A stretch of DNA of 64,000 nucleotides from contig OZ237762.1 in the NCBI GenBank assembly GCA_965178125.1, positions 496,001-560,000 of the forward strand, read 5' to 3'. The translations under genes were made by a program, and so were the position numbers. How positions within the stretch are numbered: the stretch's first letter is position 1; each line of letters opens with the position of its first letter. The notes beneath the pieces were generated by a model. That model worked only from the letters and a program-made list of their open reading frames with translations, did not search any database and was not told where the DNA came from. Below are positions 1 through 64,000 of the stretch, one piece after another. Origin of the DNA: Bilabrum cf. latius (taxonomy: Eukaryota).

Positions 1-17
1 CTCTGATGGAACGTGGT

Positions 18-2631
18 TCAGTTCTGCATAGCACACGCAATGGCCGTGACCGTTGCCGCTACTACTGCAGCGGCACCCCCGATTGCTGCCCTCGCGCTTC
101 CGTCATCGTCGTCATCGTACGAGGTGTCGGGGAAGTCGTCCGACTCGCCCTCCGAGGCCGTGCCGCCTGCAGGCCGAGAGGGGTCCTCGAGCGCGCTGTC
201 CTTGTTCGCGGTCAGGAACGACTCGGTGGAGGCCAGGTCCAGAGTGCCATCGTTTGCCAGCGTGCCCACCTGGCCGGCAGCCGCCGCAGCCGCTCCGTCG
301 GACTCTAGCGTGAGCCGGAGCGTGAACGTGGCGGTGGTGCCGGAGGTCACCACTGCCGTCACGGCGCACTGGTCCTGGCGGGCGCCGATCTGGCGTGTCA
401 CGTCCTTGCAGATGCTGGTCTTGAGAGCCTCCTCATTGGCCCCTGCCACGAAGCCAGGCTTGATGTTGGTGAGGCGGACTTTGGCCACGCCCGGGGTGGT
501 GGCTGCGCAGGTGGAGGGGAAGTCCGATGCTTGCAGTGCACTGCATCGCCCCAGGATGCGTTCCTTGATCGCCGAGGCCGCGGGATTGAACGACTGGTGT
601 TGGTTCTGGTTCCCCGAGCCCATCGTACCGCGGATGGCAAGCTCAAAGAGAGTTCCGTCCCCGCAGCACCCAGACGCCTGCATGGCTGCTTCGATCGCGG
701 CTGAGCAGTTGGCTGAGCAGTTTGCGCTTGAGGCTTCAACCCCCCAGTTGAACAGGTCGGAGCCCTGCATGTGGTCGCCAGGGTGCCGGGGCGCGTTCAT
801 GCACGCCCTGAAGGCATCGTCCGCGTGCCGCATCATGAGGTGGATGCAGTAATCCTGACCCTGCTGCCCGCAGCCATACTGGATCCGAGTTGCATCGTGC
901 TCTCTGTTCCCCACTTGGTCCTGCCCGAACGCGATGAAGGAGCGGCCGCAGGGGCTGCAGTAAGCCTGGATCTGGGCGTCCGTAGGCCCGCCATCACCGT
1001 CATCGTCCCCATCGCCCTCGTCATCATCCCCGTCGTCAGACCCTCCGCCGAACAGGCCCTCGTCCGCGAGCTCCGGGAGGCAGTACTCCGTCCCCGCGCG
1101 CAAGCACACAAGGTCGAGGGCGTGCTGGATGTCCTCCACCAAGGAGCCATCGTCGCCAGAGTCGCCATCATCTGCCGAATCGTCGCCTGAGGGCAGGCTG
1201 CTTAGCAGGGAGTACAGCTGTGCGAACTTGCGCGAAAACTTACGGCCGCAGCTCTGGGCTCCCCCGCTGCAGACCGTGCTCGTGTACGTTCGCAGCTGCT
1301 GGGGGCTGACCGAACTGTCCCCGCCGATCGCCCCGAGCGTCTTCATGATGGTGTCTTGGCAGTACTCGCCGTTCTCAGCCTGGATGCACATTCTGCGATG
1401 AGGTGATGGTAGAGAAGGACACTGGGTGGCAGTGAGAGGTGCTCCAATCAGCCTCGTCTGCGCTGCCGGTCCGGTAGGCATCGCCGGCGAATCAAGTCCA
1501 CCAGCTGCGCTGCAGCGCAAACTGTGACAACGAGCCAATACATGCGACTACAGAATTAATCAACGATTGGAATGGGAGCCGAGCCGGCGGGCTAGTACTC
1601 ATCTCACGCGTCCATCCGCACAGCGAACATCAGCACCATCGGGCACACGCCCTGGCTGGCCTGCTCCGGCGTGATGGTAGTCTGCGCATCAGCAAGCTTA
1701 TCAGCACACGTTGATGAGCAAATCTGATTGAAATCGGGTCCATCGTTGCCGCCAGTGCCCTGGAGTCTGCGCTGCGGCTGAGGCTGGCCTGACCCTCCGC
1801 TGCTATCACCGGGCCCGTCGTCGCCACCCTCATCATCGTCGTCCGGTAGCACGCCATCGCAGTCGTTGTACGCGTCGGCAATAATATCACAGCATGGCAT
1901 GCTTGGGTCTTCGTCGCAGATTGCCCCAGGATCGTCGCCTTGCAGGGCGCGAGCTTCGAGGTCGGCAGGGAGACGCTGACCACCACCTTCGCTGCCAGTG
2001 AGGTGCGGCCCATAGCCAAGGCTCTTGTCCACCTGCGGTGGCAACATGAAGCAAGGGAATGCAATGATTTATCTTAAGTACAACCTCACGATAAGTTAGG
2101 CGCAAAACAAAGTCGATCCGGTCGAACACCGCTGCACATTCAAGTCTCAAGCTGCACGATCAGTTGCCATCAGCCGGCCATCATGTCAGCATGTCACAGC
2201 CACAACGGGACAAGCGAAGGCAGCGCTGCACCCCGCACACACTTTAGATCGAAAATAAATTGCTGAATTGTTATTCTTGAGTCCAACGGTATCGATCGCT
2301 GTGGGGATTGACATGGTGCTGCCAAGACGACGAGCACCAGATGCATCATGGAAGCCAAGCCGGCGGGTAGGAGTCCCAGCTTGGCAGACTGGACACACCA
2401 TCAGCACGTCAATGAAACTACCAAGTCACGAAATATCCAATATCGATATGATGCACTGTGCACTAATTCAAAGCCCGCTGGGATGAATAGAGAGCACCTG
2501 GTGAGTAGACTCACCAACGATCGTAGGTACATCAACTGCTTGTGTGCACTTGCGGCTGAGTAGGAGCCTGCAGTGCCGCTCGAAATAGACACTGCAGACA
2601 AAGCTGCGATGAACGCAGCAGTAGCTCGCAT
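18..2631 (-). CDS. Multi-exon secreted, Cys-rich surface protein with acidic linkers, probably GPI-anchored
   Basis: Signal-peptide-like start MRATAAFIAALSAVSISSG (ATG 2631). Plausible GT-AG introns join exons near 2520-2631, 2245-2400, 1609-2032 and 18-1394. Repeated Cys-rich modules and D-rich linkers. Hydrophobic C-terminus GSARAAIGGAAAVVAATVTAIACAMQN, then TGA. Exon boundaries are approximate. Confidence 0.6.
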
Positions 2632-3162
2632 CTGCACGTTTCTTCTCTTCGAGCTGGAGTTGTGAATGATCCACGTCTCGATCGAGAACGCTCCCACCTG
2701 ATCCTACAAACCGGAAGCCCGCTGTGCTGCAGCTGACTCCGGGGGGATCGTGCCCATACACGAGAACTTGCACACACAGCAGCAGGTCGAGCTTTTGATC
2801 CGAATAGACTGCATCTCTGGCAGGGAGAGGCAAGCGGGTACTCCAAAACTGCCTGTAGTACCTTCCCATGGGTTCAACAAGTTGCATAGCCTGCTGCCGT
2901 GGCCTACAGGGACTGCCAAGTATTCGAATTTAGAGCGAGATCGAATGGATCGCACGGCACATTCACAAAATAGTAGTAGCATGAATACTATTGGCAGGCT
3001 GTGATGGAGGCAAGGGGGGGGCTCGGAAGGCCGACAGCAAGGCCTGCCAGTGGATGCACAGTCCGCGTACCGCAGTGCCAACTAGCAAGCACGCTACCCG
3101 TGCTTGCAAAACAAAAATCTCCGATCCGATCCAGTTAAATAAATATTTGGCTTCAGTGTCAG

Positions 3163-4087
3163 TCAACCCGGTGCTGCATCTCTGCTAGCGCTTGCTGGAC
3201 CCGCTTCGCCCGGCGGTCGCGCATCGGCAGTCGATGCTCGCCCGATGGCAGCGGGCGGTGTCGAGGACTCCGCACTGTCAGACCCCACGTCTGTCTTGAT
3301 CTCGCCCACAGCTTGGCCATCACTATTAGTCTGTACATCAGCCCTGCCAGCTTTGGTCATAGACGTTGCGACCCTGGGTCGTTTTTGGCAATCCGGGATG
3401 GCTTCCTGCGGAGCACCGCTACTTGTGCGCGGTCGCCTTTCCTGCAGGAACTATCTGTACGCCTCCTGCTTTGCCGCAATAGCCCCCAGTCTATGAGCAG
3501 CTGCAACACCTGCTGGACTGTCAGCGATTCGCTCAGCCAAAACAGCCAGCGCTCGTTCTGCTGGATCTCCTGATGCAGGCAGGATGTCTGAATCAGGTTC
3601 CACCTGGACCTGGAAGGTGCCAGTCAATAGGGCTAGCTCTCTAACTGCATCTTCTTTGCTACCGATAAGGTCGTCAGCCATTCCTTCGGCGTATTCGGCT
3701 AGCCTCTCGATGTGTGTTGTACTGTTTTTCGAATCTTGCATGTCCCGCGGGGATTTGCCTGTACGCGCCGCAAAGGTTGTGCCGACGGTGCTGCGTATAC
3801 AAACGCCCGATTCGGAAATAGGAAAATGCCAGGTAGTCTTGGAAACTACGTCAACACCGGTGGAATCCTCGAGGTTGACAAATACCGGAACCTCTGTGTT
3901 GAATCACATGAAACACCCATTTTAGTGAGACAAAGCGAGTAAAATTGGACATGTTGACTATGATGTAAATAAGCGTAATCAGGCTATCCAAAATGCGTCG
4001 AGTACCAGGAGCGCCGGCGTTCCTTGGAAAGGGTACCGCATACCTCTCGGCTAGAGCAGCGAATGCCTCACCGGAGCCGGCGGCCAT
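3163..4087 (-). CDS. Hypothetical protein (one probable intron, one in-frame TAG)
   Basis: ORF pieces 3451-3741 and 3163-3360 are in frame across the TAG at 3451-3453. The frame stays open upstream to an AG near 3897. A phase-compatible donor follows MAAGSGEAF...AP. Ends in TGA. No recognisable domain. Confidence 0.35.
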
Positions 4088-4114
4088 CAGCGACGAAGCG
4101 TTTCAGCCTTGTTT

Positions 4115-5764
4115 TCAACTGGTCTCTGCCTCCTCATCTTCCCCTGCAGCAGGACTCCCGTTCCCGGCCCCACCTTTCGCTGCCCCGCCACCCCTGCCCC
4201 TGCCGCTGCCCCCGCCCCCGGACCCGTCGTTCAGGCCCAGGTCGATCAGCGAGGCCTCCACACCAAGAAGTTCCGCGTGCGCGGCGCCAGCCGCATGAGC
4301 GGCTCGCAGCTCGGCGTTGGCCTTCAGGGCCTCCTTCAGCCTCTTCATGTGGCTCGTCATCATGTCCTTCAGCTCCTGCGCGCCCTTGATGTCCACCTCC
4401 AACCTCTGCTTGCCGCCCACGCCACGGACCGTCAGACCCAGCCTTCCCTCCATCGGGGCCGACCACCCCGCGATGGATTTGTAGTCCCACGTGTTGATGC
4501 AGCGGTCCGGGTCCTCTGGGGCGAGAACGCTGACGTCAGTGGGACCCACGCGGAGAAGCAGCTCGTCGGGAACGGTAGAGGTAGCGTCTCGCACGACGGT
4601 CGCGGGGCGGGTGATGCTGATTTGTTCCCCGGCCTGCACGCATCGGAGGGCTCGCAGCCACGCCGCCTGCACTTGTTCCCCGGTCCTGCCTCCCTTGGCC
4701 CCGTCTAGCATGCCCCCATCCGCCTTGGCTGCAGGCTCTTCAACGGGCCACGCCAGGATGAAGGTGAAGCTCGGCTGACGGGGGTTGTCCTCGCTAGGCA
4801 CTCGGCTGTAGGGGTAATTCACGCTCTCGGGGTACAGAAGGAAGGTTCGCTCAGGGGTAACCACCTCTACGACCTTTCGCTGGACCCCGTTGACCTCCTG
4901 TCTCTCGTTTCCTATCCTGATTCCGTCCTTGTCCACCCTCCTAAGGTCGATGTGGCCCTTTAGATCCTCTGGGTTGGTCCCCTGCTTGGCGTAGTACAGC
5001 AGGAACGCCCCCTGGGGTACTCTGTAAAGGACCATGAACCTCCTCTTCCAGCTCGCACGAGTGAACAGCCCGGCCTCGCCCTGCTTCCAGCACCAGCCGA
5101 ACATGACCACGTGGCCCTTGACCGATACAGGCGGCATTCGGTACACCAGCTTCTTGATCGTGTCGTCGGATGTGTCGGCCAGGGAGGCGAGCACACCGGA
5201 ATGGTCGGCTGCGCCCGCTGTGCTCGCCCCGGAGGCAGCACCGCTGTCCTTGGGCGGCTCAGCGGCCGAGCCTGATCCCGCGCCAGAGCTAGCGCTAGAT
5301 GAAACACCCTCAGGTTTTTCCTTTGCAGGACTTCCGTCTCCTTCTTCCTTGCTTTCGTCGGCCACGGGCGAAGGCCCCTCCTTGCTATCGTCCTTTGCAC
5401 CGTCCTCAGAAGCGACCAGGCTGCCCTCAGCGGACGGGGCAGCCTTGCCGTCGTCATTACTGGATTTATCGGATTCTTCGGGAGCGTTCTACTCTTTTTC
5501 TTGGGAGCTATCGCCCTCTGGGTCTGCTTTGGATTCACCATCCGCAGCGCCACTGCCGCTCCCTTCTGTTGCTGTTTCATCTCCACCACCCTTTGAGGAT
5601 GTTGTCAATTTCGCGCCAGAGTCTGATTCATCCGCGCCAGCCCCAGATGCACCGCTTGCTGCGTCCCTAGCTGCCTCGCTGCTCTCCTTCGCGGGATCCG
5701 CCGCTCCAGGCTCGGGCCCGGGTGCATCCTCCGCCTTGGTTGGCTCAGCGTCGGTTGACGACAT
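4115..5764 (-). CDS. PH-domain protein with acidic disordered N-terminus and a second PH/PTB-like domain
   Basis: PH signature GWCWKQGEAGLFTRASWKRRFMVL...LKGHIDL...RTFLL. The N-terminal acidic ORF (ATG 5764) joins in frame through the TAG at 5489-5491 with unchanged composition. Ends in TGA. Confidence 0.75.
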
Positions 5765-6327
5765 ATTCTCAGAGAATGGATGCTCGATAATTGTTCCGAT
5801 TCGATGCAACGGTCGCCAGAGGGCAACGGATTTGGGTCAGTGTGGATCTCGACTGAGCAGTCGTGGTCGCACGTTTTCCGGTTGTAACCAAAAGATGAAG
5901 ATAAATAGAGTGCCAGGATCCAGCCCTTCGAAGATCCCGCCGTATTTCTACCCTTCGAGCGAATGGCAGCTGCAGCGGGATCTGGAGATGATGGAAAGGT
6001 GTCTTCTGCTGCTATCGGCGCCACCGGAGGCCCAACCGTGAAGCTGAGCAATGGCCTAGACATGCGTGAGCAATGCTACACGTGACGCGTTGCGAAGTAG
6101 TGCGGCCAGAGGACCGCAACCTCCTTATTTGTTTGATTGGCCGATTGAAATCGATTTTAGTTTGATGTTCTATTGTCGTTGGCAGGCATGTGAATGCGTC
6201 AGGAAAACACAACAGCACCGTATCACAGCATCTGCAACTGCGATGTCCTAGTTACCTTGTCATGCCAGTACTGTTTCAATACAAACCAAAGCGTCAGAAC
6301 TTTACTTATAAACACATGCTTTCGCAG

Positions 6328-7229
6328 CTATTCTGGGCTTCGGGACCTTCCGAGCAGAGCCTGGGGTTGTGGGGGAGTCCGTGAAGGAGGCCATCAAGCT
6401 GGGCGTGCGACACATTGATTGCGCTGCCATTTACGGCAACGAGAAGGAAATCGGAAGCGCCCTGCAGGATTTGTTCAAGGAAGGCGTCGTGAAGCGCGAG
6501 GACCTCTGGATCACGTCCAAGCTCTGGAACACGGACCACGACGAGGAGAACGTGAAGAAGGCGTGCGAGCAGACCATCGCCGACCTCCAGTGCGAGTACC
6601 TCGACCTTTACCTGGTCCATTTCCCGCTCGCATTCGAGCATACGGGGATCGGCTCCCCAGGTTTCAAGCTGGACGACGAGGGCAAGTGCAAGATGGCCCG
6701 CGTGCCTCTGCACGTGACGTGGGGTGCCATGGAGAAGCTCGTCGAGGGCAAGCTGGCGAGGTCCATCGGCATCTCCAACTACCCGTTCATCATGTTTGAG
6801 GATGCCATGGCATACGCCAAGATCAAGCCCGTGACCAACCAGATCGAGGCTCACCCCTATTTCGCGAACGACTGGTTTTGCTCGTGGTGCAAGAGGGAGG
6901 GCGTCCTCATCACGGCCCACACGCCGCTAGGAGGGGCCAAGGCCAACGCGGAGTGGCGAGGCGCGTCCGAGTCGCCGCTAGACGACCCGGTGATCAAGGG
7001 CATCGCCGAGAAGCACGGCAAGTCCGCGGCCCAAGTGTGCATCAGATGGGCCATCGACAGGGGCACAGTCGTCATCCCCAAGAGCACCAAGCCCCACCGC
7101 ATTAAGGAGAACTTTGACGTGCTTGATTTCAAGCTGAGCGAGGAGGAGGTGGCCGCCATCACGGGCCTCGACAAGAAGCAGAGGTCCAACAAGAGCGGTC
7201 GCGCGTGGGGCATCAAGTTCCAGGCCTAA
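6328..7229 (+). CDS. Aldo-keto reductase (main exon; short 5' exon(s) not resolved)
   Basis: Motifs ILGFGTF, RHIDCAAIYGNEKEIG, REDLWITSKLWN, DLYLVHFP, SIGISN, NQIEAHPY, IPKS. Acceptor ttcgcag ends at 6327. Ends ...WGIKFQA-TAA, which shows TAA acting as a stop. Confidence 0.93.
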
Positions 7230-7508
7230 TCCTAATCAAGTGCACTGCGGTTGCGACAGGTCTAGATGTATTCGAGATGGCAAGGAAGCTTGCACCTCGC
7301 GAGGAACGTATCACTTGGCAATGCGTGGATCGTATTGAAGTGCCTTGTGCCAGTTTCATGCACATTTTAGCGTCTACCAAGCGAAGCAGAATGTCACGGA
7401 GCACAGCGCCAAGCAAACCTCCAAATCGCACGCAACCTGCAACTCGTATCCGGATATAGCGTGGGCTCTGCAGGCCGATGCAAAGGCCACTAAGTACCAG
7501 TTCCATCG

Positions 7509-9131
7509 TTAAGTCCTATCCAGCGTCACCAGGACCAGCCCCCTGATCCCCAGCACCTCTTCCATCAAGGCCAGCCCTCCCTCCCCCTCCAGCAGCCGCA
7601 CCTGTTCCTCACCGAGTCCCTGCAGCAGGAACAGGGGAGAAAATAGCACCTTCCTGCGGGTCGCAGCTTGTTTCTGCTACTCAGTAGGGCTAGCAGTATC
7701 CTTGATGCTGACACGAGCGCAATCGGTGCTGCCCCTGGATGTGGACGACTGTTGGTGTGGAGGGCTCTGGATGCGGCCTGCTGCAGGTGGGGCGCTTGAC
7801 GGTGCTTTAGCTGGAACTAGCCCACCATGAGTGGGATTACGTGCTGCTTCCATCTCCAATCCGTTTGCTGATGCATTTCCAGCTTCGAACGATGCATCGG
7901 ACGGTGCCTGCCAGTGGATCGATGCCCATGCCTTGGCGTGGACCCGCCCGCGAGAGCCGGACGAGTTGGCATGCATCGCTGCACGGCTAACCGAGCTTTC
8001 AGCAGACAAAGCATCATTGCTAGACTTGTATTCTTTGCACGGCACCCGCATGGTGGATGCGTCACAGGTGATTGCCAGGACTCGTGAGGTTGTTCGCATC
8101 GGCGGCCTTCCTCCAGCGGTTGCTACTTCCGGCAGACGGATGGGCTGAATCTGCACCGCCAATTTATCCCCCCACGGTACGCATTGATGTGATATCGTCG
8201 CTTCAACCGAGGCTGCGCAGTCAATCTCACCGATAGATGCAAACTGTGTCGTACTGGATCCCATCGAGTAGCTACCGGTCAGATCGTGGCTGGCTGCGTC
8301 ACTATGCCCAGATTCAGTTGCAGCAAAACTCTTGAGTGTATCAACGGGTTCGGCTGACCGCTCTGTCGTTCTTGCTGGCGCGGGACGCATTGATTTCACG
8401 CCTGACGTTCCAACTGCAACTGCTGGCATACCTGTGCAGCCAGCGGGGGAGCTCGAAGCTACAGTGCCACATTGCATAGATTTAATCCCGCATTGTACTG
8501 ATCTTGTACTTGAGGTGGCTCTCTGCCATTCCAAAGCGGTGGGACCCTTGAACAGGCCCCTAGCTGTAGCAGACCTCTCTGCAAACCGCCCATTTTCGGC
8601 CCGAGAATCGCCATACATAATCGCATTGCGGGTCAGAGGGGCCTGTTCCTGCTACAAAACAATCTAGTGATGCGAGCTAGCGGCATGATGCTTTAAATTT
8701 TGAGCTTGGCCGACCTAAACACCTGATTCGCCGCACTCTCCGCGTTGCCGCAGCGCCTCGCTGTATCCTGCATTGCTCGTGCCAAACGAGCCGGCTATAA
8801 GGAGCTGTGGCTTAGCATCAAATACCGTGCTATATGCGATTACTTTTAGGTTGGTGCATGCATCGCTGAGACCACCAGTTGTGGCAGCCCCACCGCCAGC
8901 AGCCTAGGCCGGCCGATCTCCGCATGCTGGCACGCGGGATTGTTGCTGCGCCGTGTGCCACGGGGCCGCGTACAGGTTCCCTTGCAGCCAGAGTTCGAGT
9001 AAATTAGCGTCTTTTGGAGTTGGTTGGAAGAAGCAAGAGCTCTCGCTCGTGCGCGTGGCTCCAAGCACAACTGATCGGGCGATCGGCGCGGCATCACCTC
9101 GACTTGTCTTCTCCTCCCCAGCTCCCTGCAT
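7509..9131 (-). CDS. Unknown family member 1 (CFFQP...SPLF/EEVLG family), 540 aa with TAG read as sense
   Basis: N-motif VVLGATRTSESSCFFQPTPKDANLLELWLQGNL, mid-motif VIAYSTVFDAKP, C-motif SPLFLLQGLGEEQVRLLE...MEEVLGIRGLVLVTL. One frame, interrupted only by TAGs. Ends in TAA. Confidence 0.75.
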
Positions 9132-9413
9132 GCTCGATGCCCAAAACTATACAATCCAAAGAGCTTAATTTGAATCAAACTGACAAGGTATCCGCTTTTA
9201 AAAGTGAGATGGACCGCTTCTGAAGCAAGGATGGTGAAGAATTTGCGGGCATGTCGATCCGATACATCAAGCAAAACCCGGAAGAGGGAGAGGCACAGCC
9301 ACTGGCAAGCCGCAAGTAGCGCGGTGACGCGTCACATCCCATTCGGTACGCCACCAACCCTGCTGCGCCTGCTAGCAACAATGCGAATCAAGTATCGCAT
9401 GGTCGCATACCTC

Positions 9414-11000
9414 TTAGGAGCGTCCAGACCCGTCCAGCGTCACCAGGACCAGCCCCCTGATCCCCAGCACCTCTTCCATCAAGGCCAGCCCTCCCTCCCC
9501 CTCCAGCAGCCGCACCTGTTCCTCACCGAGTCCCTGCAGCAGGAACAGGGGAAATGCCCTGACGAGGAACAGTTCATGTTTCTGCGTTTTCTCTTCGTGC
9601 CTTGTGCCGGCAGCAGCGTGGGCAGGCACCAAGTCGTGCACCTCACAGTCTCCCACGGTGTCTCGCCATGGGGTGGTTGCTGCTGCTCTGGACCCGGCAT
9701 GCTAGCCACACCAGCCAGCTCGCCCGGCTCCAGCTGCGCCCAGCGGGCCCAGTGAAGTGATGCAGCGTGCTAGCACTTCTGCCTTTGGAAAGGAAACGCA
9801 CGGATCGAGCAGGAGCTCAAACCCCGGCATTGCATCCACACTTCCTGGGTGTGTGCTGGGCTAGGAAGCTGCTGTTCCAATGTAGCGAGCCGATCCAGAG
9901 CTCGTCGAGGAGCTGGTCGACAGTGCGACAGGTTCATGTGAAAACGAGCGAGTTGTGCCCTGGCTGTCGATTGCCTCTTCACTTGCAGCCCCACCTGTTG
10001 AGGCGCGCGGAATCGGATCGAGCGGTGCGCTTCTTCTGCCTGCGCTGCAATGCGAAGATTCTCCCGCTGGAACTTTGAGCTCTTCCTGGCTAAAGCCAGA
10101 ATCTGGCAGTATCATGGTGGCCAGTGCCTCCGCTTGCTCTGAGCTCGAAGGGCACGATGGGGGCGAGCAGCCTGCGCCACGCGGAGGTGGTGGCCTGGAC
10201 CGGCGCACGGCTCTGCAGCCCGACAACCAGACGGCCTGCCCGACAGTTCGGACGCTGCTCTTTTTCAGCGATGAACGCAATGCGTTGACGTCGTTGTGCA
10301 ACATGCTCCCGTTGAGAGGTTCGTATGGAGTGCTGGTTCCTGGTATGGCGCGGCTGGCCGGCCACGGCTTCTCTCCGTGCAGCTTGCCGCGCGCATCCTC
10401 CATGTGTGCAGGGGGTGACGTACCCGCTTGCTCGCCCACGGAAGGTATGTGGCGGGAGACCGGAGCACGGTTTGCGTCAAAGTCACTCGCAAAAGCGCCG
10501 TATGAACAAGCCTCCTACGCTTTGAGCGCACCGGGTGGCTCGGCGGGTCTGCCTGCATCCAGCCGGTGCCCGTCCGTCTGACTGCTGTGCCTCGTCCAGC
10601 TTTCGCGGGCTTTCGCGGGGATGCCAGTCACAGCGATGGTCCATGGCTTCGATTCGATCTCGGCTGCGTAAGAAAGTGCCCGAACGCGACCACGGCCGCT
10701 CTCTCCGGTGACTTCGGCAGCTCGCTCGACCGGAGCAGGGGTGCTAACGCCGCTCGAGTCTGCGCCTGCCGCGTGGCTTGGAGCACCAAAGGCACGAAGC
10801 TTCAAAGCCTTCCACGCACGAGGGTTAAGATTATCATTCATCCACCGCTAGAGAACGTTTGCGTCCCCGGAGGTAGGCTGAAAGAAACACTAGCTTTCTC
10901 GAGTTCGTACGGCCGCGAAAACAACAGCAGATTCGCGCTCGTCACCAAGATCCAAGCGATTTCCAGCCGAGCTGCGGCTGTCTGGCGCCTCCATTATCAT
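9414..11000 (-). CDS. Unknown family member 2
   Basis: VVFAAVRTRES*CFFQPTSGDANVL*RWMNDNLN, then ALSYAAEIESKPW, then FPLFLLQGLGEEQVRLLE...MEEVLGIRGLVLVTL. Single frame with TAGs only. Ends in TAA. Confidence 0.75.
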
Positions 11001-11723
11001 TTGAATGGCCCACCACGCCTCAGATGAGCCGTCTTGTTGCAACAGGGACGAACAGAATGGTTTCAGCCACGTCACCACGGGGCATACGTGTCCAGCAATG
11101 GCTGAGGCTACGTCCAGTATATTGCAGCAGCGCACACGTTACAGACCCGCACGCTACCATACCCGTAAATCGTGGCTATATATTGTGGTGGTTCGGGTTC
11201 GTCGCCACGCGGATGCAAGCTGGAGTGCCAGTGCAGCCAGTTGACACACAGTGCACTGGCAGTCTGTAGACTTGAGTGCCTCAAGCACACCAGCAAGAAC
11301 GTAAATCTGATATCAATTTCAGCATGCAATACCATCGCTCCGGTCCAGCGAAACCAGAACCAAGCCCGTCATCCCAAGCACCTGCTCGAGGATGCCCAGC
11401 CCGCCATTGCCCTCAAGCAGCTCCAACTGCCTCTAACTTAGGCCCTCCAAAAAGAATAGGGGTGAGACCTTGACTTCAAGCTATTCATCACCACCGTGTC
11501 CGCCGAAAGCATCCTCTGGGGCGGCCGAGCGACACTTCGAATCCGTCGGCCCCTCCCCGGGCCGTTTCGACCACCGGGAGGATCCATGCATAACTGCGCC
11601 ACCAGAGCGCCCGTTATCGCCAAGATTCGATGAGGAGCGCAGACTCGATTTGAGAGCCAATCTGTAGCCTGCCGATAAATCGCTGCTCCTGGTTGAGGCC
11701 ACATTCTTCGTCGTCGATTTGAG
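10843..11723 (+). repeat. ~880-bp direct repeat, left copy (right copy 21181-22067)
   Basis: Near-identical sequence starting caccgctagagaacgtttgcgtcc at 10843 and 21181. It contains the 5' end of family member 2, the intergenic region and the 3' end of member 3. Confidence 0.92.
11319..11723 (-). pseudogene. Duplicated 3' fragment of family member 3
   Basis: Encodes the C-terminal SPLFFLEGLS...LEQVLGMTGLVLVSL motif but has no N-terminal part. It abuts the ALAS-like sequence. Confidence 0.7.
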
Positions 11724-11818
11724 AGTCGATCCGCGGCGGCGGGGGCTTTACTTCTGCTGCCGGGGAGCATGGGCCGCATGTCGGGCAAGGGGAGGGAATA
11801 CAGCAAGGAGGCGCGTTA

Positions 11819-13551
11819 GTGTCTCGATACGAAGCCGGTTTCAAGCACGCCATCAGCTTCATCCGCCGCGAGGGCAGGTACCGCATGCTCCGCACCTTGG
11901 AGAGGCACCAGGCGAGGTCTTCCGTACATGACGCTGCATGGGGAGCAGGGAACAGCAGAGGAGGGAGCGCAGGAGGGCGAGACGAACGCACAACCCGAGG
12001 CCAGGGAGATCGTGGGCTGGTGCTCGAACGACTACTTGGGCATGGGCCAGCACCCGGAGGTGATCCGGGCGGCCGTGCAGACTGCAGTCGAGCAGGGCGC
12101 CGGGGCTGGTGGCACTCGAAACATCAGCGGCACCAACTGCGAGCACGTGAAGCTGGAGCAGGAGCTGGCAGACTTGCACTACAAGGGTGACGCGCTCATT
12201 TTCTAGTCGTGCTACATGGCGAACGACGCCGTCCTAACCACGCTGGCCAAGGAATTCCGCGGGCTGTACACCTCTGACGAGATGAACCACGCCTCGATGA
12301 TCCAGGGGATCAGGCGCTCGGGGGCGCCCAAGCACATCTACGGGCACAACGACGTGGAGCACCTGCGCGAGCTGCTGGCCAAGGCAGACCCCAGCACTCC
12401 GAAGCTGGTGGCATTCGAGTCGGTCAAATCGATGGAGGGCACGGTGGCGCCCATCCACGCGATCTGCGACCTGTGTGATGAGTTCGGGGCCATGACCTTC
12501 TGCAACGAAGTGCACGTAGTGGGGCTCTACAGGGACACGGTAGCGGGGGTGGAGGAGAGGGACGGCGCCATGGATCGGCTCGACATGATCACGGGGACTC
12601 TTGGTAAGGCCTACGGTGTGGCGGGGGGATACGTGGCTGGGAGCGCTGCCATGGTGGACGCCATGCAGCTCATGGCCAGCGGGTTCATCTTCACCACGGT
12701 CATGCCCCCGGCCAACGCAGCGGCTGCCACTGCCTCTGTCGCCCACCTGAAGAGATCCACCTGGGAGCGCCGCTTCCTGCACGCCAACTCGCAGCACCTG
12801 AAGCGGCTCCTGGTGGAGGCGGGCATCCCCGTCATGGACTCGGTCTCGCACATCGTGCCCGTGCTGGTGGTAGACGCAGCCAAGGCGCAGGCAGCCTCGA
12901 GGCTGCTGCTGGAGAAGCATGGCATATACATGCAGCCCATCAACTACCCCACGGTGCCCCGAGGCACGGAGCGGCTCCGCATGACCCCGACCCCCTTCCA
13001 CTCCGAGGCGATGATGAGGCAGCTAGTGGAGGCGCTGGGGCAGGTGTGGACAGAGCTGGGGCTGTCAAGGTCTCGCGTCTATCCCTCGGGCACCAAGGAG
13101 TACGCGGCAGTGCCCGTATCCCTCGGGCACCAAGGAGTACGCGGCAGTGCCCGTATCCCTCGGGCACCAAGGAGTACGCGGCAGTGCCCGTATCCCTCGG
13201 GCACCAAGGAGTACGCGGCAGTGCCCGTGTCCCTCGGGCACCAAGGAGTACGCGGCAGTGCCCGAGGAGGAGCACCTGCCGGCGGTGGAGTGGAGCGGGC
13301 CCGTGCAGCGGGAGGACGAGGACGTGTCGGCGGTGGAGCGGGAGAGGCACGAGGCCAGGGCGAGGGAGTTCCACGAGCAGGCGAGCGCGAGGGGGCGGGG
13401 CAGAGAGGTGCAGGGCGCGGCCGATGCGCTGCAGGATAGCGCGCTGTGGTGGGCGGGGGCGCAAGTCACAGCGAGGGGAACTGCGGCTGACGGGACGAGG
13501 GAAGCAGCAGCAGCGGTTGCTGGCTCAGACCGAGCGCAGGGCCAGATGTGA
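11819..13551 (+). pseudogene. ALAS: 5-aminolevulinate synthase (Shemin pathway), apparently decaying copy
   Basis: Motifs [73 protein letters not shown]. Lesions: frameshift near 11910; NEVHVVGLYR instead of DEVHAVGLYG; a 37-bp x5 array shifts the C-terminus out of frame. Confidence 0.8.
13079..13263 (+). repeat. Tandem repeat, 37 bp x 5
   Basis: Unit gtatccctcgggcaccaaggagtacgcggcagtgccc, head-to-tail with no spacers. Confidence 0.95.
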
Positions 13552-13640
13552 TACTCCGGGGCAGGGAATGTTAGCCATTGCTTGATGCTCTCGACCTGGT
13601 CCAGCGCATAGACGGGGCAACTGCTCCGCTTCTGCCTCTG

Positions 13641-13692
13641 GGATGCTTCGAGAGTAACGATCCACTGGATGCTTCGAGAGTAACGATCCACT
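13641..13692 (+). repeat. Tandem duplication, 26 bp x 2
   Basis: ggatgcttcgagagtaacgatccact repeated twice. Confidence 0.9.
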
Positions 13693-14073
13693 GGGTTGGC
13701 ATCCTCCTCTCTATTATAAGAGCAGCTGGGTAGCTCTAGATACAAAGCATGATCAGGTTTGTTGTGGGACATTTCAACTGAATCAAAGCATTTCAAAGGT
13801 TAGGTTCGGGGACGGCCACCGAGTCGGCGCCGACTGCCTTGGCCCAAAGCTTCCGCCGAGACGCCGGCGGGAGACGAGCCGCATCGCACATACTGTCACG
13901 TTCCCACACGGGAACTCGCCTCTCCAAGCTAACTGTAATGCCCAGCATACAGAACGCCCTCCAGCCCGGCGCTGGTCAGTGGCCCGTGTAGCATTCTTTC
14001 AAACACATCGCTATGTCACCCTATCTAATGACCATCTGCGCTACTACAAGTAGGCTCAGCGCTACAGTGATGA

Positions 14074-16475
14074 TCACACCTCGACAGGCCGTACAGCGGT
14101 ATCGGAATCCTTCCCTGCGTGCTTCTGCTCGCTTGCTTCATGTCGATGGCGCTTGCAGCAGTTGCAGAAGTAAACCAGGACGACGACGACTCCCAGAAGG
14201 ACAAGGGCGCCGACAACAGCACCCACCACGGCGGGAACTGGAAGGCCATCGCCGTCATTATCACCACCATCATCTGCAGCATCAGGGGAGTACGGGTTCT
14301 AGGCAGCATATACGGTGTCCTCCCTTGTCCGGTTAAACGACGCATTCTCGCCGAGCGTGTCCGCAAGCACAGGGGAGGCCAGGACGGTCTCGTAGGCACG
14401 CATGATGGGGGCAGCCTCGTCCAGCGACTCGAGCGGAGTCTGGAGCACCAGCGTGGTTTCTCCAAGGCTGCCGGTTTGAGCGCGTCGACTACGCCCTCTT
14501 CTGCCGCGGGACCGTTCAAACCATACAACCACTTCATCCGTTCTGGTGCTTGCCGCGGCTGCGAGGCTCCCAACGAGCGTCAGGGCAGCTCCACAGCTTG
14601 CCTCGGAAGGGTCGACGCCACGAATGGAGATCTCGTTGTGGAGCACGTGGGACTTCTGGCCGGCCAGCAACTGCTCACTTGGCTCCTAGCATTTCTGCAC
14701 GTTTTCCGGGCCCTCTGCCTCTTGAGTCGGCACTCGCCTTCCCCGCCTGGTACGAATTGGGACAGGTGGCAGCGCGCTCGGGCTTCCCGTGCTGATCGAG
14801 CCTCCACTCGGCAGAGGTGACGTAGAGGGACTGACAGATGCCGTGCTGGTTGTTGATGGCGACGGTGAGGCAGATGCCGTGCTGGTTGTTGATGGCGACG
14901 GTGAGGCAGATGCCGTGCTGGTTGTTGATGGCGACGGCGAGGCAGATGCCGTGCTGGTCGCTGATGGCGACGGCGAGGCAGATGCCGTGCTGGTTGTTGA
15001 TGGCGACGGCGAGGCAGATGCCGTGCTGGTCGCTGATGGCGAGGCAGATGCCGTGCTGGTCGTTGATGGCGAGGCAGATGCCGTGCTGGTTGTTGATGGC
15101 GACGGCGAGGCAGATGCCGTGCTGGTTGCTGATGGCGACGGTGAGGCCGATGGCGATGGCAAAGAAATGGTCGAGAAAAGGATCCACGCCGCCCCGCGAT
15201 CACCGCCTCCATCATCATCACCAGGAGCCCCGACAGCGATGTCTAGTGAGCCATCCCCATCCAGGTCACCCAGGGACGCAACCGAAAATCCAAACGTATC
15301 ACCGGCGCTCAGCTGTCCGGCGAAGTCGCCTTCGGTATCAGAGATTTTCTTGTGCGACTTCACGGTGCCGTCCGTGTTCAGGAACAGAATCCACGTGGCA
15401 CCGTGATTGCCTCCTCCATCATCATCGTTTCGAGCCCCGACGGCGATGTCTGTCGCGCCGTCTCCATCTAGGTCCCCCAGTGATGCGACCGAGACACCGA
15501 ACCAATCTTCATCGTCCAGCTGTCCGGCGAAGTCGCCTTCGGTATCAGAGATCTTCTGGTGCGACTTCACTGTGCCGTCCGTGTTCAGGAACAAAATCCA
15601 CGTAGCCCCACGACTGGTGGCTCTAAACGCATCATCGATGACGGTTCCTCCATCCTCATCGTTGGGAGCCCCGACAGCGATGTCTGTCGTGCCGTCTCCA
15701 TCCAGGTCCCCCAGTGATGCGACCGAGACACCGAACCAATCTTGATCGGTCAGCTGTCCGGCGAAGTCGCCTTCGGTATCAGAGATCTATTGATGCGACT
15801 TCACCGTGCCGTTCGTGTTTAGGAACAGAATCCACGTAGCTCCGCGAGCAGGGAATCCATCCACCTCGCTTGCACCGACCGCGATGTCTGTCGCGCCGTC
15901 TCCATCCAGGTCCCCCAGTGATGCGACCGAAGAACCAAAGAAGTCTTCATTGCTCAGCTGTCCGGCGAAGTCGCCTTCGGTATCAGAGATCTTCTGATGC
16001 GACTTCACTGTACCGTTCGTGTTTAGGAACAGAATCCACGTAGCTCCGCGATTCGTGCCTCCATCATCATCGTCGATAGCCCCGACGGCGATGTCCTTCG
16101 TGCCGTCTCCATCCAGGTCGCCCAGGGACGCGACCGAAGAACCAAAGAAGTCTCCGTCGCTCAGCTGTCCGGCGAAGTCGCCTTCGGTATCAGAGATCTT
16201 CTGATGCGACTTCACTGTGCCGTTCGTGTTTAGGAACAGAATCCACGTAGCCCCGCGATTCGTGCCTCCATCATCATCAAATGGAGCCCCCACGGCGATG
16301 TCCTTCGTGCCGTCTCCATCCAGGTCGCCCAGGGATGCAACCGAACGACCAAATCCACCTGCGCCGCTCAGCTGTCCGGCGAAGTCGCCTTCCGTATCAG
16401 ATATCTTCTGATGCTACTTGATGATATCTGTGCTCTCTGCAGAAGCACATGCCAGCATGGCCACCGCTAGTACGC
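14074..16475 (-). CDS. FG-GAP (integrin-alpha beta-propeller-like) repeat type-I membrane protein with Ser/Thr/Pro stalk; first exon not located
   Basis: Signal-like VLAVAMLACASA. Six repeats KISDTEGDFAGQL...FG.SVASLGDLDGDG..DIAVGA...RGATWILFLN, then a mucin-like stalk. Reading through TAGs at 15787, 14686 and 14299 reaches a clean TM helix AVVGAVVGALVLLGVVVVLVYF plus CNCCKRHR, and TGA at 14074. Confidence 0.85.
14835..15160 (-). repeat. Coding minisatellite (30/36-bp units) for the SPSPSTTSTASA stalk
   Basis: Repeated gaggcagatgccgtgctggttgttgatggcgacggt variants on the + strand. Confidence 0.9.
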
Positions 16476-16559
16476 TGCGAGTAGAGAATGAAAAATGTCC
16501 TTGAAATCGTGGACAGGTACAAGCTCGGGGAGATTAGGGTGCTGTGTACAACGTGTGAT

Positions 16560-16640
16560 CTCATCTGAGCCTGCTCCTCGAGCGGGTCCTGCGCCCACCA
16601 AGCGACCTCAATCTCAGAGACCTTGCTGGCCTCACCAACG
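16560..16640 (-). repeat. Dispersed repeat fragment (also ~43945-44033, and inverted at ~63001-63090)
   Basis: Shared sequence gagcgggtcctgcgcccacc.agcgacctcaatctcagagaccttgctggcctcaccaac, encoding VGEA.K.S.IEVA.WAQDPLE.QAQMR. Likely a transposable-element remnant. Confidence 0.75.
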
Positions 16641-17443
16641 GAATGCAGGCTTTCACCGATCAGGCGGTGCCTTCCCGACCTAACCAACCCTAACGTCGCA
16701 CTCACAAGCAATTGTATGCGCGCATCATTAAATCTAAGCGTGCTTAATAATGGCTGCGATCGTTGGAAAGTCGCTACGTAAGCAAGGGACTCCTGTGAAC
16801 GGACAAGCACGCCACTGCAAGGCTGTAAATGTTCTAGCACTGCGACTACGAGATTCTCGTAGCCAAGCTCGGATACACAGAAAAGACAATCTACATCATG
16901 GCAGTCGATGCTATTGCAAACGTGCGGAAAGTACGGCGCGCTTGCCATGCAGTGCCTTCGAGATCCCCGCAGGCTGATTGCGCGAAAAGTTAAACGCATC
17001 GAGATCGAACAGAGCCTGGGGAAAATGGTCTTACGTGATGGAAATGCAGCTTGTAGATGGCTTCGGTTGAAGCCTGCGGAGAGCTGTACGCGTGAAGGAG
17101 TTGTAAGAATACACAGGGATATTCAGCTGGGCCATCCCCCGCCGGCGCCCCGGCGGAATCTTGGGCCAGAACGGGGAACGGGCACTTCGGAACAAATTTG
17201 CCTTAACGATCGTACTCACTTTACTTTGTCGTTTCCTGTTTCGAGTGGGATGGTTGGGCCATTCGGGGACAACAGACAAATTGTCTGGTTTAGGAAAAGC
17301 GATCGGATCACGGCGAAATCGAACCTTATCGGCGATCTAGACGATCCGGAGTCTAGCCAGAAGTTTTCCAGGCAGCATTCATGCGCCCAGTTGCAAAGAA
17401 CCCACGACCTGGCCAGAGCCCCAAGGTGGACGAGTTCAGACCT

Positions 17444-18364
17444 ATCCGGAGTGATTTCATCGCTTGACGCTTCTACTAGCTGTTTTCAGTCCCTTGTAGT
17501 GAGTCTATTTCGACTGTATTGCACACTTACTACACACCATCATGGAAAATAAGTAATGCATATTGATAAGTGCGCGCGTAAGCCCCGTATAATTACTTTG
17601 ATTGAGTGTACGGGCCACACAAAGTTGGCGTCTCGGGGGCTCTGGCAGGCCTGCCTGTCGGCGAACCCATCGCTTGACGCTTCTCTCTTTCCGTATCATG
17701 CCTCCAATTAACGCTAATCTCCACCAAATCTTGCCTTGTATGAGTGAAACAGACAGATAGATCCATATAATGTATCAATTTGATCAATCCATCGAAGTTA
17801 CGTGCGACAATTTATGGAAAAGTGGGCTCACTGACGCCGGGCATAGCTGCCCAGTTAGAAGCGCCTTATCTAGCTATCGAGGGTTTTACGAATAGGCCAA
17901 GGATATATTCATGTAAACGAAATGGAAAATCTTGCCGCGCTACTTTGCTTACCAAGTATTGTATCCGTTGTTAGGCAACATGGGTGGTGATTCGAGGCAC
18001 GATTGAGAGTGCCGTCAAGTGTCATACCATGCCGGAAAAAGTCTCTATTTATATCATCTGTGCCCGAACAAAAGCTAGTTCAAACATATGGCGATGGTAA
18101 ACCTGCATTATATGATGCGGACGAGCTAGTGAGCCCTACCAGACTAACCAAGATTCAACTGTTGCGTAAAAAGGGTCAGCACAACATGAATATGAGACAT
18201 AAATGAGACAATTGCTTGCCAACATCTCAATATTGTCCATATAGATCTAGATTCGTGGACGAAATGCAGAGTTATTGCAATCTTTATGCCGAGAATGGCT
18301 CCAGGAGAAGCGTCAAGCGATGGGTTCGCACCGAGAAGCGTCAAGCGATGAAATCACTCAGGAT
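17444..18364. mobile_element. ~920-bp AT-richer element with terminal and subterminal inverted repeats (MITE-like)
   Basis: 17444-17474 is the reverse complement of 18334-18364 with one mismatch. 17661-17685 is the reverse complement of 18305-18329. Both pairs share the core catcgcttgacgcttct. No TSD or transposase recognised. Confidence 0.65.
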
Positions 18365-18371
18365 CTGCTAG

Positions 18372-20865
18372 GCTTCGGTGCTCTCGAAGACAATCAGTCT
18401 TGTGGCAAACGCTAAGGTCGTTGAGTACTGTGAACAGCATGGACTCTTTGGCCTCGACCAAGCTGGGTTTCGGGTTGGCAAGAACTGCTAGCAAGCTTAC
18501 TGCACCGTGCTTGAGTGGGTCCGACAGCGTGGACTAGACGGCGGGGTCCTTATCTTCTTTGATGTGAAGGGTGCTTTTGACAGCTGTCAGTGGAATATCA
18601 TGGAAGCGATCATGAAGGCTCAGGGTTGGGGAGATCAGGCAACTGGTTTCCTTCTGTCACGACTGAAGGTCTCGGTCCGGATCAGGGACCCAGCAACTGG
18701 TAAGACATCCAGGCCAATCCAGAAGGAGGCTGGGACACCGCAAGGAGAAGTACTGTCACCGGCGCTCTTCCTCGTCTTCATGGGGGTCCTCCTCGAGGCC
18801 ATTGCGAGAGAGCTCTCAGATTTGGGACACTCTCATGTACTACAACCGTCACCAGGATCTAGAGGTACTCCTTGGGGACAGTGCGGCTATGCAGATGACT
18901 TTGTAGCGGCAGCAACGACATGGATGGAGGCCTGTCAGGTGGTCGCGGTCGTCACTGAACTGTTCGAACTGGCCAGACTTGAGCTTGGGTTTCGACCAGT
19001 GAGTCCATCAGGGCTCGCGAAGAAGACTGCCATGATGCCGTTTGGACTTGCAGCCGACTCCTTTCCCCGTGGGTGGGACGACGATATCGCGTGTACAGCC
19101 ACGGAAGTGAACCCATCATGGGTAGAACAGACATGGACCGTTCCCCGCGCGAAGTCGTATGTGTACCTAGGGTTGCTGATATCGACGACGAGGATCCATG
19201 CCACAGCAGCAGAGCTTGGCCCCGGCTACGAAGAGAGGGACGTGATAGCCATTGACATGGTCCCCCACGTTCGGCGGAGGGTGGCAATGGCGATGCAACA
19301 AGCATCCATCATAACCCGCGCTGCAGTTGACTGTGATTGGTCGGTTCGTCTACACTCCCAGATTCTCTATTCTGGAGCGCTCACAAGCGCGCTCTATGGC
19401 ATCGGTGCTGCTGGATGCGCCACTGGCTGGGAACGCTTCCGAGGTCTGGAACAGCGGATCTCTGTGAACTACGGCGTGATCATGAATGCAGCTGTGCTGA
19501 GTGTAGTGGACCGTTTCCTGGCACGCATGAGGTGGATGCTGGCCACTGGAATGGCTGACCGTATGCCATTTGCCGTCGAAGGACGTCGCTTGCCGAAAGT
19601 GGCGTTGGATTCTGAGGTATGGCTTGCGAGTGCTGCCGGAAGGACCGCACGGGACCTCTTTGAGCTCATGCGAGCCCCAGATAGGAGGGGTCTACCAGTG
19701 GTATCTCACTACATCCGGACTGCATACATGTGCCAGTAGATGCCGCAGCAGGGACGTCTTAGTGCTGCGGCGTCTCTCAGGCTTCACCTTCATGACAATG
19801 GAGTATCTGTTGACAACGGAATGACTTGGCTGGGGGAGAAGGAGCTGAATCGGGCGGTGCGCCGTTGGCACTCGTCGAAGTCTGCTTCTAGCATCAGGTC
19901 TTTCAGGAACTTGAGCCCTGGATGCCACTCCGGTTACGTCCTGGCGAGCGCAATCAGGCAGCAGAATGCAGAACAGACAGTGTCACTGGACCAGTACCAT
20001 GGTCAGGTTGATGGGGTGTTCGGCCCTGGTTCACTGCCTACCACTGCAGCACTGCAACCGCGTGGCTCCGACGGGCGATTGATCCTTCGTGTTCGTGCGG
20101 GTATTTACCCTCGTTCCTGTTCCCCTACTCCAGAGCTGACTGACAAGGTGGCTGTGGAGATGACTCGCCGAGAGTCATCGCTGCAGTCACGTGGTCTTCA
20201 GGCAGAGTGGGTCTCCGGTGACTGGGCCAGTCGAACTTCAGAGGAGAAGGGCAAGATAAGGAAGGCATGGGCGGACCATGGCCTACGTCTTGAACCTCAT
20301 CCACAACCTCTGGAGCAGGACAGGCGTGGAGTCGCTGCTGCTGAGCGAACCATTCCCAGGATGCGCCGAGCAATTGCCCGCTCTAGTGCCTCTGTTGGAT
20401 TGGTACGGCTTGCGACACTGGTGGTTGATGAGCTGAGTGTAAAGATCGGAACGTTTCCGTCCTGGACTGCCTGCAGGTGGTGGACTGGGGTCTCGGTGCG
20501 AGGCTGGACTGCGAGCTCATCAGATGACCTGTATGCTGCAATGCGAGCTCAGGATCGGAGGGGACATCGTGTGGCTCGCCCTAGAGGGCTCATGCACACT
20601 CTTGAGAGGATCTGGGCGCGTGAGATGGCGACTTCGCTTCGCTGTGTCTTGCGTGAAAGGGAGTAGCTACGTCGTACATGGACGTCCCGCTGGTGGCGGA
20701 TGGCATGTGTTGACGGTCCGGCTGTCCTTACGAGGATGGCTCGGGCTCACTCTCCTTCCCTCTGGTCCTTTGGTGGATGAGTGGCTGAGTCTCAGGGTGA
20801 CCATTCGTGGTTACTTTGTGTGGTTTCTTTACCCTACAAATTATTCTGGTATTCTGGTATTCCGG
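18372..20865 (+). mobile_element. 5'-truncated non-LTR retrotransposon (LINE family A); RT ORF 18372-20780; (TATTCTGG)n tail
   Basis: RT motifs QAGFR, FFDVKGAFDS, GTPQGEVLSPALF, YADD, YVYLG. One frame with TAGs at 18489, 19737 and 20664, ending TGA at 20778-20780. Three octamer repeats at 20842-20865. Confidence 0.92.
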
Positions 20866-21180
20866 ATGGCAGATATCTACAGTGAGGATACTTGCAGCCT
20901 CCTTCAGCCTGTATCTCGGTGTGTTGCCGTGTATCACCGGTATATTGTGATATCCTCGTCGATCTCCCGAGTTTAAGAACGACAGGGCTCCAACAGAATA
21001 GTATATGACAGGCTCCACGATGCGCGACTGCTGCGTTCCAACTCTGTGTGTGGCAGTCGGTTGCTCGAGGTACATGCATCGCGGTGAGTGTGTGTTTCAG
21101 GAATTCATCTTCGCTGATTGGCGACGCCACCGTGACGTGGCGATTTTCTGGACACGACTGTGCGATGCGTGGCGATGCTG

Positions 21181-22067
21181 CACCGCTAGAGAACGTTTGC
21201 GTCCCCGGAGGTAGGCTGAAAGAAACACTAGCTTTCTCGAGTTCGTACGGCCGCGAAAACAACAGCAGATTCGCGCTCGTCACCAAGATCCAAGCGATTT
21301 CCAGCCGAGCTGCGGCTGTCTGGCGCCTCCATTATCATTTGAATGGCCCACCACGCCTCAGATGAGCCGTCTTGTTGCAACAGGGACGAACAGAATGGTT
21401 TCAGCCACGTCACCACGGGGCATACGTGTCCAGCAATGGCTGAGGCTACGTCCAGTATATTGCAGCAGCGCACACGTTACAGACCCGCAAGCACCCATAC
21501 CCGTAAATCGTGGCTATATATTGTGGTAGTTCGGGTTCGTCGCCACGCGGATGCAAGCTGGAGTGCCAGTGCAGCCAGTTGACACACAGTGCACTGGCAG
21601 TCTGTAGACTTGAGTGGCTCAAGCATACCAGCAAGAACGTAAATCTGATATTAATTTCAGCATGCCATATCATCGCTCCGGTCCAGCGAAACCAGAACCA
21701 AGCCCGTCATCCCAAGCACCTGCTCGAGGATGCCCAGCCCGCCATTGCCCTCAAGCAGCTCCAACTGCCTCTAACTTAGGCCCTCCAAAAAGAATAGCGG
21801 CGAGACCTTGACTTCAAGCTATTCATCACCACCGTGTCCGCCGAAAGCATCCTCTGGGGCAGCCGAGCGACACTTCGAATCCGTCGGCCCCTCCCCCTCC
21901 CCAGTCCGTTTCGACCACCGGGAGGATCCATACGTAACTGCGCCACCAGAGCGCCCGTTATCGCCAAGATTCAATGAGGAGCGCAGACTCGATTTGAGAG
22001 CCGATCTGCAGCCTGCCGATAAATCGCTGCTCCTGGTTGAGGACACATCCTTCGTCGTCGACTTGAG
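21181..22067 (+). repeat. ~880-bp direct repeat, right copy
   Basis: Matches 10843-11723 with scattered substitutions and a small indel. Includes a truncated duplicate of the member 2 N-terminus (21181-21338). Confidence 0.92.
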
Positions 22068-23261
22068 CTAGTGGGTCGATCGAGTGCGTCGGGCTCGCAC
22101 CGCTGTCTTTGTCAAGGTGACACCAGTCACCCTTGCAAATATGGCTGCTGGTACATCTTGTTCCCACCCTTCCTTGTCTCCTTCCGCTGGCAGGGCTGCG
22201 ATGCGAGCCGCAGCCTGGGGCAGGTTCACCACCTGGAGGGTTCGCCCTGTCTCATCGCTCTCTTCGCTCTCCGCTTCCTTAGCGCTGGACGGTGAACCGT
22301 GCTGCGAGCACACCGCTTTCCGATCGCACCTTGTCGCTCTGTCAAGCTCTCCGGGTACGGCGGCCACGGAACAGCCCGCAGTAATTGCCGATCGAGGTGG
22401 CTGTCCGGGCCGCTGCGGAGAGCGCCTGGTCGTTGCTAAGCCATCACACGGTGCCATATGCATACGTGCAGCTTGCGGGCACCTCAGTTTCTTGACTACC
22501 AGCGGTTTGGACGGCTCCAGCCAGACGAGCTCATCGGGTGAAGATTCTTGTGAGCCTCGGGAGCTTGGCCCTGACGGTACCATGCCGTCGCCTCCCTTGG
22601 AACCTGTAGTGTGCCTGCTTTTAATGGTATCTACATCATGACTCAGGGCTTGGTCGCGCTCACATTCTCGTGAATCGGGGTGCAGCGCCTTCGAGGGTCG
22701 TGACGTAACCCCGCGAGACAGAGCTCGGGGCCGGCACGCGCCGTCTTGACGGTCTTGCGGCTCTTCTTTCGACTCAACGGGACTATCGAAAGAAGCTGTG
22801 GAGGCACGAGTCATTTGGTCTGCAGCCGGTGGGTCCACCGTCACGCCTGCTTCATCGCGCTGATGCTGTCGAAGCCGGCTGCGCGCAAGCCACGACTTTG
22901 ATGCAGTACTGGTGCGTCTGCACTGCTTATCACTGACCAGTAGAGACCATGGTTTTGCATCCTCTGCCGAGAAGTACGAGAATACCTTAAGCTGCTCGAG
23001 CCGCTGAGCATCGCTGCGTAGAGATTTGCTTTGGTCTCTTCCGGAGTGACGCCGTCCTCGTCTTGGTGGCGGCAATGACTGTCCAGTCAGCTCGCTCCAC
23101 GCTTCATCGTTGAGGTTAGATCGCAGCCAGTCTTTCAGCACGCTCGCGTCCGTGGAAGAGGGCTAGAAGAAGCAAGAGCTGCGCGCAGATCGGCGTGCAC
23201 CGAGAACAATGGACCCTGTCCGACCCGGCTTTGATGTCGTGGAATCAACAACACCGGCCAT
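21657..23261 (-). CDS. Unknown family member 3
   Basis: IVLGARRSARSSCFF*PSSTDASVLKDWLRSNLN (TAG at 23163 in the CFFQP Gln position), VFSYFSAEDAKPW, and VSPLFFLEGLS*RQLELLE...LEQVLGMTGLVLVSL. Ends in TGA. Confidence 0.8.
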
Positions 23262-23510
23262 GGTGGAATTTGTCGTAGATGTTTACTCAAAGTCCTCAAT
23301 AGGATCTGCTTTGCTGTCGATACTGTTGCTTTATGGCTCTGCGCGGCCAGCGTTCCTGGTAGGACACGTGGTAAAACCTGATTTTACAAACAATTTTGCC
23401 AGCCTGATGAGAAATACCATTTTTACTGAACCACTGAGAAGCTCGGCGGGTGACTCTCAGTACATCTTTTTCATCAATGCAGGGCCCCTCGGCCAGCCCA
23501 AAGCGGAGGC

Positions 23511-24761
23511 TCATGCGAGCGGCCGCGTTGGCTCGCTGCAGCGAGGGCCAGCCCACCCCGCGCGGCACACGCAACTCGTGGTGGAATCTCCAGGTGCCTG
23601 CTCCGAAGCACTAACTCGTAGGTAGCTTTCTAAATCAGTCCCGATGCCGGCACTCGGCGGCAAAGGGGGCGGGTACGCCCTGCAGTTCCCGTGTCCCGAG
23701 CACTGGCTCTCGGTGCACGCAGCAGCCGCCGCCACCGTCTCGTTCGCCTGAGGGCCTAGCGTCCCGGCCAGGTACGATGCGAGTTCCTCGCAATTGCTGC
23801 TGTTCACGTTTGAAGAGCTGCCCCAGATCACCACGCCGTCCGCGCCCGTGAGCGAAGGATCTCCGAGCGTCATCAGCATGTCTGTGCTATCGTAGAGGTG
23901 CCTCCCGGTGGGTGGGCCGCCTCCGTACCGATGCAAGCCGTACGGATACACGAGTGGTCTTTTGCTTCCGTTCGCATTCTTTCGACGATTCGCCTCACCG
24001 GCCTTGTCAGCGACACGGATGGCTTCGTTGGTGAGGCCGACGATCTCGCCGTAATTGTTCGTATGGTTGTTCCCTCCCAAGTATATCCTTGGGAACAGTG
24101 CAGTGCTCGCTTCCCACAGCCAGGAAAGCTTGTCGTCCGTGAGATGCTGGCCCGACCAGCTGCAAGACTCGTTGGCGGGTACCCACGCCGGGCCGTCGCA
24201 GCGAGGAAATCCGTAGTACCCCGCCTTGGCGTTCGGATACATGTCTGCAATGAGCTACAGCGACTGCTCGAAAAAAGTTCTCGCTCCAGTATTGAACTGG
24301 GCCTCCGCCTCGGTCAGTACCTGAGACGAGTTCCAGCTGGGGTGCTCTCTCTGCACGAGCTGGATTGACGCCTTCTGGTACACATTGAGGGAATCGTAGT
24401 TTTCGCCCCAAAGCGGTCTCCATGCTTCAAAGTCTAGGACAATAAGACCGCTGTAATTTGGGTCTCCAACGTCGTTATGGAGCTGCTCCTTTAGAGTGGC
24501 AAGATGCAAGGTTATGTTGCTGTTCTGAGGCACTCCTCCGTTCTACCAGGTTCCATTTTTCAACACGTATGGCCACATACCTGTATTATACATGAGAGTA
24601 ATCACATCTCCCATCCACGCATTGTTGGGGTTTGCACTGATTCCGTGCTTCTGCAGACTACCTGTCGGCAAGTGCCCGTAGCAGTTGCCAGTGGGCACGT
24701 TCCACACAACTTGATAGGCACTTGATATTCCAAACAGAAGGGAGACTATGGACAGGTCCAT
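23511..24761 (-). CDS. Hyaluronidase (glycoside hydrolase family 56) with C-terminal EGF-like domain
   Basis: Signal peptide, VVWNVPT, NGGVPQ, catalytic LDFEAWRPLW, GYYGFPRC, LSWLW..STALFP.IY, GADGVVIWGS, CSGHGNC, C.CRAGWAGPRC. Two in-frame TAGs (24543, 24255) join three ORF pieces. Ends in TGA. Confidence 0.9.
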
Positions 24762-24849
24762 GGTAACGCACGCGCGATGCGAAAGGCTGGAATTGCGCCC
24801 AATCAGGCCCCAATACAGTAAGTGTTCGCAACTTCAAGTCGGACGTTGA

Positions 24850-26388
24850 TAGCTAAACCTAGAAGTCCTCAGGATGCTGGACAAATTCCTGCTGGACATG
24901 CGCTGGATGATTGCCAGCGGATCGACGCAGGTAAGGCCATTCTCCATGGGAGGCCGATATGTGCCAAGCCTTGCGATGAACACCGAGCTGCTCACTGCAA
25001 CAGCAGCGGGACGAGTTGCAGTGAGCCTGCTAGATCTGATCGAGTGCCCCCTGAAAAAGGGCCTTGACGTAGCAGCCAGGTACATGTACCAGGGCCGACA
25101 CCTGCAGGGACCACCGCTACAGACGGGCCCCCTCGGGGCCGCCCTGGCACTGGGATACAGAATCAAGATGCCTGGGCGGATTCTACATTCTGACGACGCG
25201 AAGGACTGGCTGGGATATCAAGAGACTGCGAAAAGAGTCACGAAATGGAGGCGATCCACGTCCGGAGCTGCGGAACGGGCATTCACAAGCCTTAGCCTGG
25301 GATGCTCGCACGATCCAGCACTGTCAGACCAAGACCGGGAGCGCGCCGCGTGCGGAGTGGTGATGGTTAACCGATTTGCAACGAAAGGACAGAATGCTTT
25401 CGGACCAGGAGCCATGGTGACTACAGCGGCAATGCAGGAGTACGGTCATCAAGGAAGACGAATCCTGCGCATCCGAGCTGGACAATACCCACAGCAGGGA
25501 ACGCCCAACCTCCAGGTATCGGGCACCGCGGTAGAGCAGATGGAGCGGGCTGAGCATGAGCGTCACGCCGAAACGAAGCCGTGGCAACCTGATGCCGGGG
25601 ATCAGAATAGAGGGAGGTCGCCCGCCTCTCTTCGGAAGGCATGGGCGAAGACAGCTCTCGCCCTGGATCCCTGGGACGAGAAGCTGGAACACACCAACAG
25701 GGCCAAGCCAATCGTCGAAGGCGCGCTCATTCGGATAGAGCGCACGATTGCACGGTCCTCGGAACGTACAGCTGTCAAGGTGCTGGCCAACCAAGTGGTG
25801 CAGGTGCTCCGAAACCAGCTGCGCCAGCAGGAGCAACCGACATGCAGGCAGTGGATGCGTGGTGATGCGGCGGCTGCCTTAGCCGCCACGGCCACGCAGG
25901 AGCTGATAGCGGCAACCAATGCGAACGCCCGACTACAGCGACGGATTTTCAAGCCCCACGGCTTGCTAAAGGATATAGAGAGGCAATGGGCCAAAGGCAT
26001 GAGCGCGTGCATGCTCGCCTCTCTGAAGGATCGTGAGACGCAGAGACGGTCATGGAGGAGGAAATGGTGGGTCTCGACCGGGGACCCTGATGTGGGACTG
26101 GACCGCGCCTTGTGCCGGGCACACGCTCCGCACCTGTATGCTTTCTCCTTGTGAAGGCAACAGGCTGGAGGCCTGTGGGGGACCACACTGATGGCGAAGA
26201 ATGGGAACTCGGCGGCATAGGCTGAGAACGGGGGGCCTTTGGCCTGAAAGGGCCGGGGGTCTTGTAGTCCTTTGTTTTTAGGGCTCCTCTGGATCTAGGT
26301 GATCACCCAAACCCCCTCGGGGGCGACGGTGCATCTGGGTGTTTATGGAATCTTTACCCAACAATGTATTTCTGTATTTCTGTATTTC
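24850..26388 (+). mobile_element. 5'-truncated LINE family B; C-terminal ORF part, 3' UTR and (TATTTCTG)n tail
   Basis: Protein is collinear with the post-RT part of family A (DKFLLDMRWMIASG vs DRFLARMRWMLATG; GRRILRIRAGQYP vs GRLILRVRAGIYP). Octamer tail at ~26365-26388. Confidence 0.88.
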
Positions 26389-26496
26389 AAATATTGACTG
26401 TGCACGGCTACGCCGACAATGAAGTGGACAGGAAGATGTTTGGGCGCAACAAGACTCCCTGCCTAAGCGCACGCAAGCCTTTTCCATGACCGCCCC

Positions 26497-27203
26497 TCAC
26501 GCAGTCTCAACCACCGGACTGTCAACCTCGATGAGAAGCAGGCCCTTCAGCCCGAGCACCTGCTCCAGCACCGACATGCCTGCTTGGAGCATGCTCACTT
26601 GCTCGCTCGAGAGTCCCCCAATCAAGAACAGAGGAGACACGTTCGTCACACCGAACTGGGAGCGCTGCCTCCACTTGTACCGCCGCCACCCAGGATCAGG
26701 CGGTGCTGACACGGTCCTGCCACAGTGCAGTGCACCCAAGCTCCTGTGGGCCCCCGTCGAAACACTGTGACGTATTCTGAACCCCTCGTCATCCGCCATG
26801 CCCCCGGCCCCCTGCACTGCAAGCCCCTGCACCGCTGCAGAGGAGGCGGCGTGTTGTCTGCCCCACGCGCTCCCTCCCCTGCCCCCCCCCGGGACTAACT
26901 AGCCCCCCGGCCCCCGTGCTGCACCACCATGCGGTGCACCCGCTCGTGCCGACTTCCTGGAGGCCCACTTGGAGGTACCCTGCCCGTGCCCATGAGTGGT
27001 TGCAACCGGTCCCATTGGCGTGGGCCCAGCGATCGTGCTATGCACAGACGACGAGATCTATTGCGCGACGAACGTGGACGCAGTTGCCGTGGTACTACTA
27101 GTAGCCGTTGCTGCAGCGGAGCTTGAAGACGAGGACGATGAGGAGCTGACGACTTGTGGGCTATGGCTCCAGCCAGCAGATCCGGGGTGAGGCGCCCCCC
27201 CCG

Positions 27204-27235
<32 letters not shown>

Positions 27236-28752
27236 CCCATTGATGAACTTTTGTTGGCCCACTTGGACCCCGACTAGGACTGGCCCCAGCGGCTCCCGCG
27301 AGGTGCCCCCTGTGGCGGTGCGGCAGGCTCCTCTTCTGGTACAGGCTGCAGACTCGCAGACATGCCGCCGGACGGGTCCCTGCGTTGTTCCCTGCGTTGT
27401 TCCCTGGTCGCGCCACGGCCACCCATGTGGATTTGTTTCACACGGGCCGTGGGTAGGATCGGTCTCAGCCCGCCGTGTTCCCCGGCAGAGCCCTCCCGCC
27501 CAGTGCCGTCCAATAAGCCCATACCACCCATTGTGGATGTGGTGGTGCATCGCACTGCCGCGCCGATGGCAGAGTCGTTCGCTGCAGAGGCGGGCAGGAT
27601 GACGCGGCCCCCGGCGGCAACGTCGTCGGCCTCCTTCACCTTCCCGGCTGATGCTGCGCCCTCCGTGCCGAGGTGCAGTGCACTGTGGCTAGGATGCGCA
27701 CCTGCCTCACGCGAGAACGCGTTGGCGCCGGCATGATCCCGCTACTGGGGTGTATCGCACTGCGGCGGTGCCGCAGCCCTCCAGACCTCCGCTGGGTCCA
27801 GCAGGTCTTGGCCTTGTGGCCCCTTTTGTTTCTCCTTCTCTACTGCTTCACCCGCCCATGATGCGCGGGCAGCATCGGGTCTTGCTCCTCCTTGGCTCGG
27901 ATGCTCGGTTGCAGACGCTGTCGTGCACACGGACTCGGAACAGTCCCCGCCCTCGATGCCTCCGGTGAGCGAGAGGGAGGCCGTGGGCATGCCGCCGGCA
28001 TCGTCGTCTCCCTCCATCGGGGCCTGCCTGGATTCCCGAGCGCGCGCAGGGACACGGTAGGGAGCAGAAGATGTTGTATTGCCCATTGGGTTCATGCGAA
28101 CTGAATCCGTTGGCATCTATGCGCCGCTCGGTGGGTGGTCACGCCTTGTTGCGACCAAGTTCGCGCGACCGCGCGCCGGGCCGGAGCTGTCGACGTCGAC
28201 GCCAGGTTGGTTGCTTTCGACTCCATCTCTCGTTTCCACTGAGCCTAATGCTGCAAATCGCTCGTCGGTACTTGGATATACTAATTTGGAGTCAATTGCG
28301 AAGGTAGGGTCCGTGACGAATTCCTGAATTGGTGAATCACTACTGAGTCTTGTTCCACGTGATGTTTGCAAGGACGTACGGCCCCCTTGATGCGCGAGCT
28401 CGTCATCCTTTTGGCTCACAATATGCCAAGATACGTGCTCATGTTCGCGACAGTATGCATGCACAACAACAGGGGGTTTTGCTTTACTGTCGGTTGTCTG
28501 AGATGCCACGCTGCCAGCAACGCGGGACGATGAGGAGGTGGCTTCTTTGCCCGTGGATTCGCCTTCAGTCAGTGCACTCCACCAGCTTGACCTCAAGTTC
28601 TCCCTAAGCCACACCTACAATACGTATCCTTCAGCCTTCGTGGGCTGGAAAAAACACCGGCTTGTCTGAGTCCGTCGAGCAGCAAGCACCACGCTGCAAC
28701 CATGGCGCGTTTGCTTGCCCTACACCCCGCTTCTGGTTCCTTGCGCTGCCAT
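26497..28752 (-). CDS. Unknown family member 4 (751 aa)
   Basis: VVLAARRTQTSRCFFQPTKAEGYVL*VWLRENL, VVHAYCREHEHVSW, and VSPLFLIGGLSSEQVSMLQAGMSVLEQVLGLKGLLLI. Five ORF-track pieces lie in one frame separated only by TAG. Ends in TGA. Confidence 0.8.
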
Positions 28753-28945
28753 TTGTTCTTTGATTTTAGGCCAGCACACTATGTAGGGACGATTGCTAGG
28801 AGTGTTTGCCGTAAATGCACGAATGTATTGCCAAAGGCGAAACGTGTACTTATATCGTAACTTGATGCCCGCCATCCCACCCTATTGCCCCAAGAAGACA
28901 AGCAACAAACCTATGTGCGCAAAGCTAAATGTTTACATGAACAAG

Positions 28946-30616
28946 TCAATCCAAAATCTCCTCTGCGACTCGTGTTGGCTGTGTATGCTTGGGGCAGCTC
29001 CCATCCTCCCCTCTTGCCACCGGACGCAAAACCACAACAAGCAACCCAAAGAGGCCCAGAACTTCCTCCAATACCGATATTCCGCTCTCGAGCAGCTAAA
29101 CCTGTCTATCGGACAAACCGCTGATCAGAAAAAGGGCTGAAACATTGGCGTGGCGGCAGCCTCGTTGTCGCGCTGCTTCCTTCTCGCCGCAGGCCTCAGT
29201 CCCGCCCACCCGGTTCAATGACGCCTCAGGCTGTGCTGTTTGCTAGCTAGCAACCCCATGACTGCTGTGCGTGCCGGCAGCAGGGAGAAGGCGACTGCTT
29301 CTACGAAAGCAACTCTTGAAGGACGCTGCTGGCGAGTGCTCGGCCTCGCTGCCGCGTTCTGCACAGGCCCAGGGAAGTGCTGGCGGGCTTACCGCTACAC
29401 CTGTGCTCCTATAGCAACGCTATTCGCTTCCGAGAACAACGCGCTGCACTCTTGCGCGGTGCTGAAGCTGCGAAATATGTGCTGCGTCACTGCTATGCCG
29501 AGCAGCAGATGCCAGCGGCAACGGAATCTGCTGCTGTTGATATGTCATCCTGCCCGCACTCTCCCCAGCGTGACCACACGTTATGTGTAGCCCGCTATGC
29601 CGCTCGGCAGCATAGCTGTCGTTGCCAGCAGGCACCGCCGACGGATGGCCACTAGCAACCAGAGGCCGAGCCTTCAGCCTTGTGCTCCTACTCTCGCCGC
29701 GCGATGATACGCCCGTCTAAATACGATCGCAGGGCCAGCTAGAGCACCCAGTAGTCCAGCGGACGCCGGGAGTGGCCCCAGCCGCGGGGCTGGACGAAGA
29801 AGAAGCTCGCCCTTGCGCATCCTGGCGAGGGACCGACGGTGTTGCGACGCTGTCTAGGGCGTCCACGTCTCCTCGCGTGTCATGATGCGATACGAATGCC
29901 ATCGGTAAGCTCGTGCTCCAATGGTGAGTGGTTGAGCACTCGGCGGACTGGCTGGTGCAGCAACTGCCCATGCCATCGCCGCGCACGAATGGACCCTGCG
30001 TGTCCTCGTCCTCATCGAGGAGCCCGTCCATGGAGGCACCGCCACTCTACACGAACGACAGCCGTCTCGGAGAATGCACGCTTGATATTGGGAGTAGTTC
30101 TTCCATGGAGCGAGTAGATTGCGCGCACGATGGGCACTCGGGGTCGGAGCTGACAGCATGATGGCCTGGCGATGTGTCCACGATCGACGCGGTTTGCTTC
30201 CCGTCAGGCCGCTCGAGTGGGATCATAATGCTTTTAGATAATCCCTCAAATTCACCAGAGTAGGCATGCACTCTCAGTGGCTGGGGCACGACAACCCGAT
30301 CGTGCTTGTGCTCGCCATCCATGCCAGCAGCACACCCGCTGGCCACAACTTCTTCGTCGAATTTCTGCCCCGCAAGCAAGAACCAGGCCTTGCAGTTGAG
30401 GTTCTCTCGGAGCCAATTCTATAAAATGATTCCTTCCGCACCTGTTGGTTGAAAGAAACAGCGACTACGTGCTGTTCTTCGGGCAGCTAGAACGACACGA
30501 TTGCCAACGGGACTTGCCAACTTCGATTGCCGTGCGGTGCAAGTTGCGCAAGCGCTATGCACAGTCTTGCAGAGCTATGAGCTGCTCTGGCTGCTACTCT
30601 GTGGTAAATTTGACAT
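28946..30616 (-). CDS. Unknown family member 5 (alternative ATG at 30652)
   Basis: VVLAARRTARSRCFFQPTGAEGIIL*NWLRENLN, LRVHAYSGEF, and VSALFLISGLSDRQV*LLESGISVLEEVLGLFGLLVVVL. One frame, TAG only. Ends in TGA. Confidence 0.78.
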
Positions 30617-31772
30617 TGTACGGCTATTCTGCGGTGAATGATCTTCGAACATGGCCTCACAAAGCAATCGGCCGTTCCTGCGAATCCATCAACGCCAATC
30701 AGCAGCCATCACCATGTCAAACAGCTCAATGCCGACGGATTTTGGTAGCGCCACCGACGTCCGAATCGCTGCTAAAGTCATACGAACGAAATACTCACTC
30801 TAATCGGCAGGATACTACTCAAAATTGTCTGCTATGTGGTAGATGCGCGACCTGTCTCGGGTCAACTGTCTTCATCTTCAGGCTCGCCACGACTTGAAGC
30901 AAGAGATTCCCTTACCTGACCCAAGCATCCCACGGTACCCTGGACCATACCCTGTCCACCTGTAAGCCCCTTCCTATCCTTTGCCGCCCACCAAGGCATC
31001 TCCTCCAACCTCGCGCGGCCTTGCGCGTTGCGCTGCGGTGCCCCTGCAGTGTGCCACGAATTCCCACCTCAGTGCGTGAGGGGCTTGCACCTCTAAGGCT
31101 GAGTTCGCGCGCTGGGCACAGCGCTCGGGCGAGGCGACAAGTTGTGTGGCGTGATTGAGGTGAAGGAAAAAGGGGGTTGGGTGGTATGGAGGACAGGTGG
31201 ACAAGGTGGACGGGGTGGATGAAGCGGGAGGCAAAGACAAGGCAGGAATGTGCAAAGGGGGTGGTGAGGCTCGGAGGGGTTCCGGGTTAGGATGGGGGTA
31301 GGAGAGGATACAATCCCCCATCCAGATGCCGTCATCGGAAGGATCGGCAGTCACATAAGTCGGATGCGTCGCTACAGCCGTAGGCGACAAGAGAGCGAGG
31401 TGGAGCACTCTGAATTGTATCATCTCGCGGGCTTGCACCGTCGGATCGTTCCAGTGCTTTGACCAGCACGTGGCATGAGCCATGACGATAGGCGATCAAT
31501 GCACATGTTTGTCCGCGGCAAAGCTTGTATGCGGCACCACTGTCAGACTGCAGCACAGCAACAGGCTCGGATCAGCGGTACAATTATCGGATAAGACCTA
31601 ATAAATAGATATATACGCTCTAGGGTGCCTATTCTGGCCATATCGCAAGCTTTTTTGTCAACTTTATGCACTTGTCGGTATCACATTGGGCGTAGCACAG
31701 GTTAGGCGCAAATGTTTCGCACTTAACTATTAACGACGATTGCTAGCTGACAGTGCCGAGCCATCATAAGGC

Positions 31773-33059
31773 TCAGTTCCCTCTGAGAACTACCAGCACC
31801 AGACCATCGATCCCGAGCACCTGCTCCAGCAGCCACATGCCGTCCTACAGCATGCTCACTTGCTCACCTGAGAGACCCTCAATTTCAAACAATGGGGAAA
31901 AGGTAAACAAACCGAGCGTACTACTAGAAGCACCCCGTTCAGCAGCGCGGGTCGGTCGGCTTGCTTGTGCAGCTCGTCGGAGCTCTTTGGTCACACTGTC
32001 ACAGGCACCCTCGCGGATCGATTCCTGTTCGGCTTTGCGAGAACCATCGACAAACTAGTCTGTATACTTCTCCTTGCATTGTCTGAGCACAACATAGCGG
32101 ACTGCAGCTCTCGAAAGGGCGGTCGTTGGTGCCGCCGACCCCAGTGGCGTGGACCCACATGCCCGAGTCCCGACGGGTAGTGGCACGTACTGTGTCCCAC
32201 TGCTTCTTGAGGGCGTTGCCTTTGATCTAGACCGAGTGCTACCCGCTCGCACAGGTGAAGCCAGCTCTGGTTGTGCACGATCGCTCAGCTGGCTTCCCCC
32301 GGTCGAAGCAATTTCAGCCACCGGACCAGACTGCTCCAACGTGGCTTTGTAAGTACCGCTACAACGCAAAGCACCATCAATGGGGTACTCACAACATCTG
32401 ATTGGACCTGGTTGTGGTCCAGAATGCCCTATTGCCGCCGTCTCCGTGACCCCATCCGAATCTGTGCCGAGACGTGTCTTCATTCCATCTGTTGCGTCTC
32501 GCTTGCTGGTCGTTGCGGCAGCCTTGCTGAAATCTGTCTCATCGGATGAGGAATACAAGCAATCATCAAGTGTTCTGGTCTCGCTTGATCTGAAGGCTCT
32601 GCTCACACACAGCGTGCTGTCACTGCGCGTCGAGACAGCGTGGCTGATGTCCTGCTGATGGGCACACGACCGCCGCAGCCGAGAAGCGCTGAACTCCCGT
32701 AACGAAGGATCATGTTCCGAGCTTGTGCGTCTTACTTGGATACATACAGTGCTAGGATCCTCTTCGTGGCAGTACGGCCGCACGAACAACGATTCCGGCG
32801 GTGCCAGCGGAGCGGAGATATCCTTGCGGCTGCAAAGCGCAACTTCACCTAAAAGAAATCGCCAGGCTTCTGGCTGCAGATTTTCGCGCAACCAAGCCTG
32901 TAGGACGTCTCCCTCTTTTGCGGTGGGCCGGAAGAAGCAACGGCTCGCTGCCACCCGCCTTGCTGCTAAGACGAGCCGGAACTGCGGAGTGGTGCTGTGT
33001 TGTTTGATGTCACCTCTGCACAAACTAACTGCCGAAGAAGACGCGGACCGTTTGTGCAT
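31773..33059 (-). CDS. Unknown family member 6 (428 aa)
   Basis: LVLAARRVAASRCFFRPTAKEGDVLQAWLRENL, FVRPYCHEEDPS, and FSPLFEIEGLSGEQVSML*DGMWLLEQVLGIDGLVLVVL. Ends in TGA. Confidence 0.8.
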
Positions 33060-34439
33060 CTCGTACTAGAGAACGTTTGCTGCGCTGGAGTATGGAAGGA
33101 AAGGCCTGGGGGATGGGAATCAATTCTTTCAATGCAGTGTCGCCGCAGCTAGGCGTCCAGATGCCACTAGCATTGGACTGGCTCAAGCCTCGCACACCCT
33201 GTTCACCTGCTGTTTACACTCGTATCTTGATAGCACACCACCCTGGTTTATAAGATGAAGTGAGGCGAAAGGATTCTCACGTTTGCTTTCTGCGTTTATA
33301 TGTCGCCCAACAAGTGCTGTGGGGACGCATGCGTTTTCGCGGAAGTCAATGCAATCGACAATTCCGGTTTTGACTAGCGTGCTACGGTCCGAGAACGACC
33401 AAAAGTTCTTGGTATCCCACGAGCATAAATATGGCATCAATACACCAATACATATCTCTTCCCAATGCAAATGATTGGATTGGTCCGCGCACAACGAGTG
33501 CGATGCCAGGCAGTCTAGCCTGCCGTCCCTGAGAGACGGGGTCCTGCCTTCCACCAGCGGTCCCGGGTGAAGCAAAAAGGCAGGACAAAGCTCTTTGGTG
33601 GGGCGGCGCTTCCGCCGGCCAGGCTCCGGGATGGGATTCTCACACCCAGTCCAAAAGGGAGCAGCATGCAGAGTTTTCGCAGGCTGGGCGGAGATACTGC
33701 TGGGTGGGCACTTAGGGCAGGCATACGGAGGCGTTGGGTCTAGGTGGCACTGCCCTCTGGCTTTGGGTGGAGCCACAGCTCATAGGGGCCTACCTGTGTG
33801 CCGAAGAGGCGCTGGATTGGGTAGAGTATCTGCTTCAGGACCTGGCCAAGTGCCACCAAAGCGCCGGAAGTCACACACGAGTGAGGGAAGGGGCAGTCGG
33901 ACGATGATTTCAAGAAGAAGATCCATATGGATCCAGGCACACTGGGGCAAATTTGATTGCGTTCATTGGTTATGTTCGCAAAGAGAGCCGCAGGCCCTCC
34001 CGGCATTTCAATCCAGAGTTTGTAGTGTGCAGAACGAACAGCTTCCGGCAAGGTGGGTGGGTCAATGCCACGGCATCGATCTATCAGAGAGTGAAAGCAG
34101 CAGTAAATGGCAAGCGCAGTAGCCGGATACGAGAATGCCGTGAGTAAGAAAGACAATGTTATGCTCTAGTAGGTTTGCAGTCATTGAAAGCAGCGTGGTC
34201 GCCATGGTCGGAGCGGTGCGCGTGGTGGACTGCCGTTTGGTGTGTGACAAAGCGCGATTGCGAGTGGCAGCAAGAGCGTTCGGGAGTATTATAAAGCTCC
34301 GATGCTTGAAAAGTAACTGATATCAACTAGGCTGCCTTTTTTGATATACTTATCGCAAATTCGTGTGTAGCTTCGGTAGATCGTGCACCACAAACGGATG
34401 CCCGCAACCACCTGGTGGTTTCACCTTTGCTCTCATCCC

Positions 34440-35774
34440 ATGACGCAGTTCGCGTACAGTGCCGCAGAGTTTGACCTCGTAAGTCATTTTCTCGTGATCG
34501 GAGCGAGTGCTCAGCTGGGTGAGAGCCATAGAATTGACGATATTACCATGCTCCATGCGCCACGTCATGCTTTGCTTGAACTGCAACTGCACCCTACATG
34601 CGCAATGGAGGGAGAAATAGATAGCATTACGGATTGCTTGCGGCTTATGTTTCTTACATTAACCTAAGAGTGTGGAAGAAGCGCTGAAGAAGTCGCCTAA
34701 TCGAGGTAGAACACTCCCTGGCTCTGCTGCACCTGACTGCTCCTATAACCAATGCGGCTCCAACCTGATCATCGTAGTCGGATTCCTGTACTTTATCTAC
34801 ACTGTGAGGCAAATGTTTGTATTTGTAATCCGTGGGGCGTCTATCTCTAGAGCTCGCAAAATCTCTCGCCTATCAGATCCATACCAGCCCAACATACCAG
34901 CCCAACGGATCCCACTGTCCTTTCCTGCTACAGCCTCGGGCAAAGCGCCTCTCATCTCTCTCATTTTCCATGCCACGTATCCAATTACTGTTTACGTGCG
35001 CAGGCCCCCAGGAAGACGAGCAGGTACTACCCCAGCTCGTACCTGTCCTTGATAGTGATGGCGTCTGCCTTCATCCTGCTCCTGCTGTAGTTCTTCAGCT
35101 GGAGGGAGGCTTTCGTGCTGGGCGCAGATGGCAAGTTCCGGGTCGGAACCACAACGTACTCCAACGGCTTCAGGTACCTCAACTGGTGCATCGACGTGCC
35201 CTGTCTGCTCATCCAGCTGACGATCGTGGCGCAGCCCGACAAGACCGAGGAGAACGGCGCGCTGCAGCGGAACTTTACCATCGCCGGGCTGCTCATGGTG
35301 CTTCTAGGGTACGTGGGCCAGTTCTACGAAGATGAGGGGGAGATGACGACGCTCATCATTTTCGGTGCTGCTGCCTGCGTGCCCTTCCTCTACGTGCTGT
35401 ACGCGGCCACCTCTGTGCTTGTGAGCGCGTACGGCACTGCGCCCAAGAACGTGCACTGGATCATCACCACCATCCTCTGCATCTTCTACGCTTCGTGGGC
35501 TGGCGCGTACACGCTGGCCTATTTCGCTCCCGCGATGGGCTACAACGTGGAGAGCGTGATCATTCGCACGGGGCTATATACGGGCGCAGACATCCTCTCC
35601 AAGGTGATCTACGGGGTGCTGCTGACCTGGTGGTCAAACGAGTGCGTGAAGCGCGAGACCACTGGGGAGGCACGGGTTGAGGCTGAGGCCAAGATCCCGT
35701 AGGCTTCCGGAGCCGTGGCACCGACTGCCGAGGAGGACGGAAAGGACGGTGTGCGTGCAGCTTCGCAGGCCTGA
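34440..35774 (+). CDS. Microbial (type-1) rhodopsin with NDQ motif, KR2/NaR-like putative light-driven Na+ pump; exons 34440-34518, 34778-34803, 35004-35774 (291 aa)
   Basis: Helix C NGFRYLNWCIDVPCLLIQL (N-D-Q). Helix G ADILSKVIYG (retinal Lys). Spliced N-terminus FDLVSHFLVIGASAQLVGFLYFIYT...SYLSLIVMASAFILLLL*FFSW parallels KR2 helices A-B. Two GT-AG introns keep the frame. TAGs at 35088 and 35700; TGA at 35772. Confidence 0.9.
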
Positions 35775-36023
35775 GCTGGTCCGAATCAGTAACGAGGAAA
35801 AGCGGCATTTGCTGCGCTTCGCAAGCACCTCGCTGCTGGAATCGTAAGGGAAACAGGGCAGGGGGTTGTTCTCCGTACCCGTGGCATGAAATGTGTTTCG
35901 CGGAAGTCGATCCGGTCCGGCTCTAGTTCCGGTTTTAGGCTCCCGACGGGCCCGGGTGCGACCACGAGTGTTTCGTTGAACAGGAAAAAGAGGTCATAAG
36001 CAAGAATTGTCAGAAAAGCAGTC

Positions 36024-38135
36024 TCACTGATTCGGCTCAAGCACAACGAGGACGATACCGCTCAGCCCGAGCACCCGCTCAATCACTGGAAGACCGCCCT
36101 CCAGCATCACCACCTGCTCCTTGCTGAGTCGGTCGATGAGGAAAAGCGGGGACACCGGCACAAGGTATTCCTACATGTCTGTAGCGTGCTGATGCGGTGC
36201 CTCACGCTGTGCTGCCCTACGCGCCTTTGGAGGGGTGGCGTCGAGCTCGCCTCGAAAAAGACCTGCAGCCTACGTGTCTCCTCGGCCATCTGTGCTCGAT
36301 GGGTGGCTTATTCGTCCAAACTGGCCACATTGAGTTGTATTCCTATCGATGTGGTGCTTTGACCATGCATTGGACGAACCTTGGCCAGCCTCGCTGTCTG
36401 TTGCAGGCTATGCTCGCCCAGGAGCACCTGCTCCACTGAGAGCTCGTTCGACACCGGTGCGTCCAAATTGCGGTGCTCTCGACCCACTGAGAGCTCCATG
36501 AGCACTGGCTGAATCTGTCCCATCGTTGTCCTGGTGTGGCTCCCCGGCAGCGGCACCAGGCTTGCCGGAAGCGAGCTCGCAGAAGCAAGTGCCACGCTGC
36601 TCCACTGGCAGAGCGTGGAACCGGTCTGACGTCACGGTGACACGTTTCACCGGTCGCATGTTTCTTTCCGAGCAAATTTCTCGGAGAGATGGCTCGGCTG
36701 CCTTTACTTGCTCGCATGATTGCTCGGGGCATGGATCGCTTTTGGAGTGCGGCCTCTTCCTCATCCTCGCAGCCGAGCCTCCAAGCGCACGCAGCTCGTT
36801 CGAAATCGCAGGCTCGGATTCTTCGGAAGGCGAGCGATGCATCACCTCGAGACTACCGCCTGAGAAACTCCTGAGGCGAGCACCGGCAGTTGTCCTGCTC
36901 GCGGCTTTGCTCGGCGTTGCTTCATCACCGCACGCTGCCGGCCGGGCACTGCCAGCGCCTGCCGGTGCCGACGCTGATTGCTGCATCGACTGCGGCATGG
37001 GGACCAGCTGCCTGGCCTGTATCCCGCTCTCATCTAGAGCTCCGGATGATCGCCTGCGAAGGGTGCCAGGGTGGCATAGCAGTGCTTTGAGCTGCAGCTT
37101 GGCTGACGCGCGCAGCCAGTGCCGAGGCCGGGAGTTTCTGCGGGCAGGCGGGCTGACGCTGGCAGCATCAGCCGAGCGTTCTGAAAGATGCCTACTCGCC
37201 CCTGTTCGATCAAAGGGTGGCGACTCTGGCCTGCGAGCAGTCCCGTCTTGTTCTGATGTATTGCTGGCCGAGCGCACCTTGCGTTGCGAAGCAGCTTTGC
37301 CATCGGCAGCACTGATTGCCTCAGCCGCCGGCGATGGCGCCATCGGCTTTGCCGCTCGGCCCCAAGCCCTGCTCTCGATTGCTCCATGGATTTCGCGGCC
37401 TGAAGGAGCAGAGCAGGTCACGCCATCTTCGCTTACTGCAGAGAATGCAGAAGTAGAATCTGGCATGGGGCTCCTCGGTGAAGCGGAGCATCGGCTTGGC
37501 TCTCGTCGCGACCTTGAGCTGCCAGCCACAGAGCTTGCGAGCGATCCTCCCGTTGAGAGTTGCTGAAGTGGTTCGACTGCGCCCCCAGTTCTAGCGTGGG
37601 CACCGCCTGCTCGCGTCTATCCTGAGTATTTAGAAAAAGTAGACGCCTGGGCAGCAGGCATGTCTTGATATGGGCGACAGGAATCCTGCTGGCTCTTGGT
37701 GTCAACGCTTCCTGGCTTGCGTGCGCAATCGGTCGTTGCTGAATACCGCGTCGTCGCCGCCACCGGCTGGTGTACCAGAAGGTGCCAGGTGTAGTAATCC
37801 AATGAGCCGGAATACCCATGAACACAGATTTGAGCGTTGAGTGCACGCTCGCGGGTAGAGGTACGCGGCTTCTATCCAGCCGAGCCATTGGTGTCTTTGC
37901 TCGCCAAGCGCGACCATGCAGCGCGATTCAGATGCGATCTGAGCCAGTCTTGAAGGACGTTTTTCTCCGGTATAGATGGCTGGAAGAAAATGTTGCTTCT
38001 CTTTGTCCGCCGTGCAGCGATCACGACTGCGTGTAGGAAAGACTTCTTGCGAGCTCGGACGGGCCCAGCTGCCAATGGTTGCTTCGGCTTGCTATCCTCC
38101 GAGCGAGAATCACGTCGACGATGGGATACGTCCAT
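36024..38135 (-). CDS. Unknown family member 7 (703 aa)
   Basis: VVIAARRTKRSNIFFQPSIPEKNVLQDWLRSHLN, ICVHGYSGSLDYYTW, and VSPLFLIDRLSKEQVVMLEGGLPVIERVLGLSGIVLVVL. TAG-only interruptions. Ends in TGA. Confidence 0.8.
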
Positions 38136-38524
38136 GTTCTTGTTCGAGTGGTTTTCAGAAATGCGCCAACACAATTTGTTAGAGTCCGTATCAGTGGCTA
38201 GTTTGGCTGCCGATCTAGTTGCCGACCGGCGACTATATAATGTGCGGCTGTACCAGGTCTCTTCGTTGTCGCAGCGGAACACAGCAAGTTGGTATCAGAT
38301 AAATCCCGAGAACACCGACCTGCTTGCAATGAGTAATGTCAAAGTGAGCTTTGCCCATCTATTCCTGTTGTGGGTGCCGATTGCTGCTGCAGCACCCGGA
38401 ACAGTGGCAGTTCAATCACTTGTCAATAAACAAACAAGCAGCCACTGCTGCTGTCATGTAAACACTGACCTTTGCTAAATAGAGGTGGGCAAACGTGCAA
38501 ATATAGCCGCGGGAGTTGCCGTCA

Positions 38525-40615
38525 TCACGATTCTGGCAGCGACGACACGGTCACCAGCACGAGACCCACCAAACCAAGGACTTCTTCTAATGTCTCGATG
38601 GATTCCGGGGCATTGATCCGGTCAAGCTGCGATGCATCAAGACCACTGACGTAGAAGAGCGGGGACACGGGCAGCTCGAGCGTGTCAGGCTCGTCGACTC
38701 CGCGCGAGCCTCCCTGGCTGCCCAAGTACCTGGCAGCAGGAAGCAGCTGAGCATGGGCCGCTGGCATGCGCCCCGATGTGTGGGACCTGGGACGCCAGCG
38801 CGGAATGCGCTTCTCATGCGATGCGGCTCCTGTTTCGAATCGGGGAGCACAGTCCGGGCTGGACAGTGCTCGCCTCGCCCTCATTGGCTTGCCCCCCATG
38901 GTCACGCCGAGCACGCGAGCAACTGCACCGGCCCCAGCCGCCGCTGCTGCTTCTGGCAGATTGATGAGCTCCTACCAACCCGGTTCTCTGGAAGCACTCG
39001 ATTTCAAAATGGAAGATCTGACCTTGTCCTCGCTGGCATTCGTGGGGGTCCCGCTGGCCCCACATGTTGCCGAAGCTGCCACGCCACACTCATCAGCCTG
39101 AACAAACAAGGACGGGAGAGCACCCGTCACCTGCGGCGGGTCCCCATGCATCGGCGAGGACGACAATGTTTTCGAGACGTGCACTAAATCGTCCACTGGA
39201 GTGCTTGATGCTCGCAGCACGCAGGCAGCAGCAGGTTGTGCATCACTGCTGCCGCCTTTGCAGGACCCTGAGATGCGCCCCGCCTCGTTCGTAGTCGCCA
39301 TCATCATCGTTGTCTAGCTAGCCACAGGGCCAGGAGGGGAGCCCTTGCCGCCAGCTCTACCGGTGATGCTGCTGCTCGAGGATGAGCATGCCGGCCTTGA
39401 GCACTTGCTCGCAGCTGAGGACGACTTGCCAGTGGTGCTCGCCCTTGTCTCGCCAGCACCTGGAGGTAAAGTTGTAGTGCTGCTTCGCTGTTGGTTGCGT
39501 TCGCCATGCTGGATGCCTACTCCTGTGGCTGCACTGCATTGCACGGTTTCGTCACCTTGGCCCTCTCGTCGGCTCGCTAGACCAGCCTGGTCAGGAGCAA
39601 TCGTAAGCGCTGCCAGCACCAGGGGTGTGCCCGGCTTCACCCATACCTGCTCGCCTGACGCGGTCCTCGCCATAGCTGCAGCGGATCCTGCAGCGGGTGT
39701 GATTGCCGGCCTCAGAGGGGAGGACTCCTGCCCTGCAGACCCTGACGCGAGCCGTGCTTCGGAGATACTGGCATTTTCTGCGGCGGCATGCATACTACTG
39801 ACGACCTCTGCTGCGCCAGTGTGCCGATATTCCGCATCGTCCTGCAGCTAGACTTGGTGTGGCTGGTCGGTTCGTGCAGATACCTTCGTAGAGGACCTGC
39901 TTCCACTCGGTTGGGTCGATTTGGATTCGTGCAGAGAAGGTTGGCATTCTCCGCTCCCTTGTATTGTTTTATTGGGAGGCCGCCATCTAGACCAGAGACT
40001 GCCTCTCGCCGAATCCGAAACGGTCGCCGATCTCTCCAAGCGAACAGTCGCAGACTGCATGCAGCTCTCTAAAAGCATTGATCCAGGCACAATATCAGCT
40101 TTAGTGGAGGCCGCTTCCTATAAATACGCTGCAGATCCCCCAAAGCGCCGTCTGCAGCGCTCGCGGGAGACAGCCTATCGGCGATCGCCGGCGCTAGCGA
40201 CAAAGTTTGATTGCCAGACCCTAGACGGGTCCATGCCGCGGCACTGCTTCGCATCGTCGAGGTGAAGGACCCATGGCTTTGAATCTACAGTCGTTGAGTA
40301 GGAGTGCGCTCGTACTCGATTCACGACCTGTGGTGCGGCGTCTGCAGGCTCGATTGTTCCCGATCTATGTGATGTTCTAGCAGCTTTGCTGGACTATCGA
40401 GCTTCGGGCTCTCGCCCAGCACCGTCCTAGTCCAGGGCATTGTGACGTTGTAGCAATATGTTTACTCTCAGCCACTCTTCTAACGCCTTGGAGTCGGCGG
40501 GAGACGGCTGAAAGAAGCACGTGCTCCGCATTGTTCGGCTGGCTGCAAGCACGATGGATCGTGCAGGGTCCCTCATAATGTCGTCCGTTTCCAGCTAAGC
40601 AGCAGATTCTCCCAT
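38525..40615 (-). CDS. Unknown family member 8
   Basis: IVLAASRTMRSTCFFQPSPADSKALEEWLRVNI, VRAHSYSTTVDSKPWVLHLDD, and VSPLFYVSGLDASQLDRI...LEEVLGLVGLVLVTV. Ends in TGA. Confidence 0.8.
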
Positions 40616-40822
40616 ACCGGACCGGTTGATTTTCATCACTTTTACGTGCTTGTTTGTCTGAAGTGCTCAGTTTAGTCGTGAGTGCGTCCGTACGCAAGGC
40701 CCATGGGTCACACCTAGTCACACACAGTGTGACGACTAGAAGTTTATTGCCGAAGGTTACTATGAATTTACGAGCTAGTTGTAGCTGCAGCCTTTTTATA
40801 ATTCTTCACAATGTGCGGAACG

Positions 40823-42838
40823 TCAAGCCACGGGCAGCGACGACACGGTCACCAGCACGAGACCCACCAAACCAAGGACTTCTTCCAATGCCTCGATGGA
40901 TTCCGGGGCATTGATCTGGTCAAGCTGCGATGCATCAAGGCCACTGACGTAGAAGAGCGGGGACACGGGCAGCTCGAGCATGTCATTCCCGTCGACTCCA
41001 GGGGAGCTTCCCTGGCTGCCCAAGTACCTGGCGGAAGGAAGCAACTGGGCGTGGGCCGCTGGCATGCGCCCCGATGTGTGGGACCTGGGACGCCAGCGCG
41101 GAATGCGCTTCTCATGCGATGCAGCTCCTGTGTCGCACCGGGGAGCACAGTCCGGGCTGGACAGTGCTCGCCTCGCCCTCATTGGCTTGCCCCCCATGGT
41201 CACGCCGAGCACGCGAGCAACTGCACCGGCCCCAGCCGCCGCTGCTTCTTCTGGCAGATTGACAAGCCCTGGATGGTCCGCCGCATGGTCCGTCGAGTTG
41301 CTGCGCTTTGTGGGTGGTGAGCCGCACCCGCTGCGAGGTGGCGAGGTGCTCAGCAAGGCGCCCTCCTAGGCCACTTTCATGGGAGAGGACGGCAGCGCAT
41401 GCGACAGTTCGTCGCGCATTGGAGTGCTCGGCGCTTGCGGCTCGCGCGGCACACCCAGGGATGGAGGCATGCGCTCGGTTACAGAGCGACTATTCAAAGT
41501 GCACGAGCCACTAGGGACCCCGCCGCTGCCTCTGCCGATGCCGGTGCCGCTTCTACTGCTGCTGCTTGTGCTGGTGGTGACCGAGCACGCCGACATCGAG
41601 CTCTTGCTCGAGTCTAAAGCAGTCGCTTCGCTTGCTTCTCGTACTACTCCAGTGCAGTGTTTTGCCGCTTCTGTAGGGGCACCGCATTGCTATGCACTAT
41701 CGTCACGGCCGAATGATCTTGTGCCTGCACTATGCTACTCAGGCGCAATGCCAGTGGAGAGAGCCGTCAACACCAGGGGGGCCTGTGCCTGCGGCTTCAC
41801 CCAGACCGGGTCACCTGACTTGCTCCTGGCTGGAGCTCCCGCGGATTTTTCTGCTGTCCTCGTTGCAGTGGGAACGATCGCTGGCCGCAACGGCGAGGCT
41901 GAACCGCCAGCAGCAGCGGTACTGACCGTCCCAGCCGAGGGTACTTCTTGCGGCTCTCCGTCACAGTCATCGTCAGTCATATTAGCTACTGATAACGTGG
42001 GCCCCGGAGATTCAAGCGCTGCAGCACTCCCCCGATCCCAGGGCAACCCACCGTGGATCGCTCGTCCGCCTGCCCATGAACAGCCCTCCGCTCCGGCGGT
42101 GAGACCGCTGCGATAGGGAGAGCCAACCGCGCTTAGATTAGCTCTAGTATCTCCAAGCCTTCCAGGAGCGACTTCAGATACCCACTGCGATATGTCTTGC
42201 CTTTTGTCTTGCTCTGCCACAGATGACCAATCAGCGCGAACAGTCGGCGTGCTTCTGCGAGTGCTACTTTCTCCTCTTGCCATTGCCACGGCCTCCCTCT
42301 CCGTCACAGACGACCCCCGGTTTTGCACGCGTGTCGTATACTGCCCAGTGCGCCAGCGGCTGCGTTCGCGTACGGCAGTGTGGTAGCTGCCACCGCCGAT
42401 GACGTGATCCTCTAGACCACTTCGTCTGCTCGAGGCAGCACTGCGGTACTCCCTCGAATCGTCAAGATGCAAAATCCATGGCTTCGAATCAATTGCTGTA
42501 GAGTACGAGTGAACCAGTATGCTACATTTCTTTTTCTGCAGGACGGCTGCACCACTGACTGTTCCTGATCCAATGGTTCTACCGGGTGAGCGAGCCGATT
42601 GCGCAGCACGTCCAGGCATGACGCTGCCGCTGACCAGCAAAGAACTTGCCTGCGGCAGTATGTGAACCCTTAACCACTCCTAGAACGCCCTAGAATCGTC
42701 AGGCGAGGGTTGGAAGAAGCAAGTGCTCCTCAGTGTTCGGCTTGCGGCCAGAACGATTGAGATTGTACAGCCTGCCATGCCGTTTCCCGTCTAAAGCTGT
42801 GCTGCAGATTCCTCATGCTCACATCTAACATGTACCAT
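40823..42838 (-). CDS. Unknown family member 9 (tandem paralog of member 8; alternative ATG at 42778)
   Basis: IVLAASRTLRSTCFFQPSPDDSRAF*EWLRVHI and LVHSYSTAIDSKPWILHLDD. The 3' ~430 bp are nearly identical to member 8. Ends in TGA. Confidence 0.8.
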
Positions 42839-42954
42839 ACTAGCAATTCGTGGCTTTTGGCAGCTTTTTACAACTTGTGTGGGTGTGTGACAAGGGGAAG
42901 ACCCGCGCATTCCGTCCGCGACACATCGCCGAACCTTCGTTCTCTCTCTCTCTC

Positions 42955-43926
42955 GGCACCCCCGGGGTGGTTTGCCCCACGGGGTGGTCGTTGCAGTTGG
43001 GTAGTGTGTGCTTTGATACAGATATATCTATTCTCTCTCGGCATCGCGAACGGTTCGACCTGCCCAGCGCGATTGCCTCTTGGGGTGGTCGTTGTAGTTG
43101 GGTAGTGTGTGCTTTGACTCAGACATATTATATTCTCTCTCGGCATCGCGAACGGGTAGTGTGTGCTTTGACTCAGACATATTATATTCTCTCTCGGCAT
43201 CGCGAACGCAGATGGACCGCAAGCAGCGCAACTCCCCCACGGAGGAGCGGCCCAGCTTGCGGAGCCCATGGCGTGAGCTTGCTGATCCGTTCGACCTGCC
43301 CAGTGCGATTGCCTCTTGGGGTGGTCGTTGTAGTTGGGTAGTGTGTGCTTTGACTCAGACATATTATATTTTCTCTCTCTCGCACCTGCCTTAACGCTTG
43401 TGAGCTGCTGAAGCAGAGGGAGGCAACCGGCGCACAGGGAGCGGCCGCAGCAGGAGCTGGTGGTCAGGTGGGAGAGCTGGCAGCGGGAGTTGCGCAGCTA
43501 GGAGTGGCACTACAGCAGGCTGGTGGAGCTGGTGGTGCGTAGGGTTTGGATGCAGCTGGAGCGCCAGCTGTGCCCGCAGTACCTGCTGCAGCTGCAGTAG
43601 GAGCTGAGGGTGCAGCACCGGACGAGGCGGCTGATTCGAACGCAATCGAACACGAAGGCATCGCGAACGCAGATGGACCGCAAGCAGCGCAACTCCCCCA
43701 CGGAGGAGCGGCCCAGCTTGCGGAGCCCATGGCGTGAGCTTGCTGATCCGTTCGACCTGCCCAGTGCGATTGCCTCTTGGGGTGGTCGTTGTAGTTGGGT
43801 AGTGTGTGCTTTGACTCAGACATATTATATTCTCTCTCTCGCACCTGCCCAGTGCGATTGCCTCTTGGGGTGGTCGTTGTAGTTGGGTAGTGTGTGCTTT
43901 GACTCAGACATATTATATTCTCTCTC
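42955..43926 (+). repeat. Head-to-tail stack of six 3'-coterminal repeat units of different lengths at a (TC)n tract
   Basis: Each unit ends gggtagtgtgtgctttga(c/ta)...tat(t)tctctctc (ends at about 43038, 43141, 43195, 43381, 43840, 43926). Units range from ~55 to ~460 bp and share nested 5' parts. Confidence 0.85.
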
Positions 43927-44180
43927 GCACTCCTCCGCATCGCTACGTCGCATCTGAGCCTGCTCCTTGAGCGGGTCCTGCGCCCACCGAGCGACCTCAA
44001 TCTCAGAGACCTTGCTGGCCTCACCAACAAGGATCCATCAGATCCATTTTTAGCACAAGAAGATGGCTGAATTTTGGTCGGAATCGTTTCGACGCTACAT
44101 TTGGACAACTGTACTGGAACCCTCAAGTATTGAGAAACATCTGCTTTCTCCGTTGCTAGTTCTGGAAGGTGCAATGGTAA

Positions 44181-45854
44181 TCAACTCGGCCAAACATCTG
44201 CACCTACTAGAATCAGAACTAGGCCGGCGATGCCCAGCACCTCTTCCATCACAGCCATTCCATTCTCGAGCATGTCAATCTGAAGTGGGTGCAGGTTATC
44301 CAACAGGAAGAGCGGGGACACAATCGCTACCTTCCGTGTTTTCCCACGTCTGTGTGTCGTTGCATCGACCACAGCAGGGCCCGTGCTCTGGCTTCTACGA
44401 GCTCTGTCAGTTCCGTCCGGTTCTAAGCTTTGCTCTAGGGAAGAACGCTTCATGCCTGCGGTGCTATCTCTTGTTCCTGCTCTCCGATGCGAAGACAGAC
44501 GCGAGATTGTGGCATCCTCTGACTGGCACCGCCATCGAGGCCCCGGCCTGGCAGAACGGGCGCCCAACTTGTTTCTGTCGAACAATTTGATCGGAGAACA
44601 TGCCACGATGCCCTTGATCTCAGCTCGGAGCACATTTCGTCGCTATGCCAGCATGTCTCCGCTTTGCCCCGCGGCTGCTTCGTATGCAGCCGACAGGCTG
44701 CTGCCTTCGTTGGAGGATTCTTCTGCTGCAGTTGTCCTGCCAAATTCGCTGTCGTGACATCGCTACGAGCGGACTTGTGCCGCACCGGCCCCTGTGCGAT
44801 CGGTTCCCACGCACGGCGACGGTTCTTGCCTGTAAATAGAGGAGGTCCACGACACTGGCAGCTCAATCGTACGCCCTGAGGCCGCTCTCCAGGAAATATG
44901 CTCGCGCAAATGGTCTCGGCTGGGCCTGCGGCTCTTAGTACTTGGTCCCGGCGGAGTGCCCGCGCCGTGCTTGGCTCGTTCACGTTCCGCAGCCTGAGGG
45001 CTCGTCGCTTGTCCTTGTCTGACTGGCTTGCTACCTGCGCCTGCTTCATTTTCTAGGCCTGTATGACTAGAAAGTCGCGTTTCACCATCACTGCCTGTCT
45101 CTGCGTCTGTTGCGGCCGCTGTGCGCGGCGCAGCCGGAGCTTTGCTATGTGGAGTGGCATCGTCAGTCGCCTCTGATTTGGGCAACGAAGCACCCGATCC
45201 GCCGGTTCCTGGCTCAGAGAGCACATCGCGCACTAGACCTTCATGCATGTGCCCTGCTACTGTTGCTCGGGGCGCATGGGCACTCTCAAACGTAGATTGT
45301 CCCGGGTCACCAGCTGCAGCATCAAGCGAACCTTGCTATGGAGCGGCCAGCCCAGTAACAAATCCATGGACCCAACTCGGACTACTTCCAACATGTGAGA
45401 TATCACCAATGACAGATCGAGTCCTTGACGCGTCTACAAGTGTTGTAGCAGCGGCATATGACCCCAGCCGCTTCTCAGGGTCCGTTCGCTCCTTTGGTGT
45501 ACGCAGCCCTGACGGTGGCCTTCTAGGCCCCAAGCCAGCTGTTTCTTGAACAGAAAATTCATGTTCAACGGGAATCTTCTGCGTGCTCTTGTCTATAGGC
45601 GCCAAGTACGGGTAAACTCGCATCGATACCCAATCGCCGGCCTGTCCCACACGGTGCTCCTCTTGTGCTGCTTCAGGCCCAGCAGGCGGGGTGGTTCCAA
45701 TCAAGGATGGCCACCTACGCGGATTCAAGTTGCGGTGCAACCACTCTTGCAAGACATGTGTATCATCGCGTCCTGGCCGGAAAAAGCATTTGGAGGCATC
45801 CGATCGGCTGGCCGCGAGAATTGCCACTCTTCCAACCTTGGATGGCCCCACCAT
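44181..45854 (-). CDS. Unknown family member 10
   Basis: AILAASRSDASKCFFRPGRDDTHVLQEWLHRNLN, MRVYPYLAPIDKS, and VSPLFLLDNLHPLQIDMLENGMAVMEEVLGIAGLVLILV. TAG-only interruptions. Ends in TGA. Confidence 0.8.
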
Positions 45855-46215
45855 GATCCCTGATCGATTCAGATGGGCTAATCTACTTACTAAAGGCTCG
45901 ATTGACTCAAATGAAGTCAAATACAAATGCGAAAATAGACTTTGACTCGCAAGGATGAGATGTGGGCCACTGTCGCGTGCGCGATTAGCTGTAGATCTGT
46001 CGTCTCTGTAAGATGGCCTAATTCTGACAAATGCAGTTTGCAAATACGACGTAGAAATATATGTTTAGATGCGAGTCTGTCCTACCTGGCCGTAGTTATT
46101 GTCCACTTCGGCATCGCACCATTGGTTGTGGTTCCGTTTGGTCGCAATGCCGGTTCCGCTTCCGGGGGTGGGCTCAAAATCATTCAACGATATTACACAA
46201 GCAAACACATTCAAG

Positions 46216-49200
46216 TCAGCCCTGCGCTTCAGCTGGAAACTGGAACTGCGGTCCCTGGTTCCGCGCTCGTGCAGACATGGGATTTTCGGGGAGGTTGCCT
46301 CGGGTCGATTCGAGCGGTGGCATGGCACCGGACTGCATCATTGCTTGCAGCCTCTGCATCTCCGGCGCCACGAGGTGGGTGGGAGTAGAACCGCCTCCAC
46401 CGAATCCAGCGGTCACCGCGGGCCGCTGCTGCTGCACTTGCAAAGCGGTGTGATGCTGCACTGAGTGGGGAGGCGGGCCACCGGCCGGCGGGCGGGGCTA
46501 GCGGTCACCCTGCGGCTGCTGGTAGGCCGCAGCCTGTGCCTGCGGGTTGGCCTGCCAGTATCGATCGCTAGCAGCGTACTGCTGCTGCCTCTGTTGCTGC
46601 TAGTACGCAGATCCGTATGCGCCTCCCATGATGCCACGGCCTGGGAGCGGGGCAGCGCTGTCATCCTGATAGTAGGCCTGGCTGTCAATGTGCTGCACGC
46701 CAGACTACCCTCTCGCATGCATCACATTCTGCTGCTACATTTGCTGCTGTCGCAACGGATGACCGGGCGGAAGCTGACCGGCCCCAGACTGCTGCAGAGC
46801 CACGGCACCGGACAAGCGAGCACTACCACCGTACCCAATCCTGCCCTGCCCATGCACAGCTGGGCGCGCCACGGGCACGTCAAAGCCCTGCCCGTGCGCG
46901 ATTCTCTGGTTGAAGTGCATGCCCATGGACTGGCCTTCCTCCTCCATCTCAAGCTTCCTCGTTGTACTGAGGCTGATCCGCCGCTTGAGCCCCTTTGGCA
47001 CGTGGCTGGCGAAACCAAACAGCCTAGAATAGTGGATCGAGTCGTGCAGGTCGAACGAATGCAGCCCGCTCATGATCCGCTGGCTGAACTTCTTGAAGTC
47101 TCCTTCAAGGTCACGGTCGTTGATAGAGAGACCTTCCTCCATCAGGAGCCTGGCTGCCAGCTCCATCTGAGCGTTGGCGGCCTGCTGGGCCTGGTTCGCC
47201 AGACTGCCGGCCTGCTCTGCAGAATAGCCGTACCTCGCCCGCGCGATCTCAGATGGCCTGCGCGTGAGCGGTGGCGGGCGTCCTGACTTCTGGTCCCCTC
47301 CAGCAGCCGCATCGCCTCCACCACCCATCGCCATGGCCTGCATGCCCCCACCGCTCTCCTCATCATCGTCGTCGTCATCATCTCCGTCGGCAACCATGGT
47401 GATGTCTCCGTCCTCCTCCATCTGGCTGATCTCATCGCCCTAACCCCCCGCGCTGCCTCCGGTCAGGTTGCGCTTGCTGGCACGCAGCTGCGCTCTGCTG
47501 GCCTGCATCCACTTCTTCTGGGCCTTGTCCGCAATACCCTGCGCTTCACTCGCCTTCTGCAGGGCTTTTTGGATCTCCGCAAGGCGCTGTGCCTGCTATT
47601 GCTAGGCCTGGTGCATCTGCACCCGCCTCTGGTTCTCTTGGTGCACCTGTGCCTCTGTGGTGCGCGCCACCTGAGCCAACTGCCTCGCCTGCTGCGCCTG
47701 CTGATTCAGCTGCAACGAAGCCTGCTTGGCGTTTGCCAGCTATCTGAGAGCGTTCTGCCTGCGATCGTGCATCGCCCTCCTCTTCTGATACGCCTCCAGC
47801 ATCTTCCTCTTGGAGTAGGCGTCTTTGGCCGCCCTCATGTTGCGTGCCACTTCCATTAGCACCTCCGTGGGCAGCGCGTCCCAGTAGTTGGGCAGTGCGT
47901 GGTCTTCGTAAGTTGGAGGCGGTGCGCCGTCGCTTTGTTGCTGCGATGCAGCCTGCTCCGCCCTGGCTCTCGTCTCCTGGTCCCGCTGGTCGTAGCCAAA
48001 CTGCTCTGCCTCCTCCGATCGGTCTTTGGTGCACCCGCAAATCCACCTGCACAGCCTCCTCGTGTTGCTGTACACGATGTACTTGAAGGCCAGGAAGAAG
48101 AGCAGCAGGACCAGAATGAACACGAGGGGCAGGACGTGGGGCCGGCTCAGCCTGCCTGCCACGTCATATCCAATCACATCGAGGTCACCCACCGCGCTGT
48201 TGATAGCCAAGTTGACCTGCTCGGAGGCCTGGTCCCCGCCCACCTCGTCCACCGACCGGGTCACGGACTGCTGCTGCTCGATGACGTCAGAGGCCGGGAA
48301 AATCAGCGGGTTGCTCATCATCCAGATGCCCATGGTGAGGTGCAGCGCCGCAGCGAACGGCAGCAGCCTAGTGAAAGTGTGACTCAGTTGCGAATCGTAC
48401 GCCGGTGGGGTGGCATACACGTACGCGAACAGGAACTTATCCACCCAGTAGCACAGGAAAAAGCTCAGGAAGCAGATGGGGATAAGCAGAGGCATGCCCA
48501 CGCTGAATGCCGTGCACACGAAAAGGATGTTGAACATCTGCGCAAACCTCTCGTCCAGCAGCATCTGCGGACCCATCCAAAGCTGGTTGAGCTCTGACTG
48601 GGACAGCGTCTTGGTCAGGGTAGGGTCGCATGAGCAGCTCCTGTCGCTGCACCTCGCGTACTGGATCATCATGATGTCCACAAGAGGGGTGAGGTGGGGC
48701 ACGAAGATGTTCAGTGCCATGGTAACCACGATGGAGAGACCCACGCTAGTGTACCAAGACACGTCAAAGTCCTCGTGCTCACCCTGCCGCAGAAAGATGA
48801 AGCTCGTCTGGATCCGCGCATTGATCAAGATCACCAGAGCGGCCGTATTCAGGAACATAATGCCCCACAGCTTGATGGAGGAGCTGACCAGCTCCGCCGT
48901 GCGGGACCGTAACCTCTCTACCGACACGAGCGAGTGTAGCAGCAGCCGAAGCATCACGTTGGCACCCAGCACAACCAGCGCGCCACCGTACACCAGTCCC
49001 TGCACCGTAAAGTAGGTTTCGGCCCATCCGCGGCACAGCGTGTCCCGTCCGCTGAAGAGCCCGTTCTCGTTGGGCACGGAGAACTCCTCGTCCAGCACTG
49101 CCTGCGGGTTGTTGATGTCGAACTGCTCGAGGCAGTAGCACTCCAGCCTGCCGGTGTTCCCTGTGGTGAGGTTGAAGTCTCTCCAGAAGACGTCCCTCAC

Positions 49201-51892
49201 CACCAGGTCCTTGTTGCTCACGTCCTCGATGTTCGTGCAGTCTGCCTCGCGGTAGGTCCGCTGCGCCGTGCGCTTGGCGTCCTCCACCAGCCACAGCAGC
49301 AAGGCCGAGCACAGCAGCGCGGCCAGCGTGATGAGCGTGGTGAAGAGCTGCCGGCAGCAACGCTCGACGCCGCTCACGCCCAGGTTCTCCCAGATGACGT
49401 CGGAGGGCTCTGGTGCGGCCTGCACGGTGACTCTGTGTGAGTTCACGCGCAGTTCCCTTGGCTGGCAGAGCCACATGCAGAAGGTGTCTGGGTAGGCGAG
49501 CATCGCCCTGTCCTTGCCCTCCTCCTCTTCGAAGGTGATGTAGGCGGCGCTGGCGGTGATCTCTCCCTGCGACTTCCTAGTGGAAATCTCCTCGTCGATG
49601 CGGTCGTCGTAGTGCTGCAGGGCTTGCACAAGGTCTCGGATCTCCTCATCGATCAGGCGCACCTCGTCTCCATCGTCGCCGCAGACACCAAAGTATCGCC
49701 TGCAGCAGGTGACGGAGTCCGCGGGCCACCGGCCCGCGGCCGCCATGTTCGATTCAACGGAAGGGTGTGCCTTCTTCTGCAAATCGGCGAGTCCCATTGC
49801 CGCCACGTGGCGCCTCCTGATCGCACGGTCAATGTCCCGGAGCATGCTACCCCGGATGATGAACATGTGGATGAGCTCCGCCTCGTTGGACCCGAAGTTG
49901 ATCGCGGCGACCTTGACCCCGCCGATCTGCTCCACGTTGTGCGAGCCGGGGCGCGTCACCCGGGGCAAGTCACGGTGCACCGCGTACTTCGGCTTGGAGA
50001 GCTCTTTCTCGAAGTGGAGCCTCAGGTCGCTCTCGAGCAGCTCCACCGACTCGTGAGGGGGCAGGCTGGGCAAGTACACGGAGTAGTCGGCGGCCGAGAA
50101 CCGCTTGTTGAGGGAGTACTTGATGTGCTTGTCCTCGTCCTTTTCAGACTGGTCCAGCCAGCACACGGTGCCGAGGAAGACGAGGATGGACACGAGGTCG
50201 AACAGCATGATGAAGACAGCCACTTCCTCTTTCGTGTACGTGTCCCACCCGTTGAACAGGTCGAGCTTCGTCTAGTAGCAGACCGCCACGAGGACCATCC
50301 TCCGCTTCCCCTCCCCGCTGTTGTCCAGTGCCGGGTCAGCCAGCCGGGAAGCGCACATGTCCTGCGGTAGGCCCTCACTCAGCGACCTCGTGCACAGCGT
50401 GCCGTCCACTGTCTCACCACCGTCGTCGTCCTCGTCACACCTCGTCTCGTACGTCGTGCTGACCCGCCACGACACTGAATTGGTCGCGTTCACTGGCACG
50501 TCGCAGGAAGACTGCCCGATGCACAGGCCCCGTGCGATTGTCTGAGCCGAGGTAGAGGTGCACCTCTTGTCCACCTCGATGTCCAGATCGGGGAACACAG
50601 GCAGGTTGCCCTGCAGCTGCGAGGCACAGCAGGGGCCCCCCGTGAACGACGAACCCGAGGGAAGGTTCACCGTGCGCTGCTGCTCCAAGAAGCAGTACTG
50701 GTCGAACGGGGATCCAGTGTCCACGCAGCTGTCCCCGGACTCCTCCCCGGGGCATGAAGGGTCGGGGATACGGGAAGCGGGGCAGCCACACTCCCTGCGG
50801 TAGAGTAGAAAATTGAAAATTGAATGGGTTAGGGGTAACCGTGTCTGCCACGGATACCGTGCTGCAATGCAGTGCGTATGGGCATATGGCCGCGATGCTC
50901 ACCCCGACGGATTGCCGTAGTACGCTTCGATGGATCCGATCCTCGCCCCCGCTGGGCATGTCACGTTCAGGCTGCTCCCGTCCAGCCCGGAATCGCACAC
51001 GGTCAGCCCCTCACCCAGATTCGCCAGGGAGAGGAGGCCCAGCGCATCGACCGCGGACACGACGTCCACCGTGCTTCCAGAGTAGTACAGCAGCAGCGGT
51101 GGCACAGACAGTAAAGACATGAAAAACAGCATGCAGGACAGGGCATACCAAGCTTTGAAGTAGAGGACCACGCCTGACCCATACCCGGACAGCTTGCTCG
51201 GTGTGTTAAATCCTGCACTGAATGAAATACGAATCGAAAACTGTCCAGTGTGGAGTATGCACTGACTTATTCGATCATGGCAAAGTGCCTTGAGCATTTG
51301 AAGGCGAGCGAAAGGAAGCAGCTGCAACCCGGCGCTCTTACCGCAGCAACAGTGGCACCCGGTGTCCACCTGCAGTTGTATTCGATAAGAACAGGCGTGC
51401 TAATTTCAAAAACAGTATGGGAGGACGACAGAGAAGAAAAGCGCAATGCATGCGCGAGGCTAGCAAATACTACGTGGCCAAGGCCACAACGCCTCACGAA
51501 CGGCGACCATAGCTCAAACGTCTGGACAGAGCCATCAATCCTAAATTTCTGAGCGACTCTAGGATGTGTCTTGTTCACATAATCCTCAGCCTGCAGGAAT
51601 CGCGGAAACGTGAGTGTAAAAGGCATGTCTCTGGAACGGTTTCGGGAGATTGCGAAGCGACGTCGACCCTTACAAGCTTCGTGCTCAGGTACTTGTAGGT
51701 GCTGCTGCCACAGTCTGGTTTGAGCTTCTCCATTTGACCCAAGTAGCTTGTCGAAGATCGTTTCAGAGCTGGTACATCTGCAGGCGAAGAGGTAGCTGGT
51801 CGCTGAGGGCGTTGCTGTCCTGCGCGGCCTCCCTGCGGAGCCGCAGCGACTCTCATCCCGTACGAAGTTCGCTCCGGTTGCGACACTCGCAT
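46216..51892 (-). CDS. CSC1/OSCA/TMEM63-like multi-pass channel with SUEL-lectin-like extracellular domain and Gln-rich C-terminal tail; 5' exons and start uncertain
   Basis: Motifs GSGVVLYFK, AADYSV, AAYITFE, APEPSDVIWENL, GMPLLIP, YWVDKFLF...TPPAYD. Intron 50795-50902. The last exon 46216-50794 is one frame with TAGs inside Gln runs (MHQA*Q*QAQR, QQQM*QQ, Y*QQQRQQQ). Ends in TGA. Confidence 0.8.
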
Positions 51893-52788
51893 AAATTTGC
51901 ACTACTGCTACGATCGTCGGCGCGCAGCCTTACGATCGCGAGTACACAGCCAATATTCTACTCTGCGCACTGCAACTTTCCTGCTTGTTTCGCGGTTGTA
52001 ACCAAAAACGCCGCTATTGGTCGCAAAACGAATCCTTGGCGTGGCCTAGAGCTGCACGACGGCGCCCAAAGTTTGGACTCGTACCACACCTTCCTCTGCC
52101 AGCCGTCCCGATGCAATCCTCACACGACCATTCATTTGCCCAAAGGGACAGCTCTAGCGCCTGCATCATATCGCGGGAGCCACTACGTGCCTGGCCTGAC
52201 TTCGGCATCCACCGGCACACGATGTAGACTACAGCCACTGGAGCTGGAACCCACCACTCCAATGGGTCATAGCCGTGCCTAGTCCACTGTCTCATTGTTT
52301 TGTAGACTACATCTACAACAACCACTTGCCACCAGAGACCAGACCAATGGCCTCGGGATGGGTGCGGGGCCCACACCGCTCACGTCGAGCCCAGCAACAA
52401 CCACCAGCCGGTGGCCCGGGCGCCTGCATCGATGCAAGGCTAGGGATGGCACCAGCAGCACCAGCATCAGCCGGCTCTCAGAGGCATGCCCGGAAAGGCT
52501 GCGGCCACTTGGGGGGGGTCTGATATTTTGTGGACTCAACTCAAAAGCGCACGCTATCACGAAGAAACATCTGGAACGAGGGCCCGGGACCTACCAGACT
52601 TCACGCTTCAGCTACAATGGCCTAAACCACCTAAGCTCCGCCCTGAGTACCCATTTCCCCCTGGGGAGCGTCAGCATTCACGTTCCCTCCGGCGCCCGCT
52701 GCCGGCACCCCGTCCTGCTGCCAGTTCTGAGCCAACCCTGCCTTGACGTTGGCGATCGCCACGGCGAGGTCGTTGTTTTTGCGGCCAC

Positions 52789-53190
52789 TACAGAAATACA
52801 GAAATACAGAAATACATTGTTGGGTTAAGTTACCGAACCCGCCACAGATGCACCATATCTCAGGTGATCACCTGCAGCGGTAGGAGCCCTCATAAGAGGA
52901 CTACAAGACCCCCGACCCTTTCAGACCAAAGGCCCCCCATGTACCGGCCCTGATGTTGGGACCTCCCTTTGTCGCCTTCAAGCCCTCCTTCGCAGCAGTC
53001 CCGGAGCCTTTATTTCGGATATCCGTAGACACACAGGCATACTGTGTGGACCCGGCATTATGCGCGGTCCAGACCCACCACGGAGTGCCCCTCCAGCCTC
53101 CGACGTCACTTCCAGGATCGTCCGGACTCGCGATCCCTCTGAGGGTCGAGCACGCACACAATCATGCTCGTCTCTGGAACTGTCAGCGTA
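52789..53190 (-). mobile_element. Degenerate 3' end of a family-B-related LINE with (TATTTCTG)n tail
   Basis: tacagaaa repeats plus the shared 3' UTR (ggactacaagacccccgaccctttcag). Decayed VGLDRA.CR.H C-terminal coding remnant containing TAA/TGA. Confidence 0.75.
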
Positions 53191-53742
53191 AATATGTGAA
53201 TAGTTCCGAGGCTCCCCCTCCTGGGAGTCTTCCCGAGCTCGGTGTCCCCGGGCCCGGCTGATATAGGTGGCACCAACGGTGCAGAAACCAATCGCCCTGC
53301 TCTCCGGCAGGCAGACCGGCGCCAAAGCATTAGATGCTAAGACTAGGGCTTCAAAGAACCCATTTTCTCCACAAGGGAAGAAATCCCGTGCTGAAATGAC
53401 AGTACGGGCGTCGGAGGCGGTAAACACCTTCCCGACCGTTTGGTCGTAGACCTTCCCGCGCACATCGGCGAACGGGCCATAACCACTTCGCAGCCCCCAC
53501 AGGGATCTCGAGTGGAATCGAGAGCTATTTAGCTCTTCTTCCGCTGCGCAGACGACACTCCAGGACGCCTGAACAGGGCTGTGCTGCTCAACCAGCACAG
53601 GCACCGAACCCGGTGCAGCCGACAATGCCAATCCAGGCGTCGGCTTCTCCCATCCCATAGGAAGGAAGAATATAGCCAAAGCACTATGTGCTAAGGCTAG
53701 GGCCCATAAAGGGTCCATCTCCCCCACCAGGAGATTGGCCAC

Positions 53743-54562
53743 TACAGAAATACAGAAATACATTGTTGGGTAAAGATTCCACAAGCACCCAGATGCACCG
53801 TTGCCCCCGAAGGAGTTCGAGTGATCACCTGAATCCAGAGGAGTCCTCAAACAAGGACTACAAGACCCCCGACCCTTTCAGGCCAAAGGCCCCCCAATCT
53901 CAGCCTACACCGCCGAGTCCCCTTTATTCGCCATCAATGTGGTCCCCCACAAGCCCTCAGCCTGATGCCTTCACAGGGAGAAAGCATACAGGTGCGGAGC
54001 ATGTGCCCGGCACAAAGCGCGGTCCAGTCCCACATCAGGGTCCCCTGCCGGGACCCACCATTTCCTCCTCCATGACCGTCTCTGCGTCTCACGATCCTTC
54101 AGAGAGGCTAGCATGCACGCGCTCATGCCTTTGGCCCATTGCCTCTCTATGTCCCTTAGCAAGCCGTGGGGCTTAAACATCCGTCGCTGTAGCCGAGCGT
54201 TCGCATTGGTTGCCGCTATCAGCTCTTGCGTGGCCGTGGCGGCAAGAGCAGCCGCCGCATCGCCTCGCATCCACTGCCTGCACGTCAGCTACTCCTGCTA
54301 GCGCAGCTGGTTCCTGATCACCTGCACCACTCGGTTGGCCAGCTCCTTGACAGCTGTCCGTTCCGATGACCGCGCAATCGTACGCTCTATCCGAGTGAGT
54401 GCGTCTTCGACGATTGGCTTGGCCCTGCTGGTGCGCTCCAGCTTCTCGTCCCAAGGGTCCTGAGCGAGAGCTGTCTTCGCCCATGCTTTCCGGAGGGAGG
54501 CAGGGGACCTCCCTCTATTCTGATCCGCATCATCGGGTTGCCACGGTCTCGTTCCGGCATGA
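53743..54562 (-). mobile_element. 5'-truncated LINE family B copy
   Basis: High identity to ~25560-26388 in reverse orientation, with the same C-terminus RAHAPHLYAFSL and octamer tail. Confidence 0.9.
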
Positions 54563-54732
54563 TGGTCGGCCCACTTGCGACCAAATCGATAACGTGCACT
54601 TTATACCGCAAATACCTCAGATTCCCCCCCGGGGTATGAATAGCTTCAATTACGACTTCTGGCGATATTTCGATTGGTTTTACATACTTTATTGAATTAT
54701 TTGGATAATATACCATGCGTTAGAGTTTCGTT

Positions 54733-57700
54733 ATGGTGAATGGGTGCCTGAGCTGCCTAACTTCATTGCTTGCTTTCGTCGTTCACCTCAGTGGCTCGAA
54801 GGCTCGAAAGCCGTTCAGTATGAGCCTTGGCGACCAATTTGGTAATCCTCTTCCGGAAACTACTGTAGGCTATCTGCTGAGTGTTGATGATGCTAACAAC
54901 AATTCCAACTTCATATGCGAAGACGTGGTGGATTCGCAAAGTGCACTTGTCGACACTTGCACCAGTCTCGGGTTCAATCATTCGGGAGCCTGGTGGATAG
55001 CGGCGCCTTGGCTTGACAGGATAGCCTCAATAGGCATTGCGGGAAACGGTTCGTGCTCGTCGACCGACCCAGTCCTGCTCTCCTGTGGCGATTTGCCACG
55101 ACCGCCGTCACACCCGGTGACTCCGCTATGCAAGAGATTGAAGGATCCATCACCCAAATTAAGCCCATGGTGTGCAGCATATATCCCATTTCAGCCCTAG
55201 ACCTTTGTTGGACCAGCCGAGGTACACGTGGATGTGCCATGGCCACCTCGACCATCCGACAGCCAAACCAACCGTTTGCTGCAGGTGCCCGCGGGCTCGC
55301 GCATATCACCAACATCGGGCATCCTGTGGATTTCTATCACTCCACAAGTACACTCAGACGGCAGGTGGCCACTGGCGAGTGCTACGGGCAACTACTCCCT
55401 GCCGTGGCCGGCCCACGAAAATGCGACTGTGAGCGATTTGGTGGGAGAGACCGGAGCGGCTTCTCTGCTGATCCGGGTGGAGGTGCAGGGGTCACTGCTG
55501 CACCATGAGGGCGACTTTGGGGGGCTCATGGGCGGGGGCAAGGTGGACGTATGGCGCTCGAAAGGGTCCACCATGATCCAGGTGCCGCAAGGACCCGAGG
55601 CACTTGGGTACAACTGGACGGGGCCCACCACTGCTGAGCTTGAAGACTGGGAGCTGCATCCTAGCTGCGGTCGAGTTGAGATTATGCGGGCTGCGAAAGG
55701 CGTGCTGTCCGTGGCTATTCCGTACTCTCTGCTGTTTTCGAGCCAGTCGGTTGTGGATACACTTGAGTCACGGCTGGAGGTGCGAGCCGCTGCCGAGGTG
55801 ATTGGGCACGATTTCGGAGCAGGGACGCTGTCGGAGCCAAAAACTCCAAGGCATTGGAACTCAAGCCATTCGGCACACTTGACTGTTGCTCAGCTACAAC
55901 AAGCCCCTGGAAACAAAAGCAATTCAAGCCATTGGGATTCCCACTGGTGTGCCGGCAGTCGGGTGGTGCAGGTGGCGGCAGGGTCTCGCCACACGTGTGC
56001 ACTGCTGGAGGGCGGCCGGCTGCGGTGCTGGGGCGAGGGTTTGGATGGCCAGCTAGGCACAGGCACACTTTCTGATGTTTTGGATCCATCGGACCTGAAT
56101 GCCGATGTGGATGTGGACGGGCGCGGCAGTCGGGTGGTGCAGGTGGCGGCAGGCTCATCACACACGTGCGCGTTGCTGTAGGGTGGCCGGCTGCGGTGCT
56201 GGGGATCGGGATAGTATGGCCGGTTGGGCACAGGCAGAACTGCCACTGTGCTGGATCCATCGGACCTGGATACCGATGTAGATGTAGACGGGCGCGGCAG
56301 TCGGGTGGTGCAGGTGGCGGCAGGTGGAAGCCATACATGTGCATTGCTGGAGGGCGGCCGTTTGCGATGCTGGGGCGAGGGGTCCTCGGGCCAGCTAGGC
56401 ACAGGCACGTTGTCCGATGTGCTGGATCCATCGGACCTGACTGCCGATGTGGATGTGGACGGGCGCGGCAGTCGGGTGGTGCAGGTTGATGCAGGCTTTG
56501 GCCATGCCTGCGCATTGCTTGAGAGCGGCAGCTTTCGATGCTGGGGTTCCGGATCGAGCGGGCAGCTGGGAACCAATGACACTAGTGATGTTCTGGCTCC
56601 ATCAAGTCTTGCTAACGATGTTGATATAGGTGGTCGGGACAGCCGGGTGGTGCAGATTGCAGCAGGTGGTTTCTACACGTGTGCGCTGCTAGAAGACGGC
56701 AGGGTGCGGTGCTGGGGTACCGGGCAGAATCCGATTCTCGGGGACGACACGCACGATGATATTTTTGTCGATGATATGTTTGTCGATGATATTTTTGTCG
56801 ATGATGACAGCAGCAGCGGCGATGACAGTGCGGTGGATCTGCAAGGTCGCGACGTGGATGTTGATGGTCGTGGCACTCGAGTGCTCCAGTTATCTGCTGG
56901 ATCGTACCACACATGTGCATTGCTGGAGAGCGGGCGAGTTCGATGCTGGGGAGACGGTCGTTACGGTCGACTTGGAACTGGTAGCACTGACAATGTCGAA
57001 CATCCATCTGAATTGGCGAACGATGTGGATTTAGACGCGCGAGGCAGTCGGGCAGTATTCGTAGCTGCTGGATCATTCCACTCGTGCGCATTGCTGGAGG
57101 GCGGCCGGGTGCGATGCTGGGGCGGGGGCATCCATGGTTAGCTGGGTACAGGTAGTGCTGATGATGCCCCGAATCCATCATTTTTGGCTGGCGACGTGTA
57201 CGTAGACGGGAGGGGCAGCCGCGTCCTGCAAGTGGCGGCAGGACAAGCGCATACGTGTGCGTTGCTGGAAGGAAACCATGTTCGATGTTGGGGCAACGGA
57301 TAGCAGGGATAGCTTGGAGTTGGTATTCGCACAAATTTGGTGGATCCATCCGTAATGCTTCGTGATTTGATAATGGATAGTCGTGGCAGTCGAGTAGTGC
57401 AGGTGGCGACAGGCTCATTTCACACATGTGCTCTGCTGGAGGGCGGCCGATTGCGGTGCTGGGGCTATGGATAGTACAGATAGCTTGGACTGAGCAACAA
57501 TGCCAATGTTCTGGATCCAAGGCAATTATCCAGCGATGTAGATGTAGACGGGCGTGGCGGTCGGGTGGTGCAGGTGGCGGCAGGTGGAAGCCATACATGT
57601 GCATTGCTGGAGGGCGGCCGTTTGCGATGCTGGGGCTATGGATTGCACGGCCAGCTGGGCACAGGCAATATTTCCTTGGCGTTGTCTGTATCCAGTCTGA

Positions 57701-60700
57701 CTGCCGATGTGAATGTGGACGGAAAGGGCGGTCGCGTGGTGCAAGTCGCAGCAGGGGAGGAACACACGTGTGCGTTGCTAGAAGGCGGGAGGCTGCGGTG
57801 CTGGGGCAGGGCGCAGTATGGCCAACTGGGCACTACCAGTCGTGACACCGTGTTGAATCCGTCTAGCTTGACTGGCGACGTGGATGTGGATGGTCGTGGT
57901 AGTCGAGTGCTATTGGTGTCAGCCGGGTCGCACCACACATGTGCGTTGCTAGAAGGCGGGAGGCTACGATGCTGGGGCAATTCATTCTTTGGTTAGCTGG
58001 GTACAGGTGACTTTAATAGTTGGATATCACTCCGTTAGATTTCTGGCGATGTAAATGTAGACATGCATGGCAGCCGAGTCATTTAGGTCGCCGCAGGGCC
58101 ATTCCAATCCTGTGCGGTGCTGGAGGGCGGCCGGCTGCGATGTTGGGGAAGGGGTTGGAGTGGATTACTAGGCACTGGCAGCACTGAAAACGTGCTGGAT
58201 CCATCAGACCTTAACGGTGACGTGGATGTGGACGGGCGCGGCAGTCGGGTAGTGAACGTCGTGGCTGCATTTGCACATGCCTGTGCGGTGCTGGAGGGCG
58301 GTCGGCTGCGATGCTGGGGCCAGGGAGACAATGGCCAGCTGGGGATTGGGTCCACATCTGCAGTGTATGACCTCTCACTGCCTGCGATATCTGATGGATC
58401 CCTCCGTTTGCATGTCCGGACGCGAAAGTAGCTGCCAGCGTGCCTGTGCACGCATTTTGGACGCTGCCTATCCCATCTAGAGCTGCAGCCGTGGTGCCGG
58501 AGCATTTCCGTTCGGGCTGGATCGAGCGTAGTGCTGCCACCGAAAGACCGATGGGCATCATCAGGCGTAAGGATTCATGCTAGTCTATCTGTAATCGGCG
58601 GAAGCCTCCAAGTTACTGGGCAGTACGTTGAGCCGGAGCCTCTTTTGCTCGGTCGGTCTTTGTTCCATATGGTACTAGACAACGGCCTGAAACTTCGAAA
58701 GGGCTTGGTGACTCCGCGAATCATTGGAAACTCTGTGGTCCAAACGATAGGTGGGCCCATTCGGTTGCAGGTTCCAGTTCTAAGGCAAGCGGCAGCCCTC
58801 GATGACGTATCGCAGTACCTTCGAGTGGGCAGCAAGTCACTGGTCTCCTGCCAGATCTTGCGCCAAGATCTGGTGGAATGCGAGATTTCCCCCGGCTTGG
58901 GCACCCAGATCCCTGTAGAATTTCTGCAGCAAGATGGCCAATGGGTTCAAGCTGGCACAGCTTCATACGAGGCGCCTGTGGTAACCCAGGTTTTGGAAGA
59001 TCCCGACAGTGCTGAGGCGATGTTACTCAGGGGGAAAGGGTTTGGTCCGAATATGACGTCCGACTAGTTGCAGATAGCCGTGGGCTTGTACGACTGCAGT
59101 CCTGTTCAATGGTTATCCGACGACCAGCTCAAGTGCGTGCGTCCTTCCGTATCAGACCAGGTTTTACCACTGATCGTAACGGCAGGTGGGCAGGCATCTA
59201 ACCCAGTATCCATTGTATTTCCAGCTCCCGTCGTGACCGCTGCGACTCTCGTTGTCAGCCGAGGGCGTGAAGCACGCGCGAACGTACAGGTGAATGGTTC
59301 TGGATTTGATGGGCGTCTCCTCAATCAAGTTACGGTCGGCGGGGTAAATTGCGCGCAGATCACTGTGGTTTCCCATTAGGTATTGGAATGCAAAGGACTT
59401 TCCGTGCCCCTGGCCTGGCGGTCCCAGGACGTGGAGGTGTCCTTCTTGCGTGACCTGAGCCCGAGCAGTGAGCCCGTTGTTGCAGCTGGCGGGGGCGGGC
59501 TACTGTCAGTGCCGCTGCCGTCCACGCGGCCGCTGACTCGTGTGTCGGGCCTGGGAGCCTTCCGGCCCGGCGATGATCCCGGCGTGGTGAAGGTGTCATT
59601 CCTGGCCCTGTCGATTGCCAGCGAGGGCCAGCTCATGCAGGAGCTGGGCCCGGACTACGCCGCCATCCACGAGGAGGTGCAGCTGTTCCGCGTGTGCGTG
59701 TGGACCGGCAGCAGGAGCAACTGCTCTGCGGGCGGGTCGAGTCTGCTAGACCGGGCGGAGGGTCTGTCGGGTCGTGCGTCGTTGGGCGTGCCTTTGCTTG
59801 GCATGGCGAGCACTGGTGCCATGGTGTCGGGATTGGACATCACCGACGCTGCGCTCTTGTCGCGAGCTGCAGGTGTGATGTCATAGTGGGGTGGAGCGGA
59901 GGTGGAGCTGCATCATGTGCAGGTGCGTGGTGCTTATCATGGGTCTGTGAATGTGTCTGTGCAGGGTGTGGGATCGAGCGGTGCATCCGGCGAGTGGACC
60001 GATGTAGCCTTGAATGTGTAGCAGCAGTGTGCAGTAGGTTCAATGCGAGCTGCAGATGGCGCTGACTGTATTCTTTGTGATGATCAATTGGCCGTGTGTT
60101 GCGGTTAGCCCCAGAATCGTGTGCCGCCTCGTGCTGGGGTGTGGCAACTACCTGGTAATGTTGAATTTAAATTTCGGTTCTTGCCGTGCGCCATTCAGGG
60201 TGGGGCAAACAGGTGCGGTGGTGTATCACCCGGGAACGACTCGTGCGAAGCACTAGCCATGCCCCTTGAAGGATTTCTGTTCCAAGATGATGGCTACTTG
60301 GATTGGATGCCTGATTCTATGCGCAGGTCACGGGATGCTTTTTTGGCTGAGTCTGTGCCGCCTTCCGAACGATTCAATGAGACCATGGAGTACGGTTGTC
60401 AAGTTGGCACGGTTGGCACGCTGTGCGGTGGCTGTCGGCGTGGGACCGTGTGGAATCCTACAGTGGAATCATGCTTGCAGTGTGAACCCCCCGGCTCGAA
60501 CCGGGGCGTAGCCGTCGGCATACTCCTTTGCGTGATGCTTGCAATCGCTGCACTCGTTGTCGTGAACCACGGTGCTGCAAGCAGACGCTTGCACACGTTT
60601 GAAAGGTAGCGGAGGTCTGCACCCGGAGACAAGAAGGAAGGTGGGGCTCAAGGTGACAATTTCGGGGCGGAACTGCGGATCTTCAACGTCATGCGGGAGC

Positions 60701-62271
60701 ACCTGCAGCTGTTTGCAGTGGTTGGGGCATTCCAGCAGCTGCCTCCATCAATGCTCGAAGGCGCTGGAGCTCTTCTCGAGGTAGCCACTGCGGTTTTTTC
60801 TGTGGGGTACAGCAACGCTGACTCGATCAAGTGCGTGCTGGCCGAGCTCGGGGATGCTGACAGATCGTCAGATCTTCTAAATGGCATTCCAGCGACACGA
60901 TCCGAGCCATTCCTGCTTCTGTGCATGTGGATAATTGTGCTAGCTTTGTTGGTTGTATGGGTGGCGCTGGTACAAGCTGCAATAATGTTTGTGACCGCAA
61001 CGTGCCTTGCTGAATCCTGCGGGTAGACAGTTGGGGGCAAGATAGCGTGGGTTCTAGGTATCTATACCAGCAGTGGTGCACCCCCTCCTCGAGACATCCA
61101 AACGACACCTGCTCAGTAGGGACCGAGGTCTCAAGGTGAACGTGTTTTCGTATCACCGCTTGCCGTTGAGGCGCATGGAGGCCTGGCTGAAGCTAGCAGC
61201 GCAAGTATTGCGAGTGTTAGCACAGCGCATTCAGTGCATCTCGATTTGTAGACGCATCCGGGCAGTACCATTGCTTTTGAGCCGCGCTGCTTGGATCGCT
61301 CTCTGCTTGGCATGACGGTGCTTCTACAGCTCGTGTATGTTTTCACAACCCAGGCTGCTTTGCGGCTGTTGCTTCCATACAGAACTCAGCAGCTGCCCAG
61401 CGCGGACGGGTCGTCTAGACTGGCTGCTGACCTGGACGTTGTAATGGGGGCAGCAGTAGCCATCGGTGGAGAGCAGATGAATAATTTGCAGCCGCTACTT
61501 GGCCTTGGTCTTGCTGTGCTACTGCTGTTTTCTGCTCTCGGTCCGACACTGGTCGCTGCCGGTATCTGCATGACCATGGAGACTAACGCGACAGTGACAT
61601 ACATCCTGTTCCCAATCACGGATGCATTGCACCCGCAGACCAGGTGGTGGGCGCCTGCTCAACTTGTATTCTCCAGTTTGCTGCTTGTTGCCGTTGGTGT
61701 TTCTTCCACTCTTTCACTCACTGTAAGTACCCAGGTTTTCCTGGTTTTCATAGTTGTGAAGCTGGCAGTAGAGATGCTCGTCGTACCGTACAAGCAACCG
61801 TTGGAGCTGTATGCACGTGCGCTGTCCCAAGTTTTAATTGTGTGTACCGTTGCTTGCATGGTGTGCAATCTCCTGTTGTAGCAGCAGGTAGAGGAAGGCG
61901 AGGCATCGCAAGGCAAGGGCTTTGTTGGTCTCGCGTGGCTTGCGGCCACATTAAACTTTCTGGCATTGTCGCTTGGCGGGCTATATATTCTTAGACGGGT
62001 CATATTGCTCGCTTGGAGTTACGCCAGCGCACTCTGCTGCGGCCGTGCCAGGCAGGGCTTGGTTGACTCTAGTCGGGCTACTACCGGGCCAACGGTTGCT
62101 GCCAGTACTATCGGGGCACAGTCCGGTCGTGCGCGACCAGATGAGTCTACCCAAATTGGAAATTCGCTGCGGAGTTTTGCTTGGTAGTCTTCTCCTACCC
62201 GTGGTTCAGACCATCGCAGCACAAATGGCCAGACTATGGGGGAGTCAACACTGGCTTCTGCTAGGGCTTGA
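54733..62271 (+). CDS. Giant single-exon receptor-like protein (2512 aa): signal peptide, 14 RCC1-like repeats, IPT/TIG-like domains, Cys-rich region, ~7 TM helices
   Basis: All ORF-track pieces from 54733 to 62187 share one frame and are separated only by TAG (about 23, hand count); the first TGA is at 62269. Repeats VVQVAAG..HTCALLEGGRLRCWG.G..GQLG recur mostly every 171 bp. IPT-like LRGKGFGP and VNGSGF; C..G..GTLCGGC..G; several hydrophobic helices. Confidence 0.85.
55957..58370 (+). repeat. 14 coding RCC1-like repeats (~171 bp / 57 aa period)
   Basis: RCWG motif counted 14 times between ~56024 and ~58320. Confidence 0.9.
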
Positions 62272-63475
62272 TCCTTATATTTGGTAAGGCTTGAGGCAGT
62301 ATGGACTACGTACCTTGTACAGGGCGTCGTCGGGGTTGAAAACGGTGGGCGATCAAGACGCTGTCGACCTCCAACAGCCGCATCGTAGCCTGTCGTCTAC
62401 TGGAGTCGGACCATCGAATTGGCGGCTGCTTACTGTTCTATGTACTCGGACATCAGGATTGAAGCGACGAGGAGCAGAGATGAGCCGTAAGACGAGGCGA
62501 GCGGAGGAGGGCAGGTGGAGAGGGACATGAGGGAGACACCGACACAGGGCGATGATAGTGCGGTGTCAACAGGGAGAACACAACGGGATGAAGGGGGCTC
62601 CAGGTGCCAGGCACAAGGGAGACGTGAGTGACAGCAAGCTGCATGGCCAGTAGCGCGCATAGGGCCAACAGGCAGGTGGATAGATGGTGCGAATGGCAGG
62701 TAGGCCAGGACCTGCAAGTACAAGCTAAGAGGATAGGGCCAAGGTGGCGTTGCAGGGAGCAAAGCACACGGTCCCTAGGGCGGTGAACAGAAACTGGAAA
62801 CCATATTGCGAACGAGGCCAGTCGTATGCATTCGGAAAGTGGCGTGTTCAATTGCAGTGAGCTGGAGAAGAACCAGTCGTTTGGGGTGAAGCCCAGTGGG
62901 TTCGCTGGACCGGGGGCAAAAATATTTCCTTTCAAGTGTAGGATACGATTCGGTCCGAGAGCAGGGCATGCAATCGAGCGAACCTGGACACATGCTATCT
63001 CCTTTGTTGGTGAGGCCAACAAGATCTCAAAGATTGAGGTCGCGCGTTGGGCGCAGGACCCGCTCGAGGTGTAGGCTCAGATGCGACTTGGCGACGCGGA
63101 AGAGAGAGAACGGTTGAGGAGGCCAGTCCAGTGAGGTACGAGCAGGAGCGGTGGCTAGGGGTGACGGTAGGGTCATCTGGTTGATCGGATGGATACGGCA
63201 TTAGGGATAGGAGGCACAGGCCAGGCAGGTAGACATGAGGGTGTTTGGGTGACGAGTGAATCGGATCTCAGGATCGGATCGCCCGATCACACCCGGACGT
63301 GGATGAGGAAGTTGGGAGGTCACCAATAGATTTGAGCGGCAATCGATACGCGTGCTCTTCGGGCGCTGAGGGGCAGCACTGGCAAGTTTTTTTTCTAGGT
63401 ACCTTTTGCTCGAACCATGGATCCAAGTATAGCACCGCAGCAGCGCACATCCGGATAGCGCGCACCCTGACACGA

Positions 63476-64000
63476 TTACGCCTCGCTCCCAAGCGATCGC
63501 ACCAGTGCCTGCATCAGATCGGTCGGAGCCACCGCCAGCCTGGGCCGGAACTCTGTGTCCACAATGTACAGCCGCTGCGCCTTGAGTCTCACAAAACCCT
63601 TCGCCACCGCCAAGAGACTGTCCGAGAGCCTGCACCTCCCCGCCAGCCAGCGCCTCTTTGTGCTGCGCTTCTGGCCCCTTTGCAGCACGCTCGCCATGCG
63701 GTTTACCTGGCCACTCGTCACACTCCCATGCACGCCCTCATGCATGGTGCGGACTCTGCTCCTGGGACTGCCACCGCCGCCGGGGGAGCTTGCATCGCTC
63801 ACCGAATCGTACTCGAGACCTTGGGGGTCCTGCCCCGGGCCTCTCCCAGCTTTCGATGATACCGCGCCTGCGCCCGCCCTTGTCTCCGCATCCCTCTTCG
63901 GCGTTGCAAGAAACTCGCCTGCTCCATCGGCGGTTGCACTCGCCCGAGTGCTCCGCATGCCCTTGCCGGCGTCCTCAGGCAATCTCTGGGCGAATGGCAG
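63476..64000 (-). CDS. 3' end of a gene running off the window; C-terminal CBS-domain-like segment
   Basis: DSLLAVAKGFVRLKAQRLYIVDTEFRPRLAVAPTDLMQAL resembles a CBS repeat. Ends in TAA at 63476. Confidence 0.45.
   Translation of the reverse strand: MPFAQRLPEDAGKGMRSTRASATADGAGEFLATPKRDAETRAGAGAVSSKAGRGPGQDPQGLEYDSVSDASSPGGGGSPRSRVRTMHEGVHGSVTSGQVNRMASVLQRGQKRSTKRRWLAGRCRLSDSLLAVAKGFVRLKAQRLYIVDTEFRPRLAVAPTDLMQALVRSLGSEA

Follow-up and report, generated by a model that had tools for sequence, protein, structure and literature searches.

In the 64-kb stretch of DNA analysed here (hereafter the window), UAG is very probably read as glutamine in cytoplasmic translation, with UGA as the main and UAA as a minor terminator, a combination that corresponds to NCBI translation table 15. 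Glutamine is the most likely identity for TAG, and within the same reading TAG is a sense codon whilst both TGA and TAA terminate. The window stems from the nuclear genome of a unicellular eukaryote and is GC-rich (58 %) and intron-poor. A sequence-only reading of this DNA had proposed TAG as a sense codon for Gln, with TAA and TGA kept as stops; all of the tests run backed this core claim, and every position checked agrees with the description given there.

In-frame TAG codons

Using TAA and TGA as the only delimiters, we obtained 21 long stop-to-stop frames with a combined length of 15,368 codons, which contain 107 in-frame TAGs (∼7 of them upstream of the first Met or inside a probable intron). 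As the frames are delimited by TAA and TGA, the absence of these triplets from the interior of the set as a whole is by construction, and as evidence would be partly circular. The TAGs are spread over 20 of the 21 frames without a fixed context, at a frequency of 0.70 % of codons in frame versus 0.81 % out of frame; they make up ∼14.5 % of putative Gln codons and are evenly distributed within conserved genes. With TAG taken as sense, the longest frame grows to 7,560 nt, compared with 2,529 nt otherwise; with TAA as sense it stays at 2,529 nt. Furthermore, Pfam domains cross TAGs in five of the genes described below (ALAS, GH56, FG-GAP, RCC1 and rhodopsin).

The gene at 54733–62271 (+) encodes a multi-pass membrane protein with 14 RCC1 repeats and a TIG domain (Pfam: WD40_RLD 4e-148, RCC1_2 3e-131, TIG 2e-07). 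Much as had been described, its 2,513 codons include no internal TAA or TGA and end in TGA, and downstream of the first Met there are 23 TAGs (55198, 56179, 56212, 57139, 57301, 57310, 57472, 57481, 57994, 58036, 58084, 58429, 59065, 59377, 59884, 60019, 60106, 60607, 61024, 61117, 61249, 61879 and 62185; +). Because TAA and TGA together occur at 2.3 % per codon out of frame, the probability of a frame of 2,513 codons lacking both is ∼1e-25.6. The G-TAG-LG motifs previously listed at 57139, 57310 and 57994 are present, together with one more at 57481, as is RVI-TAG-VAAG at 58084. In the GQLG column, occupied by these four TAGs, Q accounts for 70.8 % and E for 7 % of 4,102 external RCC1 repeat cells; a further TAG of this gene falls in a column that is Glu in 13 of 13 sister repeats.

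TAG in DNA and spliced RNA contigs

The RNA evidence comes from one gene, at 46075–51949 (−; PHM7_cyt 5e-09; RSN1_7TM 1e-05, under the Pfam cut-off), which encodes an OSCA/TMEM63-like channel whose C-terminal tail is Q-rich. Spliced contigs from runs X5 and X6, which belong to two studies, define exons at 46075–50793, 50902–51211, 51341–51366, 51495–51589 and 51673–51949 (−) with four GT..AG joints; they cover 46075/46089–50793 with 0 differences and keep nine of nine TAGs (50272, 47740, 47602, 47596, 47440, 46735, 46705, 46600 and 46498; −). The spliced mRNA is a single frame of 1,761 codons that ends in TGA and has no internal TAA or TGA; counted from the first Met, the CDS comprises 1,742 codons including the nine TAGs, with its TGA terminator at 46216–46218, and the transcript contigs stop ∼130–140 nt past this TGA. 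Additionally, a DNA-type contig from run X1 spans 44100–52434 with 0 differences, and contigs of four runs from four studies show no difference from the window wherever 44100–52434 is covered. The sequence-only reading had asked whether raw reads might show CAG, or transcripts edit or splice out the TAGs; in this gene the DNA and RNA contigs read TAG, unedited and unspliced, and the TAGs that it had placed in poly-Q runs (47596, 47602 and 46735) were confirmed. For the OSCA-like gene specifically, we can rule out assembly error, RNA editing and splicing at the level of assembled contigs, where rare variants drop out.

Residue specified by TAG

An NDQ-motif microbial rhodopsin, of which the last exon(s) lie at 34749–35774 (+; Bac_rhodopsin 1e-25, Pfam; TGA end), carries TAGs at 35088 in helix B and at 35700 in the C-terminal tail. 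Helix B had been said to be restored by readthrough, and the column of the TAG at 35088 contains Q in 117 and L in 3 of 120 homologs; Q is found in the 95 % (P0133), 81 % and 52 % relatives, and Gln stands at this position in PDB 8jh0 and 6rfa. The tail TAG column is Gly in the 95 % ortholog; as that ortholog runs to the same end, translation has to continue past this TAG, which stands 26 codons ahead of the stop.

In the 5-aminolevulinate synthase (ALAS) gene (11697–13490, +; Aminotran_1_2 1e-68, Pfam; best match 68 % identity; TGA end), TAGs occur at 11817, 12204 (within the domain) and 13437, and the conserved column at 12204 (T 106, S 13 and Q 1 of 120) is at odds with Gln. The GH56 hyaluronidase-like gene, whose product is EGF-like at its C-terminus (23511–24833, −; Pfam 3e-75; TGA end) matches profile positions 7–333 of 335 over its two TAGs (24543 and 24255), which bears out the GH56 fold claimed across TAG. 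A surface protein gene at 14074–16533 (−; FG-GAP 3e-35, Pfam; TGA end), encoding six FG-GAP repeats, a Ser/Thr/Pro stalk and, at the C-terminus, a TM helix, has TAGs at 16414, 15787, 14686 and 14299; as previously suggested, the protein gains the helix only with readthrough of the TAG at 14299. Two of its TAGs lie in columns that are Ser in 5/5 and Lys in 5/5. A PH-domain-like protein gene (4115–5836, −; PH 0.0015, under the Pfam cut-off; TGA end) holds one TAG, at 5489.

A lineage-specific paralog family on the reverse strand provides further columns. Two members, at 7509–9164 and 9414–11138 (−; six and five TAGs), end in TAA. TGA ends the members at 21657–23282 (−; four TAGs), at 26497–28932, 28946–30688 and 31773–33119 (−; eight, seven and three TAGs), and at 36024–38294, 38525–40666, 40823–43354 and 44181–46064 (−; five, eight, six and three TAGs). 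Of the motifs cited earlier in favour of Gln, CFF-TAG-P lies at 23163–23165 (−), where the CFFQP column is Q in 7/9, and the VLQxWL column behind VL-TAG-xWL has Q 3, E 2 and K 1 with four TAGs. Another family TAG falls in a column with E 6, N 2 and Q 1. Amongst the mobile elements, a LINE-type reverse transcriptase ORF (18207–20780, +; RVT_1 1e-11, Pfam; TGA end) contains four TAGs. A decayed high-copy LINE copy with approximate bounds 53880–54600 (−; 79 % identity over 233 aa; high depth) can be compared with the C-terminal part of a second LINE ORF (24850–26154, +); the TAGs described at 54289 and 54298 read NQLR-TAG-QE-TAG-L (−), with Q and Q in the 24850–26154 copy.

When 22 columns with 30 TAGs were scored jointly, the combined likelihood gave Gln 12.1 bits, followed by S at −2.7 and E at −3.5, with a posterior of 0.9999 for Gln and a jackknife margin of at least 8.1 bits; Leu was outside the six best residues, and Glu came second in the per-instance likelihood. 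The alignments, in which another residue might have been favoured, thus rank Gln above every other residue by this combined measure. Gln is nevertheless the commonest residue in only 7 of the 22 scored columns (13 of the 30 TAGs). The earlier placement of TAG at Gln positions stands overall, but had understated the number of TAGs in non-Gln columns. The window-only likelihood becomes a tie once the RCC1 repeats are removed, and the external-only likelihood without the rhodopsin column puts Thr marginally ahead (3.2 vs 2.9 bits for Gln); in a trial on real codons with 15 columns, the method identified CAG correctly, as Gln, in only 41 % of subsamples.

Calibration against real codons also points to Gln. 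Columns with a Q plurality were found for 10/23 TAG, 38/63 CAG and 10/25 CAA codons, compared with 3/117 for GAR, 3/48 for AAR, 5/144 for CGN, 0/43 for TCG, 1/58 for TTG, 0/54 for TGG and 0/24 for TAY; the share is therefore 43 % for TAG versus 0–6 % for the Glu, Lys, Ser, Leu, Trp, Tyr and Arg codons. Moreover, Gln is the most enriched residue within 8 residues of TAG (1.35-fold, p = 0.0025, within-gene permutation).

Terminators and alternative readings

Eighteen of the 21 frames end in TGA and three in TAA. This 3:18 ratio alone is no proof of a TAA stop, since it equals the 105:607 ratio of TAA to TGA amongst out-of-frame triplets (30,736 codons), where TGA is the commonest stop triplet. 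The positions of the three TAAs had been described as the expected places. In the aldo-keto reductase (AKR) gene (6312–7229, +; Pfam 5e-46; no TAG), nearest to mannose-6-phosphate reductase, residues 6–303 of 305 align with 12–307 of 309 of the chain in PDB 7s5f (3e-96); the TAA lies no more than two residues from the C-terminus of that chain, and a second TAA follows two codons downstream. The TAAs of the family genes at 7509–9164 and 9414–11138 lie 3 and 6 residues beyond the conserved C-terminal block. Reading through any of the three terminal TAAs adds >40 residues. That TAA is a terminator is thus a conclusion of moderate strength, drawn from three genes only.

These ends bear directly on the possibility that the window follows the 'ciliate/hexamitid' code of table 6, in which TAA and TAG both specify Gln and TGA is the sole stop, with TAA rare through high GC. 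The TGA ends of 18/21 frames would fit such a code. However, at the CAA/CAG ratio of 0.46 seen in genes, ∼15 TAAs would be expected beside the 32 TAGs (23 + 9) of the two independently validated frames (2,513 and 1,761 codons), and there is none, nor any in-frame TGA; in-frame TAA at Gln positions, which the sequence-only reading had named as contrary evidence, is accordingly absent from both. No long frame is extended by taking TAA as sense, and the fit of the AKR and family TAAs to their homologous ends speaks against it as well, making this code very unlikely. We regard as similarly slight the chance that TAG specifies another residue, be it Glu (as in peritrichs, Blastocrithidia and ciliate PL0344), Ser, Thr or Leu. 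Several TAGs do occupy columns dominated by Glu, Lys, Ser or Thr, Glu is second per instance, and codes with UAG=Leu and UAG=Glu have been reported (PMC11687900, PMC10553269); against this stand the combined likelihood, the rhodopsin and GQLG columns, the Q-plurality shares of real non-Gln codons and a flank profile that is best matched by Gln. Least probable of all, to a degree that we consider almost negligible, is an unchanged code in which the TAGs are assembly errors, sites of RNA editing, tiny introns or pseudogene nonsense with occasional readthrough. Decaying LINE copies could hold true nonsense mutations, and rare edited variants would be invisible in contigs, but the agreement of four runs from four studies over the covered parts of 44100–52434, the nine TAGs kept in spliced mRNA contigs and the spread of 107 TAGs over 20 frames without fixed context are all contrary to it. 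Pseudogenes should, in addition, gain TGA and TAA, because CAA and CGA are common, and none is seen in 2,513 or 1,761 codons.

A TAG of dual meaning, as in Condylostoma and Blastocrithidia, which would be Gln within genes and the terminator of some of them according to position or context, is improbable, albeit less so than the preceding alternatives. After in-frame TAGs, C is mildly over-represented at +4 (0.40 vs 0.30 for CAG; p = 0.006 for TAG vs CAG+CAA); C at +4 is the weakest termination context, and the excess could reflect some residual release-factor competition. Context-dependent codes are on record (PMC11687900, PMC12005148), and with only ∼21 genes in the window a minority of TAG terminators could escape notice. 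Within this sample, however, none of the 21 frames needs a TAG terminator to match the ends of homologs or paralogs, in line with the earlier expectation that conserved genes would not terminate at TAG, and TAG precedes the terminal TGA or TAA in none of 10 family C-terminal tails. Judging by the 95 % ortholog, the TAG in the rhodopsin tail (26 codons from the stop) is read through; the last tenth of genes contains 12 of the 107 TAGs, with no depletion, and all four bases occur at +4.

Two specific codes were also examined and rejected. For UAG=Leu, as in Rhizaria sp. exLh and TARA phyllopharyngeans, Leu was not in the top six residues, accounted for 3/120 in the rhodopsin column, and its codon TTG gave 1/58 Q-plurality columns versus 10/23 for TAG. 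For the use of all three stops as sense (Condylostoma, Blastocrithidia, Amoebophrya sp. Kv), domain-bearing frames are broken by TAG only, and the validated frames are free of TGA and TAA.

Proposed mechanism and lineage

For the preferred reading of UAG as Gln, the decoder would be a tRNA-Gln(CUA), separated from tRNA-Gln(CUG) by a single base change and able to read UAG and not UAA, and in eRF1 the affinity for UAG would be largely lost, with UAA and UGA kept. We infer both steps from other UAG-reading eukaryotes, as these are presented in PMC5304391 and PMC11687900. In the 64-kb window no tRNA gene and no Rfam match were found, and eRF1 is not among its genes.

The ALAS tree hints that the organism may be a heterotrophic stramenopile near Cafeteria. 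Public sequencing runs from 2025, belonging to several studies, contain DNA of the window; our metagenome scans found no DNA of this lineage. As our literature search found no report of a UAG-only Gln code for this type of organism, the lineage appears to be new for a known code; the kind of code, table 15, is itself known but rare. Tentatively, and with rather more doubt than confidence, we suggest a possible first case of a non-canonical nuclear code among stramenopiles, or, failing that, among SAR members that are free-living, aerobic, GC-rich and not ciliates; UAG-only Gln would then have arisen independently here, with UGA as the main terminator versus UAA in every described UAG-only case.

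Comparison with known codes

In Iotanema spirale (Metamonada: Fornicata), the nuclear code has UAG=Gln and UAA as a stop (Panek et al. 2017, PMC5304391). By that account, both systems reassign UAG alone to Gln and keep UAA and UGA as terminators, and UAG is a minority Gln codon in both (∼8 % in Iotanema, ∼14.5 % here). Iotanema is, however, an anaerobic flagellate with UAA as its primary stop, described from transcriptome data and with a reported eRF1 change, T32G in GTS (PMC5304391), whereas the window, with TGA ending 18/21 frames, carries 5-aminolevulinate synthase, rhodopsin and LINEs at 58 % GC, and its genomic DNA and spliced RNA contigs are concordant.

The phyllopharyngean ciliates Hartmannula sinica and Trochilia petrani also read UAG as Gln (McGowan et al. 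2024, PMC11687900); table 15, wide use of UAG as sense and a UAA that is not reassigned are common to them and the window, but UAA is described there as 'ubiquitously the preferred stop codon', unlike here. Whilst these two are ciliates, the ALAS of the window clusters with stramenopile sequences. A GC-rich 64-kb contig with LINE elements and GT-AG introns is also, we presume, unlike a ciliate macronuclear genome.

Table 6 is used by many ciliates, hexamitid diplomonads and some green algae (PMC11687900, PMC5304391). It shares with the window UAG as Gln, presumably through a tRNA-Gln(CUA), and differs in its sense use of UAA, since three window genes end in TAA and the validated frames have 0 versus ∼15 expected. 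In Amoebophrya sp. ex Karlodinium veneficum all three stops are read contextually (PMC12005148, PMC6394959); like the window organism it is a non-ciliate in which UAG (with UAA) is thought to be Gln and in-frame stops are kept in transcripts, but its genome is described as far richer in AT, with in-frame UAA, UAG and UGA in about half of the genes, compared with TAG only here (PMC12005148). Finally, giant-virus genomes with TAG=Gln and TAA/TGA stops in the GVMAGs V2 catalogue (PMC13524828) show the same pattern and depend on translation in a eukaryotic cytoplasm. Those genomes are viral, with hosts given as unknown, whereas the window, with its spliceosomal introns, LINEs and housekeeping genes, is cellular; if the tentative reading of a new stramenopile or SAR code holds true, such a lineage would also be a concrete candidate for the hosts of such viruses.

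In-frame TAG codons in the window

Once TAG was treated as specifying a residue, the window proved to be densely packed with recognizable eukaryotic genes. Using Pfam, we identified a PH-like protein (match below Pfam's cut-off), an FG-GAP surface protein with six repeats, a LINE-type reverse transcriptase, 5-aminolevulinate synthase (ALAS), an OSCA/TMEM63-like channel (7TM match below Pfam's cut-off) and an RCC1-repeat/TIG membrane protein of 2,500 residues, alongside a family of ten paralogs without a Pfam match. The window is nuclear DNA of a eukaryote, as transcript contigs are spliced at four short GT..AG introns; its high-copy LINE-like repeats agree with this assignment. GC content is ~58% overall and 53-62% across 4-kb bins of the 64-kb window.

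In 21 long frames bounded by TAA or TGA and together comprising 15,368 codons, we counted 107 in-frame TAGs, ~7 of which lie upstream of the first Met or within a probable intron. TAG is present in 20 of the 21 frames, and as its frequency in frame (0.70%) is close to that out of frame (0.81%), it behaves as an ordinary codon; read as Gln, UAG would account for about one in seven Gln codons. The RCC1 gene (54733-62271, plus strand) contains 23 TAGs and no internal TAA or TGA over 2,513 codons, and terminates in TGA. Out of frame, TAA and TGA together occur at 2.3% per codon, and the chance of a frame of this length without either is ~1e-25.6 (~1e-17.9 for a frame of 1,761 codons). When TAG was made sense, the longest frame grew from 2,529 to 7,560 nt, whilst making TAA sense left the top of the list unchanged. 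The in-frame TAGs described in the sequence-only reading were confirmed, and all of its specific coordinates that we checked were correct.

TAG codons in DNA and processed mRNA

We compared four public sequencing runs from four studies (X1, X5, X6 and X8), every run stored as contigs, over positions 44100-54700, parts of which are without cover in X5 or X8. In X1, a single unspliced contig spans 44100-52434 with no differences. X5 and X6, identified as cDNA solely through their spliced contig, each hold a contig of ~5.4 kb that starts at 46089 (X5) or 46075 (X6) and runs through 50793 and onward to about 51949. These contigs omit 108, 129, 128 and 83 nt at GT..AG junctions on the minus strand, show no differences or gaps, and are mature mRNA of the OSCA-like gene (46075-51949, minus strand). 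The spliced model is one open frame of 1,761 codons (1,742 from the first Met), with nine TAGs, a terminal TGA and a 3' UTR of ~140 nt. The X1, X5 and X6 contigs thus show the TAGs of this gene both at the DNA level and in mature transcripts, the latter from two independent studies. The sequence-only reading had considered that TAG might stand for CAG through assembly error, or be edited or spliced out of transcripts; in the contigs of the OSCA-like gene the TAGs are unchanged in DNA and mRNA, with the RNA support drawn from this one gene and from contigs, which conceal rare variants.

All four introns of this gene (83-129 nt, GT..AG) are grouped at its 5' end (50794-51672, minus strand), together with a micro-exon of 26 nt (51341-51366), and one exon makes up the other 4.7 kb. 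A PDB search with the OSCA-like region returned no match. With 46216-50898 as query, DNA that is almost identical (0.98-1.00 of sampled words shared) was found under three organism labels from three studies, and a share of 0.59 under a fourth label.

The residue specified by TAG

The residue was assigned from three mutually independent lines of evidence: external homologs, paralogs and repeats within the window, and composition around the TAGs. Externally, the helix-B TAG of the rhodopsin gene (35088) corresponds to Gln in 117 of the 120 homologs listed, including relatives at 95%, 81% and 52% identity, as well as in two solved structures. For the RCC1 gene we aligned 4,280 external repeats from 150 unrelated proteins; the GQLG column, which holds four TAGs, contains Q at 70.8%, R at 9.5% and E at 7.1%, and of the other RCC1 TAGs one lies in a column with Q at 23.6%, one in a column with Q at 20% and four in two variable columns. 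Of the two TAGs of a GH56 hyaluronidase-like gene, one is in a variable column and the other in a column of K, E and N. TAG 12204 in ALAS is a clear dissenter, its column being dominated by a residue other than Gln (T 106, S 13, Q 1).

Within the window, the CFFQP column of the paralog family has Q 7 and R 2, the VLQxWL column, which carries four TAGs, has Q 3, E 2 and K 1, the RVVQV column has Q in 10 of 13, and LINE copies that are 79% identical provide two TAG-to-Q matches. Dissenting columns occur here too, in the RCC1 repeats (Glu 13/13), the family (E 6, N 2, Q 1) and the FG-GAP repeats (Ser 5/5 and Lys 5/5). Among residues flanking the full set of 107 TAGs, Gln shows the strongest enrichment (1.35-fold; within-gene permutation p = 0.0025), and the flank profile is best fitted by Gln (5.9 bits), followed by Cys (1.9).

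When 22 columns (30 TAGs) were combined without redundancy, the likelihood, counted per column, was 12.1 bits for Gln, -2.7 for Ser and -3.5 for Glu, with a Gln posterior of 0.9999 and a margin of at least 8.1 bits on dropping any one column. The window-only likelihood was a tie without the RCC1 repeats, the external-only likelihood without the rhodopsin column gave Thr 3.2 vs Gln 2.9 bits, and when the method was calibrated on real codons with 15 columns, CAG came out as Gln in only 41% of subsamples. Because the window-only likelihood was fragile and its calibration imperfect, the external columns were added, as was a plurality test, which records how often a codon sits in a column with Gln as the commonest residue. 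In this test, the clearest of the calibrations, TAG was found in Gln-plurality columns in 10/23 cases (43%), CAG in 38/63 (60%) and CAA in 10/25 (40%). The corresponding counts were 3/117 for Glu codons, 3/48 for Lys codons, 5/144 for CGN, 1/58 for TTG, 0/43 for TCG, 0/54 for TGG and 0/24 for Tyr codons. The non-Gln columns are as expected for a real Gln codon at variable or recently mutated positions. As judged from these alignments, the residue read at TAG is Gln with high, if not complete, certainty.

Stop codons and gene ends

The 21 frames terminate in TGA (18) or TAA (3), a tally that is itself little informative because the frames were delimited by those codons. The TAA of the aldo-keto reductase lies at the expected C-terminus, as its alignment to PDB 7s5f extends over query residues 6-303 of 305 and chain residues 12-307 of 309; a second TAA follows two codons after the first. 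In two family genes, TAA is found 3 and 6 residues past the conserved C-terminal block, and readthrough at any of these three terminal TAAs would add >40 residues. Two frames have validation that does not rely on stop codons, from Pfam for the RCC1 gene and from RNA for the OSCA-like gene; together they hold 32 TAGs and no TAA, where ~15 TAAs would be predicted from the CAA/CAG ratio of 0.46. A role for TAA as a stop is therefore supported on the basis of a few genes. The earlier interpretation of TAG as Gln, with TAA and TGA as stops, is supported.

With regard to TAG itself, none was found ahead of the terminal stop in the tails of all ten family members, and a rhodopsin TAG 26 codons upstream of the stop is read through, since the 95% ortholog reaches the same end. 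No TAG depletion near gene ends was found. C is the next base for 40% of in-frame TAGs, compared with 30% for CAG, 23% for CAA and 24% overall, and G is depleted (22% vs 36% for CAG). For this following base, TAG differs from CAG+CAA with a chi-square p of 0.006. This excess of C is mild and the sole hint of residual competition with termination; it may represent selection for weak termination contexts.

Features of individual genes

The rhodopsin (34749-35774, plus strand) carries the NDQ motif (RYLNWCIDVPCLLIQ), a feature characteristic of KR2 and other rhodopsins that pump sodium. In the PDB it is matched best by a xanthorhodopsin and by Na+-pumping rhodopsins. Homology begins at frame residue 85-91 (chain residue 38-56), placing helix A in an upstream exon. 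Only three of the 120 homologs listed are close relatives (95%, 81% and 52%); the other 117 are 34-45% identical, and the few with organism names are bacterial.

The ten paralogs of the family lie within 39 kb, all on the minus strand (7509-11138, 21657-23282, 26497-33119 and 36024-46064), and share an N-terminal block (..AARRT.RS.CFFQP....VLQ.WL..NL) and a C-terminal block (SPLFL..GLS..Q...LE.....LE.VLG..GLVLV), separated by a long, variable, low-complexity middle region. At ~52240-54700, the LINE-like repeats have a summed X1 contig depth of ~900-3,200 vs 22.6 in flanking single-copy DNA, which points to a genomic copy number of roughly a hundred or higher, and contig breaks are numerous. 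The reverse transcriptase region matched the PDB once and weakly, with E 0.0084 at the level of the protein and 0.013 over the stretch that matched.

The GH56 hyaluronidase-like gene (23511-24833, minus strand), with an EGF-like C-terminus, is found here in a protist; only 12 relatives (28-46% identity) were recovered from the databases, those with names being animals, plus two EukProt transcripts, and they yield no clue to taxonomy. At ~13080-13490 (plus strand), the ALAS frame extends 136 residues beyond the last column common to most homologs, with a direct duplication of ~25 residues (YPSGTKEYAAVPVSLGHQGVRGSAR), the copies ~42 residues apart, and then a Gly/Arg/Ala-rich tail; eukaryotic ALAS homologs also possess C-terminal extensions, which are shorter. 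The nearest structures to the aldo-keto reductase (6312-7229, plus strand) are plant mannose-6-phosphate and sorbitol-6-phosphate reductases (E 3e-96 and 8e-88). As its frame does not include the first ~10 residues or a start Met, a short upstream exon is likely.

Placement of the lineage

A quick tree built from ALAS alone places the window on a long branch within a six-row clade that includes Cafeteria (SH-aLRT 95) and adjoins a clade with an oomycete, a weak hint of a heterotrophic stramenopile. Alignment scans of metagenomes returned none of this lineage: the family alignment gave 291 pattern matches in JGI metagenome contigs, none confirmed as a relative, and the rhodopsin-clade alignment gave 80 loci kept of 300 relatives, all at ≤43% identity. 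The ALAS, rhodopsin, LINEs and 58% GC of the window better match an aerobic organism. Iotanema, described as anaerobic (PMC5304391), is an unlikely source. Amoebophrya sp. Kv was rejected, as it is AT-rich with all three stops in frame (PMC12005148).

Mechanism and comparison with known codes

Eukaryotes nearly always reassign UAA and UAG jointly. The few UAG-only reassignments described in PMC11687900 and PMC5304391 occur in Iotanema, in Rhizaria sp. exLh and in three lineages of phyllopharyngean ciliates, with UAG specifying Gln in Iotanema spirale, Hartmannula sinica and Trochilia petrani, and Leu in Rhizaria sp. exLh and in a ciliate clade from TARA. The same papers note that the anticodon CUA lets a tRNA pair with UAG and not with UAA, and that such a tRNA is one mutation away from tRNA-Gln(CUG). 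By analogy with other UAG-reading eukaryotes, we infer that a tRNA-Gln(CUA) would decode UAG in Bilabrum cf. latius, and that its eRF1 would have lost most recognition of UAG whilst retaining that of UAA and UGA. The 64-kb window contains no tRNA genes (ARAGORN) and no match to Rfam families at gathering thresholds. As the public runs contain both genomic and RNA data for the window DNA, the tRNA-Gln(CUA) and the eRF1 changes predicted here can be tested directly.

With TAG in nearly every frame, most of the organism's genes will be broken up by gene callers that assume the standard code, leaving proteins missing or fragmented in databases. The absence of the window's own proteins from the protein collection searched, where the best matches are 68% (ALAS) and 95% (rhodopsin), fits this expectation. 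A giant-virus catalogue reads alternative codes in the genomes of giant viruses as pointing to host associations not yet recognised (PMC13524828); a cellular eukaryote with NCBI table 15 bears on the hosts of giant viruses using that code, a connection that is hypothetical.

The code itself is already known (the table 15 pattern). In full-text literature that takes in few subscription journals, a code of this kind was not seen reported for either a GC-rich non-ciliate or a stramenopile, and novelty of the lineage is plausible, although an earlier description is possible given that several studies deposited runs in 2025 containing this DNA; PMC6733595 and PMC11412368 concern plastid and mitochondrial codes. 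Each further UAG-only case tests whether UAA and UAG are coupled mechanistically or by accident. Whereas the main stop is UAA in Iotanema, Hartmannula, Trochilia, Rhizaria sp. exLh and the TARA clade, according to the descriptions consulted, it is TGA in the window; this lineage would add a different base composition and UGA as the dominant stop.

Follow-up and report, generated by a model that had tools for sequence, protein, structure and literature searches.

What kind of gene family is represented by the ten co-oriented open reading frames of this window, by which is meant the whole stretch of 64,000 nucleotides that was analysed, and how do two conserved ends relate to the long and dissimilar middles that part them? 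The ten members, m1 to m10, were delimited from the first ATG ahead of the N motif to the stop, with TAG read as glutamine (Q). All ten are present on the minus strand as had been proposed from the sequence alone, with products of 428–751 residues, and they are visible only when TAG is read through, since none of the ten is open from end to end in the standard code. In-frame TAG codons number 51 in total, with 2–8 per frame. Each member consists of an N region of about 95–100 residues, a linker and a C region of about 45 residues, and the spacers between members are short, at 186–389 bp in four gaps. The members and two incomplete copies are as follows.

7509–9131, minus strand: m1, 540 residues, stop TAA; N region 8778–9083, C region 7512–7658
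9414–11000, minus strand: m2, 528 residues, stop TAA; N region 10614–10937, C region 9417–9572
11337–11480, minus strand: orphan C-region copy, a 3' fragment of an m3-like gene, without an in-frame upstream N region
21183–21272, minus strand: orphan N-motif fragment, a 5' fragment of an m2-like gene, matching profile positions 2–31 at E 1.5e-12
21657–23261, minus strand: m3, 534 residues; N region 22920–23222, C region 21660–21821
26497–28752, minus strand: m4, 751 residues; N region 28399–28704, C region 26500–26655
28946–30616, minus strand: m5, 556 residues; N region 30206–30508, C region 28949–29158
31773–33059, minus strand: m6, 428 residues, the shortest member; N region 32718–32987, C region 31776–31916
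36024–38135, minus strand: m7, 703 residues; N region 37758–38039, C region 36027–36170
38525–40636, minus strand: m8, 703 residues; N region 40244–40567, C region 38528–38683
40823–42838, minus strand: m9, 671 residues; N region 42449–42769, C region 40826–40981
44181–45854, minus strand: m10, 557 residues; N region 45552–45836, C region 44184–44336

The host is a GC-rich eukaryote in which TAG stands for glutamine. The codon is found at glutamine columns of the conserved motifs themselves (CFFqP in m3; VLq in m2, m4, m5 and m9, with q marking TAG), and where orthologue-like fragments cover a TAG they carry Q at two of three positions and Y at the third. Four such fragments are available from the databases, and six of their eight ends fit a start or a TAG codon of a member, the remaining two falling at non-TAG codons of m10. 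Within the linkers the 33 in-frame TAG codons are about as frequent as those of the out-of-frame readings (30 and 53).

The members are only 20–28% identical to each other, and the shared N motif, second motif and C motif described previously were recovered from all ten by alignment and profile search. The positions invariant in all ten read A..R...S..FF.P, then a W, the Y of motif 2 and finally LF....L...Q....E.VLG..G; most of these residues are apolar (A, F, F, P, W, Y, L, F, L, V, L, G and G), accompanied by R, S, Q and E. When the six frames of the window are searched, the N-domain profile retrieves the ten members at E values of 6e-27 to 8e-38 and the C-domain profile at 4e-20 to 1e-22, and below E=1 the two profiles find only these members and the two orphan fragments, the orphan C copy scoring 63.1, equal to the C region of m3.

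When 1.84 billion proteins were searched exhaustively by profile, in the manner suggested at the outset, just six relatives reached E≤1e-3. One of the six lies on metagenome contig L001, where three tandem members, all in the same orientation, contain in-frame TAG, and tandem arrays of the family are present in two organisms. Pfam-A hmmscan of the ten members and four relatives gave no family at a meaningful score; for the members, nothing was found at E≤0.05 and two matches up to E=1 fall far under their own cut-offs, which bears out the earlier remark that no domain could be recognised. A transposable element (TE) protein, such as LINE ORF1p, a reverse transcriptase (RT) or a transposase, was considered and rejected on the grounds that there is no Pfam match, that RT is not linked to each copy and that the low mutual identity is not TE-like. 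What the window contains is a real, apparently expressed, lineage-restricted and previously undescribed orphan family.

Expression was assessed with contigs from X5, X8 and X9, which were treated as RNA by inference from their splice-like joints and their patchy, gene-sized contigs, X5 having been labelled automatically as 'probably DNA'. A GT..AG joint of a rhodopsin gene (34803>35004) is present in the RNA-like contigs of all three and absent from a DNA-like X6 contig (31794–39737). The members are real genes that appear to be expressed, several being covered by such RNA-like contigs. The X5 contig 35994–38182 spans the entire coding region of m7 gap-free, and contig 28963–30628, also gap-free and colinear with the genome, takes in 99% of m5. 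Most of m4 is represented with 0 differences both in X5 (27243–28807 and 26413–26788) and in X8 (27243–28791 and 26445–26782), whilst m10 is partly covered by X5 contigs 44335–44948 and 45487–45895. A single splice is seen in the member-covering contigs:

30629–30798, minus strand: m5 5'UTR intron, 170 nt, GTGAGT...AG, observed as the X5 contig joint 30628>30799 (CT..AC on the plus strand)

The description of the genes as intronless thus holds for the covered coding regions (m5, m7 and most of m4) but not for the 5'UTR of m5. Removal of the linkers as introns had also been raised as a possibility, and no linker splicing is seen in the RNA-like contigs over m7, m5 and most of m4. Because the linkers contain 0 in-frame TAA or TGA in 4226 codons and the RNA-like contigs are colinear across those that they cover, they are coding, and are translated rather than spliced out. 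The other two sense frames hold 55 and 104 such stops, and at this out-of-frame rate the chance of stop-free linkers is about e^-80.

The linkers measure 267–581 residues, within the 250–600 first estimated, and are S/A/G/R/P/T-rich and mildly basic (S 13.9, A 13.9, G 9.8 and R 8.9%), in line with the S/A/G/R-rich character reported. Their codon positions are structured, with G at 38% in position 1 and C at 37% in position 2. Composition largely tracks that of the bases (r=0.85), with S (x1.66) and A (x1.46) raised above the base-composition expectation and Y (x0.46) and W (x0.64) lowered. To call the linkers unalignable is mostly right, in that composition-corrected BLASTP at E≤0.01 aligns only m8 with m9, but this pair and the short islands common to m3, m7, m8 and m9 are exceptions. 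Member GC3 is 0.51–0.63, near bulk GC and lower than in the housekeeping neighbours (0.70–0.85), a level consistent with low expression or weak constraint.

The history of the array probably combines old tandem duplication, segmental rearrangement and 3'-end gene conversion, and the window holds ten intact copies together with two truncated remnants. Terminal branches of the paralogue tree amount to about 2–3 changes per site and only m8 with m9 and m1 with m2 form pairs; the paralogues are old. The C-motif DNA of m1 (7519–7638) is 100% identical to 9433–9552 of m2 over 120 bp, and the 3' 430 bp of m8 are 94.9% identical to m9 whereas the N regions of the same two genes are saturated at synonymous sites. 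A repeat of 887 bp, 10843–11723 versus 21181–22067, is 96.8% identical and contains both orphan fragments, whose existence is explained by this duplication. Two further features lie on the opposite strand.

18207–20780, strand opposite to the members: RT ORF, occurring once in the window
24850–26154, strand opposite to the members: RT ORF fragment, occurring once

TE fragments are scattered among the cluster copies. Long antisense ORFs are frequent in the window under TAG=Q.

The question of how the two ends relate was approached by structure prediction. An AF2 model of m6, built from the ten-paralogue alignment, has pLDDT values of 80–93 at residues ~27–110 and 382–425 and below 50 at 112–381; the N and C regions pack as one compact alpha/beta domain and the middle is disordered. 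The N segment is predicted to provide a strand, a helix and two strands, and the C segment a strand, two short helices and a strand. In a structural search with this model all 50 of the listed matches span residues ~24 to 425–428, aligning 74–128 residues to ferredoxin-like domains, and the best listed is U2AF65 RRM1 (Z 5.3, rmsd 3.3, 81 of 83 residues). The RRM matches, with Z 5.1–5.3 and rmsd 3.2–3.3 over 81–82 residues, are below the informative Z, given that models without a real match typically reach a best Z of 7–8, and hence 'RRM-like' may simply denote a common arrangement. Foldseek returned nothing at E≤0.001 for the m6 model. A second AF2 model, of P0003 from a patchy alignment, has a mean pLDDT of 45.5 and no strands, with the C-terminal helices alone confident (pLDDT 86–94). 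The proposal that the termini fold together as a split domain is therefore plausible but unproven, the m6 model speaking for it and the sheet-less P0003 model and weak Z values against it.

The account that we favour, at slightly better than even odds, is that of a tandem orphan coding array whose products have co-folded ends, a disordered loop and an adaptor or scaffold role. The two ends would pack into one small ferredoxin-like or RRM-like alpha/beta domain, and with the ends so packed the disordered middle would be closed into a long loop. This clasp domain might act as a constant binding or assembly module, whilst the loop, which bears basic patches and short conserved islands that differ by subfamily, could make contacts specific to each paralogue; the protein as a whole may serve inside the cell as an adaptor or scaffold and might associate with nucleic acid. 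More doubtful, though still worth entertaining, is the further claim of a new architecture limited to a small TAG=Gln clade of eukaryotes, in which a split ferredoxin-like 'clasp' closes a loop of 270–580 residues, the paralogues supply a repertoire of loops, for instance as multivalent scaffolds in assemblies of RNA or protein, and the motifs constitute a new domain family.

An alternative that is unlikely but has to be taken seriously is that each conserved region forms a module of its own and the two do not co-fold. The N region would then be a small alpha/beta module or a motif for binding, and the C region an amphipathic helix-turn-strand for oligomerisation or pairing, possibly with the N region of another copy. 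The confident C helices of the P0003 model, which has neither a sheet nor an ordered N region, would fit such an arrangement, as would the weak structural matches of the co-folded model and the homogenisation of the C region apart from the N region in m1/m2 and m8/m9. Set against this, all ten intact genes carry both regions in a single frame, as do P0003 and the complete L001 gene, and the only orphans are accounted for by the 887-bp duplication. Moreover, the m6 model packs both regions at pLDDT 80–93, every listed alignment uses both, and the three strands and single helix of the N part would not on their own complete a sheet.

It is improbable that the members are tail-anchored membrane proteins, with the C-terminal VLGLxGLVLVxL as the anchor and the disordered region in the cytosol. 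The hallmark of a tail anchor is one C-terminal transmembrane (TM) helix of ~18–22 apolar residues in a protein without a signal peptide. The most hydrophobic 19-residue window is indeed the C motif in all ten members (Kyte–Doolittle mean 1.34–2.22, and at least 1.6 in seven), and it lies 3–25 residues from the C terminus. However, two conserved acidic residues (EE/EQ) fall inside this window, R, K or D occupies a variable position of LGxxGL in m1, m2, m4 and m6, the unbroken apolar run is just ~7–15 residues, and AF2 predicts a helix, a turn and a strand at the edge or in the core of the sheet.

The linkers had been portrayed as hypervariable, fast-evolving and under diversification, which raises the prospect of a variant or contingency family, antigen- or effector-like, with the linker as the part selected to vary. 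A tandem array with gene conversion tracts, very divergent middles and TE fragments within the cluster would suit such a family, but the portrayal is not supported by comparison of orthologue-like pairs. Linker identity there is 83–85%, near the 84–89% of the N domain (30/36 versus 86/102 for P0001 and m1; 78/92 versus 64/72 for P0005 and m4). Nei–Gojobori estimates of omega for m8/m9 are 0.15 in the N domain, 0.39 in the recently homogenised linker tract and ~0.6 in the old linker part, which is saturated and poorly aligned; no region of this pair exceeds 1, so that the region-by-region comparison gives no sign of positive selection. The linkers are more probably under relaxed purifying selection, with old duplications and lax constraint accounting for how little paralogue linkers resemble each other. 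Hydropathy reveals no signal peptide, the best 10-residue window in the first 35 residues being conserved strand 1, and the linker composition mostly follows base composition. A secreted or surface variant family was rejected on these grounds of leader, omega and orthologue-like identity, and a variant family under diversifying selection is very improbable.

A non-functional origin, as decaying copies, TE-derived ORFs or chance open frames in GC-rich DNA with one stop removed, might draw on the GC3 values, the common antisense ORFs and the nearby RT element and TE fragments but is close to refuted, given linkers with 0 stops as opposed to 159 in the remaining two sense frames, N and C motifs in a single frame in 10 of 10 genes, RNA-like contigs that agree with the gene limits, an N-region omega of 0.15, retention in relatives and a second array (L001), and a Pfam scan of the members that gave no TE family, RT and transposase included; the original argument from long open frames to functional genes is upheld.

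If the co-fold within the favoured account is real, nature offers here a small domain that has tolerated and long retained an insert several-fold larger than itself, and the array represents a repertoire of disordered loops tethered at either end; both points bear on the tolerance of domains to insertion and on the evolution of intrinsically disordered regions (IDRs). Failing that, the array is an ordinary orphan family in a poorly known protist. The whole family is invisible to gene callers that use the standard code, and its database entries are fragments, the majority beginning or ending where members of the window carry TAG; it therefore shows how much gene content peculiar to a lineage goes missing if a variant code is overlooked.

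Amongst known systems, the RRM/UHM superfamily agrees with the m6 model, though not with the sheet-less P0003 model, in predicted element order and packing (U2AF65 RRM1, Z 5.3, rmsd 3.3, 81 aligned; SPF45 UHM, Z 4.5, rmsd 3.5, 85 aligned), and about 20 of the 50 listed structural matches are RRM-type when counted by title, although a Z of ~5 is in the range of unrelated common arrangements. RRMs have a beta-alpha-beta-beta-alpha-beta fold whose sheet is antiparallel and four-stranded; in them, RNP2 ([ILV]-[FY]-[ILV]-x-N-L) lies on strand 1 and RNP1 ([RK]-G-[FY]-[GA]-[FY]-[ILV]-x-[FY]) on strand 3. Both are absent from the family alignment, where strand 1 reads (V/I)VLAA(R/S)R and strand 3 KPWxLxV, and an RRM by sequence was rejected, with no RRM family at E≤1 in the Pfam-A scan of ten members and four relatives. 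UHMs are recognised by an acidic first helix and by R-x-F following the second; this assignment was likewise rejected, as the C region, EEVLG(L/I)xG(L/I)VLV, is without R-x-F and the first helix, VLQxWLRxNL, is not acidic; SPF45 is the sole UHM among the listed structural matches. The m6 model also has an extra strand ahead of the last helix pair, and the family's domain would be split by a disordered insert of 267–581 residues. ACT, PII-like, Cas6/RAMP, MAD12 and dimeric alpha+beta barrel domains give equally good fold scores (Z 4–5.3), so none of the ferredoxin-like domains stands out, and the family lacks both sequence similarity to them and conserved residues for catalysis or ligand binding.

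In XPG/ERCC5 the N and I nuclease regions are parted by a spacer of several hundred residues, and the family resembles it in having two distant conserved halves, one putative folded unit and a poorly conserved disordered spacer. There is no homology between them, however, and unlike XPG, a single-copy nuclease with catalytic acidic residues, the family is multi-copy, lacks a catalytic signature and has its halves at the extreme ends of the protein. Lineage-specific tandem families of protists differ in that the members here, for which hydropathy suggests neither a signal peptide nor a TM segment, show no sign of positive selection and comprise old paralogues, whilst the co-oriented copies, short spacers, gene conversion, TE fragments and narrow clade are features that this array has in common with them.

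The ten minus-strand genes of the array most likely represent a transcribed, lineage-restricted tandem set of intracellular proteins, and no leader-like N terminus was found in any member. None of the ten loci is spanned by a long frame with standard bacterial or standard stops; ten minus-strand frames open once TAG is read as glutamine. Counted from the first ATG 5′ of the N motif, the members (m1 to m10) are:

7509-9131, minus strand: m1, 540 aa
9414-11000, minus strand: m2, 528 aa
21657-23261, minus strand: m3, 534 aa
26497-28752, minus strand: m4, 751 aa
28946-30616, minus strand: m5, 556 aa
31773-33059, minus strand: m6, 428 aa
36024-38135, minus strand: m7, 703 aa
38525-40636, minus strand: m8, 703 aa
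40823-42838, minus strand: m9, 671 aa
44181-45854, minus strand: m10, 557 aa

Together they contain 51 in-frame TAG codons and end in TGA (8/10) or TAA (2/10), and eight of the ten are basic, with a pI of 8.6-10.1. The three motifs described in the sequence-only reading are all present in a MAFFT alignment of the members, where the residues invariant in 10/10 are A, R, S, FF.P and W in the N motif, Y in the second motif and LF, L, Q and E.VLG..G in the C motif. The N and C motifs share one frame in all ten genes. HMMs of the conserved protein ends (N region ~100 aa, C region ~50 aa) were run on the six frames of the window and matched m1 to m10 plus only two further sites, both of which fall within a direct repeat:

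21183-21272: N-motif fragment, HMM match
11337-11480: complete C region outside m1-m10, HMM match
10843-11723 and 21181-22067: 887-bp direct repeat, copies 96.8% identical

The repeat duplicates the m3 3′ end together with the spacer and ~158 nt from the start of m2, and since both orphan copies lie within it they are rearrangement remnants rather than free-standing motifs. Its two copies bracket a 9.46-kb block that separates a formerly adjacent m3-m2 pair, and because that pair is split the block represents a segmental insertion, a rearrangement or an assembly artefact. Three genes are found inside it:

11769-13490, plus strand: ALAS gene
14074-16464, minus strand: FG-GAP repeat membrane protein
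18207-20780, plus strand: RT-bearing element (RVT_1 E 9e-12)

At the 3′ end of ALAS (13080-13264, plus strand) a 74-bp-offset tandem duplication of 111 bp, 99% identical, repeats a 25-residue peptide directly after the conserved enzyme core, and the C terminus and stop are putative.

Searched exhaustively with HMMER using the N-region profile, 1.84 billion cluster representatives yielded six proteins at E<=1e-3. Four of these are orthologue-like and seem to come from a relative: P0001 (81% identity to m1), P0002 (89%, m10), P0004 (68%, m8) and P0005 (87%, m4). P0003 is a full-length protein of 602 aa with both motifs, and P0006 corresponds to the start of a gene on L001, a metagenome contig of 5133 bp (GC 54.9%) found by metagenome scan. 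This contig carries family genes only: three members in tandem, all in one orientation and with TAG in frame, whose coding regions lie about 600 and about 370 bp apart:

1-1029: L001 member 1, 3′ part
1631-3310: L001 member 2, complete; first 153 residues are P0006
3682-5133: L001 member 3, 5′ part, exits the contig end

From this content, the family, its tandem layout and its code recur in a more distant relative, and the contig suggests that large arrays exist elsewhere. Extending the comparison to 13 N regions leaves R, S, FF, P, W and Y invariant, and 13 C regions leave LF, E, G and G. Eight of the ten members have no Pfam match up to E=1, the two listed member matches (E 0.14 and 0.065) are far below family cut-offs, and P0003 and the three L001 products have none. 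When the N and C profiles were run against PDB sequences the best E values were 0.23-0.6, which is chance level, and ESM Atlas look-alikes of the P0003 N region (best feature score 0.77, structure TM <=0.38) offered nothing usable. A word-indexed protein search, requiring near lengths for the full-length alignment and admitting longer proteins for the N alignment, found nothing at E<=0.001; it missed even P0003, probably through crowding by low-complexity words, and constitutes weak evidence. Judged by sequence, the family is without a described relative in the libraries searched.

An AlphaFold2 model of m6, built with an alignment of the ten paralogues, has pLDDT values of 72-93 at ~27-70 and ~92-110 and of 75-91 at 382-425, with values below 50 for residues 112-381 and a pTM of 0.40. 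The N part is formed of a strand (27-34), helices (47-60 and 63-69) and two strands (92-95 and 105-110), and the C part of a strand (382-396), helices (398-406 and 408-415) and a strand (420-425). Foldseek found no match to this model in the PDB at E<=0.001. VIA-align against 48,161 chains gave four chains at Z>=5, led by U2AF65 RRM1 (Z 5.3, rmsd 3.3, 81/83 residues) and followed by protocadherin MAD12, Cas6, YajQ and many RRMs; in a second VIA comparison the scores were Z 5.1 for U2AF65 and Z 4.5 for the SPF45 UHM. As all of the listed matches span the model from ~24 to ~425-428, N and C make up one compact ferredoxin-like unit in the m6 model, although the tool itself notes that unrelated common arrangements reach a Z of about 5. 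RNP motifs, which characterise RNA-binding RRMs, are absent from the family. The split domain proposed in the sequence-only reading is matched by the packing of both ends in the m6 model, but the strongest alternative, that the N and C regions are independent modules, draws on the low Z scores and on a second model, of P0003. The latter was made from a patchy alignment of fragments, some misaligned, and has a mean pLDDT of 45.5, no strands and confident C-terminal helices only. On these models the chances that the two ends co-fold seem evenly balanced. A further, unlikely possibility is that the C motif, the only strongly apolar stretch of the proteins (KD 1.34-2.22), would serve as a tail anchor; the motif bears conserved acidic residues, and the variable residue of its LGxxGL turn is often charged.

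The paralogues are old, with the other members only 20-27% identical to m1. In a tree of 12 members the terminal branches measure ~2-3 changes per site, and the sole pairs are m8 with m9 (100/100) and m1 with m2 (92/92), the remainder being unresolved. Recent homogenised tracts are superimposed on them at the 3′ ends, where m1 and m2 share 120 bp at 100% identity and m8 and m9 share 430 bp at 94.9% (dS 0.12), the N regions of the latter pair having a dS near saturation. The Nei-Gojobori omega for m8/m9 is 0.15 in the N region, ~0.6 in the old linker, where the comparison is saturated and the alignment poor, 0.39 in the recent linker tract (8 synonymous and 9 non-synonymous changes) and 0.36 in the C region. 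Between orthologue-like pairs, conservation is about equal in the fragment-covered parts of the linker and in the N region (30/36 versus 86/102 and 78/92 versus 64/72 identical residues). The linkers had been described as unalignable, and in composition-corrected BLAST m8/m9 is the only pair to pass E 0.01, but these two align across 375 columns and the linkers of m3, m7, m8 and m9 have islands in common, such as VW(V/L)(K/E)P..PLV and NLP(E/Q)AAA...ARV.GVT....RARR. The view of a diversifying variant family is not borne out by these omega values or by the retention of the linker between orthologue-like pairs. The linker is better described as a probable disordered spacer with a few short motifs under relaxed purifying selection, not as demonstrated diversification.

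In the 4226 codons of the ten linkers (267-581 aa) there is no in-frame TAA or TGA, against 55 and 104 in the other two sense frames, and the chance of their being open at the out-of-frame stop rate is ~e^-80. Since introns require neither a stop-free frame nor agreement of frame between N and C, the linkers are coding. Their codons are structured by position (G 38% at position 1, C 37% at position 2), and although residue composition follows that predicted from base composition (r=0.85), S (x1.66), A (x1.46) and D/E (x1.35) are enriched and Y (x0.46), N (x0.51), W (x0.64) and I/L (x0.73) depleted, a shift in the direction of disordered regions.

Public runs containing window sequence, none recorded as RNA, were compared over 26400-46399, where the reference for splicing is a gene inside the array:

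34490-35995, plus strand: microbial (type I) rhodopsin between m6 and m7 (Pfam Bac_rhodopsin E 4.6e-26)
34804-35003, plus strand: rhodopsin intron of 200 nt, GT..AG, seen in X5 and X9 as the joint 34803>35004

Runs X5, X8 and X9, from two studies, are taken to be RNA by their behaviour, because of this splice joint, their gene-sized contigs and their uneven depth (0 to 449). In the DNA-like run X6 a single even-depth contig (31794-39737) retains the 34803-35004 stretch. X9 has two more GT..AG joints further upstream (34139>34449 and 34517>34777), and the rhodopsin gene has the greatest depth among those compared with the runs. In X5, m7 lies wholly inside one contig (35994-38182), m5 is covered but for the last 17 nt of its coding region (28963-30628), m4 is covered by two contigs (27243-28807 and 26413-26788) that break at a skipped Ala/Ser repeat, and parts of m10 lie within two contigs, all of them genome-colinear with no differences. 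The m5 contig also has a joint 30628>30799, GTGAGT...AG on the minus strand, which therefore marks a 170-nt 5′UTR intron and fixes the transcribed strand. RNA-like cover is zero for m6 and next to zero for m8 and m9, which is uninformative on expression. Absence of transcription or splicing out of the linkers, either of which the sequence-only reading had held to count against it, does not apply to m4, m5, m7 and m10, given the RNA status assigned to X5, X8 and X9. That the loci are non-genes is at odds with these contigs and with the stop-free linkers.

TAG is a sense codon in the window, where it occurs in frame ~100 times in 21 ORFs that are free of internal TAA and TGA; these two codons appear to act as stops, TAA ending 3/21 of the ORFs and TGA 18/21. 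TAG falls at glutamine columns in CFFqP of m3, in VLq of m2, m4, m5 and m9 and at three further places in the C motif, and opposite member TAGs the orthologue-like fragments have Q at two of the three covered positions and Y at the third. One ALAS TAG aligns with Ser of bacterial ALAS and is uninformative. Among the eight ends of P0001, P0002, P0004 and P0005, two are the start of the member itself, three (where P0001, P0004 and P0005 stop) coincide with a member TAG, the P0005 start is just past one and both P0002 ends are at non-TAG codons of m10, a pattern that would mostly fit a standard-code gene caller halting at TAG. The nuclear code of the organism is apparently one that reassigns TAG alone, to Gln, and keeps TAA and TGA for termination. 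The abstract of PMC9523058 names a TAG-to-glutamine code 'genetic code 15', and PMC5304391 deals with a nuclear code that gives UAG and UAA different meanings. Bulk GC is ~58%, introns are GT..AG, and TAG is rarer in high-GC3 housekeeping genes (aldo-keto reductase 0, ALAS 3) than in the family. A single plus-strand frame at 54709-62271 encodes 2520 aa with 24 in-frame TAG, a product that the standard code would miss, and combines many RCC1 repeats with TIG domains and, at the C terminus, membrane-like segments.

Retroelement debris occurs within and around the array, and one pair of fragments is 90% identical in inverted orientation. The remaining neighbours and repeats are:

23511-24761, minus strand: glycoside hydrolase family 56 (hyaluronidase) homologue between m3 and m4 (Pfam E 1.2e-75)
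24850-26154, plus strand: RT-less fragment related to the RT element
25563-26384 and 53743-54562, inverted: related RT-less fragment pair
16559-16639, 43948-44028 and 63006-63086 (reverse): ~81-bp repeat, copies 88-96% identical

As glycoside hydrolase family 56 is found mainly in animals, its homologue is unusual in a protist-like genome. Around the 43948-44028 copy of the ~81-bp repeat the RNA-like runs reach a depth of 449, and many contigs diverge into differing sequences immediately beyond 44028-44035. This element, which has no Rfam match, is either a dispersed repeat or exon that many transcripts share, or else a piece originating from trans-splicing or a TE; no dinoflagellate-type spliced-leader motif, tRNA gene or Rfam family occurs in the window. 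Within the 1.3-kb m9-m10 spacer, 42945-43927 is made up of nested tandem and dispersed short repeats (83-99% identical), through which a long ORF 5′ of the m9 ATG passes.

For the proteins themselves, the two ends may form a small ferredoxin/RRM-like clasp acting as a constant binding or assembly module, from which a disordered loop would present short motifs specific to each paralogue. On the modelling, this clasp-and-loop architecture is given about an equal chance of being right or wrong. A role for clasp and loop together as a scaffold or adaptor, possibly one acting on nucleic acid, could tentatively be predicted. Families of this kind, clade-specific tandem orphans in which a disordered insert accompanies what is probably a common fold, are familiar.

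Follow-up and report, generated by a model that had tools for sequence, protein, structure and literature searches.

The window, by which we mean the whole 64-kb stretch of DNA analysed here, carries a nuclear, eukaryotic gene for a microbial rhodopsin, and this gene is transcribed and spliced. In the reading that we favour, to which we assign a probability of roughly 60%, a GC-rich eukaryote that reads UAG as glutamine (Gln) uses this four-exon gene to make a 299-residue NDQ rhodopsin of the KR2 type (Subgroup 1), most likely an outward Na+ pump. KR2 (Krokinobacter/Dokdonia eikastus rhodopsin 2; PDB 3x3b, 4xtl and 6rex, among others) is the type Na+ pump and also the best structural match. 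An NDQ rhodopsin with introns had been proposed at this place by a sequence-only reading of the same DNA, and the helix A, helix C and helix G strings that it listed are all present in the sequence.

The structure of the gene is given by contigs from public sequencing runs, in which three GT..AG introns are removed (runs X1 and X2). All features described below lie on the forward (+) strand. The four exons, at 34107-34139, 34449-34518, 34778-34803 and 35004-35774, together encode the 299 amino acids, with all three introns interrupting the first 43 codons. Exon 1 (34107..34139; 33 nt) is made up of an ATG at 34107-34109 and 10 further codons, and is immediately preceded by an in-frame TAA (34104-34106). 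It supplies the N-helix glutamate E9, equivalent to KR2 E11, and aligns with the EN motif seen in NDQ proteins, KR2-like ones included. A spliced X2 contig covers exon 1 from 34109 to 34139 and then joins it to 34449, across intron 1 (34140..34448; 309 nt, GT..AG). Support for this intron consists of that single contig, 151 nt long, at a depth of 3.5 and reaching 31 nt past the joint on its shorter side. The most likely model is thus a gene of four exons and 299 codons that starts at 34107. The sequence-only reading, whose model lacked intron 1, had started the protein at the ATG at 34440-34442, which turns out to lie in the last bases of that intron. It had also described the N-terminus as shortened, but exon 1, which falls outside its model, restores the N-helix and the conserved Glu.

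The two introns that had been predicted, at 34519-34777 and 34804-35003, are both removed in the spliced contigs. Exon 2 (34449..34518; 70 nt) begins helix A, of which it encodes the first half with His24 (KR2 H30), and is matched over 34449-34517 in a tblastn search with the spliced protein. It is followed by intron 2 (34519..34777; 259 nt, GT..AG), whose joint, 34518>34778, occurs in one X2 contig; in X1 this intron is retained, record 1 being unspliced from 34490 to 34803. Exon 3 (34778..34803; 26 nt) completes helix A. The joint across intron 3 (34804..35003; 200 nt, GT..AG), 34803>35004, is found in one X1 contig and one X2 contig, and in the former it has a side of 255 and a depth of 157. 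Similarity to the relative P0001 starts precisely at 35004, the first base of exon 4. The coding part of exon 4 (35004..35774) contributes residues 44-299, comprising helices B-G and the C-terminal tail, and ends with a TGA stop at 35772-35774. A probable 3' untranslated region occupies 35775..35995; record 1 of X1 extends to 35995 and a separate contig begins at 35994, and the limit, as a contig end, is a weak marker of the end of the RNA. Over the positions that they cover, the spliced X1 and X2 contigs are identical to the window, including the TAG at 35088, and two DNA-type runs, X3 and X7, contain the unspliced stretch in one piece. X1 and X2 are presumed to be RNA; no RNA run is on record, and one run is flagged 'probably DNA'.

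Two in-frame TAG codons interrupt the rhodopsin, at 35088-35090 and 35700-35702, just as had been claimed from the sequence, and annotation under the standard code would indeed cut the protein short at TAG. The first TAG encodes residue 72. This position corresponds to KR2 Q78, as the sequence-only reading had proposed, and is aligned to Gln in both KR2 and the Na+ pump IaNaR; the column is Gln in 149 of the 178 other NDQ rows of our alignment, and also in the relatives P0001-P0003. The rest of the window behaves in the same way. Open reading frames of at least 300 codons sum to 8151 codons under the standard code, to 23723 when TAG is read as sense, and to 9217 when TAA is, so that a TAA-as-sense reading lengthens them hardly at all. 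Every long ORF of the window has TAG in frame, and the nine examined all end in TGA and hold 70 in-frame TAGs among them; an RCC1-repeat ORF of 2520 aa has 24. Within the RCC1 repeats, the variable position of the G?LG motif (n=13) is CAG or CAA in 6 cases, TAG in 4 and something else in 3, and a motif column in nine copies of a paralogous family holds TAG in five, Gln in two and Glu in two. Three independent gene families, namely the rhodopsin, the RCC1 repeats and the paralogue family, therefore have TAG in Gln columns. The single TAG of the ALAS gene falls in a column that varies between Thr and Ser (T 103, S 14, M 2, Q 1), and since only one of these 120 homologues has Gln there, ALAS is uninformative on the code. 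A tRNA scan of the 64-kb window returned 0 genes. Taken from these alignments and reading frames, UAG is evidently Gln in the nuclear code of the host, as in NCBI table 15, with TGA as a stop.

Under the standard code, the rhodopsin frame contains two stops, and the rhodopsin family is mostly bacterial, which could be taken to mean that the locus is a pseudogene with nonsense mutations or a bacterial contaminant of the assembly. We consider this scarcely credible and in large part already refuted: spliceosomal introns are removed in the transcripts, the long ORFs share the in-frame TAGs, and the flanking genes (RCC1, OSCA/TMEM63-like, GH56 and ALAS) are of eukaryotic type. Moreover, the best match to the rhodopsin in a prokaryotic genome reaches only 43% identity, while the protein is strongly conserved in P0001 and P0002; over exon 4, P0001 has 246 of 256 residues identical. 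The proposal that this is a nuclear gene and not a contaminant therefore holds. The DNA of the host is GC-rich, and the best named match of the ALAS protein is from the stramenopile Cafeteria roenbergensis (64%), a match too weak to assign the host. An aphelid host, considered because aphelids have a UAG=Gln code, gained no support, and a paper on aphelids and rhodopsin mentions neither NDQ nor sodium. This ALAS-type haem gene also lends slight support to the suggestion that the host is heterotrophic. A Pfam scan of 29 ORFs of the window gave no match to a family of the retinal pathway.

The second TAG, at residue 276, is followed by 23 further codons before the TGA. It could instead be a terminator, with UAG decoding being context-dependent or partial, such that a protein of 275 aa is produced and the tail is never made. 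Its position near the natural C-terminus would fit such an arrangement, as would the poor conservation of the tail, which differs throughout in P0002 and is predicted with a pLDDT of 50-70. Yet the long ORFs of the window end in TGA in nine cases out of nine, despite their 70 internal TAGs, and P0001 has a sense codon (Gly) in place of the second UAG, a tail that remains alike as far as the common end, and length differences that stay in frame. Termination at 35700 is thus unlikely, and we retain the 299-residue protein. The N-terminus of P0001, in turn, is derived from intron sequence and does not resemble that of the window protein, a contrast with the near-identical exon 4 that speaks for selection.

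The protein is a seven-helix microbial rhodopsin and belongs to the NDQ, KR2-type Subgroup 1. Its TAG-free part matches the Pfam family Bac_rhodopsin (PF01036) at 2.1e-23, and helix A, which is assembled from exons 1-3, aligns with homologues. An AlphaFold2 (AF2) model of exon 4, covering helices B-G, has a pLDDT of 91.8, and the top Foldseek matches of this model are KR2 chains (E 1.5e-10, TM 0.74). The NDQ motif of helix C (35181..35216) consists of N103 (35181-35183), D107 (35193-35195) and Q114 (35214-35216), which correspond to KR2 N112, D116 and Q123. Helix G (35589..35603) carries D239 (35589-35591; KR2 D251), S242 and the Schiff-base lysine K243 (35601-35603; KR2 K255). Overall identity to KR2 is about 32-33%. 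The ion-path residues R100, D239 and S242 match KR2 R109, D251 and S254, and E9, E152 and R231 match the KR2 cluster E11-E160-R243, with E9 depending on exon 1. Also kept are H24, S64, L68, Q72, N97 and W104, the counterparts of KR2 H30, S70, L74, Q78, N106 and W113. Other positions differ, with KR2 N61, G263 and D102 replaced by Ser, Thr and Thr; D102 belongs to an interprotomer Na+ site, and its column is Asp in only 85 of the 178 other NDQ rows. The window protein further departs from KR2 in its shorter BC and FG loops and its longer, charged C-terminal tail, in addition to a change in helix F described below; the host of its gene is eukaryotic, and the gene itself contains two UAG codons for Gln and three introns.

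NDQ rhodopsins have been divided into two subgroups, with Glu at the position of KR2 L74 defining Subgroup 2 and Leu or Ile marking Subgroup 1 (Podoliak et al., 2024; PMC11006869). The column is Leu (L68) in the window protein; among the 178 other NDQ rows it is Leu in 119, Ile in 28 and Glu in 24. Because L68 is Leu and the Gln of KR2 Q78 is retained, the window protein sits with Subgroup 1 rather than with the Subgroup 2 protein ErNaR (PDB 8qle), with which it shares the NDQ clade and the fold. In a sequence search of solved structures, the best match was the Na+ pump of Indibacter alkaliphilus, IaNaR (8.5e-35), whose structure is PDB 8JH0 according to the entry's paper (PMC10679507), followed by KR2 (2.4e-31). 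The closest solved structures are thus Na+ pumps, in line with the function first proposed from the motif. The window protein and IaNaR both have Thr at the position of KR2 G263. The same paper reports that the N-helix Glu of IaNaR is required for pumping, the E10Q variant being nearly inactive (PMC10679507), and the counterpart of E10 in the window protein is E9. Unlike the window gene, that of IaNaR is bacterial and intronless and encodes a helix F with a normal W..YP.

After the Na+ pumps, the solved structures that match best are Cl- pumps (1e-28), and NDQ and NTQ rows are intermixed in our tree, so the protein might be a light-driven inward Cl- pump, as are NTQ rhodopsins such as ClR and NM-R3 in this superclade. 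We regard this as very unlikely. The middle residue of the motif in NTQ Cl- pumps is Thr, at the position of KR2 D116, but here it is Asp107, and in Na+ pumps an Asp at this place serves as the Schiff-base proton acceptor (described in PMC11006869). Nor does the protein resemble a DTE H+ pump, which would have an Asp-Thr-Glu motif and group accordingly: its motif is NDQ, and the DTE and DTQ rows lie across a branch supported at 100/99.

We examined the relationships of the protein in a careful IQ-TREE phylogeny of 62 rows and a quick tree of 75 rows. The careful tree places it inside an NQ (NDQ/NTQ) clade with support of 100/99, and the quick tree agrees, which bears out the expectation that the rhodopsin would fall with these pumps. 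Within the NQ clade, it belongs to a 44-row, NDQ-dominated clade (94/96) together with KR2-like rows from Dokdonia and Gillisia. The sister of its own clade is a clade of diatom-linked NDQ rhodopsins (100/97), and the next group is Anaerolineae (87/85). Motif labels change 9 times for NDQ and 6 times for NTQ on the tree, so the NQ clade has seen repeated changes of motifs tied to function.

The diatom-linked clade (P0004, P0005, P0052, P0053, L135 and others) shares with the window protein the occurrence of an NDQ or NQ rhodopsin in a eukaryote. Its members are 34-41% identical to the window protein and have the standard W..YP helix F. In L135, the NDQ gene adjoins a GT64 gene whose best named matches are from diatoms (Chaetoceros tenuissimus, 61%), and the rhodopsin itself is a single uninterrupted ORF, as opposed to the four exons in the window. 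An EST of the diatom Chaetoceros neogracile encodes a eukaryotic NQ rhodopsin (Kwon et al., 2013; PMC3595038), and the genus-level match of the gene beside L135 suggests that this EST belongs to the sister clade. The nearest bacterial group is formed by the Anaerolineae NDQ rhodopsins (for example that of Bellilinea caldifistulae, annotated 'bacteriorhodopsin'), which are 38-45% identical to the window protein and share with it NDQ, Leu at KR2 L74 and Thr at G263, but differ in being bacterial, in their short tails and in keeping the standard helix F. To our knowledge, these proteins are uncharacterised.

These placements refine the idea of a horizontal acquisition. The gene is nested among bacterial sequences, as such an origin would require, but it is not a recent or private acquisition, since its nearest outgroup is the eukaryote-linked diatom clade. 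Tentatively, and against considerable doubt, the window clade and the diatom-linked clade might be one eukaryote-resident NDQ branch, derived from a single acquisition from an Anaerolineae-like bacterium and later inherited or transferred among stramenopile-like protists; in this scenario the helix F of the window's lineage, rebuilt with one more residue and without the kink Pro next to the retinal, would confer properties unknown in bacterial Na+-pumping rhodopsins (NaRs), be it in ion selectivity, colour or kinetics, and the protein would fold and traffic natively in eukaryotic membranes. Among the best 80 of 276 relatives on metagenome contigs, none was more than 44% identical to the window protein; the P0003 contig was not recovered. 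A collection of viral contigs yielded 72 pattern matches, of which 0 were relatives of the window protein, and nothing in that collection pointed to a giant virus as the source. In the metatranscriptome contigs L093 and L098, a start resembling the dinoflagellate spliced leader was rejected, as only 9 bases match the leader.

A feature particular to the protein's clade lies in helix F (W208-T213; 35496..35513). Here the W-x-x-Y-P that is conserved in, though not defining of, these rhodopsins is absent: there are three residues between W208 and Y212, one more than between KR2 W215 and Y218, and Thr213 replaces KR2 P219. Spacing is normal in 177 of 182 NDQ rows, and the five exceptions are the four rows of the window protein's clade and L101. 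Thr at the position of P219 is confined to the same four rows (4/182), with Pro found in 165 of the 178 others. The change in helix F, which lies in the retinal pocket, could alter the photocycle or the transported ion.

This raises the possibility that the gene and fold are as described but the clade, with its altered helix F and eukaryotic setting, has shifted away from Na+ pumping, toward an H+ pump, a pump for another cation, or a slow-cycling sensor that acts through hyperpolarisation or a partner. Several observations lean this way. All four rows of the clade show the change, and the other 178 NDQ rows lack it, the L101 insertion aside; it has persisted over roughly 50% sequence divergence (window protein versus P0003); KR2 itself pumps H+ without Na+ and has its selectivity altered by changes at S254 or G263, going by PDB titles and the account in PMC11006869; and the repeated motif switches within the NQ clade point the same way. 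On the other hand, all tested charged and polar residues of the KR2 ion path are retained, helix F is one continuous, confident helix in the AF2 model, and neither a fused domain nor a partner is apparent. We therefore view a shift in function as a serious possibility, but an improbable one, and continue to favour an outward Na+ pump.

If the window rhodopsin does pump Na+, as its motif and relatives lead us to infer, the cycle would presumably follow that of KR2. Light would isomerise the retinal bound to K243, and the Schiff-base proton would be transferred to D107. Na+ would then be taken up from the cytoplasm, held transiently near N103 and D239, and released by way of R100 and the E9-E152-R231 cluster. 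Overall, Na+ would move outward across the host plasma membrane, and in its absence the protein would pump H+, as KR2 does. The membrane, the supply of retinal (by a blh/RPE65-type oxygenase or from the diet) and the physiological role, which may be Na+ extrusion, a sodium-motive force or hyperpolarisation, are likewise proposed by extension. We found no transport or spectral data in print for this protein, its own clade or the sister clade.

In the literature searched, the characterised Na+-pumping rhodopsins are all bacterial, and we found no eukaryotic one that had been tested; the 2013 diatom EST (PMC3595038) is the one earlier report of a eukaryote with such a rhodopsin that we came across. 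As that Chaetoceros EST has been known since 2013, the window rhodopsin is a further member of the class and not a new kind of machine. It extends the class to a second eukaryotic lineage, where an intact, spliced gene is directly documented in a host with a variant code, although the supplements of PMC3595038 and PMC11006869 may already list relatives from this clade. Such genes readily go unnoticed, because gene callers that use the standard code halt at UAG and three introns fall within the first 43 codons. An NDQ pump native to eukaryotes could serve as an optogenetic silencer, and the clade-specific change in helix F offers a natural experiment in the NaR retinal pocket. For the protists themselves, the gene would allow light-driven Na+ export, or Na+-coupled uptake energised by light, to be tested in heterotrophic or mixotrophic species.

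The stretch at 34107-35774 (+) codes for a microbial rhodopsin. The sequence-only reading had placed this gene at 34440-35774 with two introns; the gene is real and that account was mostly right, but a first exon and a third intron have to be added to the model. All the strings quoted from helices A, C and G are found in the window, and tblastn found no second rhodopsin copy there. The last exon (35004-35774), whose TAG-free part matches Pfam Bac_rhodopsin (2.1e-23), is an open frame only if TAG codons at 35088 and 35700 are read through. To check splicing, we compared contigs from four public sequencing runs (X1, X2, X3 and X7) with positions 33800-36400. X3 and X7, which may derive from DNA, each contain the entire stretch unspliced in one piece. 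Contigs of X1 and X2, which are RNA by guess only (X1 is marked "probably DNA"), mostly cover exons and carry GT..AG joints. The joint 34803>35004 occurs in one contig of X1 (shorter side 255 nt) and one of X2, and 34518>34778 in one X2 contig, exactly matching both introns predicted from the sequence (34519-34777 and 34804-35003).

The X2 contig with the joint 34518>34778 (151 nt, depth 3.5) also carries 34139>34449, with 31 nt on its short side. This joint removes a third, upstream intron of 309 nt, which contains ATG 34440, the previously proposed start. ATG 34107, with an in-frame TAA just before it, begins a 33-nt exon, and the four exons sum to 900 nt in frame, or 299 codons plus TGA. 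This N-terminus lines up with that of homologues, Glu9 falling in the column of E11 of KR2, a bacterial Na+-pumping rhodopsin (Glu in 146/178 other NDQ rows). Thus, the "shortened N-terminus" proposed before was an artefact of the missed first exon. One abundant X1 contig (depth 157) keeps intron 34519-34777 within its 34490-34803 part and lacks intron 34804-35003, so partly spliced, intron-retaining rhodopsin RNA exists; the start of P0002, a close database relative, is compatible with the same form. Where they cover it, the run contigs agree with the window at every base, and the UAGs are therefore not edited away in the assembled sequence.

Under the standard code the window holds 21 ORFs of at least 300 codons (8151 codons), as compared with 41 (23723 codons) when TAG is sense and 24 (9217 codons) when TAA is sense. 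Nine long ORFs, each ending in TGA, together contain 70 in-frame TAGs. Among the nine are those for an RCC1-repeat protein, an OSCA/TMEM63-like protein, FG-GAP repeats and reverse transcriptase. No long ORF of the window lacks sense TAGs, that at 46216-50898 (-) included. The RCC1-repeat/TIG gene (54709-62271, +; 7.5 kb, 2520 aa) has 24. Before "LG" in 13 of its repeats stand Gln (CAG/CAA) in six, TAG in four, Arg in two and Leu in one, and a strand motif in 14 copies has Gln in ten and TAG in one. A motif column in a paralogous gene family has TAG in five of nine copies, Gln in two and Glu in two. As the sequence-only reading had it, rhodopsin TAG 35088 aligns with KR2 Gln78, and it also aligns with the equivalent Gln of IaNaR, another bacterial sodium pump; this column is Gln in 149/178 other NDQ rows. 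Because TAG falls at Gln columns in the RCC1 repeats, the paralogue motif and the rhodopsin, Gln is the best-supported reading of UAG in the host nuclear code. TGA serves as a stop, and TAA probably does too. The single TAG of a 5-aminolevulinate synthase (ALAS)-type gene sits in a variable Thr/Ser column and so is uninformative. The second rhodopsin TAG (35700) is Gly in P0001, a 96%-identical database protein. Translation of the tail beyond it is favoured, since the P0001 tail keeps its similarity as far as the shared end and its length differences are in frame, while the P0001 start is intron-derived and unlike that of the query.

The window has a GC content of 52-64%. The ALAS-type gene (11697-13487, +; PF00155, 2e-68) has its best named match in the heterotrophic stramenopile Cafeteria roenbergensis (64%). 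Non-photosynthetic eukaryotes typically make haem by the ALAS route, and the gene lends weak support to a heterotrophic host. It carries Asn in the ..DEVH.. motif where 120/120 homologues examined have Asp, Val where 119/120 have Ala, Lys where others have Tyr or Asn, and a duplicated 25-residue segment at the ORF end; catalysis may be altered in this copy. A GH56 hyaluronidase-like gene (23514-24833, -; PF01630, 1.2e-75) ends at its C-terminus in a Cys-rich, EGF-like stretch; most known members of this family are from animals, which makes it unexpected in a protist. ORFs with in-frame TAGs at 18207-20777 (+; RVT_1, 9e-12) and 24850-26151 (+), the latter resembling in translation the C-terminal part of the former, are probably retroelement copies. 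The rhodopsin gene is located within an array of about ten minus-strand tandem paralogues of 450-840 aa without a Pfam match, at about 7512-9164, 9417-11138, 21660-23282, 26500-28932, 28949-30688, 31776-33119, 36027-38294, 38528-40666, 40826-43354 and 44184-46064. Their divergent, low-complexity middles lie between a common N-terminal motif (..AARRT..S.CFFQP...LQ.WL..) and a common C-terminal one (SPLF..GL...Q..LLE......LEEVLG..GLVLV). Motif copies at about 10889-11465 and 21227-21803 (-), some 10.3 kb apart, agree fully in their local protein sequence and share a spacing of 576 nt, which suggests a recent segmental duplication.

All 51 matches in a word-indexed protein search carry NDQ. By BLASTP, P0001, P0002 and P0003 are 97%, 83% and 60% identical to the query, other matches at most 45%. 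An exhaustive search of representatives gave 218 matches, just three below 1e-30. In prokaryotic genomes, one per species, 481 stretches code for relatives; the best 80 of these are 35-43% identical and all NDQ. For trees we used rows of at least 230 aa, dropped those sharing >62% identity with a row already chosen and retained one in three non-NQ rows. In a careful IQ-TREE analysis (62 rows, 54 NQ and 8 outgroup; 284 columns), the query branches within the NQ clade (NDQ plus NTQ; 100/99). There it falls in a 44-row NDQ-dominated clade (94/96) with KR2-like flavobacterial rows and Acidimicrobiia that have Glu at L74. It groups with P0001-P0003 (100/99); P0004/P0005/P0052/P0053 are their sister, all eight together at 100/97, and the next branch, Anaerolineae including Bellilinea, has moderate support (87/85). 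Quick trees concur, one leaving the Anaerolineae link unresolved. The earlier reading of the gene as an NDQ-clade rhodopsin of a eukaryote that decodes UAG as Gln is upheld.

Among solved structures, the query matches IaNaR (8JH0; PMC10679507) at 8.5e-35, KR2 at 2.4e-31, Cl- pumps at ~1e-28 and ErNaR at 1e-23. An AlphaFold2 model of exon 4 (86 aligned sequences; pLDDT 91.8) retrieved KR2 chains first in Foldseek (E 1.5e-10, TM 0.74), followed by IaNaR, ErNaR and Cl- pumps. KR2 numbering was taken via a Gillisia sequence with motif residues at KR2's numbers; a locus from Dokdonia, in the same subclade, agrees with KR2 residue for residue (4e-132). Query E9, H24, S64, L68, Q72, N97, R100, N103, W104, D107, Q114, E152, R231, D239, S242 and K243 correspond to KR2 E11, H30, S70, L74, Q78, N106, R109, N112, W113, D116, Q123, E160, R243, D251, S254 and K255. 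By its Leu at L74, the query is placed in Subgroup 1 of Podoliak et al. 2024 (PMC11006869). It differs from KR2 in Ser for N61 (as in 126/178 rows), Thr for G263 (91/178) and Thr for D102. Its most striking departure is helix F, where the retinal-pocket Trp and Tyr have three residues between them instead of two (5/182 rows: four of the query's clade and one other, L101) and Pro is replaced by Thr (4/182, all from this clade).

The sister clade, to which 13 JGI loci were assigned, is linked to eukaryotes, namely diatoms. Eleven of these loci are mRNA-sized contigs (1.0-1.4 kb) with one complete ORF each, one ending in AATAAA and then an A-run; the other two are contigs of 7-9 kb. One of the latter, the metagenome contig L135, has AT-rich spacers and, next to the rhodopsin gene, a GT64 gene whose best named matches are in diatoms: Chaetoceros tenuissimus (61%), followed by Chaetoceros (MMETSP), Attheya, Discostella and Thalassiosira. 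In L135 (2651-3517, +) and L141 the NDQ rhodopsin gene is uninterrupted and encodes 288 aa. In agreement with this diatom link, Kwon et al. 2013 (PMC3595038) defined NQ rhodopsins, raised interdomain transfer and reported a homologue in Chaetoceros neogracile ESTs, so a eukaryotic NQ/NDQ rhodopsin is already in print; L135 and L141 would give genomic backing to a diatom protein known there only as an EST. Our searches found no paper that brings together NDQ rhodopsins and diatoms, none of relevance for protists, and, among the titles listed, none on eukaryotic NaRs; the word "eukaryot" is absent from Podoliak et al. (PMC11006869). Given the 2013 diatom report and clear NDQ-clade membership, we regard the query as a further member of a known clade, with one clade-specific unusual feature.

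Given its homology to KR2 and IaNaR, the query is most likely a light-driven outward Na+ pump. Retinal on K243 would photoisomerise and a proton would then move to D107; Na+ could next cross past the deprotonated Schiff base, be held transiently near N103/D239, and leave by way of R100 and the E9-E152-R231 cluster. Without Na+, H+ would be pumped instead. It is chiefly the extra residue and Pro-to-Thr change in helix F that leave appreciable room for a rival reading in which selectivity, colour or role has shifted. If the query is indeed a Na+ pump, it may serve this protist in Na+ export, in building a sodium-motive force, or in hyperpolarisation in the light.
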